Origin: Thermosulfurimonas dismutans
GTDB lineage: Bacteria > Desulfobacterota > Thermodesulfobacteria > Thermodesulfobacteriales > Thermodesulfobacteriaceae
DNA length: 32,000 nucleotides
Assembly (NCBI RefSeq): GCF_001652585.1
Contig: NZ_LWLG01000005.1
Location: forward strand, 65,895-97,894
Reading direction: 5' to 3'
The number at the start of each line of letters is the position of its first letter. Within the stretch, counting starts at the first letter, position 1. Shown here one piece after another: positions 1-32,000 of the stretch. A model generated the notes under the pieces. That model did no database searches. It was not told the DNA's origin and was given only the letters and a program-made list of their open reading frames with translations. Made by a program: the position numbers and the translations under genes.

Positions 1-900
1 ATCTAAACGGGCTTTCATAATAGGGCCCAGCAGGTCAAGCCGCCTTATGTCGAGCCACCGTTCATCCGGCCAATCTTTTAAAGGTTTACCTAAAACCTCC
101 TCCGAAAATTTGGAAGCGTCTGGACGCCATGGCTCATAAGTTCCGGCACTAAAATAACATATCACTTTCCGTCCCCGGCGATGGAGTTCCTGTATCACTT
201 CCACCGGGGTTCCAAAAAGATCCACATCAAACATTTCTGCCTCTACCGAAGTATCTATCTCGCCGGTTAGTTGCCATTGCCATGTGGTTCCCGGAGCCGG
301 TTTCCAGATCTCTTTTCCGGAACCGAAATCTATCAGGCCCAAAGCCTTTCGCAGAATCACCAGAGCATCACCGATGATGATTTGACCATCCGGATTCGGC
401 TGCTGGTTTTTTCCCAGCGGGGCTACATCGGCGTGACACCGATCCTCCTCCGTCACTATCTCAAGCCCTAGGGCGAAGCGCAGGGCTAACACGGCGTCAC
501 CAATATTTACCTGTCCGTCTCGTGATCCCTGTGGAGCCACATCGCCGTCGGGGATACATTCTGGCCCGTTTTTACACTCTCCAGCATAGGCCACATTTAC
601 TCCTGCCAGATGGGCCTCACAGGCATTGGCATAAGTTCGTCCATCGCACCCACAAACCGGATCATATACTTGAATACAGACTTCTGGAAGAGGAACACAC
701 GTTCCTGAACCACCACAACCCTCCTTCCGCCAGCAGAATTCACCTTTTTTACAATCCTGATTAGAAAAACAACCTGGGTATATTTCTTTACATCGCCCGG
801 GAGTTAAAAGAAAACCCAAAATGACTAAACCACACAGAACAAGATTAGATAGGATCTGAGCAAAAATTCTATAACTATACGGTCCAGTCCTGATCCCCAT
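1..900 (-). CDS. Secreted Kazal-like / dockerin-like / GH114-like (endo-alpha-1,4-polygalactosaminidase family) protein; 3' end lies beyond the window
   Basis: This gene is absent from the ORF track because it runs off the window. Manual minus-strand translation from the ATG at 900-898 gives 300 codons with no stop. It starts MGIRTGPYSYRIFAQILSNLVLCGLVILGF (signal/TM-like). A Kazal pattern follows at ~574-699 (VCIQVYDPVCGCDGRTYANACEAHLAGVNVAYAGEC), then a dockerin-like module at 325-558. The rest reads WQWQLTGEID..KVICYFSAGTYEPWRPD..WPDERWLDIR, which resembles the GH114/TM1410-type fold. A GGTGA Shine-Dalgarno sequence lies just upstream of the ATG. Confidence 0.8.
   Translation of the reverse strand, partial: MGIRTGPYSYRIFAQILSNLVLCGLVILGFLLTPGRCKEIYPGCFSNQDCKKGEFCWRKEGCGGSGTCVPLPEVCIQVYDPVCGCDGRTYANACEAHLAGVNVAYAGECKNGPECIPDGDVAPQGSRDGQVNIGDAVLALRFALGLEIVTEEDRCHADVAPLGKNQQPNPDGQIIIGDALVILRKALGLIDFGSGKEIWKPAPGTTWQWQLTGEIDTSVEAEMFDVDLFGTPVEVIQELHRRGRKVICYFSAGTYEPWRPDASKFSEEVLGKPLKDWPDERWLDIRRLDLLGPIMKARLD
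325..558 (-). other. Dockerin-like module (internal, between the Kazal-like and GH114-like domains)
   Basis: CIPDGDVAPQGSRDGQVNIGDAVLALRFALGLEIVTEEDRCHADVAPLGKNQQPNPDGQIIIGDALVILRKALGLIDF (manual translation). Confidence 0.75.
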
Positions 901-925
901 TCACCAATCAGATTATTTTGTATTT

Positions 926-3496
926 TTACCAGTTAACCAGTCCCAGAGCCTTTCTCAAGATTACCACCGCATCGCCAATGGTAATTTTACCGTCAGGCTG
1001 TGGCTTACCATCCTGTCCAAGCGGAGCCACATCCGCATGGCACAAATCCTCATCCGAGGGCCTCTCAAGCCCCAGGGCGAACCGTAAGGCTACCAGGGCA
1101 TCCCCGATGTTCACCTGACCATCACGGTTACCCAGCGGGGCTACGTCACCGTCAGGGGTGCACGTCCTTTTATATAAGGCTTTTACCACCGGCAATCTTA
1201 CCCCTAAATATTGATCTACAGGGGTAAAATCGTAGTATTTTTGAACAAAATCAGTTCTCAGGTGAAGCAAGGCGTACTTATCAGCATTATGAATGGAATA
1301 ACAAAAAAAGCCTTCCTCTAACTCACCAATGGGTTGCGCCACCGTAATACGGAAACTGGAGTCTTCAGGAGGCGGCGGAAGATACCACTCTGCTGGCCCT
1401 GTTATAGGTTCAACGGTAATAAAAGACGTAAATGGCCTGAAATCAAAACATATTTTTTCTTGGTAAACAAAAATCTCTGGAATAGGAGAAAAATTATTTA
1501 TTTCTTGGTAAAGCATGGCTTCAGGAGAAAAATCCCAATTATTTATTTCCGCAGAGTAAATAACCGAGGCGCCGTTGTACTGGGTAAGATTCAAAAGGTA
1601 GGAAGTTTCTGGCTCAAAGACCAGAAGGAAATCTCGTCCGGCTTCAGACAAGAGAGGGAGTCCACCCGTTGAGTCTTTCACCTGTCGCACAAAGAGTCGG
1701 ATTGATTTTAGATCGTTATTTTTAAATTCCTTGAGACTAAATGATTGCTGACTGTGAACCCGTATTTTGCGGGTGGGATGGGCTGATCCATTTACATAAA
1801 CTAGGACGAAATAGTCGCCAGACCCCTGTAGGCTGAACTCTAAGTTCTCCCTCTCCAATAGTTTCAATTCGGGAGGGTTGAAAGAAGGAATATTTTCATT
1901 AGTCCAGATAAAAAGTTTCTGCCATAGTTCGTCGTTATTATAGCCGAAAATCTGTGGAAAAACTTCTTCATGGGTTTGATAGGCAAGCAGGTTCCAGTAC
2001 TGAACGATTTTATCTTGCGGCTCTTTCACCCAAAAGATGGGGAAAATAATACCATTTAGGGAAGTGGACATGGTATAACATTCAGTAGCCGCTCCTCCAC
2101 AACGGTAAAATATCTCATCGGATCTCAGGTGTATAAAGTTTTCCAGCACACGGCTTGCCTCAAAAACCTCTTTAGCTGTGGCGTGGCGGGAATCTTGAGA
2201 ATAGCCGTAACCAGGGTTTCCAGCAAAAGTTACGACCAACCCTTCATTCCGCCACATAGGTATGATTTCATTTTCACCTCCAAAGGCCCGCGATAAATTG
2301 AGTATATGATCAAGAGCATGGGCTAATTCGTGTAAAAGTGTGTCCGCTGACGCGATGCCTGAAGAAATAGCTCCCAAAAGATGCCAAAAAGGTACTCCTG
2401 TTATATAACTTGCTAGCATCACGTTATTAGAACAATTATAATAATTGTCGTCGGAATTTCCGGATTCCAAATTACACAACTCTCTGGCAAAATTTATGTC
2501 AGTTGAATAATAATAGACAGCAATATTGGGAGCCCAATCCTTTTCAAATCCCCAGTATTTGAAGTACCCGGTATCTTTGGCTCTTTGAGAGTATTTTAAA
2601 AGCCTCTCCGCATAGGGTTTTATAAAAGACTTACTTTTTGGCCAGTAAACCACAAAGTTTTCACTAAAGAGACTGGATATTTCCGTAGTTGGTGGGCCAA
2701 CCACAACTACTGATTCAAAACATTCTTTCTCGTCTTCACTACAGACCTTGGGATAGTAAATGCCTGAACTACGGTATGAGTGATAGAATTCGCTTACTCT
2801 TGAATCAGTTTCAGTAAGACGGCTATCGAATTCTCCATCACCTTCAAAATCGAGTTTCAACTCGGGACAGAAATCGAAACACCAGATTTTAAAACGCATC
2901 TTTGCTCCTTGAAGAACGATACCCGGTTGTGGTTCAAATCTTTCAAGTTTAAAGGAACCTTCTCTAACAAAACGAATAAAGGGTCTCGGAACAAGACCAG
3001 AATTGTCGACACCTCCATAAGGATGATCTTCTCCCCACTCTAAACGCCACAACCATCTATCTCTTGAAACCATCCAGAATCCATCTTTTGGCCAGACGGG
3101 AGAATCTGCTATTACGGCCTGGCGATAGCCTTCGGCTTCCTGAAAATCGATTTTCAAATAAAAAAGCTTCTTTTGATCCAATTTGGGAACAGGAACCCTA
3201 AGCCATCCCGGCCCTTGGGATAAGGCTTCACCAACTTTTGTTTTAGATATGATTTCACTACCATTGATGGAAATCTCGTAGACCAAAAGTTTCGTTCCCG
3301 GAGCGTTCACAAGAACTTCAATGGCTACGGTGTTTTCGGGTGCTTCCACAACGATACCGGTGGTATCGCCCCATTCGGAAAGAGCAAAAGATCTTAAGGG
3401 CGGTATTGAGGTGGCATAAAACGGATAAAATACTTCTTGAGCGGCAACAGTTTGACACAAAACAAACAAAGAGAGAAATAAAAGAAAAGCTACCAT
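926..3496 (-). CDS. Secreted peptidase-MA-like (HExxH) protein with C-terminal dockerin-like module
   Basis: The ORF is 856 aa with a signal-like N-terminus (MVAFLLFLSLFVLCQTVAAQE). HELAHALDH is followed ~25 aa later by PMWRNEGL, a gluzincin / peptidase_MA-like arrangement (from family knowledge). The last 78 aa are the dockerin-like module. It is a full-length paralogue of 7421..10051. Its ATG overlaps the upstream stop (ATGGTAG, 3490-3496), suggesting translational coupling. Confidence 0.85.
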   Translation of the reverse strand: MVAFLLFLSLFVLCQTVAAQEVFYPFYATSIPPLRSFALSEWGDTTGIVVEAPENTVAIEVLVNAPGTKLLVYEISINGSEIISKTKVGEALSQGPGWLRVPVPKLDQKKLFYLKIDFQEAEGYRQAVIADSPVWPKDGFWMVSRDRWLWRLEWGEDHPYGGVDNSGLVPRPFIRFVREGSFKLERFEPQPGIVLQGAKMRFKIWCFDFCPELKLDFEGDGEFDSRLTETDSRVSEFYHSYRSSGIYYPKVCSEDEKECFESVVVVGPPTTEISSLFSENFVVYWPKSKSFIKPYAERLLKYSQRAKDTGYFKYWGFEKDWAPNIAVYYYSTDINFARELCNLESGNSDDNYYNCSNNVMLASYITGVPFWHLLGAISSGIASADTLLHELAHALDHILNLSRAFGGENEIIPMWRNEGLVVTFAGNPGYGYSQDSRHATAKEVFEASRVLENFIHLRSDEIFYRCGGAATECYTMSTSLNGIIFPIFWVKEPQDKIVQYWNLLAYQTHEEVFPQIFGYNNDELWQKLFIWTNENIPSFNPPELKLLERENLEFSLQGSGDYFVLVYVNGSAHPTRKIRVHSQQSFSLKEFKNNDLKSIRLFVRQVKDSTGGLPLLSEAGRDFLLVFEPETSYLLNLTQYNGASVIYSAEINNWDFSPEAMLYQEINNFSPIPEIFVYQEKICFDFRPFTSFITVEPITGPAEWYLPPPPEDSSFRITVAQPIGELEEGFFCYSIHNADKYALLHLRTDFVQKYYDFTPVDQYLGVRLPVVKALYKRTCTPDGDVAPLGNRDGQVNIGDALVALRFALGLERPSDEDLCHADVAPLGQDGKPQPDGKITIGDAVVILRKALGLVNW
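929..1162 (-). other. Dockerin-like module (C-terminal, 78 aa)
   Basis: CTPDGDVAPLGNRDGQVNIGDALVALRFALGLERPSDEDLCHADVAPLGQDGKPQPDGKITIGDAVVILRKALGLVNW. It consists of two related half-segments, each a loop plus an amphipathic helix. Confidence 0.75.
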
Positions 3497-4974
3497 GTTA
3501 TCAACCCCAATGCCTTCCGTAAAATTACTAGAGCGTCACCGATAGTTATCTGTCCATCCGGTGCCGGTACACCGTTTTCAATAGGAGCCACGTCCGCATG
3601 GCACTTATCCTCATCGCTTGGTGTCTCAAGCCCTAAAGCAAACCGCAGGGCCACCAGGGCGTCCCCAATGTTCACCTGACCGTCACGGTTCCCCAACGGG
3701 GCCACGTCGCCGTCGGGGGTGCAGTTCCCCCAACCGGGCCAAATGGCGGTATCTGTTTCGCTTATACGGAGGCGGAGCGTACGACCATCAGAAAGCTCGA
3801 AAGAAACCGTCTCTCCCAGTGTTCCATTTAGAGAAATTTTCAAAGTGTTTAAATCTATAAAATCCGCCGAAACAGAAACTCCTGAAGGATACCTATACCG
3901 ATAACTTCTGATAAGATCGGTGCCATTGGCCGGCACAAAATAAAAAGCATATGTCTGCCCTGAGCGTACCGGCAATTCTATATCGAAAGCATCAATCCTA
4001 TAATAAGGAAATTCGAGACTACGAGTGTAAAATTCCCAGGAAAAATCTTTTGTCTCTCCGTCTATGTTAAAAATAGCTTCTACGGTATATTTCTCTCCCC
4101 ATTCGAGTCTACTTTGAGGAAAAAGGGCAAATTCAAAAGCGGAAAATCTCCTGTTTGGATCAGAGGCTTCATCCATTAACAAAGTAGAAACCAAATTTCC
4201 CGCAGAATCATAAAGGTTAAAGCTGAACATTTGTACGGTATTTACTTTGTAAGGATTGAATTGTACGGAAATCGGATATCCGCTTACGCTTCGATCCGGC
4301 AAAGGATCAGGAAACTCTTCATAGAAGACCGGAGGAACGGTGTCTCCGGGAGGAGGCCATCTCACCACGAGAGGGTTATCGGTAGCCACGATTGAAGGAT
4401 CTTTTCTGGTGCCCAAATCGTAAACATAATAAACGGTTCCTCTATCATCAATAGCTTTTCCGAAACCTATTTCGTCAAAGTAAAAAGATAAAAAACCAAA
4501 GCGATGGTATATGGCCGAAAAGAGATCGTCTATGGATTCCTGAAAATTTTCCTCCCCCCAGGATAAATTTTCCCCGATTGCTTTATAGTTATAGCCTGCG
4601 GCCGCAGCTCGATCGGCCGGAGTCACACCGGTAAAATAAGGAAGCCCGGGAGTTTCAGTGTGCCCTATGTCCTGGTTGGTGGCTATGTAGCGGGCATGAG
4701 ACTCGGCAGCCTGCGTCAGGGCCTGATTTTCAGAAAAAGGAATCATACCCACCGAAGATCTCAAGGCGTTGAGATATTGGAGATAACTTCCATAAGCCTG
4801 GCGAGTAACACGAGAGGGTCCGTGAAAGAGCGGCCTTTGAAAAATTCTTTCTCGCCAACTCTCAACCCCCGCAAGGTCTCCGGAAAAACCGTGCTCCGGA
4901 AGGAAAGCCGCCCCCCATAAAATCAGTGCAAACCAAAAAACCTTACATAATTTGGGCCAGAGAGACTTTTTCAT
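3490..4974 (-). CDS. Secreted CAP/SCP (PR-1-like) domain protein with C-terminal dockerin-like module
   Basis: The ORF is 494 aa with signal peptide MKKSLWPKLCKVFWFALILWGAAF. A CAP-domain pattern runs at about aa 61-162 (YLNALRSSVGMIPFSENQALTQAAESHARYIATNQDIGHTE..DRAAAAGYNYKAIGENLSWG). An unassigned middle region follows. The terminal 77 aa (3493-3723) are the dockerin-like module. Confidence 0.85.
   Translation of the reverse strand: MKKSLWPKLCKVFWFALILWGAAFLPEHGFSGDLAGVESWRERIFQRPLFHGPSRVTRQAYGSYLQYLNALRSSVGMIPFSENQALTQAAESHARYIATNQDIGHTETPGLPYFTGVTPADRAAAAGYNYKAIGENLSWGEENFQESIDDLFSAIYHRFGFLSFYFDEIGFGKAIDDRGTVYYVYDLGTRKDPSIVATDNPLVVRWPPPGDTVPPVFYEEFPDPLPDRSVSGYPISVQFNPYKVNTVQMFSFNLYDSAGNLVSTLLMDEASDPNRRFSAFEFALFPQSRLEWGEKYTVEAIFNIDGETKDFSWEFYTRSLEFPYYRIDAFDIELPVRSGQTYAFYFVPANGTDLIRSYRYRYPSGVSVSADFIDLNTLKISLNGTLGETVSFELSDGRTLRLRISETDTAIWPGWGNCTPDGDVAPLGNRDGQVNIGDALVALRFALGLETPSDEDKCHADVAPIENGVPAPDGQITIGDALVILRKALGLITW
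3493..3723 (-). other. Dockerin-like module (C-terminal, 77 aa)
   Basis: CTPDGDVAPLGNRDGQVNIGDALVALRFALGLETPSDEDKCHADVAPIENGVPAPDGQITIGDALVILRKALGLITW. Confidence 0.75.
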
Positions 4975-5275
4975 TTTTATACACCAGCCATATATTTGAG
5001 TTAGAACGATCCAAAATAAGTTTCAAAGGGGCAGGTACCTTTTTTGGATACAAAATTACGGGCCTGGAGATTACCAGGGATCTCAAATTGGGCCTCAATT
5101 TTTCCTTTTCCTTATATGCTACCAGCACCTTTCGATTGTTTTCCAAAATCAAAACCTTGAGATCTCTAGCCACCAGTTCTCGAAAGAGCGGGCTATCGAA
5201 AATAAGAACCTTTTCTTTACGCACATAAAAATCCTTAGCCTCGAGATGTACGGTGAAGTTCCCTATATAAAACAC
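4943..5275 (-). CDS. Hypothetical small protein; start uncertain
   Basis: This 110-aa ORF starts at GTG and is co-directional with the cluster. It overlaps the next gene start by 32 nt. The same frame stays open upstream to ~5440 and there encodes a TM-like stretch (FVIILFLGGVFFGVIGWYLL) with no ATG/GTG/TTG. I recognised no family. Confidence 0.4.
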   Translation of the reverse strand: MFYIGNFTVHLEAKDFYVRKEKVLIFDSPLFRELVARDLKVLILENNRKVLVAYKEKEKLRPNLRSLVISRPVILYPKKVPAPLKLILDRSNSNIWLVYKNEKVSLAQIM

Positions 5276-5442
5276 AAAATGGACATCACGGAGATATTTT
5301 CCCGCCGAAGCAAAGCGCGAAAGGGAGTTAGCAGGGGAAACCGACGATTTTTCTGTTGTTTTAAGGTGAAGCAGATACCATCCTATTACACCAAAGAAAA
5401 CACCACCCAGAAATAAAATTATTACAAATTTCTGTTTAAAAG

Positions 5443-7344
5443 TTATGGTCCTATCTCCGGAAGGAATTTTAATGTTTTGCTATCATAGCCAGAAACAGAA
5501 GTGAAGCTAAAATCGAGATAGAATCTATTTCGAGCGTCGCTTCTAACAAGAGAATTGTAAACCCCGGGATACATAATCTCGACTCCGTAAGGTTCTATAG
5601 CAACCCAAGTATTTACGGAACTCCAGAGTCCCATTCCTCCTTCATAAGCATCACAGGAAAATTCATAGTATCTACCACAATTTAGATTTACCTCATAAAA
5701 AAATCCCGGAGCATGGGCCATAAAATCCACCCCGAAGGAGCCGTTTTCGCTGGCCAACCGCGGATTTGATACGTAAACAAAGAAATCACCGCTTGCGTTT
5801 CGTGCGATCTTGACCACGATGCCGTTTTGGTTGTAAAAAATCGGCACTGCACCCCAATCCGTAGCGTTTCCGTCTATCGCTATGTCAGCTTCTGGTATAA
5901 CGTAGGTCTCAAGGGGCTCATCCCAGTCTATCATTTCCACTCCGGATCGGAAAAGCTCTATTCTAGTCCGATTGGCATAATCCATAAAAACATCTCCAAA
6001 AAGAAGAGCCCTAGGCGTGATTTGACCGCTTACAAGATCGTAAACCGTGGCGTTTCCGGTAGAAGTTGCGTATTCTAAATAAATATCGAATTTTCTTTTG
6101 GGGTAATAGTAACCGTCGCCACCGTCCACATAATGCAGGGTCTCGTTGGCGGCTACGATCCAGGCCAATTCGGCTGAAGGATCACTGAAGGCGGTCTCAA
6201 GACTCGCAAGCACCCTTGTCGCGGCCTGGGCTATGACCACCGAGGCTGGATCATCCAGGTTAAAGGCATGGTTCTGTCTGGCCCTGAGCGCCTCTTCCGA
6301 AAGCGTCGCAAATTCGTTCACTATTTCCTCAAAAGTTTGTCTAGCCTGCGAAAAGGCCTGCTTGAATTCTTCAAGTTTGGACGGGTCTCTATAGGTTAGG
6401 AGTTGGGTATTGTTCATAAAAAATGTATATAGGGTTTCGTTGGAAGTTCCGTTAAAGGAAGTGCCATTCAGGGTTCCGTTTGCTACCAGAAGGAGATCCC
6501 TTATATCCGTGCCGTTCACCAACCAGTTGTTAGCGCTTATATCCAGGGATTCGATATAAAGGCAGACGGCCTTCCAGAACTTAGCCAGAAATCGCATGAT
6601 TTTAACATCCAGCGCATCAAAATACACCGTAGTCCCGTCGGGAAAGGTAAGACTGGCCAGATTACCAGCCGCCCGGGTTCCGGAAGCGGCAAGGACCTGC
6701 GAAAACTCGGCATCGGCCTGATCCAGCCTGGAAATCACATCCACCATCACGGTAAGGATTTCTCCGGCATAGTCTGGAGCCGTGAGAAGATTATAGAGAA
6801 TGTTAGCGGAAGAAGCATTGACGGTATCCAGGTCTACCTTGAGAACCTGGTTGAAGAAATCCCGATGATCGTTATACACCGTAAAAAGCAGGCCTGCTCC
6901 TTTCAGGATACGAGCCTCAGAGGTGTTCGGAACGGCATTAAACATATCCAGCAATTGTGTGTAATTTCCTTCCGAGGGATTTTCCAGGAAATCAATCAAG
7001 GCCTCCTTTAGATCTTCTACCGTTGCGGCATTCCAGCTTACGAGCTGAAGGGCCTTGCGCAGGATCACAAGCGCATCCCCGATGGTAATCTTCCCATCGG
7101 GATTCGGCATACCGTCCGCCCCGAGAGGGGCTACATCCGCATGACATGTATCCTCCTGGGTGGGCGCCTCAAGTCCTAAAGCAAAACGCAGAGTAACCAG
7201 GGCGTCACCTATATTCACCTTTCCATCGCGATTCCCCAGCGGAGCCACGTCGCCGTCGGGCGTGCAGAGCGCCAATCCAATGGCCCCAAACATTCCCCAC
7301 CAGGCGAAAAGGATCAAAAGGAACTTTACAAGCCATCCTTTCAT
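5443..7344 (-). CDS. Secreted protein with N-terminal dockerin-like module; remainder unassigned
   Basis: The ORF is 633 aa with signal peptide MKGWLVKFLLILFAWWGMFGAIGLAL. The dockerin-like module (7033-7266) follows immediately. I could not assign the remaining ~530 aa to any family. Confidence 0.85.
   Translation of the reverse strand: MKGWLVKFLLILFAWWGMFGAIGLALCTPDGDVAPLGNRDGKVNIGDALVTLRFALGLEAPTQEDTCHADVAPLGADGMPNPDGKITIGDALVILRKALQLVSWNAATVEDLKEALIDFLENPSEGNYTQLLDMFNAVPNTSEARILKGAGLLFTVYNDHRDFFNQVLKVDLDTVNASSANILYNLLTAPDYAGEILTVMVDVISRLDQADAEFSQVLAASGTRAAGNLASLTFPDGTTVYFDALDVKIMRFLAKFWKAVCLYIESLDISANNWLVNGTDIRDLLLVANGTLNGTSFNGTSNETLYTFFMNNTQLLTYRDPSKLEEFKQAFSQARQTFEEIVNEFATLSEEALRARQNHAFNLDDPASVVIAQAATRVLASLETAFSDPSAELAWIVAANETLHYVDGGDGYYYPKRKFDIYLEYATSTGNATVYDLVSGQITPRALLFGDVFMDYANRTRIELFRSGVEMIDWDEPLETYVIPEADIAIDGNATDWGAVPIFYNQNGIVVKIARNASGDFFVYVSNPRLASENGSFGVDFMAHAPGFFYEVNLNCGRYYEFSCDAYEGGMGLWSSVNTWVAIEPYGVEIMYPGVYNSLVRSDARNRFYLDFSFTSVSGYDSKTLKFLPEIGP
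7033..7266 (-). other. Dockerin-like module (N-terminal, directly after the signal peptide)
   Basis: CTPDGDVAPLGNRDGKVNIGDALVTLRFALGLEAPTQEDTCHADVAPLGADGMPNPDGKITIGDALVILRKALQLVSW. Confidence 0.75.
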
Positions 7345-7420
7345 TATTTCCCCCCACTTACTAAAGCTTTCTAAAATCAGCTACCAGGCAGGAATAACTC
7401 CCACCGGGCAGCCAAATCGC

Positions 7421-10051
7421 TTACCAGTTGACAAGTCCCAGGGCCTTACGCAGGATCACCAGGGCGTCGCCGATGGTGATCCTTCCGTCCGGCTGCGGCG
7501 TGCCGTCCGGCCCGAGCGGGGCCGCGTCCGCATGGCACTTATCCTCCTCGCTCGGGGTCTCAAGCCCCAGGGCGAACCGCAAGGTCACCAAGGCGTCGCC
7601 TATGTTGACCTTCCCATCACGCGCCCCCAGCGGAGCCACATCGCCATCGGGCGTGCACACCGGCACATATAGACTCTTAATCACGGGTAATCTGATAGCC
7701 AAATACTGGTCTACTGGAGAAAAACCGTAATATTCTTGTACAAAATTCGCTTTCATATGAAAAAGAGCATATTTGTTTCTATCATAGCCAGAATAGCAAA
7801 TCACACCTTTCTGTAACTCATCTGTAAAATTAGCTACCTCGATATGAAAATTGGAATCTTCTGGAGGCGGAGGCAAATACCATTCCGCGGGATCACTCAT
7901 TGCCTCCACGGAAATGTAAGGCAAGAAGGGGCGAAAATCAAAACATATCCTTTCTTGCCGGACTAGCATCTCCGGAATCACAGGAAAATTGTTTAATACT
8001 TGATAAAGCATAGATTCAGGAGAAAACTCCCAAGACCTAAGCCACGAAGAATAGATGACCGAGCCGCCGTTGTACTGGCTGAGATGTAGGAGATGCGAAG
8101 TTTCCGGCTCAAAAACTAATAAAAAATCCCTCCCGGCTTCTGAGAGCAGCGGAAGTCCACTTGTGGAATCCTTCACCTGGCGTACGAAGAGTCTGAGAGA
8201 CTTAAGGCTTGTGCTTTTAAACTCTTTAAGACTGAACGGTTGCCCGCTCAACACCCTTAACTTCCCAGTGGGAAAGGCCGAACCATTTATGTAGACTAGT
8301 ACGAAGTACTCGCCTGACCCATTCAGCTTAAATTCTAGATTTTCGGAATCCACTACTTTAAGCTCCGGGGGAGTAAAGATAGGAATGTCCTCCTCGGCCC
8401 ACACCAAAATCTTTTGCCAAAGGTCGTCGTCCGTGACACCAAAAATTTCAGGAAAGACCTCCTCGTGCTTCCGATATGCCAAGGCCTTCCAGTATTCAAC
8501 TATCTTTTCTTGTGGTGTATTTGCCCAAAAAATCGGAAAAACTACACTATTCATTGAAGAGGACATGACATAACACTCAGTGGTTGCTCCTCCACAACTG
8601 TACAAAAGTTCGTTCGATCTTAGATGAATAAAATTTTCCGGAATTTTGCCCGAGGTTATAGCTTCTCTGGCCGTAGCATGCCTGGAATTGCGCGAGTGAC
8701 CATAGTAAGGATTCCGAGAGAAGGTTATCACCAGGCCTTCATGCCGCCACATAGGAATAATCTCATAGTCACTCCCTAGAGCCCGCGAAAGGTTTAACAC
8801 ATGATCAAAAGTGTGAGCAGATTCATGCGTAAATACATCCACAGCAGCTATGTGAGAAGAAAGGCCACCAATAATGTGCCAAAACACCGTTCCTTCTACA
8901 TAAGTAGCAACGGTAACTTCATTGGAACACGCAAAAACATCTTCTTCTGGAATGTTTCCCGAAAGAAAACGACATAAATCTTGGGCAAATTCTATATCCG
9001 CTGAATAGTAATAAACCGTTAGGGCCGGGCCCCAATCTTTTTCAAATCCCCAATAAGCGAAATAGCCCGTGTCTTTGGCCCGCTGAAGATATTTAAGGAG
9101 CCGTTCCGCATAGGGCCTTAGGAAAGCCTTGCTTTTCGGCCAGTAAACCACAAAGTTCTCGCTAAAGAGCTCGTCTACCTCCGTCCCAGTCGGCCCCACT
9201 ACTACCACCGACTCGAAACACTCACTACCGTCCCCTAAGCAGAGCTTCGGATAATATATTCCTGGATTCTCGTAACCGTAGTAGAAATCTGTCACGTCGG
9301 AGTTTGTCCTGTTCAAGATAAAGTCGAAGATTCCGTCGCCTTCCAGATCCAGCTTAAGGGCCGGGCAGGCTCCAAAACACCACACTTTGAAGCGCACCTT
9401 AGCCCCCTGAAGCACCACGCCCGGCTGAGGCTCAAACCTCTTTAAACGGAAGTTACCCTCTCTTACGAATCGCAAATAAGGCCTGGGAACCAAGCCTGTA
9501 TTATCCACCCCTCCATAAGGGTGGTCTTCTCCCCAATCCAGACGCCACAGCCAGCGGTCCTGAGAAACCATCCAGAAACTGTCTTTCGGCCAGACGGGAG
9601 CGTCCGCTATCACAGCCCTGCTGTAACCTTCGGCTTCTTGGAAATTGATCTTTAAATAAAAAAGTTTCTTTTGATTCGTTTTAGGAATAGGAACTCTGAG
9701 CCATCCAGGGCCTTGGGATAGCGCCTCGCCAATTTTCGTTTTCGACGTAATTTCATCGCCATTGACAGAAATCTCGTAGACCAAAAGTTTCGTCCCGGGA
9801 GCGTTCACAAGAAGATCAATAGCTACCGTATCTTCGGGAGCCTCCACGACGATACCAGTGGTATCGCCCCATTCGGCAAGAGCAAAAGACCTTAAAGGAG
9901 GCAAAGAGGTAGTATAAAGTGGATAAAATACTTCTTGAGCGAAACCGGCTTGCCACAAAATAAACATATACAAGATAAACAACAAAATAAAAGTTGCCTT
10001 TTCATGACAAACTTTAAGCAAGGAACGGCAACGGTCAATATCAACTTTCAT
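7421..10051 (-). CDS. Secreted peptidase-MA-like (HExxH) protein with C-terminal dockerin-like module; paralogue of 926..3496
   Basis: The ORF is 876 aa and aligns by eye with the 856-aa protein over its whole length. It has HESAHTFDH..PMWRHEGL and a hydrophobic signal-like segment (FILLFILYMFILWQAGFAQE). The start at 10051 has only a weak, adjacent AGGA, so the exact start is uncertain. Confidence 0.8.
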   Translation of the reverse strand: MKVDIDRCRSLLKVCHEKATFILLFILYMFILWQAGFAQEVFYPLYTTSLPPLRSFALAEWGDTTGIVVEAPEDTVAIDLLVNAPGTKLLVYEISVNGDEITSKTKIGEALSQGPGWLRVPIPKTNQKKLFYLKINFQEAEGYSRAVIADAPVWPKDSFWMVSQDRWLWRLDWGEDHPYGGVDNTGLVPRPYLRFVREGNFRLKRFEPQPGVVLQGAKVRFKVWCFGACPALKLDLEGDGIFDFILNRTNSDVTDFYYGYENPGIYYPKLCLGDGSECFESVVVVGPTGTEVDELFSENFVVYWPKSKAFLRPYAERLLKYLQRAKDTGYFAYWGFEKDWGPALTVYYYSADIEFAQDLCRFLSGNIPEEDVFACSNEVTVATYVEGTVFWHIIGGLSSHIAAVDVFTHESAHTFDHVLNLSRALGSDYEIIPMWRHEGLVITFSRNPYYGHSRNSRHATAREAITSGKIPENFIHLRSNELLYSCGGATTECYVMSSSMNSVVFPIFWANTPQEKIVEYWKALAYRKHEEVFPEIFGVTDDDLWQKILVWAEEDIPIFTPPELKVVDSENLEFKLNGSGEYFVLVYINGSAFPTGKLRVLSGQPFSLKEFKSTSLKSLRLFVRQVKDSTSGLPLLSEAGRDFLLVFEPETSHLLHLSQYNGGSVIYSSWLRSWEFSPESMLYQVLNNFPVIPEMLVRQERICFDFRPFLPYISVEAMSDPAEWYLPPPPEDSNFHIEVANFTDELQKGVICYSGYDRNKYALFHMKANFVQEYYGFSPVDQYLAIRLPVIKSLYVPVCTPDGDVAPLGARDGKVNIGDALVTLRFALGLETPSEEDKCHADAAPLGPDGTPQPDGRITIGDALVILRKALGLVNW
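7424..7657 (-). other. Dockerin-like module (C-terminal, 78 aa)
   Basis: CTPDGDVAPLGARDGKVNIGDALVTLRFALGLETPSEEDKCHADAAPLGPDGTPQPDGRITIGDALVILRKALGLVNW. Confidence 0.75.
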
Positions 10052-10097
10052 CCTACATTACACAGGTCGAAAATACACTCAATGTCTCCTTCAAAAC

Positions 10098-10916
10098 TCA
10101 ATTACATTCCGAAACGATCAAATGAGGCCGACAGCCTACCGAACGTCCGTCGAGATCAAAACAAGAAGAATGTACCTGAAAATCAGAAGCAGAAAGAACG
10201 CTGTCCCCTTCTCCCTTCAATCGAAAGACCATTTTCACCAGAGAAGCGCCGTTGGACGGAAGCCCCGAGGCGTTCATTACGCCCACCTTCACCTTCCGCC
10301 CCAGATCGTTGAATCCCAACATGGTCTGCGGATAATCTCCCGCCAGGCGCACTCCAAATCCAGCGTCAAACTCTACTCTATCCTGGGGATACTCCACACT
10401 CAAATCCACGCCCCCAATGAAGGCCTCACTTTCCACCCCCACTTCCACGGTACACCGGAGCACCTTAGGAGAAACTCCCTCTCGGGCCTCCTCCGCCTCA
10501 AATTCCTCCGCATTGCCTTCTTCCATCGAATTCCCCCTTTCTTCCGGGATAGATGATCGCAAAGAAGACGAAGAGTTCCGCCCTTCTTCTCCAGCCCACC
10601 GGGTTTCGGATGCAGATGCAGAAACACCCCCTTCTGAAACCGCGCCTTTCCCCCAAGAACTTTCCCCTGCGGAGTTTTCCCCCCAGGACCGTTTATTTCC
10701 ATAGGCATCCACATAATAGACCCCACCACGGGATTTCGCGGCCTCTTTCCTTCCGAAACTTTGCCTTGCCATCGCCGGCCCCCCAGCTCTCCTGGAGGAA
10801 AAATCACCGGACGTACTCTGTTTCCCTGAAGCCCCTTCCTCCCCAGCCGGAGGGCCGCCTCCACAGGCTACCAGGATTAACAACAACGCGAGATAAAAAG
10901 GTAATATCTTCTTCAT
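10098..10916 (-). CDS. Lipoprotein with a long low-complexity linker and a C-terminal cohesin-like module
   Basis: The ORF track starts at TTG 10928. I prefer the ATG at 10916 (MKKILPFYLALLLILVAC, lipobox LVAC), which overlaps the upstream stop as ATGA (10913-10916). A ~150-aa G/S/E/R-rich linker follows. The cohesin-like module is at 10101-10463. Confidence 0.8.
   Translation of the reverse strand: MKKILPFYLALLLILVACGGGPPAGEEGASGKQSTSGDFSSRRAGGPAMARQSFGRKEAAKSRGGVYYVDAYGNKRSWGENSAGESSWGKGAVSEGGVSASASETRWAGEEGRNSSSSLRSSIPEERGNSMEEGNAEEFEAEEAREGVSPKVLRCTVEVGVESEAFIGGVDLSVEYPQDRVEFDAGFGVRLAGDYPQTMLGFNDLGRKVKVGVMNASGLPSNGASLVKMVFRLKGEGDSVLSASDFQVHSSCFDLDGRSVGCRPHLIVSECN
10101..10463 (-). other. 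Cohesin-like module (lipoprotein type, Cys-rich C-terminus)
   Basis: VLRCTVEVGVESEAFIGGVDLSVEYPQDRVEFDAGFGV...KVKVGVMNASGLPSNGASLVKMVFRLKGEGD..SCFDLDGRSVGCRPHLIVSECN. This matches the cohesin pattern of an xGGxDFxxxYD-like strand, a G.v.igv...G.....G.l..v.F strand, and a terminal f.dl.G. Confidence 0.6.
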
Positions 10917-13900
10917 TGATACCCCCAACTTACCAATCCTAAAGCCTTACGCAGAATCACCAGGGCATCTCCGATGGTGATCTTTCCGTCGGGATTCGGC
11001 CTTCCGTCCGCGCCAAGCGGAGCCACGTCCGCATGACACCGGTCCTCCTCCGTCGGCGTCTCAAGCCCGAGGGCAAACCGTAGGGTTACCAGGGCATCGC
11101 CAATGTTCACCCACCCGTCACGGTTACCCAGCGGGGCCACATCGCCGTCGGGGGTACAGCTTATCACATTGACCCGACAGGTCCCATTTTCCACCTTTAT
11201 TGGCACCGCCGTGCCGGTCAAATCGTAACCCTGGATCGAAGAGATATTTATCGTCACCTCCCCTGTCACATCCAAACCGGGCTCCAAAGTAACTTTTAAA
11301 ACCTCTCCCTTTCCGGAAAAACCGCTAGCCTTAATCAGCCCCACCCGATAACTACCAAGATTGCTATTGTTGGTCTGCACCGTAGCCCCTTGTGCCAGAC
11401 CTACGGCCGTAACCCCCTTTGCACTTAAACCCGCATCAAAACCCAGGCTTAGATCCAACCCGCCTAGGGTAAGGTTTTTGGTGTCTATCTCGAACACTAT
11501 GTCAAACATCTTCCTCGCATTTACTTCTTTTGAACAAATCATAGTTACTTCTATAGGATTCGTATCCACATAAACCTTGGCTCCTAGTCCACAACCGGAA
11601 AAAGTATTACCTTCGAGATTGGCAAATTCTACCTGTGGAATCTCCAGATCAACCACCGTTTGAGCTACGGATATAGGATTCACCCGGAAAATCAGACGCA
11701 AGATTTCGCCCGAACCCGAAATACCGGTAGCCGAGATAATTCCAATCCTTACCACACTTCCATTGTCGTAGGGAGTAATAAGTCCACCCTGAAGGATTCT
11801 TGCACCTTCTACTCGATCAAAACTCAACACCGCAGGATTATATGTAACGGTAAAACTTATTCCTCCGATGGTAGTCGAAGTTCCATTCAGGATCACAGGA
11901 ACAACTACTTCAGATCCAGGGTGTCCATAAACGTTTTGAAGTATCAGAGTATCCACACCATTTTCACAGGAAGGAGATTGGGGACTAGCATGACAGCTAC
12001 CGTTATACCAGTAACCACCTGCCCTTACGCAATCCGCTTCCGTAGTGCACAGATTCAAGTGTTGAGCATCACAACTCGGTTCTTGATTAGTTGTCGCAAC
12101 CTCAATCACTAAAGGATTTGAAATTGCCGTAGCACCTTTATCATCTTTGGCCACACAACGCGCTTTATAAGTTCCAGCCTTGTCATAGATATGGGTAACT
12201 CTTCCATCATAATCGGTCACATTATTCCCGTCTCCGAACTGAAAGGTATATTCCACTATGCGACCGTCGGGGTCGTGAGCTGTGCAGACAAACTCTACAG
12301 ACAATGGCGCCTCTACAGAAGTCGGATTAGCGCTAAATAAGTCTATCACCGGCGGCTGATTCTGTGTTTGGATAGGCTCAAACCGCGCCGTGCAACTCTT
12401 CGAGTCATCCATCACCAGAGGACATATTCTATCGTTCCCGCATTCCGCACAATCACCTTCCCAGCCGGCAAAACTATATCCCTCATCAGGTATAGCTTTA
12501 AGCGTTACCTTTGTCCCACTATCATAATCTGTATAACACTCCCCTCCACAATCTATCTTCCCGCCTCCACCCTCTACACTAACACTAAGCCGATACCTAT
12601 CTCTCTCAAAGATCACCTCTATTATGTGGTTGTCTTTAACGTCTCTAAACGGGTAACTCGTCATCGCACCCTTCGAGACCCCATCTACCACTACATCCTT
12701 AACATGATACCCCTTGTCAGGCTCTATCGTAAAAATCTGGCTTCCACCACACTCCACAGTTACATTCCCAGAAGGACTTATACTCCCACCAACTCCTGCC
12801 TTGGCCTCTATCGTGTACTCATTTAACCCAAAATTCACCACCACACTACAATTGCCTGTCACCTGTCCCGTCGTAAAAATGTTCCCACTTAATGTCCCAC
12901 CACACGTGCTATCCACTCCCTCCACGTGATAACACGCATCAGGTGTCACCGTAAATCTTGCCACGCCCCCATGCGTAACCTTCTGACTCAATGGCTCTAC
13001 CGTTCCCTTCCCATTTCCTACTCTCGCCGTTACCATATACTTCTTAAGCTCAAACTGCGCCGAGCAACTTTTCGCACCATCCATCACCACAGAACAGGTG
13101 GCGTTGCTACCACATCCCGCACAGTCTCCTCCCCAACCAGTGAAGATTGAATCAATATTCGGAAAAGCAGTAAGCCTTACAGTTATTCCTCTGTCGAAAC
13201 TAGCACTACAAGTACTTCCGCAGTTTATGCCAGAAGGTGAACTTGTTATTGTTCCGGAGCCAGTCCTGCTTACACTCAGGGTATATCTTGTAACTTGGGG
13301 GATTGCTAAAGCTGTGCTTCCACCGGATACATTGCCTGCGTTATCTATTGCACACAGTCTGTAGTAATATGTTCTACCATTTGTTAAACCGGTATGCGTA
13401 TACGATGTTGCTATTGGTGAAGATAGAGTCAATCTTGTTCCCGAAGTGCATCCTGAGCTAGGATAACCGGATGTGCTATAGACCAACTTAAACTCTTTTA
13501 AACCACTTCTACTATCACTTACAGACGACCAACTCAGAGTAACACGAGCATCCCCTCCAGTAGCGGTAAGAGATGGATTTGAAGGTGGGGTCGTGTCTAA
13601 GATTATACAATCATGATACCAGCTAGAAATATTACCTTCAGAATCTCTAAATTTAACATACACACATTTGTTTCCATCTCCACTAGGTAAACTCCACATT
13701 TTCGTATTAGAAAAATTTTTCCAATCATATGGATAACAGGTTGTTTGTGAATTTTTAATACACACTTGTATCTGATCAATAGGTGTATAGTCATCGTAAA
13801 CATTAAGGTTCAACACAACTGAAGTCGATTTTGTATACAGTGCACCATTTTCTATTAAAATACTTCCTGTAGGTGGCTTTGTTACTATCTTAAAAGAGTA

Positions 13901-15616
13901 GCTATTAACCTCCCATCCTTGTTGGTCTATAGTAGTACTATTTTGAGGATAATTTTTATAATGACACCAAAAATCGTCAACACTAGTCATTGTAGATCTT
14001 ACATAAAACTTAAAGTTACCTGGAGATAATTTGGAAGTATCAACAAGTAAAGTCACCGTTTTTGTTGTTCCCGATTTCCATTGTCCTCCAAATTCAATCA
14101 TAGGATACCTAGCAGTCATTGAATTACAACTACTATTGTAAATTGTATCTCCAGGGAGTTTTTTATATACATTTAGTCCTCCACTGTTTTGAATAGAAAT
14201 TGCGGAAAGATCCTTTAGATAAGGAAATGAAATAGTTATAGAGCCATAAATTGCGTCACTACCCTTATTATTCGCATTTATATTAATTTTAACTAAATTT
14301 CCTTTTATTACAGAAGTAGGGTATGTAATATTAGTAATTATTGGCCTTGGAGGATTTCCAAAAATCAAATTTTCAAATTTGTATTCATTTAAAAACTGAA
14401 CTACTTCAGCATCAGATAAATGTAAATCTTCATTACATAGTACTTTAGAACTTTCCCAATAAATTTGAGCTAACACTGAAGGATTTCTTTTTAAAATCTT
14501 AGAAGTTATATAAATATATTCTGGAAAAAGCTTTTCCCGATCCCAAAAAAAAATTCCTCCAATATAACTACCGTTACCATATATTATATCTTTTACACCA
14601 CTCCAATCACAATATGAATTATATGCCAAATTGCAATCATATCTATCAAGAAGAACTAAATATTCATGCATATTTTTGCCAACATTATCGAAAAGACTTG
14701 ACAACGATTTTCTCCACAATCTATACGAAGTATTGTGTAGTTGATTTACCAATTCCCACAAAGAATTATATAAATGTACTAATTTTGCCAAATAAAATGC
14801 CGCGTCTGTTTGACACATAAAGGCCTGAGCATAAGAAATTGCAAATTTCATAAGTATAGGCATATTTTGATTCATAATAGCCGTAGCTGAATTTAAAGCA
14901 TCAACAACATCCCAAGCAGTTGCTAATACGGGACTAAAGACTGCTATAGAATCCGGTAAAATATTGAGATACTGTTTCCAAATTATTTCTCCTGCTACTG
15001 CAGCTACATTTTTAGAAAGATTAGTTAATTTTCTATCTATAATAGTCTTTATTGCTGCAATTTGACTACCTATATCATGATGTATGTAAAGCAACGCATA
15101 AATTATTCTATTTTGAGGACTTTTTTCATTTTTTATAACATAGAATACTTCCCAATAAATTATCTTTTCTTTCGTTATCAATTTACGATACTTATATTCT
15201 ATTGTAATTATTAAATACAACTTCTTAGGCAGATCTACAACAGAAAATGACAAAATTTGTGAAAAATTTATAAAAAATTTATTAGCTTCTGAAGCTGAAT
15301 AAGACAATCTAGGAATTATATCTCTACCGTTTTTATCTTTTATATAAAAGTAAACTGTGCCACTTTCAGGGGGAATTATTTTATAAAATCTTTTTAAAGA
15401 ATTACCGTTATATATAACCAATCCATTAGACTCTACAGGATAAACATAACTACTAATAGATAAAGACGATGGCTCATATAAGTATGATATCAATGTCCAG
15501 GGTTCTATTGGAGATTGTAAAGTTATAGAAAAAGCAGTACTAATTATTACATTCAAAACGAAAAAACTTAAAACAACTATTTTAGAAAAACTACATATCT
15601 TTAAACTTTTTATCAT
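10913..15616 (-). CDS. Giant scaffoldin-like surface protein: unknown N-terminal region, Ig-like/FN3, InlB-B-repeat-like modules, PKD, two cohesin-like modules, C-terminal dockerin-like module
   Basis: The ORF is 1567 aa with a signal-like N-terminus (MIKSLKICSFSKIVVLSFFVLNVIISTAFS). An FN3-like segment contains RVTLSWSSVSDSRSGLKEFKLVYS..YYYRLCAIDNAGNVS. B-repeat-like modules carry the GW(G/E)GDCA(G/E)CG motif. A PKD-like segment reads LSVEFVCTAHDPDGRIVEYTFQFGDGN..HIYDKAGTYKARCVAKDDKG. Cohesin-like modules lie at 11561-11971 and 11159-11560. The dockerin-like module is at 10925-11158. Confidence 0.9.
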   Translation of the reverse strand: MIKSLKICSFSKIVVLSFFVLNVIISTAFSITLQSPIEPWTLISYLYEPSSLSISSYVYPVESNGLVIYNGNSLKRFYKIIPPESGTVYFYIKDKNGRDIIPRLSYSASEANKFFINFSQILSFSVVDLPKKLYLIITIEYKYRKLITKEKIIYWEVFYVIKNEKSPQNRIIYALLYIHHDIGSQIAAIKTIIDRKLTNLSKNVAAVAGEIIWKQYLNILPDSIAVFSPVLATAWDVVDALNSATAIMNQNMPILMKFAISYAQAFMCQTDAAFYLAKLVHLYNSLWELVNQLHNTSYRLWRKSLSSLFDNVGKNMHEYLVLLDRYDCNLAYNSYCDWSGVKDIIYGNGSYIGGIFFWDREKLFPEYIYITSKILKRNPSVLAQIYWESSKVLCNEDLHLSDAEVVQFLNEYKFENLIFGNPPRPIITNITYPTSVIKGNLVKININANNKGSDAIYGSITISFPYLKDLSAISIQNSGGLNVYKKLPGDTIYNSSCNSMTARYPMIEFGGQWKSGTTKTVTLLVDTSKLSPGNFKFYVRSTMTSVDDFWCHYKNYPQNSTTIDQQGWEVNSYSFKIVTKPPTGSILIENGALYTKSTSVVLNLNVYDDYTPIDQIQVCIKNSQTTCYPYDWKNFSNTKMWSLPSGDGNKCVYVKFRDSEGNISSWYHDCIILDTTPPSNPSLTATGGDARVTLSWSSVSDSRSGLKEFKLVYSTSGYPSSGCTSGTRLTLSSPIATSYTHTGLTNGRTYYYRLCAIDNAGNVSGGSTALAIPQVTRYTLSVSRTGSGTITSSPSGINCGSTCSASFDRGITVRLTAFPNIDSIFTGWGGDCAGCGSNATCSVVMDGAKSCSAQFELKKYMVTARVGNGKGTVEPLSQKVTHGGVARFTVTPDACYHVEGVDSTCGGTLSGNIFTTGQVTGNCSVVVNFGLNEYTIEAKAGVGGSISPSGNVTVECGGSQIFTIEPDKGYHVKDVVVDGVSKGAMTSYPFRDVKDNHIIEVIFERDRYRLSVSVEGGGGKIDCGGECYTDYDSGTKVTLKAIPDEGYSFAGWEGDCAECGNDRICPLVMDDSKSCTARFEPIQTQNQPPVIDLFSANPTSVEAPLSVEFVCTAHDPDGRIVEYTFQFGDGNNVTDYDGRVTHIYDKAGTYKARCVAKDDKGATAISNPLVIEVATTNQEPSCDAQHLNLCTTEADCVRAGGYWYNGSCHASPQSPSCENGVDTLILQNVYGHPGSEVVVPVILNGTSTTIGGISFTVTYNPAVLSFDRVEGARILQGGLITPYDNGSVVRIGIISATGISGSGEILRLIFRVNPISVAQTVVDLEIPQVEFANLEGNTFSGCGLGAKVYVDTNPIEVTMICSKEVNARKMFDIVFEIDTKNLTLGGLDLSLGFDAGLSAKGVTAVGLAQGATVQTNNSNLGSYRVGLIKASGFSGKGEVLKVTLEPGLDVTGEVTINISSIQGYDLTGTAVPIKVENGTCRVNVISCTPDGDVAPLGNRDGWVNIGDALVTLRFALGLETPTEEDRCHADVAPLGADGRPNPDGKITIGDALVILRKALGLVSWGYQ
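10925..11158 (-). other. Dockerin-like module (C-terminal, followed by GYQ)
   Basis: CTPDGDVAPLGNRDGWVNIGDALVTLRFALGLETPTEEDRCHADVAPLGADGRPNPDGKITIGDALVILRKALGLVSW. Confidence 0.75.
11159..11560 (-). other. Cohesin-like module 2 of the 1567-aa protein
   Basis: MFDIVFEIDTKNLTLGGLDLSLGFDAGLSAKGVTAVGLAQGATVQTNNSNLGSYRVGLIKASGFSGKGEVLKVTLEPG..INISSIQGYDLTGTAVPIKVENGTCRVNV. It is clearly related to module 1 but divergent from it. Confidence 0.6.
11561..11971 (-). other. Cohesin-like module 1 of the 1567-aa protein
   Basis: VDTLILQNVYGHPGSEVVVPVILNGTSTTIGGISFTVTYNPAVLSFDRVEGARILQGGLITPYDNGSVVRIGIISATGISGSGEILRLIFRVNPISVAQTVVDLEIPQVEFANLEGNTF. This fits the classical cohesin pattern closely (pGdtV.vPV....iGg.dF.l.Ydp.vL....V..G.....G.i.i......gi.g.G.l..i.F.v......f.d..g). 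Confidence 0.7.
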
Positions 15617-15652
15617 ATCTTGCCCCCTCCCCTTAATCGTATCTTGCCCCCC

Positions 15653-15868
15653 CTATTCACACCCTAGCACCGTCAGTCTTGCCCTACACCTAACTGCATG
15701 GCCGTCGAGGTCGAAGTAGGTGGCGGAAGCACCGAAATCGTTTGCGGTAAGGGTGGTTCTGCCTTCGTCTTTCACCACAAAGGCCAGGTGCACCAGCGGA
15801 GAGCCATTAGCGGGATGACCCGGAGCGTTCATAAGTCCTACCTCGCAGTAGAACTTTTGGCCCCCCAA
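15653..15868 (-). pseudogene. 5'-truncated relic of a lipoprotein-type cohesin-like gene
   Basis: The 71-aa ORF (..VGLMNAPGHPANGSPLVHLAFVVKDEGRTTLTANDFGASATYFDLDGHAVRCRARLTVLGCE) aligns with the C-terminal half of the 10098..10916 cohesin-like module (VGVMNASGLPSNGASLVKMVFRLKGEGDSVLSASDFQVHSSCFDLDGRSVGCRPHLIVSECN). The N-terminal half, linker and signal are missing. Its apparent start sits inside a terminator hairpin. Confidence 0.65.
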
Positions 15869-15895
15869 AATAGCGGGGGGCTTTGCGCCCCCCGC
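15867..15895 (-). terminator. Rho-independent terminator downstream of the 923-aa lipoprotein gene
   Basis: On the minus strand: GCGGGGGG (15895-15888), 7-nt loop, CCCCCCGC (15880-15873), then TATTTT. This is a perfect 8-bp GC stem plus a T-tract, 9 nt after the stop codon at 15904. Confidence 0.7.
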
Positions 15896-15903
15896 CGATT
15901 AGA

Positions 15904-18675
15904 TTACTGACAGGTAAATTCCACTATCTGTGCCGGACAAGCAAAAGTATTCCCGGAAAGATCCGAACAGGTAGCATTACCATCAGGAATAATTGCAAGC
16001 TCGCTCTCCTGAGGCTCACTACACAATCCCTGATTCTGAGGAGTTGAGAAGGTAAGCTTAAGCACCGCTGAGCCGTCCGCAGGAAATCCACCGGCTGAAA
16101 TGAGCCCAATCTTCACATGGGTTCCATTATCATTGGGAACCACCAGTCCTCCCTGAGCCGCTCCAATAGCTACCACATTATCAAATCCAAGCGCAGTCTC
16201 TGGATAGTCCACGGTCACATCCACTCCTCCAATCGTACCATTGGCCGTAACCCCGAGCTTCAGTGTGCAGGTGTAAGCCTTGGGCTGAGTCACCCCGACC
16301 GAGGTCTGGCCGGACACACCATCCACCGTCACCCGCACCGTGGAATTCTGACTGCCGGCGGTAAGCGTCACCGCAGCCACCCCTACCTTATCTACATCGT
16401 TCCAGCCGATGGGAATGCTCACCTGGCTCAACACTCCATCACCCTGAGTCACCTCAAAAGCCGCATCTCCTATGGCATCCTTGTTAGTGCAGGAATCGAA
16501 ATCAGCAAGGTGAATGGTGGCCTTGATGGTGGAGTTGCCCCCGGCGCACACGGTAGCAGGCTCGGCCCGCACATCAATTCCCGTAACCGTGCACGGATCC
16601 TGAGCCACCTGAATGGCAACCTCGTTGGAAGTTTTGCCCTCAGAGGTGGCCTTCACCTTGACCTCACCCGGAGCGTTAACCGTGAGCGTGGTGCTAGCCT
16701 TACCGGTGGCATCGGTCTGAGCCGTAGGCGGATTCACGTACCCATCACCGCTCACTACCTCAAAGGTCACCTCTTTGCCCGAAAGATCGCCGCACTGCTC
16801 GGCATTAACCACCTGCACCTGAGCCATAAGTTGTGTGCTGTCTCCGGCCGTAAGAGAGGTTTTATTGGCGCTAAGCGTCACCCCCGTAACCGTACACGGA
16901 TGTTCCGCCACCTGAATAGTAACCTCGTTGGAAGTCTTGCCCTCAGAGGTGGCCTTCACCTTGATCTCCCCCGGAGCATTGGCCGTAAGGGTGGTGCTGG
17001 CATTACCACTAGCATCCGTCACCGTCGTGGCCGGGTTCACCGTCCCATCTCCGCTCACCACCTCAAAGGTCACCTGCTTTCCGGAAAGATCAGCACAGAT
17101 ATCCGGATTGACTACTTCTACTTGGGCCGTGAGATTGGCACTCTCGCCCGCCACGACCGAAATAGGGGTGGCGTTAAGGCTTACCGCCTTAACCGCACAC
17201 GGATCAGGGGCCACGTAAGACATAGCAACCCTACGATGTATTCCAGTGCAGGGATCCTCCACCAAAGCTACTAATTTAGCCATACCGGCTCCCTGAACTT
17301 CCAGTGGCGCTACCGCATATCCATCAGTATCAATATCTACTTCTATCTCCTTCTTTCCACCTGTGAAAGTAACCTGGCCTTTCACAATCTTAAATGTCAC
17401 CTTTCCGGAAGGAGTGCCATTTCCGGAAAGCGGAGCTACCATGGCTTTCACTTTCCATTGATTAGTAGTTTGATCAAAATATATCCCAGCCATTGAAATC
17501 TCATCCACACTATCAGCATTGCAAACCTTAATCAGCACGGGATTGGAGGTCCGGTTATCACTAGTTACAGCCGTAATCCTGAACACACTTCCCGCCGGAG
17601 CACTTCCGGCACATACTTGAGCGGAAGCTTCAGTAAGCGTATTACCCTGAACAGGATTGGGATTTATAGCAAGGGTGCCATTGGTGGCATTCCCTACAGG
17701 CATAGCGTCAAAAGCAATCTCACTTATCTGAGGCCCCTCTCCACATCCTATTACACCCGCGATTTTTGCCGTAAGTTTGCTACACACCTGTCCATCGGAA
17801 GAAATAATTATCCTATCTCCCGAAAGACCTACAGCATAAGAACAATAATTCTGAAGTGTAGAGCCGATCTGATCCAAAATATTTGTATAATTACCTGAAA
17901 TGGGGTTTCCGTTTACTTGCCCATCCATAACACCATCTTGGAGGTCCTGAAGAAGAGCTACAAACCCCTGCAACAACTTCTCCCACAGTGAAAGGAAATC
18001 CGTCTGAATCTGAAGGAGACGGCTTATGGCATCCGCCAGAACTCTATTATAAGGCGGCTCGTAATCCCTTATGCTAAAATGGTGCTCCGTAAAAAGTTTT
18101 TTGATATATTCTTCTCTTTCGCTACCGAATTCCTCTCGAGCCCGTTCTCGGACGTGGTACACCAGTGTCCTTACGGGCTCAAATTCCGGATCGTTTTCAA
18201 TTTGCGTAAAATTGTCACTATGTTTTTCCACTAGAGCACTGGTATCCACAGTAAGAAAGGCATAATATAGGGCACCTGAAATAATATCTGCCCCTTTGTG
18301 AACTACATTTCCATCTTCGTCCATAATAAACCCTTGGAGAGGAGGAGCCGCCAGAGTATCATTTCCGACCTGCATGGTACCGTTCTCACTCTTCAATGTA
18401 AGCCGAGTACAATTAGCTACCTCCACAGGATTTAGCTTGAACTGAAAATTTCCCTCCCCATCCGTTTGTCCGAGCTTCTTCAATTTCTTTCCGTCACACA
18501 GGAGCCACACAGTAGCGTTAGCCACCGGGTCCTTACTCACACTTCCAACGACCGTGGCTCCAGAGGTGGTACCGGAAGTCTCCTCTCCGCCACCACCTCC
18601 ACCACCTCCACAGGCCACAAGCAGCAAAGGAAGCACAAATACCCATAACCACAAACCCAACCTTCTCCAACTCAT
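15904..18675 (-). CDS. Lipoprotein with poly-Gly linker, CarboxypepD_reg-like and Big-like Ig repeats, and a C-terminal cohesin-like module (candidate anchoring scaffoldin)
   Basis: The ORF is 923 aa. It starts MSWRRLGLWLWVFVLPLLLVACGGGGGGGGEE (lipobox LVAC). VVGSVSKDPVANATVWLLCDGKKLKKLGQTDGEGNFQFKL resembles a carboxypeptidase-regulatory-like fold. Three Big-like repeats are present, two of them near-identical. The cohesin-like module is at 15907-16284. A GAAGGGGG Shine-Dalgarno sequence precedes the ATG. Confidence 0.9.
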   Translation of the reverse strand: MSWRRLGLWLWVFVLPLLLVACGGGGGGGGEETSGTTSGATVVGSVSKDPVANATVWLLCDGKKLKKLGQTDGEGNFQFKLNPVEVANCTRLTLKSENGTMQVGNDTLAAPPLQGFIMDEDGNVVHKGADIISGALYYAFLTVDTSALVEKHSDNFTQIENDPEFEPVRTLVYHVRERAREEFGSEREEYIKKLFTEHHFSIRDYEPPYNRVLADAISRLLQIQTDFLSLWEKLLQGFVALLQDLQDGVMDGQVNGNPISGNYTNILDQIGSTLQNYCSYAVGLSGDRIIISSDGQVCSKLTAKIAGVIGCGEGPQISEIAFDAMPVGNATNGTLAINPNPVQGNTLTEASAQVCAGSAPAGSVFRITAVTSDNRTSNPVLIKVCNADSVDEISMAGIYFDQTTNQWKVKAMVAPLSGNGTPSGKVTFKIVKGQVTFTGGKKEIEVDIDTDGYAVAPLEVQGAGMAKLVALVEDPCTGIHRRVAMSYVAPDPCAVKAVSLNATPISVVAGESANLTAQVEVVNPDICADLSGKQVTFEVVSGDGTVNPATTVTDASGNASTTLTANAPGEIKVKATSEGKTSNEVTIQVAEHPCTVTGVTLSANKTSLTAGDSTQLMAQVQVVNAEQCGDLSGKEVTFEVVSGDGYVNPPTAQTDATGKASTTLTVNAPGEVKVKATSEGKTSNEVAIQVAQDPCTVTGIDVRAEPATVCAGGNSTIKATIHLADFDSCTNKDAIGDAAFEVTQGDGVLSQVSIPIGWNDVDKVGVAAVTLTAGSQNSTVRVTVDGVSGQTSVGVTQPKAYTCTLKLGVTANGTIGGVDVTVDYPETALGFDNVVAIGAAQGGLVVPNDNGTHVKIGLISAGGFPADGSAVLKLTFSTPQNQGLCSEPQESELAIIPDGNATCSDLSGNTFACPAQIVEFTCQ
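15907..16284 (-). other. Cohesin-like module (lipoprotein type, Cys-rich C-terminus)
   Basis: CTLKLGVTANGTIGGVDVTVDYPETALGFDNVVAIGAAQGGLVVPNDNGTHVKIGLISAGGFPADGSAVLKLTFSTPQ...CSDLSGNTFACPAQIVEFTCQ. Confidence 0.6.
16600..17205 (-). repeat. Tandem 2 x 303-bp coding repeat (Big-like Ig domains); a third, divergent copy follows at ~16285-16599
   Basis: Unit A is DPCAVKAVSLNATPISVVAGESANLTAQVEVVNPDICADLSGKQVTFEVVSGDG..IKVKATSEGKTSNEVTIQVAE. Unit B is HPCTVTGVTLSANKTSLTAGDSTQLMAQVQVVNAEQCGDLSGKEVTFEVVSGDG..VKVKATSEGKTSNEVAIQVAQ. Long stretches are identical at the nucleotide level, e.g. aacctcgttggaagt(t/c)ttgccctcagaggtggccttcaccttga. Confidence 0.85.
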
Positions 18676-18777
18676 AGCTTTACCCCCTTCTATTTGTTTT
18701 TTAGAAATTTTTTTTCGTAGCTTTTCAAATCTCGCTTTTACAATTACCTTTAATTTGTTTGTTAAGTACTGGTATCA

Positions 18778-21129
18778 TCATGAAACCAATCCCAGGGCCA
18801 TGCGCAGGATCACCAGGGCGTCGCCGATGGTGATCTTGCCATCCGGCTGGGGTGTTCCGTCCGCCGCAAGCGGGGCCACATCCGCGTGGCATTTGTCTTC
18901 CTCCGAAGGTGTCTCAAGCCCCAAGGCAAACCGCAGGGTCACCAGAGCGTCACCGATATTCACCTTTCCGTCCCGGGCACCCAGCGGGGCCACGTCCCCG
19001 TCCGGCGTGCAGAGAGGAGGAACGGGCACGGTGAAGTTCCACCGCTCGGACTGAACCGCCCCACCCTTCCCATCCGAAGCCTCCACATACCAGTAATAAG
19101 TAGTTCCATTCTCAAGATCGGCGATGGTGCAGGTGGTCTGCGTTATACCTATACATCCCACAACTGGATGAAAACTCTCCTCCCCCTGTCTGGCAAGAAA
19201 AACGGTATATCTTACGGTGTCGTTTTCACTATCCAAAGAAGCCTGCCAGGAAAGGGTTACCGGGGCCGGGGTCTCACTTCCGGACTCAGGTGATATTAAT
19301 GCCGGTGCGGAAGGGGGAGTATTGTCCTCAAAGGAGATCACTCCACCGTCGGTGGCGGCATACCACCGAGAGCCTATCTTCACCAGGTCGTAAAGAGTGT
19401 AGAGATCATTTATAAAATATTGAAATCTCGTCCAGGTCTTTCCCCCGTCTTTGGACTGGTAAAGGCCGTTGTCGGTGCGAGCGAAAAATCGAGAAGGATC
19501 TTCAGGATCAGGATATACCTTGTACACCTCCTGCACCCCAGCAAGACTTACTTTCTGAAAAGAACCAGTGTCCTGGTAATATATATAAAGACCATTTCGG
19601 GTGGAAACGAAGGCCTTACCGGAGAAGAGCTGAATATCGTTTATATCCTTTATTCCGGTGTCTCGCCAGGTGCTACCGTTGTCGGAGGAAACAAAAAGAT
19701 GTTTTTCATAATTCACACTGCTTACGGCATAAATTGTTCCCCGTTCCATGTCATAAGCCACCTCACTTACACTTCCGTCCGTTGGCCCGGATATGAACCC
19801 CCAAGTCTCCCCTCCGTCAGTGCTCATATAAATGCCATATCCCTGCCCCCCATCCCAGGAAGAAAGGTAACCCGCAACCCATATCTCAAGAGGATGATTT
19901 TTAGGATCCGGAAAATAATAGTCGTAAAGGGAGCCTTTCCATATCACCGAACAGTTATCGAAATCGAGAGAACACCGACTGAAATGGGTGTACTCCGTCT
20001 CGTAATAAGCGTAATCTCCCACCACGGTAAAAGTTTTGAAATCCTCATAAGGCCTTGCGGGTTCTTTAAAAAGTTCCCACCTTTTTTTCTTAAACGAGTA
20101 CTTATAAATTCCCTTTCTATCAATATCAATTGTAGCCCAAAGGTCGCCAGAGGAATCCTTTTCTAAAAATTTAAGACTATATCCGGTGGCCACTCCATAC
20201 TTTTGCCATGTATTTCCGCCATCGGTGGAAATTTCGAGATAGCCGTTCCTTCCGAGCCAGATAGTCTCTCCCCGTACCGCCACGGAATAAACCGCCTCCG
20301 GGGCGATAAAGCTCCAGGTTTGGCCCTGATCGTCCGAACGATAAAGACCTCCACTGGTGGCCAGCCAGATATGCCCCTGGGAATCAATAACCGCATCGTT
20401 TACATAATCCGAAAGACCGAGCTCCCGAAAACTTCCCCCGGTGTCCGTAGAGATGTAGCCCTTTCCCCCACCTATTACCAGAACTGGATTTCCGTTTCTC
20501 GCGGCGGAGATTTTTATTCCATCATACCAATCCTTGGGAAGCCCGGTTCCCACCTTCTCCCAGGAGAGCCCTCCGTCATCGGAACGATATAAACCCTCAG
20601 CTTCTATATAAACATAAACTCGGTTATCATAGAAAGGAGAAAACCAAATATTTGAATAGTAATTTGAAATATTTAACACCTTTAAAAAATTTTTCCCTTC
20701 ATCTTGTGAAAAATAAATTGCATCTCCTTCCAACCCAACTAAAATTTGAGATCCTTGAGCCTGAATGTCATAAATGTTTCCTTTAAATGTAAAAAGATCA
20801 TACCAATTTCGACCTCCATCTCCAGAAATCATTAAAATGCCATAATTACTACTATATAACCGATAAGGATCCTCCTGATCTACGGCAAGCGGAAGTCTTG
20901 TGGAGACCCGCACAAAATGGCGACCGCCGTCGCGGCTCTGGTAAAGTACACCACCACAAATCACGTAAAGGAACGTACCGTTGGAGGATTCCGGAAGCAG
21001 GATTTCTACCCGGCCACAGGAGGTAACGACCAGGTCCTCACTTGGTCCCAGATGCTCCACCCCTTCCACCATTGCCATAAGAGGCGTAGACCAAATAAAC
21101 AAGAGAAGGAAAGTCAAAAACATCCTCAA
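18778..21129 (-). CDS. Secreted BNR/Asp-box repeat beta-propeller protein with FN3-like domain and C-terminal dockerin-like module
   Basis: The ORF is 783 aa with signal peptide MRMFLTFLLLFIWSTPLMAM. It has about 10 Asp-box motifs (SRDGGRHF, SGDGGRNW, SQDEGKNF, SDDGGLSW, STDTGGSF, SDDQGQTW, STDGGNTW, STDGGETW, SSDNGSTW, SKDGGKTW). An FN3-like segment reads VTLSWQASLDSENDTVRYTVF..TTYYWYVEASDGKG. The dockerin-like module is at 18781-19011. A strong AAGGAGG Shine-Dalgarno sequence lies 10 nt upstream of the ATG. Confidence 0.9.
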   Translation of the reverse strand: MRMFLTFLLLFIWSTPLMAMVEGVEHLGPSEDLVVTSCGRVEILLPESSNGTFLYVICGGVLYQSRDGGRHFVRVSTRLPLAVDQEDPYRLYSSNYGILMISGDGGRNWYDLFTFKGNIYDIQAQGSQILVGLEGDAIYFSQDEGKNFLKVLNISNYYSNIWFSPFYDNRVYVYIEAEGLYRSDDGGLSWEKVGTGLPKDWYDGIKISAARNGNPVLVIGGGKGYISTDTGGSFRELGLSDYVNDAVIDSQGHIWLATSGGLYRSDDQGQTWSFIAPEAVYSVAVRGETIWLGRNGYLEISTDGGNTWQKYGVATGYSLKFLEKDSSGDLWATIDIDRKGIYKYSFKKKRWELFKEPARPYEDFKTFTVVGDYAYYETEYTHFSRCSLDFDNCSVIWKGSLYDYYFPDPKNHPLEIWVAGYLSSWDGGQGYGIYMSTDGGETWGFISGPTDGSVSEVAYDMERGTIYAVSSVNYEKHLFVSSDNGSTWRDTGIKDINDIQLFSGKAFVSTRNGLYIYYQDTGSFQKVSLAGVQEVYKVYPDPEDPSRFFARTDNGLYQSKDGGKTWTRFQYFINDLYTLYDLVKIGSRWYAATDGGVISFEDNTPPSAPALISPESGSETPAPVTLSWQASLDSENDTVRYTVFLARQGEESFHPVVGCIGITQTTCTIADLENGTTYYWYVEASDGKGGAVQSERWNFTVPVPPLCTPDGDVAPLGARDGKVNIGDALVTLRFALGLETPSEEDKCHADVAPLAADGTPQPDGKITIGDALVILRMALGLVS
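18781..19011 (-). other. Dockerin-like module (C-terminal, 77 aa)
   Basis: CTPDGDVAPLGARDGKVNIGDALVTLRFALGLETPSEEDKCHADVAPLAADGTPQPDGKITIGDALVILRMALGLVS. Confidence 0.75.
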
Positions 21130-21160
21130 CTTTCCTCCTTCCCCCCGTACATTTACAATT

Positions 21161-21190
21161 CTTCTACAATCCTTATCCTTCCCTTGTCAA
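21161..21190 (-). promoter_or_regulatory. Candidate sigma70-type promoter for the first gene of the cluster
   Basis: On the minus strand there is a perfect TTGACA (21190-21185), an 18-nt spacer, then TAGAAG (21166-21161). This lies ~30 nt upstream of the AAGGAGG Shine-Dalgarno sequence and the ATG at 21129. The call rests on sequence pattern only. Confidence 0.25.
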
Positions 21191-21214
21191 GTAGTTTTCT
21201 TTACCATGTGTTAT

Positions 21215-21261
21215 TGCAAAGCGATTTTGTCACCCTTAACTGCAAAGCCAAAATGTCACCC
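21215..21261. promoter_or_regulatory. Two tandem 21-bp direct repeats (26-bp period) upstream of the candidate promoter; possible regulator binding sites
   Basis: TGCAAAGC-gattt-TGTCACCC (21215-21235) and TGCAAAGC-caaaa-TGTCACCC (21241-21261). Sixteen of 21 positions are identical, around a variable 5-nt core. Confidence 0.3.
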
Positions 21262-21376
21262 CCTCCCGGTAAAACCATAGGCTCGAATCCTCATCAAGGA
21301 GATCGGACCTATGGGAAATTGTCCAAAGGAGGGGTGGTAAAGTGGTCCCCATCTTTTGGACAGGTCAACCCACAAA

Positions 21377-22436
21377 TTGAGGTGCATTAGCTCAGACTTA
21401 ATCTGACAGGTAGGCCTTCCCAAAGGGGGTGGTCTAGGCTACCCTCCAGAGAGAGCTCCACTCAAAACTCAAAATAAGGAGGAATAGCCATGACCACCCA
21501 AGAGAAGCTTATCAAGAACAAGCTAGGTTTGCTAGAGTTAGCGGCGTATTTAAAGAATGTTTCCGAGGCTTGCCGGGTGATGGGTTTCAGCCGAGACACC
21601 TTCTACCGGATCAAGAAGGCTTACGAGGAAGGCGGAATAGAGGCCCTTTACGAAAAGAGCCGCCGGAAACCGAATTTCAAGAACCGGGTTTCAGAAGAGG
21701 TAGAGCGGGCGGTGGTGGAACTGGCTTTGGAGGATCCTTCCTTGGGCCAGAAGAGGGTAAGCGACGAATTGAGGAAGCGAGGGATATTTGTATCTCCGGC
21801 CGGGGTAAGGAGCATCTGGCTTAGGCACGGGCTGGAGCGTTTTGAGAAGAGGCTCAGGGCGTTGGATGAGAGGGTAGCGCGGACGAGAGAGGTAGCTTTT
21901 GCGAAGCTTTACACCAGCAAACATCCTAGCAACAGTGCGGATTTACTGAACGATCGGGTGATACCGTTTTTTGAGGAGCATGGACTCTCGGTATTGAGGA
22001 TATTAACAGATCGGGGGACGGAATTTTGCGGACGTATTGACCGGCACGAATACGAGCTCTTTTTGGCTTTGAACGACATAGAGCACACCAAAACCAAAGC
22101 CAAGAACCCTCAGACCAATGGAATATGCGAACGGTTCCACCTGACGATCAAAGAGGAGTTTTACTCCATAGCGTTGAGGCGGAAGCTTTACCGAAGCTTA
22201 GAGGAGCCGCAGGAGGATTTGGATTTGTGGATAGAGAAATACAATAGTCAGAGGCCACACCAGGGGAAGTACTGTGAAGGCAAGACGCCGATGGAGACGT
22301 TTTTGGGAAATGTGCCCTTGGCAAAGGAAAAGATGCATTCTAATGTAGAGGTTGATTTTGGGCTCTGACCGAGTCTGACAGGTGGAGACTCTGGAGGGGC
22401 CAACTGTCAGATCAAGTCTAAACTTTTACACTTGAT
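21377..22436 (+). mobile_element. IS481-family insertion sequence (~1.06 kb)
   Basis: The left boundary is defined by the point where identity with the second copy begins (ttgaggtgcattagctcagacttaatctgacagg; the second copy ends at 29345). Imperfect terminal inverted repeats are cAGACTTaATCTGACAGg (left) and the reverse complement of ctgtcagatcaagtcta at 22404-22420 (right). It contains a single transposase ORF. Confidence 0.8.
21490..22368 (+). CDS. IS481-family (rve/DDE integrase-type) transposase, probably internally deleted
   Basis: The ORF is 292 aa with an N-terminal HTH region (KNKLGLLELAAYLKNVSEACRVMGFSRDTFYRIKKAYEEGGIEAL). The catalytic-core motifs LRILTDRGTEFCG and NPQTNGICERFHLTIKEE are present. 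The segment that normally carries the first catalytic Asp, upstream of VAFAKLY, appears to be missing. A GGAGG Shine-Dalgarno sequence precedes the ATG. Confidence 0.85.
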   Translation: MTTQEKLIKNKLGLLELAAYLKNVSEACRVMGFSRDTFYRIKKAYEEGGIEALYEKSRRKPNFKNRVSEEVERAVVELALEDPSLGQKRVSDELRKRGIFVSPAGVRSIWLRHGLERFEKRLRALDERVARTREVAFAKLYTSKHPSNSADLLNDRVIPFFEEHGLSVLRILTDRGTEFCGRIDRHEYELFLALNDIEHTKTKAKNPQTNGICERFHLTIKEEFYSIALRRKLYRSLEEPQEDLDLWIEKYNSQRPHQGKYCEGKTPMETFLGNVPLAKEKMHSNVEVDFGL

Positions 22437-22441
22437 ACCTT

Positions 22442-23665
22442 TCATGGATTGACTGGCTCCAATGCAAATCCCAAAAGCCGCCATTCTCCATCCTCTTTAT
22501 AAAAAGTCCCCTCCAAAAGAACATCGACACTGTTGATGCCAGGATAAATCGCCTGTAGGCGGATCGCACCGTTTGCAAGCCGTTTCGATGGAAGGAGTTT
22601 CGGAGTTTGTGCAAAAATCTCTTTCCACTTCAAATGCGCGTGGAAGATCCCATGGAAGCCATGTTTGAGGGCTTTCCAGTCAGTGCGGTCTCTCCAGCTA
22701 TGCACACTGTGTTCGTAGAGAGGATTCAGATCTTTCTTCTCTATCGACGCGAGCATCCAGTCAGCCAAACGAGTAATCAGCTGTTTTTGAAGAGCCTCAT
22801 CAGGCGCTTCAGCAGGTTGGACGCTTCTTTCCAGTTTTGAGACATCTCCAATTGTGTATCGTTTACGCATCACCGGTTTGCCGTCTAGACGGAAGACTAC
22901 TTCGAAAATTCCGTCCGGCCAATCTCTCGGCAAGTGTATATTTCCAACTATGGTTCCTTTTTTCTCTCTTCCGGCATATCGTATGATTCCCTCTTTTTTA
23001 TAGATACTCTTGTCACGATTGATACCGTCATTGACAACTATCCATTCAAGTGAATAGGGAGTACCCTCTTCAAGATTTTTGTAGGGGATAATCACGAAAA
23101 TATTGTGCTGTGAGTTCGGAAAATGGTCCCCCACACCGATCGGGGTAATAGTTCCATCACTATTTTCTTTCACTTCTTTTGCAAGGTATATTTCTGAAAT
23201 ACCGGATATATGGTGTATACTCTCTTTCTCAGTTTTTCCATACTTATTGGAATAAAGCGTAAATTCCTTTCTTGACAGGAGTCTTCCGTTTGAATATAGC
23301 TCCAGAGTATAGCGGCCTGCTGGCAACTGTAAATCACGATTATTGTAGTAAACGTGCAGTAGTTTTGTATAAGGATCTATAAACAGCTCTACTTCACCTA
23401 GGTTAGTATTCGGCTTAGGAAGCGCATCGATACTGACCCAGCGAACGACAATAGAGTCATTCTCTCCCACGCCCTTGAGGTGGATGAGAGCATGAATGAC
23501 TGGAGTATCAACAGGGAAGCGATCGGTGATTGCACCAAGCTCCACCCTCTGTTCTTCAGGATACTCTATGGCAACATCAGAAAACTCTATAGAGCTGACC
23601 TCATAAGCATAAGCGTTCGCCAGAGTGAACAGTATCAAAAAGAACAATATGGATACTTTTTTCAT
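22442..23665 (-). CDS. Secreted hypothetical protein (two repeats of an unassigned module plus an NTF2-like-looking C-terminus)
   Basis: The ORF is 407 aa with signal peptide MKKVSILFFLILFTLANAYA. An AAGGAG Shine-Dalgarno sequence lies 8 nt upstream. Its repeated modules end ..GRYTLELYSNGRLLSRKEFTLYS and ..GIFEVVFRLDGKPVMRKRYTIGD. The stop codon lies 5 bp from the IS481 right end. Confidence 0.8.
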   Translation of the reverse strand: MKKVSILFFLILFTLANAYAYEVSSIEFSDVAIEYPEEQRVELGAITDRFPVDTPVIHALIHLKGVGENDSIVVRWVSIDALPKPNTNLGEVELFIDPYTKLLHVYYNNRDLQLPAGRYTLELYSNGRLLSRKEFTLYSNKYGKTEKESIHHISGISEIYLAKEVKENSDGTITPIGVGDHFPNSQHNIFVIIPYKNLEEGTPYSLEWIVVNDGINRDKSIYKKEGIIRYAGREKKGTIVGNIHLPRDWPDGIFEVVFRLDGKPVMRKRYTIGDVSKLERSVQPAEAPDEALQKQLITRLADWMLASIEKKDLNPLYEHSVHSWRDRTDWKALKHGFHGIFHAHLKWKEIFAQTPKLLPSKRLANGAIRLQAIYPGINSVDVLLEGTFYKEDGEWRLLGFALEPVNP

Positions 23666-23721
23666 CTGAAAGCTCCTTTCTTCATGAGATGGTTAGTTTT
23701 TACACTTCATCAGTCATCCCG

Positions 23722-26325
23722 TTATCTTCTGCCGATCGTGAAGTATTTTTCAATCACCTTTTTTCCGTTAACAGTAAAGATTAGATGGTATTCACCGTGA
23801 GGGAAAGCCCCATCTTCTGGGGAAATTTCTGCGGAAAAAATACCTTCTCTATCTGGAAGTTTTCCATCATCCCTATCAAAAAGCAGTTCCTCTTTTTGAC
23901 TCCCGAAAGGCCGCCAATACCATTTTACCCCAATCCGATCCGTTGGCTGAGCTCCATTGTAATAGATAAAGAGGTAAAACGGTGAATTGCCATCGGGAAG
24001 ATGGTCGGTCACCGTATTGGGATCGGGTTCGCCCGTCGGGAGCTTACGAGTAGCGATAAGCACATTAGTGATGATCGTTCCCTCCCCTCTTACCGAAGAG
24101 TGCCCATCAGAACCAACACCTGGTCCCTGGGAAATATGGTGTGGGCTATTGCCGTTGAGCATATCGACAGTATCTATCAAAACCGTCCCTGAACCTGCGC
24201 CTACAAGGCTTTTCGGACGCACACTCCACTCGATCCAATCGACCTGAATCTCATGTCCAGTATACCATCCGTAAGGATGCATAATGAAGCGGATGAATGG
24301 AGTTCTCAGAGGTGCCGCTTTGGCTGTAACTTCTTGGCCGTTAATCCGATAGCGCACCGTTGCTGTTTCCGGATCATAAACAATCTCCTCGACAAACCAT
24401 TGATCCCATATAGGCTGTAGGACACCATAGTTTCCAAGTTGCCTCCAGTTGGCTCCAGACAGGACAAAACCATGTTTAGCTGGGACATACTGGCGAACTC
24501 CTGGTTTTTCATAAACATAATTGTAATAGGTCACCTGAAAGAGTCCTGTCCCAAACGCTGAAAGCCATGCTGCTCTCTTTTTGGGCATTCGAACATCTGA
24601 ACCATCTGTCTGGTAGAACCAGATACCTCCCTCGAAATAGTTGTTGGCATAGTGAGCTTTAACTCTTCTACGGAGAACAAAAACTTCGCCTTCTTTCAAG
24701 GGAATTGGTTTCGATGCTACGAAGGGACTCTGATCTGTTCGGTTACAGAGCAGATCGAGTATTCCATTGTAGACCAAACTTGCACCATTCAGACGCCGAA
24801 GGGTTTTCCACTCATAGGTTTCCCAATTGATGGGATTGAACCTGTAAAAGTCGTCTCTGAAATTTCGTGTAGGTTTGTCTCCGTGCCCTATGAAGTTTTC
24901 CCCTCCGTCTGCAGTGTTATAGACATTTGTGGCATAAACGCTATTCGCCCAAAAACCACCACATATCTCATTCGGGTTGCCCGAGCACTTCATATTACAG
25001 TTATTCGCCGGGCCGAATAGACCATAGTCATTGTCACAGAAACACTGAGAACCGTATTGAACGCCGGCATATCTATATCCAGAGCTCCTGCAAATGGAGA
25101 TACACTTCTCCACACTCATGTCACTGGCAGAAACAATTTTTTTATCTAAGTCTCGTCCCTGGGTCCCATATGGATCACCCTGATCCTTGAAACATCCTAT
25201 ATAGTTGTCCTTGATGCTTCTAGACCGAGACTCTGTTACAGCGTGAGATACGTGTGTTCTTCGTTTCACTCCAGATATACAGCATTTGTTTCTAACTGGG
25301 TTGGGCACAGCATTTTTAAGCCAGCACTTGGCGTAAGCCCCCTGAATCGTATACGGCTTTACATAGGTCCAGGCCTTACATTCTGGGTCCTTATCACAAG
25401 CATCCTGACAAAGTTTATAGTCTGGATAAGGCAGATTGAAGTTTTTATAGTCTAGACCCGGCCTGTCTATATTATCCTCGACCCCATCGCCATAATGAAT
25501 CTTCGGCACATTGAGACCTACCACATTGTAGATGCTGTTTGCCCAATTTCCTCCACAGATTTGATTTTTATCTCCTGTGCAGTTCATATTACAGTTTGTA
25601 GCCGGTCCATATTTTCCGTAGCTGTTTCCACAGAAGCATTGGCTGCTGTATTGCACACCTGCATATCTATACCCCCTTCTTGCACATTCCCTCATACATA
25701 AATCAGGTGTCATCTTATCGCTTCCAAACCCAAAAGCAGCCAAATCTCGGCCATTGAGACCATATGGATCGCCTTGGTCTTTGAAGCAGCCTAAATAGGT
25801 GTAGTTGTTTTTTGGTTCGTAAGAGTTGCTGTTTTGGTTATTATTGAGGAAATTTTCTCCATTTTCTGCTGTATTGTAGATGACTTCATTGTTGTTATCG
25901 ATTTGATCCATTGCTTTTTTGATAATCAAGAGTTTCTTTTTTAGTATGAAGTCTGCAAGCGGCATCACTTTTGCTATTTTCCATCTATTGGACTGTTTTT
26001 GTAATAGAAATACTAAGTTATTATCCTCGTTAAAGCTTCTTTTGCTAAATCTATCGTAGATTGTTACATTTACATGCACTTCCACTATTGCTTTATCCCC
26101 AAATGCTTGCGTCTTTTTGATTTTGACGCTGTTAACCCTTTGATCAACTGCTGCAAATATTAATTTGTAAAGCCTGAGACGTTCTGGGGTTGGATTGTAT
26201 AGAAGTTGTTCTATACCTGAGAGATTCTTATTCTGGACAAGATGGAAATAATCGCTAATTATGCTAGAATGGGCGCTGATGGGGATTAATAAAACAGCTA
26301 AAAATGCAATAAATATTTTTTTCAT
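23722..26325 (-). CDS. Secreted protein with two WSC domains, a PAN/Apple-like domain and unassigned C-terminal domains
   Basis: The track ORF is 874 aa starting at 26346. I prefer the ATG at 26325 ([20 protein letters not shown]), which is preceded by AGAGGGAGA and avoids overlapping the upstream gene. WSC1 is at ~25525-25800 ([60 protein letters not shown]). PAN/Apple-like is at ~25273-25464 ([26 protein letters not shown]). WSC2 is at ~24931-25206. Confidence 0.85.
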
Positions 26326-26327
26326 TT

Positions 26328-28373
26328 CTATTCTCCCTCTTTCCAAACTTTTACAGAAATGTAACGTAAATACCTATCCTTATAACCATCATTATCCGTA
26401 ACAATGACGATGATTGGTAAGAGATCTATATCTTGATAAGCTCTTGCTATTTTTCCGTACCTAACATACGCATTATAGATTGTTGCCAGGTTTGCGTACA
26501 CAGCCTTTAATGCCTCCAATTGAAGTGTTTGCCCTAAAGAAATGTACTTATTGCTAATGATGTTGTTTAATGCATCACCTAACAGTGCACCGCCAACCGC
26601 TCCGTCCAAAGTGTTTATATAGGATGGACTGTTGTGTGCCTGTTTAATGAGATTCGCATAGTCTTTTATGCCATATTTAACTGTAAGGGCGTCGATTAGC
26701 TTTTTAAATTCATCGCTTGCAGTGTATTTTATATAGGGTAGAGCGCCATTTTGAGCTAAAGGTACAAATACACTCCCTAAAACCTTTAAGTTTGTGATCA
26801 TGAGTTCTTTCCAAAGCTGTGGTTGATTATTCAAATCAAAGCCAAGTTTTTTGGGGCTGAAGAAGAAATCAAACTCTTTACCGTCGAATTGTCGAATGAG
26901 GGTATTGTACCGTACACCGCTACTCTTACTTCTGAATCGACCCCAGCCGCGGATTAGAATTCTAAAATGGTTACTATCTATGTCGTCTATGAATACCCTT
27001 GATGGTTTGCTTTGCCATAGCTGTTCCTCCACGCCTCCTGGAAGCAAAACCTTCGTTATGTGAGGTCTTGGTGATAAAAAAGTGATTTTTAGAGTTCCGA
27101 CCTTTTCTTTTTCACCATTTTCAAGTGAGTATATGTTGTATCTTGAAACTATGGGAAATAGCCTTTTGTCGTCTGAGCGGTTAACCAGGTTTACATCTAC
27201 CTTTGGCGATGTAACGGTAAATGTTGCGATACCGTTTGAGTCTGTGGTTATGTATTTTGATTCGTATGAGGATTTTGCATAGTTTATTTTCCTACCGTTA
27301 TGCAAAAGTGGCAGATTGTCTTTTGAGATATAAAATTTTTTATTTTTTATTATACCTTTTTCGCTAATCAGCCTTACTTTCACTATTTGAATTCTGCCAT
27401 TTGCAGCAAGTTTTTTAGAAAGGATTTGTGCAGTGATATGTGAAACTGGTTTTTTGAGGTGCAAATCTTCGTTGTATTTTACCGTTTTGTTTCCGTTGGG
27501 GTTGATGAGTAGATCAAATTTAAAATATCCATTTGCGTCACTTTTTGTTGTGAATTTTTCACCTAAAATTGTAAGCGTTACAACGGTAAAGGGTAGCACT
27601 TTATTTTTGGTATCGTAAACCGTTCCCCAAACAATGAGTCTTTTCGTTGTATCTATATTTATCTCTCTTTCGTTGTAGCCTTTTAAATACCCCTTCTTGG
27701 TTGCGCTTATCTTATAAACCGCTGTACGGCTTGTTTTTTTGTTAGGTTTCGGCAAATGGTTTCGAGATCCTGCATTGCCCGAAACTCCTCCTCCCGGTAG
27801 CACCACTTCTTTTACCGCGTGATAATAACTTATACCGGGCCAAGCAGCATAAGGTCCGCCTATCACATGAGTTAGAGTTACATGTATCCTAGCCTCTTTG
27901 CCGGCGTATTGAAGAGGTATATACCCTTGAAAAGGCTTTTCTACCCTTGCAGGTGCCCTTTTCTCCCATTCGCCCAGACCACCGTAGATACGCCATACTG
28001 GACCGGGACGCAGGGCAATAGAAGCTATTCCTACGGAGGTAATATTAATTCCCTCCTTTTCCTCCTTAGTGAGGCACTTGCCCGCAATCTGAGGACAACC
28101 TGCTGCTATGTTGTAGTACTGCGGCAGTTTGGGATACTTAGCATTTGGCCCTTTCTTAATTTCTGCAACAATATCAACCATATCCTTTTCTGGAATTGGT
28201 GTGTTAAGCCCCGAACCTACCACAGTTCCTTTGACAAGGAATCCTTTTTGAGTTTGCTCTATTTGAAGACCTTTTAGTTCTACTGAAACCCCGGCAGAGG
28301 CCACTGTAGAAATAATAGTAGCCAAAAAGAAAAAAAATAGAAGCACTACGCCCCTATTGACCGAAAATTTCAT
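26328..28373 (-). CDS. Secreted hypothetical protein (contains a CarboxypepD_reg-like segment)
   Basis: The ORF is 681 aa with a signal-like N-terminus ([27 protein letters not shown]). A GAGGAGGA Shine-Dalgarno sequence lies upstream. [41 protein letters not shown] resembles the carboxypeptidase-regulatory fold. The rest is unassigned. Codon usage is AT-rich. Confidence 0.8.
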
Positions 28374-28416
28374 ACATCCTCCTCTCTATCACTCTATTCC
28401 CTCTGTCTAGACTCAT

Positions 28417-28715
28417 TGAACCGCCCCGGATTTTTCGGAGACCTTCTTTTGTGAGTCAGGCAGCCTTCCTGAGACCCTCATAGTACCTTTCCTCACACTC
28501 CACCGGTGGCACATAACCCAAGGGTCCCATTAACCTGGCATGGTTGTACCACCATACCCAGTTCAACGTCTCATATTCCACCTGGCCTATTCCTTCTGGA
28601 CCTCAAAAAAACCAACCGAACCGCCCTTTCCCGAACCTCTTTTGAAAATCTTTTCGCTCTGTCCATGTCTTATCTTCCCACACTTTTTACTCTCCGACAA
28701 TCCCAGGACGGTTCA
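28417..28715 (-). mobile_element. Miniature (299-bp) internally deleted IS3-family derivative
   Basis: The terminal inverted repeats are TGAACCGCCCCGGATTTTTCGGAGA (28417-28441) and TGAACCGTCCTGGGATTGTCGGAGA (reverse complement of 28691-28715), matching at 20 of 25 positions. Between them lies an OrfA-like N-terminus from the ATG at 28666 (MDRAKRFSKEVRERAVRLVF). It is joined, across an A7/T7 run, to an OrfB-like C-terminus ending at stop 28456 (GIGQVEYETLNWVWWYNHARLMGPLGYVPPVECEERYYEGLRKAA). Confidence 0.75.
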
Positions 28716-28753
28716 GAGAGTTCAGAGAGAGGTGATAAGTCTCCCGAAGCAAA

Positions 28754-28966
28754 TTAAGCTTTTCGAGTCGTAAGGCGTTCTTGGTATTTTTGGGCCAGGT
28801 CTGCCAGGGTAACTTGGGAAAGGGTCTCTTTGATAAGCTCTGTTAGGCGGTCCCATACCTCGCGGGTGGGACAGATTTCATTAAACTCGCATACCTCGGG
28901 ATAGGCTACACAGGGGGTAACCTCGTCTTCTCTCTCCAAAGTGGAAACCACTTCCCAGACCGTAAT
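28754..28966 (-). pseudogene. Orphan 3' gene fragment (Cys-rich C-terminus, unknown family) fused to the truncated IS481 copy
   Basis: The frame of track ORF 28754..29152 reads ..ITVWEVVSTLEREDEVTPCVAYPEVCEFNEICPTREVWDRLTELIKETLSQVTLADLAQKYQERLTTRKA* immediately after the IS481 identity breakpoint at 28967. It has no start codon of its own. Confidence 0.5.
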
Positions 28967-29345
28967 CTCTTCTGGCCCAAGGAAGGATCCTCCAAAGCCA
29001 GTTCCACCACCGCCCGCTCTACCTCTTCTGAAACCCGGTTCTTGAAATTCGGTTTCCGGCGGCTCTTTTCGTAAAGGGCCTCTATTCCGCCTTCCTCGTA
29101 AGCCTTCTTGATCCGGTAGAAGGTGTCTCGGCTGAAACCCATCACCCGGCAAGCCTCGGAAACATTCTTTAAATACGCCGCTAACTCTAGCAAACCTAGC
29201 TTGTTCTTGATAAGCTTCTCTTGGGTGGTCATGGCTATTCCTCCTTATTTTGAGTTTTGAGTGGAGCTCTCTCTGGAGGGTAGCCTAGACCACCCCCTTT
29301 GGGAAGGCCTACCTGTCAGATTAAGTCTGAGCTAATGCACCTCAA
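28967..29345 (-). mobile_element. Truncated IS481-family copy (left 379 bp only), inverted relative to 21377..22436
   Basis: By eye this is the reverse complement of 21377-21755. The transposase N-terminus (88 aa, MTTQEKL..SLGQKR) and the alternate-frame peptide in the ORF track are identical between the two copies. Identity ends at gaagag|. Confidence 0.85.
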
Positions 29346-29495
29346 GGATCATCAGGGTATCACTGATAGTAATATTCCCATTATTTCCTTTAGGATTCGG
29401 ACTCTAGTCCCCGAGAGTGCCCCAAGTATTCATCTCTACACCGCGCTACCCGCGCTTCCCTAAAGCTGGCTCCAAAAGATGTAGTAGCAAGAATC
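29346..29495 (-). pseudogene. Decayed dockerin-like module interrupted by the IS481 end
   Basis: Minus-strand translation gives ILATTSFGASFREARVARCRDEYLGHSRG in one frame. After a frameshift and a TAG it continues SPNPKGNNGNITISDTLMIL. These parallel ALVALRFALGLETPSEEDKCHADVAPLGPDG and TPQPDGKITIGDALVIL. The homology stops exactly at the IS boundary. Confidence 0.55.
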
Positions 29496-29564
29496 TATCC
29501 TGCAGAGACCATAAACAGCTTTCCTTCCGTGACCAAAGCAAAATTGTATCTACGGAAGGTTGAA

Positions 29565-31079
29565 TTACCATTTCCCGAAACCCTCGGGTCGCACCTCAAG
29601 GCGCCGCCAGCCCTCGACCTCAAGGGCACGAGGATCAAGTACTTCCCCTTCAAATTTTACTATGTCCCCTTCAGCATTCCGCCAGTATTCCCGAGCATCA
29701 TCCTCAAGATGGAATACCTCCCCCGTCTCTGGATCGCGGGCGTAGGTGTAGTCGGAAAGGATGTTGGTGTAGGCCCGAGCCATCTCCTCCTGAAATACTT
29801 CCTCTGCCTTAATGGTTCCCCGGTGAAGCCTGCTGATGTAATCATGAGTTTTGCGAAATTCGTTCCATATCCACCGGCGATGGGCCATTTCTTTACGCAT
29901 TTCTTCGGTCATGACTTTCATCTGACGCCTTTCCCATTCGGGATTAACTTCTATACTTCTGATTACTCCTTCCGCAAGCGATCTCGTCTTTTCAGACTCA
30001 CCCCACCATATCCCTAACATCCCTGTGTAACCTACCGATAAAGTAGCCGTAGACATATTAACAACCTGCATCCTTGTTTCTCCCAGGACACCTTCTCCAG
30101 AAAAATTACGGCCAGAAAAATAAAAATGCCTTACCCACAAACCAATAATAGGAGAAGGTATACTTTGCCTTAACAACCTTTCAAACCAAACCACATCCTT
30201 TCCGACTTCTACATTTATAGGTATTTCGAACCCCCAAAATCCTAAATAAAGCGAAATCGCTTCCTCAGGAGATAAGATAAAAGATGACCAAGGTCTCTCC
30301 CCTTGGCCAGGGACAAAAACTTTAGCCATTCCTATAGGCATCTGAAAAAACATGCTCTGGAAACTCTGTGTCCATACCCGGAAATAACAAGCTCCCCCTT
30401 CTCTACCCTTTACGCAAAAACAGGGTATTTCTCCGTAAGTTCCCATGGTATTCATATTTTCAAGACGCCACCCCTCCGGAACATCCACGTAATAGGCCGG
30501 AATACCAAAAACCACGCTTTGTACAGGCTGACTCCGAAAAGGACGAAATGGGGGTTGGATTTTAAGGGAAGAAGCCACTTGAAAGAGGTCTTTCAGCGAG
30601 CCTCCCGAAGGAGGAACCGCCACCATGGCCAGGGTATAGTGACATCCCCGGCGAACAAACATCGCGGCGCGTACGGGGGAGGACCACCTTTCGGTCAGAA
30701 TTCCGGCGTAAGTGTATTCCGCGTCAAAGTAGGGAGAAAAGGACGCATAAGTAGCCTCGCATATAGCCATTACCGAATTTTTATCAATTTTACGATAAAA
30801 AATTTTTGAAGTTGGCAAAGAAATCGAAAATACTTTTATAAAATAACCGGGATCCCAAGATTTAGGGTTTTTAAGCATGAAAATAGAAAGTCCACCCAGA
30901 CCACCTTCGTTTTTTATGAGAATTCGTCCTTGTCCGGAAGGCACTCGCAAATAGTATCCGGGAGGTAAATCCACCTCCACTCCGTGAAGAGAGTCCTTGA
31001 ACACTTTTCCAAAACCACAAACACTAGGAGGTAAAATTCCCAAAACCCAAAAAAAGATCAAAAGGGACGCCCCCCTCAT
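29565..31079 (-). CDS. Secreted hypothetical protein
   Basis: The track ORF is 528 aa starting at 31151. The first 24 codons read through a decayed dockerin relic (SLVILRKDLEVIDF). The likely true start is the ATG at 31079 (MRGASLLIFFWVLGILPPSVCG, signal-like), preceded by an AGGGGA Shine-Dalgarno sequence. I recognised no family. Confidence 0.7.
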   Translation of the reverse strand: MRGASLLIFFWVLGILPPSVCGFGKVFKDSLHGVEVDLPPGYYLRVPSGQGRILIKNEGGLGGLSIFMLKNPKSWDPGYFIKVFSISLPTSKIFYRKIDKNSVMAICEATYASFSPYFDAEYTYAGILTERWSSPVRAAMFVRRGCHYTLAMVAVPPSGGSLKDLFQVASSLKIQPPFRPFRSQPVQSVVFGIPAYYVDVPEGWRLENMNTMGTYGEIPCFCVKGREGGACYFRVWTQSFQSMFFQMPIGMAKVFVPGQGERPWSSFILSPEEAISLYLGFWGFEIPINVEVGKDVVWFERLLRQSIPSPIIGLWVRHFYFSGRNFSGEGVLGETRMQVVNMSTATLSVGYTGMLGIWWGESEKTRSLAEGVIRSIEVNPEWERRQMKVMTEEMRKEMAHRRWIWNEFRKTHDYISRLHRGTIKAEEVFQEEMARAYTNILSDYTYARDPETGEVFHLEDDAREYWRNAEGDIVKFEGEVLDPRALEVEGWRRLEVRPEGFGKW

Positions 31080-31605
31080 CAGTTCATCCCCTTTCAAAAA
31101 ATCAATCACCTCTAGATCCTTTCTTAATATCACCAGGCTGAAGACTCCCATCCTCCCCTAAGAGAGCCATATCTGCATGGCACTTATCCTCGTCCGTCAA
31201 CATCTCAAGCCCCAAGACGAACCATAGGATTACCAGAGCATCGTCAAGATTTACTTTTTCCCAGTTCCTTAAAAGAGCGACATTTCCATCATAAAGGCAT
31301 TTTGTTTACATACTCCTTTTTATTCCGAAAGCGAGAGCTATCCAGACATTGCTGTAAATATGCCCGTCACAGCCACAAAGCAGATCATAAAGTTGAATGT
31401 AGACTTTAGGACTAGGTACACAATATCTCGGCTTCCACGCAGCTCGTTCTAAATTTACAAAATCTGCTGGAGCCACAATCCTGGCTATTCTAATCCCCCC
31501 TTTCTGACGGAACAAAAAGAGACCAACACCACACATATATCCCAGAATCAAATATAGCCACCTTATCTTACAAAATTTATCTTCCATAATAACCAATAAT
31601 CTCAA
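31080..31605 (-). pseudogene. Decayed paralogue of the N-terminal part (signal, Kazal-like, dockerin-like) of the 1..900 gene
   Basis: The 99-aa ORF at 31306..31605 ends CVPSPKVYIQLYDLLCGCDGHIYSNVWIALAFGIKRSM*. Compare CVPLPEVCIQVYDPVCGCDGRTYANACEAHLAGVNVAY in the intact gene; several Cys are lost. After the stop it continues CLYDGNVALLRNWEKVNLDDALVILWFVLGLEMLTDEDKCHADMALLGEDG, then a frameshift, then SLVILRKDLEVIDF. Confidence 0.7.
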
Positions 31606-31685
31606 CTTTTTAGAGACCTTTGCAAAATCAGATTGACAATTTTATTTCTCATAATAAACTCACTTAAAAACTAAAGGAGTTGAGC

Positions 31686-32000
31686 ATGTATAAGAAACAG
31701 CATACTCAACTCACTTTCGGGGAAAATATTCTTTACCAAAACCTCCCGGATGACCTCCTCCTAGAACTCGACCGCCTCATCAACTGGAAACCCTTCGAAC
31801 GCATTCTCTCCAAACTCCATCCCTCCTCCGTAGGACGCCCAGCCTACGATCCCCTCCTCATGCTCAAAATCCTCATCATCCAGCAAATCTACGGTCACTC
31901 CGACCCCGAAATGGAAATCATGCTCTACGGCAACCTCTTCTACCGCCGCTTCCTCGGCCTTTCCGCTACCGATCCCGTTCCCGACCACTCCACCATCCCC
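31686..32000 (+). CDS. IS5-superfamily (IS5/IS1182-type, DUF772 N-terminal domain) transposase; 3' end lies beyond the window
   Basis: This gene is absent from the ORF track because it has no stop in the window. Manual translation from the ATG at 31686 (AAGGAG Shine-Dalgarno sequence at 31673-31678) gives MYKKQHTQLTFGENILYQNLPDDLLLELDRLINWKPFERILSKLHPSSVGRPAYDPLLMLKILIIQQIYGHSDPEMEIMLYGNLFYRRFLGLSATDPVPDHSTIP. That is the canonical InsH-type N-terminal motif. I could not define the IS left end, which lies somewhere in 31606-31685. Confidence 0.8.
   Translation, partial: MYKKQHTQLTFGENILYQNLPDDLLLELDRLINWKPFERILSKLHPSSVGRPAYDPLLMLKILIIQQIYGHSDPEMEIMLYGNLFYRRFLGLSATDPVPDHSTIP

What the first reader, a model, noticed from the sequence alone, without database searches (positions are those of the whole stretch)
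1..21129. Lipoprotein-anchored cohesin-dockerin-like assembly locus with entirely non-cellulolytic cargo
Ten co-directional genes, several with overlapping stop/start codons (ATGA at 10913-10916, ATGGTAG at 3490-3496), all encode exported proteins. Seven carry the same ~78-aa dockerin-like module: the GH114-like protein, two peptidase-MA-like paralogues, the CAP/SCP protein, a 633-aa unknown, the BNR propeller, and the 1567-aa giant. Four cohesin-like modules sit on three proteins, and two of these begin with an LVAC lipobox. This implies lipid anchoring to a membrane rather than SLH or sortase anchoring. Receptors and ligands are therefore encoded side by side, as in cellulosome gene clusters, but no cellulase or CBM is present. 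The cargo (a polygalactosaminidase-like hydrolase, metallopeptidases, a CAP domain, a Kazal-like inhibitor, a BNR propeller) suggests a surface complex acting on exopolysaccharide and protein matrix, or on other cells. Non-cellulosomal cohesin/dockerin modules are known to be widespread. A complete, clustered, lipoprotein-anchored system with this cargo set would be functionally uncharacterised as far as I know.
Basis: partly seen in the sequence, partly recalled or inferred. Interest (0 to 1): 0.85.

Follow-up and report, generated by a model that had tools for sequence, protein, structure and literature searches.

The report
Lipoprotein-anchored cohesin–dockerin locus, non-cellulolytic cargo
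A hot-vent sulfur bacterium (Thermosulfurimonas dismutans) keeps in one gene cluster all the parts of a "plug-and-socket" protein assembly kit like the one cellulose-degrading bacteria use, but tied to the membrane by lipid anchors and loaded with non-cellulase proteins. The kind of system is already known; this is a compact version in an organism that can be grown in culture.

Summary
Window 1-21129 (minus strand) carries nine large co-directional genes for signal-peptide proteins, plus one small conserved ORF. Seven proteins carry the same ~80-aa two-segment module. Its predicted fold (pLDDT 92.7) matches only dockerins among solved structures. Four cohesin modules sit on three proteins. Two of these (F, H) start with an LVAC lipobox. 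The third (G) has two cohesins plus a dockerin, the architecture of an adaptor scaffoldin. The cohesin profile hits the Archaeoglobus cohesin 2XDH (E 5e-9) and retrieves multi-cohesin proteins. One modelled cohesin matches only cohesins in the PDB.

The source is Thermosulfurimonas dismutans, a diderm thermophilic autotroph. GenBank already labels several of these proteins dockerin or cohesin, but I found no paper discussing the locus.

Not shown: cohesin–dockerin binding, lipidation, and location (outer surface or periplasm). "Peptidase MA-like" rests on an HExxH…WxxEG motif alone.

Non-cellulosomal cohesin–dockerin systems are already described in Archaeoglobus, ANME archaea, Cloacimonadota and syntrophic sulfate reducers, the last including an eight-gene expressed cluster. 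This is a new variant of a known kind. Its distinguishing features are lipobox anchors, one conserved dockerin type with loop insertions and a Cys pair, and a single-locus layout. Interest is moderate.

The parts
1..900 (-). Gene A (5' part only; runs off the window start). Order: signal/TM segment, Kazal-type domain (about 550-687), internal dockerin (325-561), GH114 catalytic domain N-terminal part (1-285).
   Evidence: Pfam GH114 1.7e-34 and Kazal_1 3.4e-5. PDB 6oj1 endo-alpha-1,4-polygalactosaminidase 7.8e-28, and Kazal inhibitors down to 2.6e-7. Dockerin found.
926..3496 (-). Gene B, 856 aa. Signal peptide, unknown body with HELAH…WRNEG motif (HExxH at 2318-2332), C-terminal dockerin (929-1165). 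Paralogue of E (70% aa identity).
   Evidence: No Pfam, NCBIfam or PDB match other than the dockerin.
3490..4974 (-). Gene C, 494 aa. Signal peptide, CAP/SCP domain (4423-4782), unknown middle region, C-terminal dockerin (3493-3726).
   Evidence: Pfam CAP 7.2e-10, 40.2 bits against a cut-off of 21.1. Dockerin.
4943..5437 (-). Small conserved ORF: a TM helix plus about 110 aa. No ATG/GTG/TTG lies before the TM segment.
   Evidence: Open frame read. 40% identity over 105 aa (E 2e-15) to the equivalent position in D. okinawensis locus L009.
5443..7344 (-). Gene D, 633 aa. Signal peptide followed directly by an N-terminal dockerin (7033-7269), then an unknown body.
   Evidence: No PDB or Pfam match for the body. 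The body is 30-32% identical to two ORFs next to the cohesin gene of D. okinawensis.
7421..10051 (-). Gene E, 876 aa. Paralogue of B, with HESAH…WRHEG motif (HExxH at 8813-8827) and a C-terminal dockerin (7424-7660).
10098..10916 (-). Gene F, 272 aa from ATG 10916. Lipoprotein signal with LVAC lipobox (10863-10874), a linker of about 127 aa rich in G/S/E/A, and a C-terminal cohesin (10101-10481).
   Evidence: Lipobox. Linker composition. Cohesin: A1 profile 157 bits; phmmer links to H-type and multi-cohesin proteins. A 95%-identical 272-aa relative starts at the same Met.
10913..15616 (-). Gene G, 1567 aa, adaptor-scaffoldin-like. Order: signal peptide, unknown low-GC N-terminal ~700 aa, FN3, three InlB B-repeats, PKD, cohesin 1 (11558-11968), cohesin 2 (11168-11536), C-terminal dockerin (10916-11161).
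   Evidence: Pfam Cohesin 33.3 bits (cut-off 24.1), Flg_new_2, PKD and fn3. AF2 model: cohesin 1 blocks at pLDDT 77-90, dockerin 87-98, cohesin 2 low. Foldseek top 50 hits are all cohesin structures. GC break.
15653..15898 (-). Cohesin remnant: the C-terminal half of an F-like cohesin, lying between the H stop and the G start.
   Evidence: A1 profile E 1.3e-8, profile positions 64-124. 71-aa ORF.
15904..18675 (-). Gene H, 923 aa. Lipoprotein signal with LVAC lipobox (18610-18621), poly-Gly, CarboxypepD_reg-like domain, unassigned region, Big_1/PKD Ig-like repeats, C-terminal cohesin (15907-16308).
   Evidence: Pfam Big_1 1.4e-16. Lipobox. Cohesin: A1 profile 159 bits; phmmer to G at 3.9e-14 and to PF00963 protein P0085 at 3.6e-10.
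18778..21129 (-). Gene I, 783 aa. Signal peptide, BNR/Sortilin-Vps10-type beta-propeller, FN3, C-terminal dockerin (18781-19014).
   Evidence: Pfam Sortilin-Vps10 1.7e-21, BNR and fn3. NCBIfam F510_1955-family glycosylhydrolase 2.1e-36, below its cut-off.
21490..22368 (+). Transposase with HTH and integrase-core (rve_3) domains, flanking the cluster. My reading is IS481-like. It is context, not a component.
   Evidence: Pfam HTH_29 and rve_3. GenBank name 'Mobile element protein'.
31105..31641 (-). Decayed, stop-interrupted copy of the Kazal+dockerin N-terminal part of gene A: an eighth, dead dockerin.
   Evidence: A3 dockerin profile E 8.2e-12. Translations.

Best explanation
The locus encodes a self-contained, non-cellulosomal cohesin–dockerin assembly system of Thermosulfurimonas dismutans.

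Proposed mechanism (inferred):
1. Two lipoproteins present one cohesin each at the end of a tether. F has a ~127-residue flexible linker. H has a rod of Ig-like domains.
2. G, exported through a Sec signal peptide, carries two more cohesins and one dockerin. It can plug into F or H, or into another G, and so multiply the docking sites.
3. Six further exported proteins carry the same conserved dockerin and are captured on these cohesins, presumably in a Ca2+-dependent way. They are a GH114 polygalactosaminidase-like enzyme with a Kazal domain, two HExxH paralogues, a CAP-domain protein, an unknown 633-aa protein and a BNR propeller.
4. This produces an envelope-tethered mixture of hydrolase-like and binding proteins.

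The host is an autotroph that does not use organic substrates. The cargo therefore most likely remodels or attacks extracellular matrix (GalN/GalNAc-type exopolysaccharide, proteins), either its own or its neighbours', rather than feeding the cell.

Shown: module identities, folds, lipobox sequences, gene arrangement, purifying selection on the dockerin.
Inferred: binding, stoichiometry, lipidation, location, substrate.
For: Cohesins. Pfam PF00963 passes for G cohesin 1. The four-module profile hits 2XDH at E 4.7e-9. It gives 357 hits at E<=1e-3 among 1.84 billion representatives; 8 of the 9 top non-self hits scanned are PF00963 proteins, several with 2-5 cohesins. Each module links to cohesin proteins on its own. 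The AF2 model of G cohesin 1 matches only cohesins (TM 0.76, rmsd 2.2 Å to 5nrk_A).

Dockerin. The module has a duplicated loop-helix segment. 20 of 33 family members hit PF00404 at E<=0.01. The AF2 model has pLDDT 92.7 and three helices. The top 16 PDB matches are all dockerin chains from cohesin–dockerin complexes (TM 0.87, rmsd 1.8 Å to 2ccl_B).

Selection. Modules are 71-92% identical in protein but only 40-61% at third codon positions. They are old copies kept alike by selection, as expected for a shared binding surface.

Position. The dockerin is N-terminal in D, internal in A and C-terminal in the other five. This fits a binding module and not a terminal sorting tag.

Anchors and export. 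Canonical LVAC lipoboxes in F and H, and signal-like N-termini on all nine proteins.

Co-occurrence. Desulfothermus okinawensis has the same Cys-pair dockerin subtype (82% identity). It also has the closest relative of the F/H cohesin subtype, sitting next to a D-like gene and the same small ORF.

Host biology. [quoted passage not shown]
Against: No binding test or multimer prediction could be run.

The four cohesins are only 23-38% identical to G cohesin 1, while the seven dockerins are nearly the same. It is therefore not certain that all four bind this dockerin.

The cohesin 2 model is low-confidence, and the F and H cohesins were not modelled.

The dockerin misses the Pfam cut-off, and its Ca2+ loops carry 4- and 9-residue insertions.

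In a diderm, surface exposure needs additional machinery, which is not seen in the window.

Other loci with this dockerin type have no cohesin within the up to 10 kb of flank available.

The catalytic competence of B and E is unverified.
Confidence: 0.6

Rival explanations
1. Same cohesin–dockerin assembly, but periplasmic. F and H are anchored to the inner membrane or to the inner leaflet of the outer membrane. The dockerin proteins stay in the periplasm, forming a tethered periplasmic or envelope-maintenance complex and not a surface complex.
For: The host is diderm (outer membrane drawn in PMC4911364). All components carry only Sec/SPII-type signals. No secretion-system gene and no surface-export signal is seen in the window. 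The top NCBIfam match for the CAP domain is the divisome-associated lipoprotein DalA, though far below its cut-off.
Against: The domains are typical of extracellular proteins: InlB repeats, PKD, FN3, intimin-like Big_1 rods and a 1567-aa giant. GH114 enzymes act on exopolysaccharide. A Kazal inhibitor domain suggests exposure to foreign proteases. Described cohesin–dockerin systems are extracellular (PMC9012536, PMC8542988).
Confidence: 0.2
2. The modules are genuine, but the local cohesins and dockerins are not each other's partners. The dockerins would bind something else, such as cohesins on other cells (heterotypic adhesion, as proposed for ANME–SRB consortia) or a matrix polymer. The local cohesins would serve as Ig-like spacers or bind other ligands.
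For: Four divergent cohesins face one dockerin type. Elsewhere this dockerin type occurs without nearby cohesins. The literature proposes partner recognition by cohesin/dockerin proteins (PMC10553843).
Against: Receptor and ligand modules are encoded side by side, with translationally coupled genes. G combines both module types, as adaptor scaffoldins do. The same cohesin subtype and dockerin subtype co-occur in D. okinawensis. T. dismutans is grown as a pure culture (PMC4911364), so no obligate partner is required.
Confidence: 0.12
3. The locus is a horizontally acquired, decaying island with no coherent present function.
For: A transposase flanks the cluster. A cohesin remnant and a dead Kazal+dockerin copy are present. 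There is a sharp GC break inside G, 24-36% against 50% for the genome (PMC4911364). The small ORF lacks a canonical start.
Against: Nine long ORFs (272-1567 aa, plus the 300 codons of A that lie in the window) are intact. The dockerins are under strong purifying selection. Signal peptides and lipoboxes are preserved.
Confidence: 0.05

Closest known systems
Cohesin/dockerin 'adhesin' gene clusters of syntrophic sulfate-reducing bacteria and ANME archaea (Ca. Desulfofervidus/HotSeep-1 AMM40420-AMM40427; Seep-SRB2 dockerin/sialidase PXF57311). Sources: Murali et al. 2023 (PMC10553843) and Chadwick et al. 2022 (PMC9012536).
   Same: Non-cellulolytic, anaerobic sulfur-cycle organisms, HotSeep-1 among them being thermophilic. 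Several cohesin and dockerin genes lie clustered, eight consecutive genes in HotSeep-1. They are associated with Ig-like, sialidase/BNR-like and fibronectin domains. Scaffoldin-like proteins combining a dockerin with several cohesins are described in ANME. Function is unknown and an adhesion or matrix role has been proposed.
   Different: Those papers link the systems to the syntrophic lifestyle and report no close homologs in non-syntrophic SRB (file 14). T. dismutans is a free-living autotroph grown in pure culture. Lipobox anchoring, the single dockerin type and the cargo set are not described there. A sequence relationship to AMM40420-27 could not be tested here.
Archaeoglobus fulgidus non-cellulosomal cohesin–dockerin pair (PDB 2XDH; Bayer 1999 and Haimovitz 2008, as cited in PMC9012536).
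   Same: It is the best solved-structure sequence match of the four cohesins (E 4.7e-9) and a structural match as well. It comes from a hyperthermophilic sulfate reducer that is not cellulolytic. Archaeal cohesin–dockerin binding has been verified experimentally, according to PMC9012536.
   Different: It is archaeal, so there is no outer membrane. Per Peer 2009, as summarised in PMC9012536, the archaea surveyed lack scaffoldins with multiple cohesins. Here G has two cohesins plus a dockerin, and two separate lipoprotein anchors exist.
Cellulosomes of Clostridia (for example the C. thermocellum CipA/OlpB system).
   Same: The logic is the same: cohesin jelly-roll modules on non-catalytic scaffold and anchor proteins, and a duplicated Ca2+-loop/helix dockerin on many different cargo proteins. 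There is an adaptor with both module types, and scaffold and cargo genes are clustered. The two dockerin halves are near-symmetric (IGDALVxLRxALGL twice), as in dual-binding-mode type I dockerins.
   Different: There are no cellulases, hemicellulases or CBMs. Anchoring is by lipobox, not by SLH domains or sortase. The host is a diderm. The dockerin loops carry 4- and 9-residue insertions (D-V-[APLG]-N-R-D-G… and D-V-[APLGADGRP]-N-P-D-G…) and a Cys pair. Only about 4 sockets serve 7 plugs.
Cellulosome-like complex proposed for Ca. Stygibacter (Cloacimonadota), Williams et al. 2021 (PMC8542988).
   Same: A diderm bacterium whose dockerins sit on peptidases and non-cellulase GHs. The system was inferred purely from genomics.
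   Different: There the scaffoldin is one 3755-aa protein with tandem cohesins and CBMs. It is anchored through a conserved C-terminal domain that the authors propose attaches it directly to the cell surface, not through lipoproteins.
Clostridium perfringens toxin/glycosidase cohesin–dockerin complexes and the Ruminococcus bromii amylosome
   Same: These are experimentally supported cohesin–dockerin assemblies with non-cellulolytic cargo. C. perfringens cohesins appear among the structural matches (2jh2, 2w1n, 2vo8).
   Different: They are Gram-positive hosts with carbohydrate-active cargo and no lipoprotein anchors.

Membership tests
Cohesin (Pfam PF00963) | Match to the family profile at the curated threshold | tested here: met
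   G cohesin 1 scores 33.3 bits against a cut-off of 24.1. G cohesin 2 and the F and H cohesins do not reach the Pfam model itself.
Cohesin (Pfam PF00963) | Detectable homology of every module to bona fide cohesins | tested here: met
Cohesin (Pfam PF00963) | Nine-stranded jelly-roll beta-sandwich fold | tested here: inconclusive
   Met for G cohesin 1: pLDDT blocks 77-90, all top 50 Foldseek PDB hits are cohesins, and TM is up to 0.77 normalised to the target. The G cohesin 2 model is low-confidence (pLDDT 25-49).
Dockerin type I (Pfam PF00404) | Match to the family profile at the curated threshold (22.9 bits) | tested here: not met
   11.8-20.6 bits in the full proteins and 22.4 bits for the isolated G module. 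This is narrowly below the cut-off. 20 of 33 members of the wider family hit PF00404 at E<=0.01, the best at 8e-6. Some relatives carried precomputed PF00404 hits.
Dockerin type I (Pfam PF00404) | Tandem duplicated segment, each an EF-hand-like Ca2+ loop (D-x-N-x-D-G-x-x-x-x-x-D) followed by a helix | tested here: met
   Two segments are present in all seven modules. The ligand positions D1, N3, D5, G6 and D12 can be aligned only if 4 residues (APLG) in loop 1 and 9 residues in loop 2 are treated as insertions after position 2. This is read from the sequence. Relatives with an uninserted 'GDLNGDG' first loop exist (P0050, P0054, P0059). Ca2+ binding itself was not tested.
Dockerin type I (Pfam PF00404) | Three-helix dockerin fold | tested here: met
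   AF2 gives pLDDT 92.7, pTM 0.85 and helices at 23-33, 41-47 and 66-76. Foldseek PDB ranks 1-16 are all dockerin chains (probability 0.18-1.00, at or above 0.84 for ranks 1-14; TM up to 0.87). E-values are weak (5e-3 to 2.4), as expected for an 85-residue query.
Cohesin–dockerin system (functional) | Specific, high-affinity, Ca2+-dependent binding of the dockerin to the cohesin | not testable with these tools
   No multimer prediction or experiment was available. Support is indirect only: co-localisation, purifying selection, and co-occurrence of the subtypes in D. okinawensis.
Cellulosome | Dockerin-borne cellulases or hemicellulases, and a cellulose-binding CBM on the scaffoldin | tested here: not met
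   No cellulase, hemicellulase or CBM family appears in any of the nine proteins at E<=0.1. The only GH is GH114.
Cellulosome | Scaffoldin with two or more cohesins | tested here: met
   G carries two cohesins plus a dockerin. This is minimal compared with classical scaffoldins.
Bacterial lipoprotein (SPII substrate) | N-terminal n- and h-regions followed by a lipobox [LVI][ASTVI][GAS]C | tested here: met
   F reads MKKILPFYLALLLILVAC|GGG and H reads …WVFVLPLLLVAC|GGGG. Lipidation and final membrane location are not testable here.
Gluzincin / peptidase clan MA (claimed for B and E) | Profile or structural match to a metallopeptidase family | tested here: not met
   There is no Pfam hit even at E<=10, no NCBIfam hit and no PDB sequence hit. 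Only the motifs HELAH/HESAH followed about 20 residues later by W-R-x-E-G are present. That is compatible with a zincin but not diagnostic.
GH114 (endo-alpha-1,4-polygalactosaminidase family) | Profile match to the GH114 TIM-barrel domain | tested here: met
   Pfam PF03537 at 1.7e-34, covering profile positions 1-100 of 231. PDB 6oj1/6ojb at 8e-28. The rest of the domain lies beyond the window start, so catalytic residues could not all be checked.
Syntrophic-SRB cohesin/dockerin adhesin clusters (Murali 2023) | Sequence orthology to 'dockerin I (adhesin 8)' / 'cohesin 2 (adhesin 14)', for example AMM40420-AMM40427 | not tested
   Those sequences could not be fetched. The genome scan with this locus's dockerin motifs returned only D. 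okinawensis as a close relative.

The most novel reading that the evidence does not exclude
T. dismutans, a free-living thermophilic autotroph available in pure culture, builds a lipid-anchored, outer-surface 'exo-complex'. One disulfide-bearing, insertion-type dockerin would plug six different matrix-active proteins and a self-polymerising adaptor (G) into lipoprotein-borne cohesins. It would be used to remodel or attack Pel/GalN-type biofilm matrix on vent chimneys. This would be the first tractable model for the enigmatic cohesin–dockerin systems of ANME/SRB consortia, and a source of a naturally thermostable cohesin–dockerin pair.
Probability: 0.3. Interest if true: 0.65.

Novelty: new variant of a known kind. 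Interest (0 to 1): 0.5.

Why it matters
Non-cellulosomal cohesin–dockerin modules are common in genomes, but few have an assigned function. In ANME/SRB consortia they are highly expressed and suspected of mediating aggregation, yet those organisms cannot be grown in pure culture.

This locus puts a complete small system in a cultured thermophile: 4 sockets, 7 plugs of one type, and 2 lipid anchors. The binding matrix is small enough to test exhaustively, and localisation and expression can be measured directly.

It also shows the system in a free-living sulfur disproportionator. That qualifies the published statement that such adhesins are absent from non-syntrophic relatives.

Lipobox anchoring of cohesin proteins appears in about 4% of the cohesin homologues inspected, but I found no description of it in the literature searched.

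A cohesin–dockerin pair from a thermophile, cultured at 65 °C in PMC4911364, with Cys pairs in both modules could be useful for protein-assembly engineering.

Tried and rejected
Exact-protein contig look-ups for C, G and H found nothing on record. The organism was identified through cluster membership.

A whole-protein homologue search with F found only one 95% relative. The third homologue search, with the cohesin alignment, returned nothing at E<=1e-3. The exhaustive representative search was needed to find relatives.

The dockerin profile against PDB sequences gave only weak hits: E 0.03-0.6, although 7 of 8 were dockerins. Homology therefore had to be settled by fold.

The metagenome scan with the dockerin motifs found one distant locus. 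The genome scan found only D. okinawensis as a close relative. tblastn of the cohesin-cohesin-dockerin region against plasmids found nothing.

The context of other dockerins of this family (L007, L008, L010-L012) showed no cohesin in the flanks available, so side-by-side encoding is not general for this dockerin type.

The promoter and terminator scan was not above shuffled expectation. Only a hairpin plus T-run right after the H stop (15893-15875) looks plausible.

B, E and D gave no family or structure assignment. 'Peptidase MA' was therefore rejected as a membership claim and kept as a motif-level lead.

A C-terminal sorting-tag reading of the 80-aa module was rejected, because the module is N-terminal in D and internal in A.

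Recent gene conversion was rejected as the cause of dockerin similarity, because third-codon identity is only 40-61%.

Full report
**What is in the window.** All large genes between 1 and 21129 lie on the minus strand.
- A (1-900) is cut by the window start.
- B (926-3496) and E (7421-10051) are paralogues, 70% identical in protein.
- C is 3490-4974 and D is 5443-7344.
- F is 10098-10916 and G is 10913-15616.
- H is 15904-18675 and I is 18778-21129.

ATGGTAG at 3490-3496 holds the B start and the C stop. ATGA at 10913-10916 holds the F start and the G stop. The latter places the true F start at ATG 10916, which gives 272 aa. A 95%-identical relative begins at the same Met.

The other gaps between genes are 25-102 nt, except 468 nt between D and C and 287 nt between H and G. 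The 468-nt gap holds a small open frame (4943-~5437). It encodes a TM helix plus about 110 residues, with no canonical start codon before the TM segment. It is conserved at the equivalent position in Desulfothermus okinawensis (40% identity over 105 aa, E 2e-15).

**Source organism.** An exact-sequence look-up places the proteins in Thermosulfurimonas dismutans, on a 97.9-kb contig (OAQ20910-OAQ20923, with TDIS_1041 and TDIS_1045 among the locus tags). GenBank and UniRef already name B, D and E 'dockerin type I repeat-containing', F 'cohesin domain-containing' (called there as only 142 aa), C 'CAP domain-containing', and G 'InlB B-repeat/PKD'.

The genome paper (PMC4911364) describes a 2.12-Mb genome with 50.1% G+C and 86 predicted signal-peptide proteins. 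The bacterium is a diderm isolated from a deep-sea vent chimney. [quoted passage not shown] The paper contains none of the words I searched for (secret-, extracellular, adhes-, glycoside, peptidase, polysaccharide). No paper in the library contains both 'Thermosulfurimonas' and 'dockerin'.

**The 80-aa module is a dockerin.** A six-frame regex finds exactly seven copies in 1-21129, in A, B, C, D, E, G and I. Mean column identity is 88%.
- *Sequence evidence.* Pfam Dockerin_1 is reached only below threshold: 11.8-20.6 bits in whole proteins and 22.4 bits for the isolated module, against a cut-off of 22.9. The module belongs to a wider family of 73 database relatives. Twenty of 33 aligned members hit PF00404 at E<=0.01. 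Some relatives have a fully canonical first loop, GDLNGDG.
- *Loop anatomy, read from the sequence.* Both loops keep the canonical ligand positions if 4 residues (D-V-[APLG]-N-R-D-G-x-V-N-I-G-D) and 9 residues (D-V-[APLGADGRP]-N-P-D-G-K-I-T-I-G-D) are treated as insertions. The two helices are almost the same (IGDALVxLRxALGL). This is the symmetry seen in dual-binding type I dockerins.
- *Fold evidence.* An AF2 model built on a 50-sequence alignment has pLDDT 92.7 and pTM 0.85, with three helices. Its first 16 Foldseek matches in the PDB are all dockerin chains from cohesin–dockerin complexes. The best geometry is 2ccl_B (TM 0.87, rmsd 1.8 Å). E-values are weak (5e-3 and upward), as expected for so small a domain.
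- *Selection.* The seven copies are 71-92% identical in protein but only 40-61% at third codon positions. They are old duplicates held alike by selection and not by recent conversion.
- *Position.* The module is N-terminal in D, internal in A and C-terminal in the other five. That argues against a terminal sorting signal.
- *Cys pair.* All seven carry a Cys pair (C-x-P-D-G-D… and C-H-A-D…). Most relatives lack it, but D. okinawensis has it.

**The four cohesin-like modules are cohesins.**
- G cohesin 1 passes Pfam PF00963 (33.3 bits against 24.1).
- A profile of the four modules hits the Archaeoglobus fulgidus cohesin 2XDH at E 4.7e-9.
- In an exhaustive search of 1.84 billion representatives the profile finds 357 proteins at E<=1e-3. 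Eight of the nine best non-self hits scanned are PF00963 proteins, several with 2-5 cohesins.
- Each module links to cohesin proteins on its own. Cohesin 2 reaches a five-cohesin protein at 2e-25. H reaches G at 4e-14. F reaches the H type at 1e-11 and a three-cohesin protein at 1e-6.
- In the AF2 model of G residues 1215-1567, cohesin 1 is confident (pLDDT blocks 77-90) and the dockerin is very confident (87-98), but cohesin 2 is not (25-49). All top 50 Foldseek PDB matches are cohesin structures, for example 5nrk_A at E 1e-8, TM 0.76 and rmsd 2.2 Å, and also 2XDH.
- The F and H cohesins were not modelled, so their fold rests on homology.
- All four have a Cys near the first and the last strand. 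A stabilising disulfide is plausible but was not checked.

**Anchors and architecture.** F and H both have a textbook lipoprotein signal ending in LVAC followed by a run of glycines. F continues with about 127 residues rich in G, S, E and A, then the cohesin. H continues with a CarboxypepD_reg-like domain, an unassigned region, Big_1/PKD Ig-like repeats that resemble intimin (sub-threshold), and then the cohesin. G has a Sec-type signal, an unknown N-terminal ~700 residues, FN3, three InlB B-repeats, PKD, two cohesins and a dockerin. This is the architecture of an adaptor scaffoldin. Because its dockerin is of the same type as the cargo dockerins, it could also chain onto itself.

**Cargo.**
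- A has a Kazal-type domain plus dockerin plus GH114. Pfam gives 1.7e-34, and PDB 6oj1 (endo-alpha-1,4-polygalactosaminidase) gives 8e-28.
- C has a CAP domain.
- I has a BNR/Sortilin-type propeller plus FN3.
- D is unknown.
- B and E have no family or structure match at all. They carry only HELAH/HESAH followed by W-R-x-E-G. 'Peptidase MA-like' is therefore a lead and not a finding.
- No cellulase, hemicellulase or CBM is present.

**Comparative evidence.** Scanning one genome per species with the dockerin motifs returned a single close relative. Desulfothermus okinawensis, another thermophile, has an InlB-repeat+PKD+dockerin protein with the same Cys pair (82% identity). Independently, the closest non-self relative of the F/H cohesin subtype (P0079) turned out to be from the same genome. 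There it follows a D-like gene (30-32% identity to D) and the homologue of the small ORF. So the dockerin subtype, the cohesin subtype, the D body and the small ORF travel together in two genomes. This is the best available indirect support that they work together.

Five other loci carrying this dockerin family have no cohesin within the up to 10 kb of flank available. Side-by-side encoding is therefore specific to this system. About 4% (6 of 149) of the cohesin homologues inspected start with a lipobox-like signal. Lipoprotein cohesins thus exist elsewhere, but I found no description of them.

**How it most likely works (inferred).** F and H are lipid-anchored sockets on tethers of different length and stiffness. 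G plugs in and adds two sockets. The six cargo proteins plug in through the shared dockerin.

The host does not use organic substrates. The cargo combines a GalN/GalNAc-polymer hydrolase, a protease-inhibitor domain, two possible zinc hydrolases, a CAP domain and a propeller. Matrix remodelling or interference with neighbours is therefore more plausible than nutrition.

The main uncertainty is topology. In a diderm, Sec and SPII signals alone do not put proteins on the outer surface, and no export machinery is visible in the window. I put about 0.6 on an envelope-anchored cohesin–dockerin assembly as such. Within that, an outer-surface location is only somewhat more likely than a periplasmic one.

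**Relation to what is known.** The kind is known.
- Non-cellulosomal cohesins and dockerins occur in all three domains of life (Peer 2009, not held in the library, known to me and cited in PMC9012536).
- Archaeal pairs bind specifically.
- ANME archaea have dockerin-plus-multi-cohesin proteins.
- Cloacimonadota have a proposed complex with peptidase and GH cargo.
- Syntrophic sulfate reducers have clustered, highly expressed cohesin/dockerin genes. HotSeep-1 AMM40420-AMM40427 is one cluster, and Seep-SRB2 has a dockerin/sialidase protein.

What differs here is the lipobox anchoring, the single insertion-type dockerin with a Cys pair, the complete single-locus layout, and the host, a free-living autotroph in pure culture. 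The SRB study reported such adhesins as absent from non-syntrophic relatives. Hence my rating: new variant of a known kind, moderate interest.

**Signs of flux around the locus.**
- A transposase with HTH and integrase-core domains sits at 21490-22368.
- A half-cohesin remnant lies between H and G, at 15653-15898.
- A stop-riddled copy of the Kazal+dockerin part of A lies at 31105-31641.
- There is a sharp compositional break inside G. Positions 13500-15600 have 24-36% GC, against 43-59% on either side.
- The nine large ORFs are nevertheless intact and the dockerins are under purifying selection, so I rate 'decaying island' as unlikely.

Noticed in passing
window 15653-15898 (-): A truncated cohesin: only the C-terminal half, most similar to the cohesin of F, with its own stop codon. 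It is wedged between the stop of H and the start of G. It is probably the remnant of a third lipoprotein-cohesin gene that lost its 5' part (A1 profile E 1.3e-8).
   Followed up: partly
window 31105-31641 (-): A decayed, stop-interrupted copy of the Kazal domain plus dockerin of gene A, 10 kb outside the reported range and just upstream of the 528-aa ORF at 29565-31151. It is an eighth, dead dockerin (A3 profile E 8e-12).
   Followed up: partly
window 13500-15600 (first ~700 codons of gene G): A sharp GC break. This stretch has 24-36% GC, against 43-59% on both sides and 50.1% for the genome. The N-terminal third to half of G looks like a foreign, low-GC segment fused in frame to the FN3/InlB/PKD/cohesin/dockerin part. 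No family match was found for it.
   Followed up: partly
window 4943-~5437 (-); L009 9336-9650: A small ORF between D and C encodes a TM helix plus about 110 aa, with no ATG/GTG/TTG before the TM segment. It may use a non-canonical start or have lost its start. It is conserved (40% identity) at the same relative position in D. okinawensis, between a D-like gene and the cohesin gene.
   Followed up: partly
L009 (D. okinawensis BBBM01000036) 7056-10384 and L001 (BBBM01000055) 2311-3213: A second thermophile carries a reduced version of the system. It has a D-like gene (split, probably by draft-assembly frameshifts), the small ORF, and a signal peptide plus an F/H-type Cys-rich cohesin at a contig end. 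On another contig it has a G-like InlB-repeat+PKD+dockerin protein without cohesins.
   Followed up: partly
window 21490-22368 (+): A transposase of 292 aa with HTH and rve_3 domains sits directly upstream of the cluster, on the opposite strand. I read it as IS481-like. It separates the cluster from further exported-protein genes.
   Followed up: no
window 22442-28373 (-): Three more signal-peptide proteins without dockerins: a 407-aa protein (UniRef 'GWxTD domain'), an 874-aa protein with two WSC domains and a PAN domain, and a 681-aa protein with a CarboxypepD_reg-like domain. The whole window therefore looks like an exoproteome island in a genome with only 86 predicted signal-peptide proteins.
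   Followed up: no
window 28754-29152 (-): A 132-aa ORF matches only the C-terminal half of the Rrf2 transcription-regulator profile (positions 69-131 of 132). It may be a truncated regulator gene.
   Followed up: no
dockerins at 325-561, 929-1165, 3493-3726, 7033-7269, 7424-7660, 10916-11161, 18781-19014; cohesins at 10101-10481, 11168-11536, 11558-11968, 15907-16308: Every dockerin has a Cys pair that most relatives of the family lack. Every cohesin has a Cys near its first and last strand.
   Followed up: no
P0080, P0083 (cohesin homologues): Several of the closest relatives of G's cohesins look archaeal. One is from a Nitrososphaerota MAG. Two end in a PGFEA…hydrophobic…RRKKK tail that resembles a PGF-CTERM archaeosortase signal. 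This fits the best PDB sequence match being the Archaeoglobus cohesin.
   Followed up: no

What the first reader, a model, noticed from the sequence alone, without database searches (positions are those of the whole stretch)
325..19011. Atypical, almost invariant 78-aa dockerin-like module with paired Cys and expanded D-V-A-P-L-G loops, used at N-terminal, internal and C-terminal positions
The seven copies are at 325-558, 929-1162, 3493-3723, 7033-7266, 7424-7657, 10925-11158 and 18781-19011. They share C-[TI]-P-D-G-D-V-A-P-L-G-x-R-D-G-x-V-N-I-G-D-A-L-V-x-L-R-F-A-L-G-L-E ... C-H-A-D-V-A-P-L-G-x-D-G-x-P-x-P-D-G-K-I-T-I-G-D-A-L-V-I-L-R-K-A-L-G-L. The two-fold internal symmetry and the loop-helix layout are dockerin-like. 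However, each putative Ca-binding loop is lengthened by an A-P-L-G-type insertion compared with the classical 12-residue D-x-N-x-D-G loop. Each half is also preceded by a conserved Cys (C1 and C41), which could form a disulfide or bind metal. The host proteins are otherwise unrelated, yet the modules are nearly identical in protein sequence while differing at many synonymous sites. For example, 7424-7657 versus 18781-19011 reads gatccttccgtccggctgcggcgtgcc versus gatcttgccatccggctggggtgttcc. This points to strong purifying selection on a shared binding partner rather than recent copying. Placement directly after a signal peptide (633-aa protein) and between domains (first gene) is unusual for dockerins.
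Basis: seen in the sequence. Interest (0 to 1): 0.7.

Follow-up and report, generated by a model that had tools for sequence, protein, structure and literature searches.

The report
Loop-expanded dockerins with neighbouring cohesins
The repeated 78-residue module is a real but unusual dockerin (a protein "plug") carried by at least seven secreted proteins of the heat-loving vent bacterium Thermosulfurimonas dismutans. The matching cohesin "sockets" lie in the same gene cluster, so this is a non-cellulose-degrading version of a known protein-assembly system, not a new kind of element.

Summary
Seven 77-78-aa modules sit at the stated coordinates, all on the minus strand. They are 71-92% identical in protein but only 68-80% in DNA. 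Synonymous sites are saturated (dS ≥ 1) and dN/dS is 0.02-0.16, so they are old copies under purifying selection, not recent duplications.

The module is a dockerin. It matches Pfam Dockerin_1 at 26.5 bits (cut-off 22.9). The AlphaFold2 model (pLDDT 96) has only dockerins from cohesin-dockerin complexes as its 13 best PDB matches. The Asp ligands at Ca-loop positions 1, 5 and 12 are conserved.

Both loops are longer than the classical 12 residues (16 and 20-21), each through a conserved V-A-P-L insert. This defines a large subfamily (1,494 cluster representatives at E ≤ 1e-10), mainly in Thermodesulfobacteriota and Desulfobacterota.

The Cys pair is specific to this lineage but covaries strongly, which suggests a disulfide.

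RefSeq and UniProt already label several of these proteins dockerin or cohesin.

Verdict: a new variant of a known kind, of modest interest.

The parts
325..558 (-). Dockerin copy 1. Internal, between a Kazal domain and the GH114 catalytic domain of the partial first gene.
   Evidence: Translation. Pfam Kazal and GH114 on either side. Module HMM 155 bits.
929..1162 (-). Dockerin copy 2, C-terminal in the 856-aa protein.
   Evidence: RefSeq names the host 'dockerin type I repeat-containing protein'.
3493..3723 (-). Dockerin copy 3, C-terminal in the 494-aa CAP-domain protein. Loop 2 is one residue shorter.
7033..7266 (-). Dockerin copy 4, directly after the signal peptide of the 633-aa protein.
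   Evidence: Pfam Dockerin_1 26.5 bits on the isolated module. AF2 model pLDDT 96. Foldseek matches to dockerins.
7424..7657 (-). Dockerin copy 5, C-terminal in the 876-aa paralog of the 856-aa protein.
   Evidence: Named a dockerin protein by RefSeq and UniRef.
10925..11158 (-). Dockerin copy 6, at the C-terminus of the 1567-aa adaptor, one residue after its second cohesin.
18781..19011 (-). Dockerin copy 7, C-terminal in the 783-aa BNR/sortilin-fn3 protein. It lacks the final aromatic residue.
31132..31299 (-). Eighth dockerin copy, decayed. It follows a Kazal-like remnant and has an in-frame stop, lost Asp and Pro residues and a deletion in loop 2.
   Evidence: Module HMM 59 bits, model positions 1-58 only. 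Translation. BLASTP to the first gene's Kazal+dockerin: 5e-26, 41% identity.
11549..11917 (-). Cohesin 1 of the 1567-aa adaptor protein.
   Evidence: Pfam Cohesin PF00963, 41.6 bits against a cut-off of 24.1. Coordinates.
11171..11548 (-). Cohesin 2 of the 1567-aa adaptor protein.
   Evidence: BLASTP to cohesin 4: 2e-9. Member of the four-sequence profile that hits PDB 2xdh at 2.7e-9.
10101..10487 (-). Cohesin 3, the C-terminal domain of the 272/276-aa lipoprotein (lipobox LVAC, then a long Gly/Ser/Glu-rich linker).
   Evidence: AF2 pLDDT 86, nine strands. The top 20 Foldseek PDB matches are all cohesins, with 2xdh first. BLASTP to cohesin 4: 9e-20. UniRef calls the shorter annotated form 'Cohesin domain-containing protein'.
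15907..16305 (-). Cohesin 4, the C-terminal domain of the 923-aa lipoprotein (lipobox LVAC, Big_1/PKD Ig-like domains).
   Evidence: BLASTP to the Pfam-validated cohesin 1: 2e-15. Domains. Coordinates.
15659..15844 (-). Fragment of a fifth cohesin (C-terminal half only), in the gap between the 923-aa and 1567-aa genes.
   Evidence: Cohesin HMM 31 bits, model positions 67-127. Translation. 46% identical to cohesin 3.
1..21129 (-). Co-directional cluster of nine genes. The last three genes listed carry the four cohesins; seven of the nine carry a dockerin. Genes: <1-900, 926-3496, 3490-4974, 5443-7344, 7421-10051, 18778-21129, 10098-10928, 10913-15616 and 15904-18675. Gaps run from 468 nt down to short overlaps.
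   Evidence: ORF list. Domain content.

Best explanation
The module is a true dockerin of a loop-expanded subfamily. Its likely function is to plug the proteins that carry it into the cohesin modules encoded in the same gene cluster, assembling a multi-protein complex on the surface of Thermosulfurimonas dismutans.

Proposed assembly (inferred):
- Two lipoproteins (272/276 aa and 923 aa) each carry a lipobox and one C-terminal cohesin. They act as membrane anchors.
- The 1567-aa protein carries two cohesins followed directly by a dockerin. It acts as an adaptor that multiplies docking sites and could also chain onto itself.
- The cargo consists of the Kazal-GH114 protein, two HExxH-bearing paralogs, a CAP-domain protein, a BNR/sortilin-fn3 protein and a 633-aa protein of unknown function. 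This points to matrix remodelling or adhesion, not cellulose breakdown.

Each half of the module is an F-hand: a loop plus a helix. The Asp residues at loop positions 1, 5 and 12 and a polar residue at position 9 are kept, so Ca2+-dependent folding is expected. A conserved V-A-P-L insert between positions 2 and 3 lengthens loop 1 to 16 residues. The same insert plus about five more residues lengthens loop 2 to 20-21.

The nearly invariant helices 1 and 3 would form the cohesin-binding face. Selection for that shared interface explains why seven old, synonymously saturated copies keep the same protein sequence.

In this lineage a Cys before loop 1 and a Cys in helix 2 probably form a stabilising disulfide. 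This would be a covalent counterpart, though between different segments, of the non-covalent 'intramolecular clasp' between dockerin termini.

Shown here: the fold, homology, selection, and co-location with cohesins. Inferred: Ca2+ binding, the actual cohesin-dockerin pairing, surface anchoring and the disulfide.
For: Dockerin identity:
- Pfam Dockerin_1 above its cut-off.
- AF2 pLDDT 96 with the three-helix layout.
- The 13 best PDB matches are all dockerins from cohesin-dockerin complexes: query-normalised TM-score (TMq) 0.57-0.70 (0.42 for rank 12), rmsd 1.8-3.6 A (5.5 for rank 12).
- Relatives bridge to canonical dockerins, with a 12-residue loop 1 and an extended loop 2.
- Ligand positions across 191 modules: D 95-100% at position 1, 92-96% at position 5, 99-100% at position 12, and N/D/T/S at position 9. 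The insert is A 91-97%, P 98-99%.

Selection:
- dN/dS is 0.02-0.16 with saturated dS.
- In the paralog pair, module dN is 0.108 against 0.224 for the rest of the protein.
- The helices are 12/15 and 11/14 invariant, against 8/18 in loop 2.
- A decayed eighth copy shows what happens without selection.

Partners:
- Pfam Cohesin 41.6 bits on cohesin 1.
- Pairwise BLASTP links all four cohesins, 2e-15 to 2e-9.
- The four-sequence profile hits the A. fulgidus cohesin 2xdh at 2.7e-9.
- The AF2 model of cohesin 3 matches only cohesins in its top 20.

The same layout recurs in other genomes. L001 has three dockerin proteins next to a Big_1+cohesin protein and an N-terminal-cohesin protein. L027 and L028 each have a cohesin fused directly to a dockerin.

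Lipoboxes and signal peptides were read directly.

Cys covariation: 13 modules have both, 1 has the first only, 3 the second only, 107 neither (Fisher 6e-14). On the relaxed test the counts are 17/7/0/99, so the linker Cys never occurs without an N-terminal Cys.

Databases agree in part, with 'dockerin type I repeat-containing protein' and 'Cohesin domain-containing protein'.
Against: - No binding or Ca2+ data exist.
- The loops are 4 and 8-9 residues longer than any canonical EF/F-hand loop, so the Ca2+ geometry could differ or be lost.
- Position 3 is Ala in two of the seven copies.
- Pfam scores fall below the cut-off for the most divergent copy (14.9 bits) and for the modules scored inside whole proteins (17.8-20.6 bits).
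- Three of the four cohesins are not detected by Pfam.
- Single-sequence searches against PDB are not significant.
- All dockerins are of one type, so nothing shows which cohesin binds which dockerin.
- The Cys-Cys distance could not be measured because the tool returns no coordinates.
- The organism lives in reducing, sulfidic fluids, where exposed disulfides may be unstable.
- Many Cys-pair carriers are close relatives, so the Fisher p-value overstates independence.
Confidence: 0.8

Rival explanations
1. The similarity reflects recent duplication or ongoing gene conversion of a mobile cassette, not selection on function.
For: There are many copies in one cluster, and an IS transposase lies nearby at 21490-22368. 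One pair shares a 33-nt identical run.
Against: Nucleotide identity is only 68-80%. The proportion of synonymous differences is 0.55-0.80, i.e. saturated, while dN is 0.07-0.23. No long identical tracts exist. Homologous modules with the same motifs occur in many other genomes.
Confidence: 0.02
2. The module is a sorting, secretion or cell-surface-retention tag recognised by an export or anchoring machine. Alternatively it is a free-standing Ca2+-stabilised structural cap. Either way it is not a cohesin-binding plug.
For: Most copies are C-terminal on otherwise unrelated secreted proteins (107 of 143 full-length family members), the distribution typical of sorting domains. No binding data exist.
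Against: The module also occurs directly after signal peptides and internally, which C-terminal sorting signals do not tolerate. It has a dockerin fold. Four cohesins sit in the same cluster and in related clusters elsewhere. NCBIfam gave no hit and the only Pfam hit beyond Dockerin_1 was a sub-threshold MTIP_N match.
Confidence: 0.07
3. It is a dockerin-fold module whose partner is not the local cohesins. The partner could be an exopolysaccharide, an outer-membrane component, or a cohesin on another species' cell, as proposed for adhesins in ANME-SRB consortia.
For: The conserved V-A-P-L inserts create surface absent from characterised dockerins. Cohesin/dockerin proteins of syntrophic sulfate reducers and ANME have been proposed as inter-partner adhesins (PMC10553843, PMC9012536). 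There are more dockerins (at least 10 in the genome) than cohesins found (4).
Against: Cohesins and dockerins are tightly co-clustered and co-directional here, and likewise in L001, L027 and L028. Excess of dockerins over cohesins is normal in cellulosomes (established knowledge). T. dismutans grows in pure culture (PMC4911364).
Confidence: 0.1

Closest known systems
Type I dockerin-cohesin pairs of the Clostridium thermocellum cellulosome (PDB 1OHZ, 2CCL, 4FL4, 4DH2)
   Same: Both have two tandem F-hand loop-helix repeats, a three-helix fold (query-normalised TM-score 0.57-0.70, rmsd 1.8-3.1 A), Asp at loop positions 1, 5 and 12, and a conserved Arg at position 18 of each helix. Both sit mainly at the C-terminus of secreted proteins, with cohesin-bearing scaffold proteins in the genome.
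   Different: - Loops are 16 and 20-21 residues instead of 12, through a conserved V-A-P-L insert.
- Positions 10-11 are Ile/Val-Gly instead of Ser-Thr.
- A Cys pair is present in this lineage.
- The cargo is not cellulolytic.
- Anchoring is by lipoprotein instead of SLH domains or sortase, in a diderm thermophile.
- Sequence identity is only 21-29%.
Non-cellulosomal cohesin-dockerin of Archaeoglobus fulgidus (cohesin structure PDB 2XDH)
   Same: 2XDH is the best sequence match (profile E 2.7e-9) and the best structural match for the window's cohesins. Both come from a thermophilic, sulfur-metabolising, non-cellulolytic organism.
   Different: A. fulgidus is an archaeon with few modules and no multi-cohesin scaffold (as summarised in PMC9012536). 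Here there are four cohesins, including a cohesin-cohesin-dockerin adaptor and two lipoprotein anchors. Whether the A. fulgidus dockerin has the V-A-P-L insert was not checked.
Cohesin/dockerin 'adhesin' gene sets of syntrophic sulfate-reducing bacteria (HotSeep-1, Seep-SRB1g, Seep-SRB2) and ANME archaea (Murali et al. 2023, PMC10553843; Chadwick et al. 2022, PMC9012536)
   Same: Both belong to the same broad bacterial group (Desulfobacterota/Thermodesulfobacteriota) and are non-cellulosomal. Both combine dockerins with Ig-like, fn3 and PKD domains, and include proteins with a dockerin plus several cohesins. The genome scan found this subfamily mainly in such lineages.
   Different: Those reports are domain-annotation surveys. 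They do not describe loop architecture, the Cys pair, lipoprotein anchoring or selection. T. dismutans is a free-living autotroph, not a syntrophic partner.
Ruminococcus flavefaciens dockerins and the 'intramolecular clasp' (Slutzki et al. 2013, PMC3821032)
   Same: That work shows dockerin stability and cohesin binding depend on contacts made by the residues just before the first Ca loop. The Cys before loop 1 here sits in that N-terminal segment. The invariant C-terminal Trp/Phe and the Pro at -3 could form an aromatic-proline clasp (inference).
   Different: The known clasps are non-covalent and link the N- and C-termini. The link proposed here is a covalent disulfide between the N-terminal segment and helix 2, and it is untested.

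Membership tests
Dockerin (Pfam PF00404 Dockerin_1; F-hand pair) | Profile match at or above the curated Pfam gathering score | tested here: inconclusive
   The isolated copy 7033-7266 scores 26.5 bits against a cut-off of 22.9 (met). Copy 325-558 scores 14.9. Whole-protein scans give 17.8 and 20.6 bits, or no hit. Only 6 of 51 close homologs carry a precomputed PF00404 hit.
Dockerin (Pfam PF00404 Dockerin_1; F-hand pair) | Two tandem loop-helix repeats with internal two-fold sequence symmetry | tested here: met
   Residues 14-33 and 57-76 are identical at 14 of 20 positions. Each half has D-V-A-P-L ... D-G-x-[VI]-x-I-G-D-A-L-V-x-L-R.
Dockerin (Pfam PF00404 Dockerin_1; F-hand pair) | Three-helix dockerin fold | tested here: met
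   AF2 pLDDT 96, helices at 19-29, 37-43 and 62-72. Foldseek PDB ranks 1-13 are all dockerins from cohesin-dockerin complexes, with probability 0.75-1.00 for 12 of them.
Dockerin (Pfam PF00404 Dockerin_1; F-hand pair) | Ca2+-ligand residues at loop positions 1, 3, 5, 9 and 12 | tested here: met
   Across 191 modules: position 1 is D 95-100%, position 5 is D 92-96%, position 12 is D 99-100%, position 9 is N/D/T/S. Position 3 is weaker, N/S/D/A.
Dockerin (Pfam PF00404 Dockerin_1; F-hand pair) | Canonical 12-residue EF-hand-type loop | tested here: not met
   Loop 1 has 16 residues in 131 of 148 modules. Loop 2 has 20-21 residues in 182 of 188. In this window the lengths are 16 and 20-21.
Dockerin (Pfam PF00404 Dockerin_1; F-hand pair) | Ca2+-dependent folding and specific binding to a cohesin | not testable with these tools
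   This needs ITC, ELISA or native PAGE with recombinant modules, with and without EDTA.
Dockerin (Pfam PF00404 Dockerin_1; F-hand pair) | Cohesin modules encoded in the same genome | tested here: met
   Four cohesins and one fragment lie within the same 21-kb cluster.
Cohesin (Pfam PF00963), for the proposed partner modules | Profile match above the gathering score | tested here: inconclusive
   Cohesin 1 scores 41.6 bits against a cut-off of 24.1. Cohesins 2-4 give no Pfam hit. They are linked to cohesin 1 by BLASTP at 2e-15, 9e-20 and 2e-9.
Cohesin (Pfam PF00963), for the proposed partner modules | Nine-stranded beta-sandwich fold like solved cohesins | tested here: met
   The cohesin 3 model has pLDDT 86 and nine strands. 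The top 20 Foldseek PDB matches are all cohesins, with 2xdh, 2jh2 and 2y3n first. Only cohesin 3 was modelled.
C-terminal sorting or anchoring signals (PEP-CTERM, LPXTG, T9SS CTD and similar) | Strictly C-terminal position, with a hydrophobic helix and basic tail or a beta-sandwich CTD | tested here: not met
   One copy is N-terminal and one internal. In the family, 21 are N-terminal and 15 internal. The fold is helical, with no terminal transmembrane segment.
Classical EF-hand pair (calmodulin-like) | Helix-loop-helix, with an entering E helix before each loop | tested here: not met
   Residues 1-18 are coil in the model, so no helix precedes loop 1. No EF-hand Pfam family was hit.

The most novel reading that the evidence does not exclude
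The V-A-P-L-insert dockerins and their divergent cohesins, which Pfam mostly misses, could be a distinct cohesin-dockerin type. It would be characteristic of Thermodesulfobacteriota and Desulfobacterota.

In this reading the conserved insert contributes new interface or changes the Ca2+ coordination. A lineage-specific disulfide clamps the module for use at 65-75 C. Direct cohesin-dockerin fusions (a linker of about 1-6 residues in the 1567-aa protein, L027 and L028) would let the adaptor polymerise head-to-tail into a lipoprotein-anchored extracellular lattice. That lattice would display matrix-remodelling proteins.
Probability: 0.3. Interest if true: 0.55.

Novelty: new variant of a known kind. 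Interest (0 to 1): 0.38.

Why it matters
Cohesin-dockerin pairs are the standard connectors of natural and designer multi-enzyme complexes. The stable, orthogonal pairs known from thermophiles are few.

This locus offers a complete and compact candidate system from a bacterium grown at 65 C. It has two anchors, one adaptor and at least seven cargo proteins. The dockerin subtype has lengthened Ca loops, and in this lineage a covarying Cys pair.

Testing the system would address two questions:
- Whether an F-hand can hold Ca2+ with 4-9 extra loop residues.
- What non-cellulolytic bacteria of hydrothermal and sulfidic habitats assemble on their surface.

It also shows that Pfam under-detects both partner modules in this lineage, so such systems are probably under-counted in Desulfobacterota genomes.

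Tried and rejected
- Single-module phmmer against PDB gave only non-significant hits, with dockerins at E 0.5-1. The fold search was needed.
- Single-cohesin phmmer against PDB was weak, E 0.09-0.25. The four-sequence profile and pairwise BLASTP settled it.
- NCBIfam has no model for the module or for the cohesins.
- The word-indexed homolog search found only one relative with the cohesin profile and none with cohesin 4 alone. The spread of the cohesin subfamily could therefore not be mapped.
- The look-up of encoding contigs had no record for two window proteins. The contig left of the window, which holds two more dockerin proteins (OAQ20903 and OAQ20908), could not be read.
A 10-sequence alignment worked.
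- Peer et al. 2009 (PMC3035643) is not held.
- No paper pairs 'DVAPL' with dockerin, or T. dismutans with dockerin.
- A lipobox reading of the N-terminal copy (…GLALC) was rejected. Leu at -1 does not fit the [LVI][ASTVI][GAS]C rule, and other N-terminal examples do not fit it either.
- Recent duplication or gene conversion was rejected on dS.
- The Cys-Cys distance in the AF2 model could not be read, because coordinates are not returned.

Full report
**Observation**

The seven intervals all translate, on the minus strand, to a 77-78-residue module.

Five copies are C-terminal, in the 856-, 494-, 876-, 1567- and 783-aa proteins. One follows the signal peptide of the 633-aa protein. One lies between a Kazal domain and a GH114 domain in the partial first gene.

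'Almost invariant' is too strong: pairwise identity is 71-92% and 50 of 78 positions are invariant. Two hosts, the 856- and 876-aa proteins, are paralogs and not unrelated.

**Selection**

I built a codon alignment and made Nei-Gojobori estimates:
- Nucleotide identity is 68-80%.
- The proportion of synonymous differences is 0.55-0.80, so dS runs from about 1 to saturated.
- dN is 0.07-0.23 and dN/dS is 0.02-0.16.

The longest identical run between any two copies is 33 nt. In the paralog pair the module has half the dN of the rest of the protein: 0.108 against 0.224, or 86% against 68% identity.

Variation is concentrated in the linker and the loop-2 insert. The two long helices are 12/15 and 11/14 invariant.

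An eighth copy at 31132-31299, preceded by a Kazal-like remnant, gives a natural contrast. It is clearly homologous to the first gene's Kazal+dockerin (BLASTP 5e-26). It has an in-frame stop, has lost D6 and P9, and carries a deletion in loop 2.

Recent duplication or gene conversion is therefore rejected. Purifying selection on the protein is supported.

**Identity of the module**

- The isolated module passes Pfam Dockerin_1 at 26.5 bits against a cut-off of 22.9. The most divergent copy and the whole-protein scans fall below the cut-off.
- An AlphaFold2 model built on a 28-sequence alignment has pLDDT 96, with helices at 19-29, 37-43 and 62-72.
- Its 13 best PDB matches are all dockerins from cohesin-dockerin complexes. 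For 12 of them the query-normalised TM-score is 0.57-0.70 and rmsd 1.8-3.6 A; rank 12 (2vn5_D) is weaker at 0.42 and 5.5 A.

I numbered the loops from the invariant Asp at helix position 12 (D21 and D64). The classical ligand positions are then occupied:
- Position 1: D6 and D44.
- Position 5: D14 and D57.
- Position 9: N18 and T61.
- Position 12: D21 and D64.

Across 191 family members these are D 95-100%, D 92-96%, N/D/T/S and D 99-100%.

What is unusual is the length. Loop 1 has 16 residues. Loop 2 has 20-21.

More distant relatives have an ordinary G-D-x-N-x-D-G first loop and an extended second loop. A few have a 16-residue second loop. The extensions are therefore insertions into a normal F-hand, placed between positions 2 and 3. 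The insert itself is highly conserved: A 91-97%, P 98-99%, L 75-95%.

**The family**

A profile search of 1.84 billion cluster representatives found 4,244 proteins at E ≤ 1e-3, 1,494 at E ≤ 1e-10 and 71 at E ≤ 1e-30.

Among the 190 proteins examined, 107 modules are C-terminal, 21 follow a signal peptide, 15 are internal and 48 are on fragments. N-terminal and internal placement is thus a recurring trait of this subfamily.

A scan of one genome per species returned 57 loci:
- More than 25 come from a single Thermodesulfobacteriota MAG.
- Others come from Deltaproteobacteria and Desulfobacteraceae MAGs and from Desulfothermus okinawensis.
- More distant matches (43-52% identity) come from Geobacter, Desulfuromonadaceae and one Armatimonadota MAG.

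**Source and existing annotation**

Exact-sequence look-ups place the window in Thermosulfurimonas dismutans, on a 97,894-bp contig (OAQ20910-OAQ20926). This is a deep-sea-vent thermophile cultivated at 65 C (PMC4911364).

More module-bearing proteins lie outside the window: OAQ20903, OAQ20908 and OAQ19878.

RefSeq and UniRef already call the 633-, 856- and 876-aa proteins 'dockerin type I repeat-containing' or 'Dockerin domain-containing'. UniRef calls the short annotated form of the 276-aa protein 'Cohesin domain-containing'. The other four hosts are named only after other domains.

The genome paper does not mention cohesins or dockerins. No paper in the library pairs the organism or the DVAPL motif with dockerin.

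**The partners**

- The 1567-aa protein has a Pfam Cohesin hit of 41.6 bits, followed by a second cohesin-like module. Its dockerin begins one residue after that.
- The 272/276-aa and 923-aa proteins both start with a lipoprotein signal (…L-V-A-C-G-G-G, read). Both end in a related module.
- Pairwise BLASTP links the four modules: 2e-15, 9e-20 and 2e-9.
- Their joint profile hits the Archaeoglobus fulgidus non-cellulosomal cohesin 2XDH at 2.7e-9.
- An AF2 model of the small lipoprotein's module (pLDDT 86, nine strands) has only cohesins among its top 20 PDB matches.
- A half-cohesin fragment sits at 15659-15844.

All nine genes from 1 to 21129 are on the minus strand, with short gaps or overlaps.

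A lineage-specific cohesin HMM also finds cohesins beside these dockerins in other genomes:
- L001 has three dockerin proteins, then a Big_1+cohesin protein and an N-terminal-cohesin protein.
- L027 and L028 each have a cohesin fused directly to a dockerin.
- L041 also has a cohesin.

Pfam misses all of those cohesins.

**Mechanism**

The best-supported reading is a non-cellulosomal cohesin-dockerin assembly:
- Two lipoprotein anchors.
- One cohesin-cohesin-dockerin adaptor.
- A set of dockerin-tagged secreted proteins: Kazal-GH114, CAP, two HExxH paralogs, BNR/sortilin-fn3 and one of unknown function.

The cargo suggests matrix remodelling or adhesion, as proposed for the cohesin/dockerin proteins of syntrophic sulfate reducers and ANME (PMC10553843, PMC9012536).

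Fold, homology, selection and co-location are shown. Ca2+ binding, the actual pairing, the anchoring and any polymerisation of the adaptor are inferred.

The two halves are similar (14 of 20 positions identical), so a dual binding mode is possible. However, a family-wide difference at one helix position, F28 against K71, suggests the two faces may not be equivalent.

**The cysteines**

The Cys pair is not a family feature. Of 124 modules with both D-V-A-P motifs:
- 13 have both Cys.
- 107 have neither.
- 1 has only the first.
- 3 have only the second, and those 3 carry a Cys shifted by one or two positions.

With a relaxed window the counts are 17 both, 7 N-terminal only, 0 linker only and 99 neither. 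Fisher's p is about 1e-15, inflated by relatedness.

This covariation points to a disulfide between the N-terminal segment and helix 2. That would be a plausible heat-stabilising, covalent counterpart of the non-covalent terminal clasp known in dockerins (PMC3821032), although it would link different segments.

The same window encodes other folds generally regarded as disulfide-dependent (Kazal, WSC, PAN), so extracytoplasmic disulfides seem feasible in this organism. A metal site involving the adjacent His42 is not excluded, although that His is 83% conserved whether or not the Cys are present.

The Cys-Cys distance could not be measured, because model coordinates are not returned.

**Verdict**

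This is a loop-expanded subfamily of a well-known module, in a cohesin-dockerin system of a known general kind. Parts of it are already labelled in public databases. The points not found in the literature searched here are the conserved V-A-P-L loop insertions, the covarying Cys pair, and the lipoprotein-anchored organisation in a thermophilic sulfur disproportionator.

Interest is modest, mainly for protein-engineering use and for understanding surface assemblies in Desulfobacterota-type bacteria.

Noticed in passing
window 31105-31470 (-): This is a decayed paralog of the first gene's Kazal+dockerin N-terminal part (41% identity, BLASTP 5e-26), with an in-frame stop. Its tail ('VILRKDLEVIDF') is read as the start of the annotated 528-aa ORF 29565-31151. 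The true start of that ORF is probably the downstream 'MRGASLL…' signal peptide.
   Followed up: partly
window 15656-15898 (-): The C-terminal half of a cohesin (46% identical to the small lipoprotein's cohesin) lies in the 287-nt gap between the 923-aa and 1567-aa genes. It is probably a pseudogene fragment left by a rearrangement.
   Followed up: partly
window about 13500-15600: The 5' third of the 1567-aa gene is 31-36% GC, against 45-57% in the rest of the cluster. It encodes an Ile/Lys/Asn/Tyr-rich N-terminal region with no Pfam hit. The gene looks mosaic.
   Followed up: no
window 10098-10928 (-): GenBank and RefSeq annotate only a 142-aa C-terminal product (OAQ20915.1). The 272-aa reading, with a perfect lipoprotein signal (LILVAC) and a long Gly/Ser/Glu-rich linker, exists as an exact sequence in other assemblies. 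It changes the interpretation from a free cohesin to an anchored one.
   Followed up: partly
window 926-3496 and 7421-10051 (-): The two 856/876-aa paralogs have no Pfam or NCBIfam hit outside the dockerin. Each carries an HExxH motif (HELAH and HESAH), so they could be unrecognised zinc metallopeptidases.
   Followed up: no
window 23722-26346 (-): An 874-aa secreted protein has two WSC domains and a PAN domain. These Cys-rich carbohydrate- or protein-binding modules are better known from eukaryotes. The protein has no dockerin.
   Followed up: no
window 21490-22368 (+): An IS-type transposase gene (HTH plus rve_3 integrase core) sits directly at the right-hand edge of the cohesin-dockerin cluster. 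It is the only large + strand gene in the window.
   Followed up: no
L027 (ORF 2-4528), L028 (ORF 1-2949) and window 11171-11158 junction: In three proteins from three organisms a cohesin is followed by the dockerin after only about 1-6 residues. Such tight fusions could favour head-to-tail self-assembly over intramolecular binding.
   Followed up: no
window cohesins 3 and 4 (10101-10487, 15907-16305): The two lipoprotein-borne cohesins and the cohesin fragment carry several Cys each, at aligned positions near the first strand and the C-terminus. The adaptor's cohesins lack most of these. This suggests two cohesin subtypes and further disulfides.
   Followed up: no

What the first reader, a model, noticed from the sequence alone, without database searches (positions are those of the whole stretch)
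10913..15616. The 1567-aa protein combines two cohesin-like modules with its own dockerin-like module (adaptor or self-polymerising scaffoldin?)
The C-terminal ~350 aa read cohesin-like 1 (11561-11971), cohesin-like 2 (11159-11560) and dockerin-like (10925-11158), with essentially no linkers. Carrying both receptor and ligand allows hierarchical assembly: this protein docks on a lipoprotein cohesin and recruits two enzymes. If specificities are not separated, head-to-tail polymerisation is also possible. Its dockerin-like module is nearly the same as the enzyme-borne ones. The only conspicuous first-loop difference is Trp in RDGWVN, where the others have Q or K, plus a GYQ tail. How anchoring and cargo interactions are told apart is therefore an open question.
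Basis: inference. Interest (0 to 1): 0.7.

Follow-up and report, generated by a model that had tools for sequence, protein, structure and literature searches.

The report
Cohesin-cohesin-dockerin adaptor protein, non-cellulosomal
A giant secreted protein of the sulfur-disproportionating vent bacterium Thermosulfurimonas dismutans really does end in two cohesin "sockets" and one dockerin "plug". It belongs to a 21-kb gene cluster for a non-cellulosomal protein-assembly system, a kind already reported in related anaerobes, and its plug shows no sequence sign of a separate specificity.

Summary
ORF 10913-15616 (-) encodes the 1567-aa protein OAQ20917.1 of Thermosulfurimonas dismutans. Its last ~350 aa are cohesin 1 (aa 1216-1352), cohesin 2 (1353-1486) and a dockerin (1487-1564), abutting without linkers.

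Cohesin 1 passes Pfam's threshold and its model matches type I cohesins (TM ~0.8). Cohesin 2 is a cohesin by profile comparison (hhalign 96.9%). The dockerin misses Pfam's threshold but matches canonical dockerins (hhalign 97.7%).

The protein sits in a co-directional cluster. The cluster holds two lipoproteins that each end in a cohesin, and six other proteins with the same dockerin.

The hierarchy idea is only partly supported. All seven dockerins are 71-92% identical and identical at the classical recognition positions. The unique Trp lies at Ca-loop position 7, one of the most variable sites among 107 family members. Cohesin 1 groups with an anchor cohesin. Cohesin 2 belongs to a subfamily that is always followed by this dockerin in other Thermodesulfobacteriota.

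The likeliest reading is a single-specificity, branching or chain-forming network. No binding was tested.

Proteins with cohesins plus a dockerin are already described in ANME archaea, syntrophic sulfate reducers and Ruminococcus bromii. This is a new member of a known kind, of moderate interest.

The parts
10913..15616 (-). Gene for the 1567-aa secreted protein (OAQ20917.1), in this order: signal peptide, unknown N-terminal region, fn3, 4 InlB B-repeats, PKD, Cys-rich linker, cohesin 1, cohesin 2, dockerin
13700..15616 (-). Low-GC (26-31%) 5' part of the gene. It encodes the signal peptide and about 640 aa with no detectable family.
   Evidence: the genome is 50.1% GC
12110..13588 (-). fn3 (aa 677-762), four InlB B-repeat domains (aa ~770-1082) and a PKD domain (aa 1086-1169), forming a stalk of Ig-like domains
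11561..11971 (-). Cohesin 1 (aa 1216-1352)
   Evidence: Pfam above threshold; 2XDH match; model and Foldseek matches to type I cohesins
11159..11560 (-). Cohesin 2 (aa 1353-1486), a member of the subfamily that always precedes this dockerin
10925..11158 (-). Dockerin (aa 1487-1564): two repeats of a Ca-loop plus helix, with a 4- and a 9-residue loop insertion (DVAP type) and Cys1/Cys41
10098..10916 (-). Lipoprotein p276 (lipobox LVAC; ATG at 10916 overlaps the upstream stop codon), with a C-terminal cohesin at about 10101-10475
15904..18675 (-). Lipoprotein p923 (lipobox LVAC; Big_1 and PKD domains), with a C-terminal cohesin at about 15907-16290
15653..15832 (-). Relic of the C-terminal half of a p276-type cohesin, just upstream of the 1567-aa gene
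18778..21129 (-). p783: BNR/sortilin-type propeller plus fn3, with a C-terminal dockerin (18781-19011)
7421..10051 (-). p876: unknown protein with an HExxH motif and a C-terminal dockerin (7424-7657); paralogue of p856
5443..7344 (-). p633: unknown protein with an N-terminal dockerin (7033-7266) right after the signal peptide
3490..4974 (-). p494: CAP-domain protein with a C-terminal dockerin (3493-3723)
926..3496 (-). p856: unknown protein with an HExxH motif and a C-terminal dockerin (929-1162)
1..900 (-). 5' part of the GH114 gene (TDIS_1036), which runs off the window: Kazal-like module, dockerin (325-558), then the GH114 domain

Best explanation
The 1567-aa protein is the adaptor of a non-cellulosomal cohesin-dockerin assembly system in T. 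dismutans.

**Proposed mechanism.**
- It is exported by a Sec signal peptide.
- Its C-terminal dockerin plugs into a cohesin. That cohesin may be on lipoprotein p276 (translationally coupled), on lipoprotein p923, or on another copy of the protein itself.
- Its two cohesins offer sockets for the dockerin-tagged proteins of the same cluster: GH114, a CAP-domain protein, two HExxH proteins, a BNR propeller and p633.
- All dockerins belong to one nearly invariant class, so the network is most likely promiscuous rather than two-tiered. Each copy uses one socket and supplies two, which would give branching or chain-like assemblies tethered to a membrane by the lipoproteins.

**Shown here:** the modules, their family membership, the gene cluster, the lipoboxes, the near-identity of the dockerins, and the recurrence of cohesin-plus-dockerin proteins in related genomes.

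**Inferred:** every binding step, the cell-surface location, and a role in adhesion or matrix handling.
For: - **Module identity.**
- **Dockerin copies.** Seven intact dockerins lie in one co-directional cluster. They share 55-72 of 78 residues, and the helices are invariant.
- **Family-wide pattern.** Across 107 distinct family members the helices are nearly invariant, while positions 16 and 53 are free to vary.
- **Anchors.** There are two lipoprotein cohesins. An ATGA overlap couples the 1567-aa gene to p276.
- **Cohesin grouping.** Cohesin 1 is nearest to the p923 anchor cohesin, at 58 bits and 48% identity over 63 aa.
- **Recurrence of the dyad.** All five clear members of the cohesin 2 subfamily carry this dockerin downstream, and four of them abut it directly (L030, L031, P0218, p1567).
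- **Other mixed proteins.** Further cohesin-dockerin and dockerin-cohesin proteins occur in the lineage: P0018, P0059, P0096, P0012, P0081, P0140, P0153.
- **Precedents.**
  - The dockerin of R. bromii Amy4 binds its own cohesin (PMC4611034).
  - ANME proteins carry one dockerin and up to five cohesins (PMC9012536).
  - Cohesin/dockerin proteins are reported as expressed putative adhesins in syntrophic sulfate reducers (PMC10553843).
Against: - No binding data exist.
- The dockerin misses Pfam's threshold.
- The cohesin 2 model is low-confidence.
- The four cohesins share only 23-38% identity in the multiple alignment, so they could have different partners.
- With no linkers, some sockets may be blocked.
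- T. dismutans has two membranes. Only Sec or lipoprotein signals are seen, so the system could be periplasmic rather than on the surface.
- The rest of the genome could not be read. A second dockerin class elsewhere is therefore not excluded.
Confidence: 0.55

Rival explanations
1. Strict two-level hierarchy. The scaffold dockerin is specific for the lipoprotein cohesins, and the cargo dockerins are specific for cohesins 1 and 2. Variable loop residues such as Trp16 or Arg53 would do the discriminating.
For: - Trp16 and Arg53 are unique to this dockerin within the window.
- Trp occurs once among 107 family members.
- The gene is translationally coupled to an anchor lipoprotein gene.
- Positions 16 and 59, which are loop position 7 of each repeat, are both hypervariable and could in principle carry specificity.
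Against: - Classical recognition positions are identical in all seven dockerins.
- Position 7 of the loop binds Ca through its backbone and is not a known contact site (established knowledge of type I complexes).
- The scaffold dockerin is 92% identical to a cargo dockerin, that of p633.
- Cohesin 1 clusters with the p923 anchor cohesin, not with cohesin 2.
- Known hierarchical systems use clearly different dockerin types (PMC12484212).
Confidence: 0.12
2. Cohesin 2 and the dockerin form one intramolecular unit. Cohesin 2 would support or mask the adjacent dockerin, much as the X module does for type II dockerins. Only cohesin 1 would then be a free socket, and the protein would be a simple one-socket adaptor or a cargo.
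For: - There is no linker between cohesin 2 and the dockerin.
- The cohesin 2 subfamily is always found with this dockerin, abutting it in 4 of 5 cases.
- The top Foldseek hit is CipA Coh9-X-DocII, 4FL4.
Against: - Cohesin 2 is a clear cohesin homologue.
- Other proteins in the lineage carry the modules in the opposite order, dockerin then cohesin. That does not fit a fixed X-Doc-like geometry.
- The 4FL4 match has low TM (0.33-0.38) and an rmsd of 21 Å.
Confidence: 0.15
3. The modules are decayed or no longer bind. The protein is simply a large adhesin built of Ig-like domains, and the resemblance to scaffoldins has no functional meaning.
For: - Relics of a cohesin and of a dockerin gene, plus IS elements, show that the island is in flux.
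- The gene is a GC mosaic.
- The dockerin falls below Pfam's threshold.
Against: - The dockerin is under very strong conservation across genomes and cargo types, with a mean column identity of 74% and invariant helices.
- All Ca-ligand positions are present once the loop insertion is allowed for.
- The reading frames are intact.
Confidence: 0.08

Closest known systems
Adaptor and primary scaffoldins of cellulosomes (C. thermocellum CipA, A. cellulolyticus ScaA/ScaB, R. flavefaciens ScaA/ScaH)
   Same: Cohesins plus a C-terminal dockerin sit on one secreted polypeptide. Separate anchoring proteins carry cohesins. Cargo is tagged with dockerins. Cohesin 1 has the type I cohesin fold.
   Different: - There is no CBM and no cellulases, and the host is a CO2-fixing sulfur disproportionator.
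- The anchors are lipoproteins, not SLH or sortase proteins (one search lists only those two).
- There are no Pro/Thr linkers.
- The scaffold dockerin is of the same class as the cargo dockerins rather than a distinct type.
Cohesin/dockerin proteins of ANME archaea and their syntrophic sulfate-reducing partners (PMC9012536, PMC10553843)
   Same: These are non-cellulolytic anaerobes. They have proteins with one dockerin and several cohesins. A putative adhesin or matrix role is proposed, and cohesin/dockerin modules are very similar across clades.
   Different: Those reports are domain inventories. T. dismutans is free-living and was not covered, and no paper links it to dockerins. The cohesin 2-dockerin dyad and the lipoprotein anchors were not found described in the text passages retrieved from those two papers.
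Ruminococcus bromii Amy4 (amylosome)
   Same: One protein carries both a cohesin and a dockerin. Its dockerin recognises its own cohesin, which allows self-aggregation.
   Different: Amy4 is a Gram-positive amylase with known substrates, and its binding has been shown experimentally. Here nothing has been measured.
Archaeoglobus fulgidus non-cellulosomal cohesin (PDB 2XDH)
   Same: It is the best sequence match to cohesin 1 in the PDB (E=4e-7; TM 0.78). It also comes from a thermophilic sulfur-metabolising organism.
   Different: The host is an archaeon. From my own knowledge, not checked here, its dockerin has canonical loops without the DVAP insertion.
X-module-dockerin dyad of type II systems
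   Same: A beta-sandwich module is fused directly to the dockerin without a linker.
   Different: Here the neighbouring module is a true cohesin homologue, not an X module.

Membership tests
Cohesin (Pfam PF00963) | Sequence match to the family model above the curated threshold | tested here: met
   Cohesin 1 scores 33.3 bits against a cut-off of 24.1. Pfam does not report cohesin 2, but it scores 41 bits against an independent cohesin HMM and its subfamily profile gives hhalign 96.9%.
Cohesin (Pfam PF00963) | Nine-stranded beta-sandwich (jelly-roll) fold | tested here: met
   For cohesin 1, pLDDT is 70-88 and Foldseek TM is ~0.8 with rmsd ~2.1 Å to 5NRM, 5NRK, 6KGE and 1AOH. Cohesin 2 is inconclusive: it is predicted all-beta, but with pLDDT 45-54.
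Cohesin (Pfam PF00963) | Binds a dockerin | not testable with these tools
   This needs binding assays or complex prediction.
Dockerin type I (Pfam PF00404) | Sequence match to the family model above the curated threshold | tested here: not met
   The score is 12.7 bits against a cut-off of 22.9. The other six reach at most 20.6 bits. NCBI nevertheless names p633 a 'dockerin type I repeat-containing protein'.
Dockerin type I (Pfam PF00404) | Tandem duplicated segment of a Ca-binding loop (D/N at positions 1, 3, 5, 9, 12) followed by a helix | tested here: met
   - hhalign to canonical dockerins gives 97.7% over both repeats.
- The ligand positions are D6/N12/D14/N18/D21 and D44/N55/D57/T61/D64, with 4- and 9-residue insertions after position 2.
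- The hybrid dockerin P0086 bridges the two loop types.
Dockerin type I (Pfam PF00404) | Three-helix fold and Ca-dependent cohesin binding | tested here: inconclusive
   The model shows helices at 292-302, 310-314 and 335-345 with pLDDT 53-78. Binding cannot be tested.
Hierarchical (adaptor) scaffoldin | Cohesin(s) and a dockerin on one polypeptide | tested here: met
Hierarchical (adaptor) scaffoldin | The scaffoldin dockerin is of a different specificity class from the cargo dockerins | tested here: not met
   It is 77-92% identical to the cargo dockerins, with identical residues at positions 10, 11, 17, 18 and 22 of both repeats. Its only unique residues lie at hypervariable positions.
Hierarchical (adaptor) scaffoldin | A cell-bound anchoring protein carries the cognate cohesin | tested here: inconclusive
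   Two lipoproteins with C-terminal cohesins are present, and one is translationally coupled. Whether their cohesins are cognate, and whether they are surface-exposed, is unknown.
Self-associating cohesin+dockerin proteins (Amy4 type) | The protein's own dockerin is recognised by its own cohesin | not testable with these tools
   The sequence gives no reason to exclude it. The single dockerin class and the recurrent cohesin-dockerin dyads are compatible with it.

The most novel reading that the evidence does not exclude
In a set of Thermodesulfobacteriota, one nearly invariant dockerin acts as a universal plug. The cohesin 2-dockerin dyad acts as a plug-and-socket extender cassette. Any protein that carries the cassette occupies a socket and regenerates one. 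Lipoprotein-anchored, open-ended protein chains or meshes would then self-assemble outside the cell or in the periplasm. This would be a protein-based matrix or display system that works without any specificity hierarchy.
Probability: 0.25. Interest if true: 0.65.

Novelty: new member of a known kind. Interest (0 to 1): 0.4.

Why it matters
Cohesin-dockerin pairs are best known from cellulosomes and are widely used as building blocks in synthetic biology. This example comes from a thermophilic autotroph that degrades no plant material. It offers a compact, cultivable model (growth at 65 °C) for the puzzling non-cellulosomal systems seen so far only in genomes of uncultured ANME archaea and sulfate reducers.

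If one dockerin class serves both anchoring and cargo, the system would show how complexes assemble without a specificity hierarchy. It would also supply heat-stable parts, apparently braced by conserved cysteine pairs that may form disulfides. If a hierarchy exists despite 92% identity, it would reveal a new specificity determinant in the Ca-binding loop.

Tried and rejected
- **Second structure job.** I submitted cohesin 2 plus dockerin as a single sequence without an alignment. The model has pLDDT 41 and is unusable.
- **First structure job.** It gives no coordinates or inter-domain error map, so I could not tell whether the dockerin packs onto a cohesin within the chain.
- **N-terminal 648 aa.** There is no PDB match and no homologue. 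The homologue search did not return even the protein itself, so this is weak evidence for an orphan domain.
- **Flanking DNA of T. dismutans.** Two look-ups found nothing on record. Cohesins and dockerins elsewhere in the genome are therefore uncounted. T. dismutans was also absent from the genome scan.
- **Word-indexed search with the four cohesins.** It mostly returned relatives of the small P0018 family. The exhaustive search was more useful.
- **Context of P0018.** Uninformative.
- **Cargo proteins p856, p876 and p633.** They have no PDB, Pfam or NCBIfam match beyond the dockerin.
- **Literature.** A search for AF2375 was swamped by chromosomal cohesin papers. The review by Peer et al. 2009 is not held.
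- **Rejected reading: a cellulosome.** There are no cellulases or CBMs, and the host is autotrophic.
- **Rejected reading: Trp16 as a recognition residue.** It is loop position 7 and hypervariable.


Full report
**Source and gene**

The window comes from Thermosulfurimonas dismutans. The 1567-aa product of ORF 10913-15616 (-) is identical to OAQ20917.1 / WP_153303772.1. Several neighbours are also exact matches to proteins of that species, on a 97,894-bp contig. T. dismutans is a thermophilic vent bacterium that grows on CO2 by disproportionating sulfur compounds. Its genome paper reports 50.1% G+C and, in the passages I searched, does not mention this system. No paper in the library combines the species name with 'dockerin'.

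Pfam finds four InlB B-repeats, a PKD domain, an fn3 domain and one cohesin above threshold (33.3 bits against 24.1) at aa 1224-1313. It also gives a sub-threshold Dockerin_1 match of 12.7 bits against 22.9. HMM envelopes place cohesin 1 at aa 1215-1354, cohesin 2 at 1353-1483 and the dockerin at 1487-1564.

- **Cohesin 1.**
  - It matches the A. fulgidus cohesin 2XDH at E=4e-7.
  - An AlphaFold model built with a 46-row alignment gives pLDDT 70-88 over cohesin 1.
  - Foldseek returns only cohesins at the top, with TM about 0.8 and rmsd about 2.1 Å to 5NRM, 5NRK, 6KGE and 1AOH.
- **Cohesin 2.**
  - It is poorly modelled (pLDDT 45-54).
  - It scores 41 bits against an HMM made solely from 21 cohesin units of other proteins.
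  - Its subfamily profile hits R. flavefaciens ScaB cohesins first in the PDB, at E about 0.006.
  - The same profile aligns to Pfam-verified cohesins by hhalign with 96.9% probability.
- **Dockerin.**
  - The profile of this subtype aligns to canonical dockerins with 97.7% probability over both repeats.
  - Its best PDB hits are R. flavefaciens group I dockerins, only marginally, at E 0.035.
  - The loops carry insertions after position 2 (DV-APLG-NRDG and DV-APLGADGRP-NPDG).
  - A metagenomic protein with one canonical and one inserted loop bridges the two forms.

**The surroundings**

Nine co-directional genes on the minus strand, from the window's left edge to 21129, all carry a cohesin or a dockerin.

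| Gene | Main features | Module |
|---|---|---|
| GH114 (runs off the left edge) | Kazal-like module, GH114 | dockerin |
| p856 | unknown, HExxH motif | dockerin |
| p494 | CAP domain | dockerin |
| p633 | unknown | N-terminal dockerin |
| p876 | unknown, HExxH motif | dockerin |
| p276 | lipoprotein | cohesin |
| p1567 | the protein in question | 2 cohesins + dockerin |
| p923 | lipoprotein, Big_1/PKD domains | cohesin |
| p783 | BNR propeller, fn3 | dockerin |

These assignments rest. Both lipoproteins have an LVAC lipobox. The stop codon of the 1567-aa gene overlaps the ATG of p276 (caATGAag), which suggests coupled translation. A terminator-like hairpin follows p923.

**Do the dockerins differ?**

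The seven dockerins share 55-72 of 78 residues. The scaffold's dockerin shares 60-72 with the others and is closest to that of p633, at 92%. Its only unique residues are Trp16 and Arg53. By the hhalign register, Trp16 is loop position 7. In the canonical Ca loop this position contributes a backbone oxygen. The classical recognition positions 10, 11, 17, 18 and 22 read I-G, L-R and G in both repeats of all seven dockerins, except G74Q in p633.

Among 107 distinct dockerins of this subtype collected from genomes and metagenomes, both helices are nearly invariant. Position 16 is one of the most variable sites, at 2.81 bits (I 26, T 26, K 17, Q 11, L 11, V 9, S 2, W 1). Position 53 also varies, at 2.19 bits. 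The Trp is therefore unique, but it sits where the family tolerates almost anything.

**Do the cohesins split into anchor and scaffold classes?**

They do not. Pairwise scores give four groups:
- C-terminal cohesins of lipoproteins: p923, p276 and P0118.
- A group found in dockerin-then-cohesin proteins.
- The cohesin 2 type.
- The small P0018 family.

Cohesin 1 is nearest to the p923 anchor cohesin. The cohesin 2 type is always followed by this dockerin. This holds in p1567, in two large alpha/beta-hydrolase-like proteins from other Thermodesulfobacteriota genomes (L030, L031), in P0218 and in L037. Four of these five abut the dockerin directly. Many further proteins in the lineage combine the same dockerin with a cohesin, in either order.

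The dockerin subtype occurs in many copies in a few Thermodesulfobacteriota genomes, on cargo of many kinds.

**Interpretation**

The most economical reading is a single-specificity network. Lipoproteins tether it. Dockerin-tagged proteins plug in. Proteins that carry both modules, including this one, extend or branch it.

This matches known behaviour elsewhere:
- The dockerin of Amy4 in R. bromii binds its own cohesin.
- ANME archaea encode proteins with one dockerin and up to five cohesins.
- Syntrophic sulfate reducers express cohesin/dockerin proteins that are regarded as adhesins and are very similar across clades.

Canonical cellulosomes, by contrast, use distinct dockerin types for anchoring, and use SLH or sortase anchors.

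A strict hierarchy, an intramolecular cohesin 2-dockerin unit, and loss of function all remain possible. I rank them lower, for the reasons given under the rival explanations. Binding, stoichiometry and cellular location are all untested. Because the organism has an outer membrane and only Sec or lipoprotein signals are visible, a periplasmic location cannot be excluded.

**Novelty and interest**

The protein is a new member of a known kind: non-cellulosomal, scaffoldin-like proteins with cohesins and a dockerin. Four features are worth a specialist's attention:
- the lipoprotein anchors;
- the single, extremely conserved dockerin class on both scaffold and cargo;
- the recurrent cohesin 2-dockerin cassette;
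- the fact that the host can be grown in culture.

The sequence evidence suggests that anchoring and cargo contacts are not told apart at all. I score interest at 0.4.

Noticed in passing
window 13700-15616 (-): The first ~1.9 kb of the 1567-aa gene is 26-31% GC. The rest of the gene is 44-59% and the genome is 50.1%. The drop starts at the start codon. The gene looks like a mosaic with a foreign 5' part, and that part encodes ~640 aa with no detectable relatives.
   Followed up: partly
window 15653-15832 (-): A 59-codon remnant of the C-terminal half of a lipoprotein-type cohesin lies about 35 nt upstream of the 1567-aa gene. It is 48% identical to p276. This points to a past duplication or insertion at this spot.
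   Followed up: yes
window 31105-31410 (-): A degraded copy of a Kazal-like module plus dockerin, with an in-frame stop. It is a paralogue of the N-terminus of the GH114 gene at the left edge, and it overlaps the start of ORF 29565-31151.
   Followed up: partly
window 21490-22368 (+) and ~31700-32000 (+): Transposase genes lie near the cohesin-dockerin island: one with HTH and rve_3 domains, and a second transposase-like reading frame (judged by eye from its translation) that runs off the right edge. A Rrf2-type regulator fragment lies at 28754-29152.
   Followed up: no
window dockerins (e.g. 10925-11158) and cohesins (11159-11560; 15907-16290; 10101-10475): All T. dismutans dockerins have a Cys pair (positions 1 and 41), which is rare among related dockerins. 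Cohesin 2 and the lipoprotein cohesins have conserved Cys near the first and last strands. These look like disulfide braces, perhaps a heat adaptation.
   Followed up: partly
window 926-3496 (-) and 7421-10051 (-): p856 and p876 are paralogues with an HExxH motif (HELAH at 2306-2332, HESAH at 8801-8827). They match no known family, and may be metalloproteases.
   Followed up: partly
loci L030 (1-3240) and L031 (1-2949): Large proteins in two other Thermodesulfobacteriota genomes carry an alpha/beta-hydrolase-like domain (judged by eye from the sequence; no family scan was run). They end in the same cohesin 2-type module fused directly to the same dockerin.
   Followed up: partly
proteins P0018, P0096, P0097 (locus L066 8001-8735): This is a family of small secreted proteins of about 250 aa. 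Each consists only of one cohesin fused to this dockerin, making it a minimal plug-and-socket unit.
   Followed up: partly
window 23722-26346 (-): An 874-aa protein has two WSC domains and a PAN domain. From general knowledge, these domains are better known from eukaryotes. It carries no dockerin.
   Followed up: no
protein P0086: A hybrid dockerin has one canonical loop (GDVDGDGKV) and one DVAP-type loop with an insertion. This shows how the subtype relates to canonical dockerins.
   Followed up: yes
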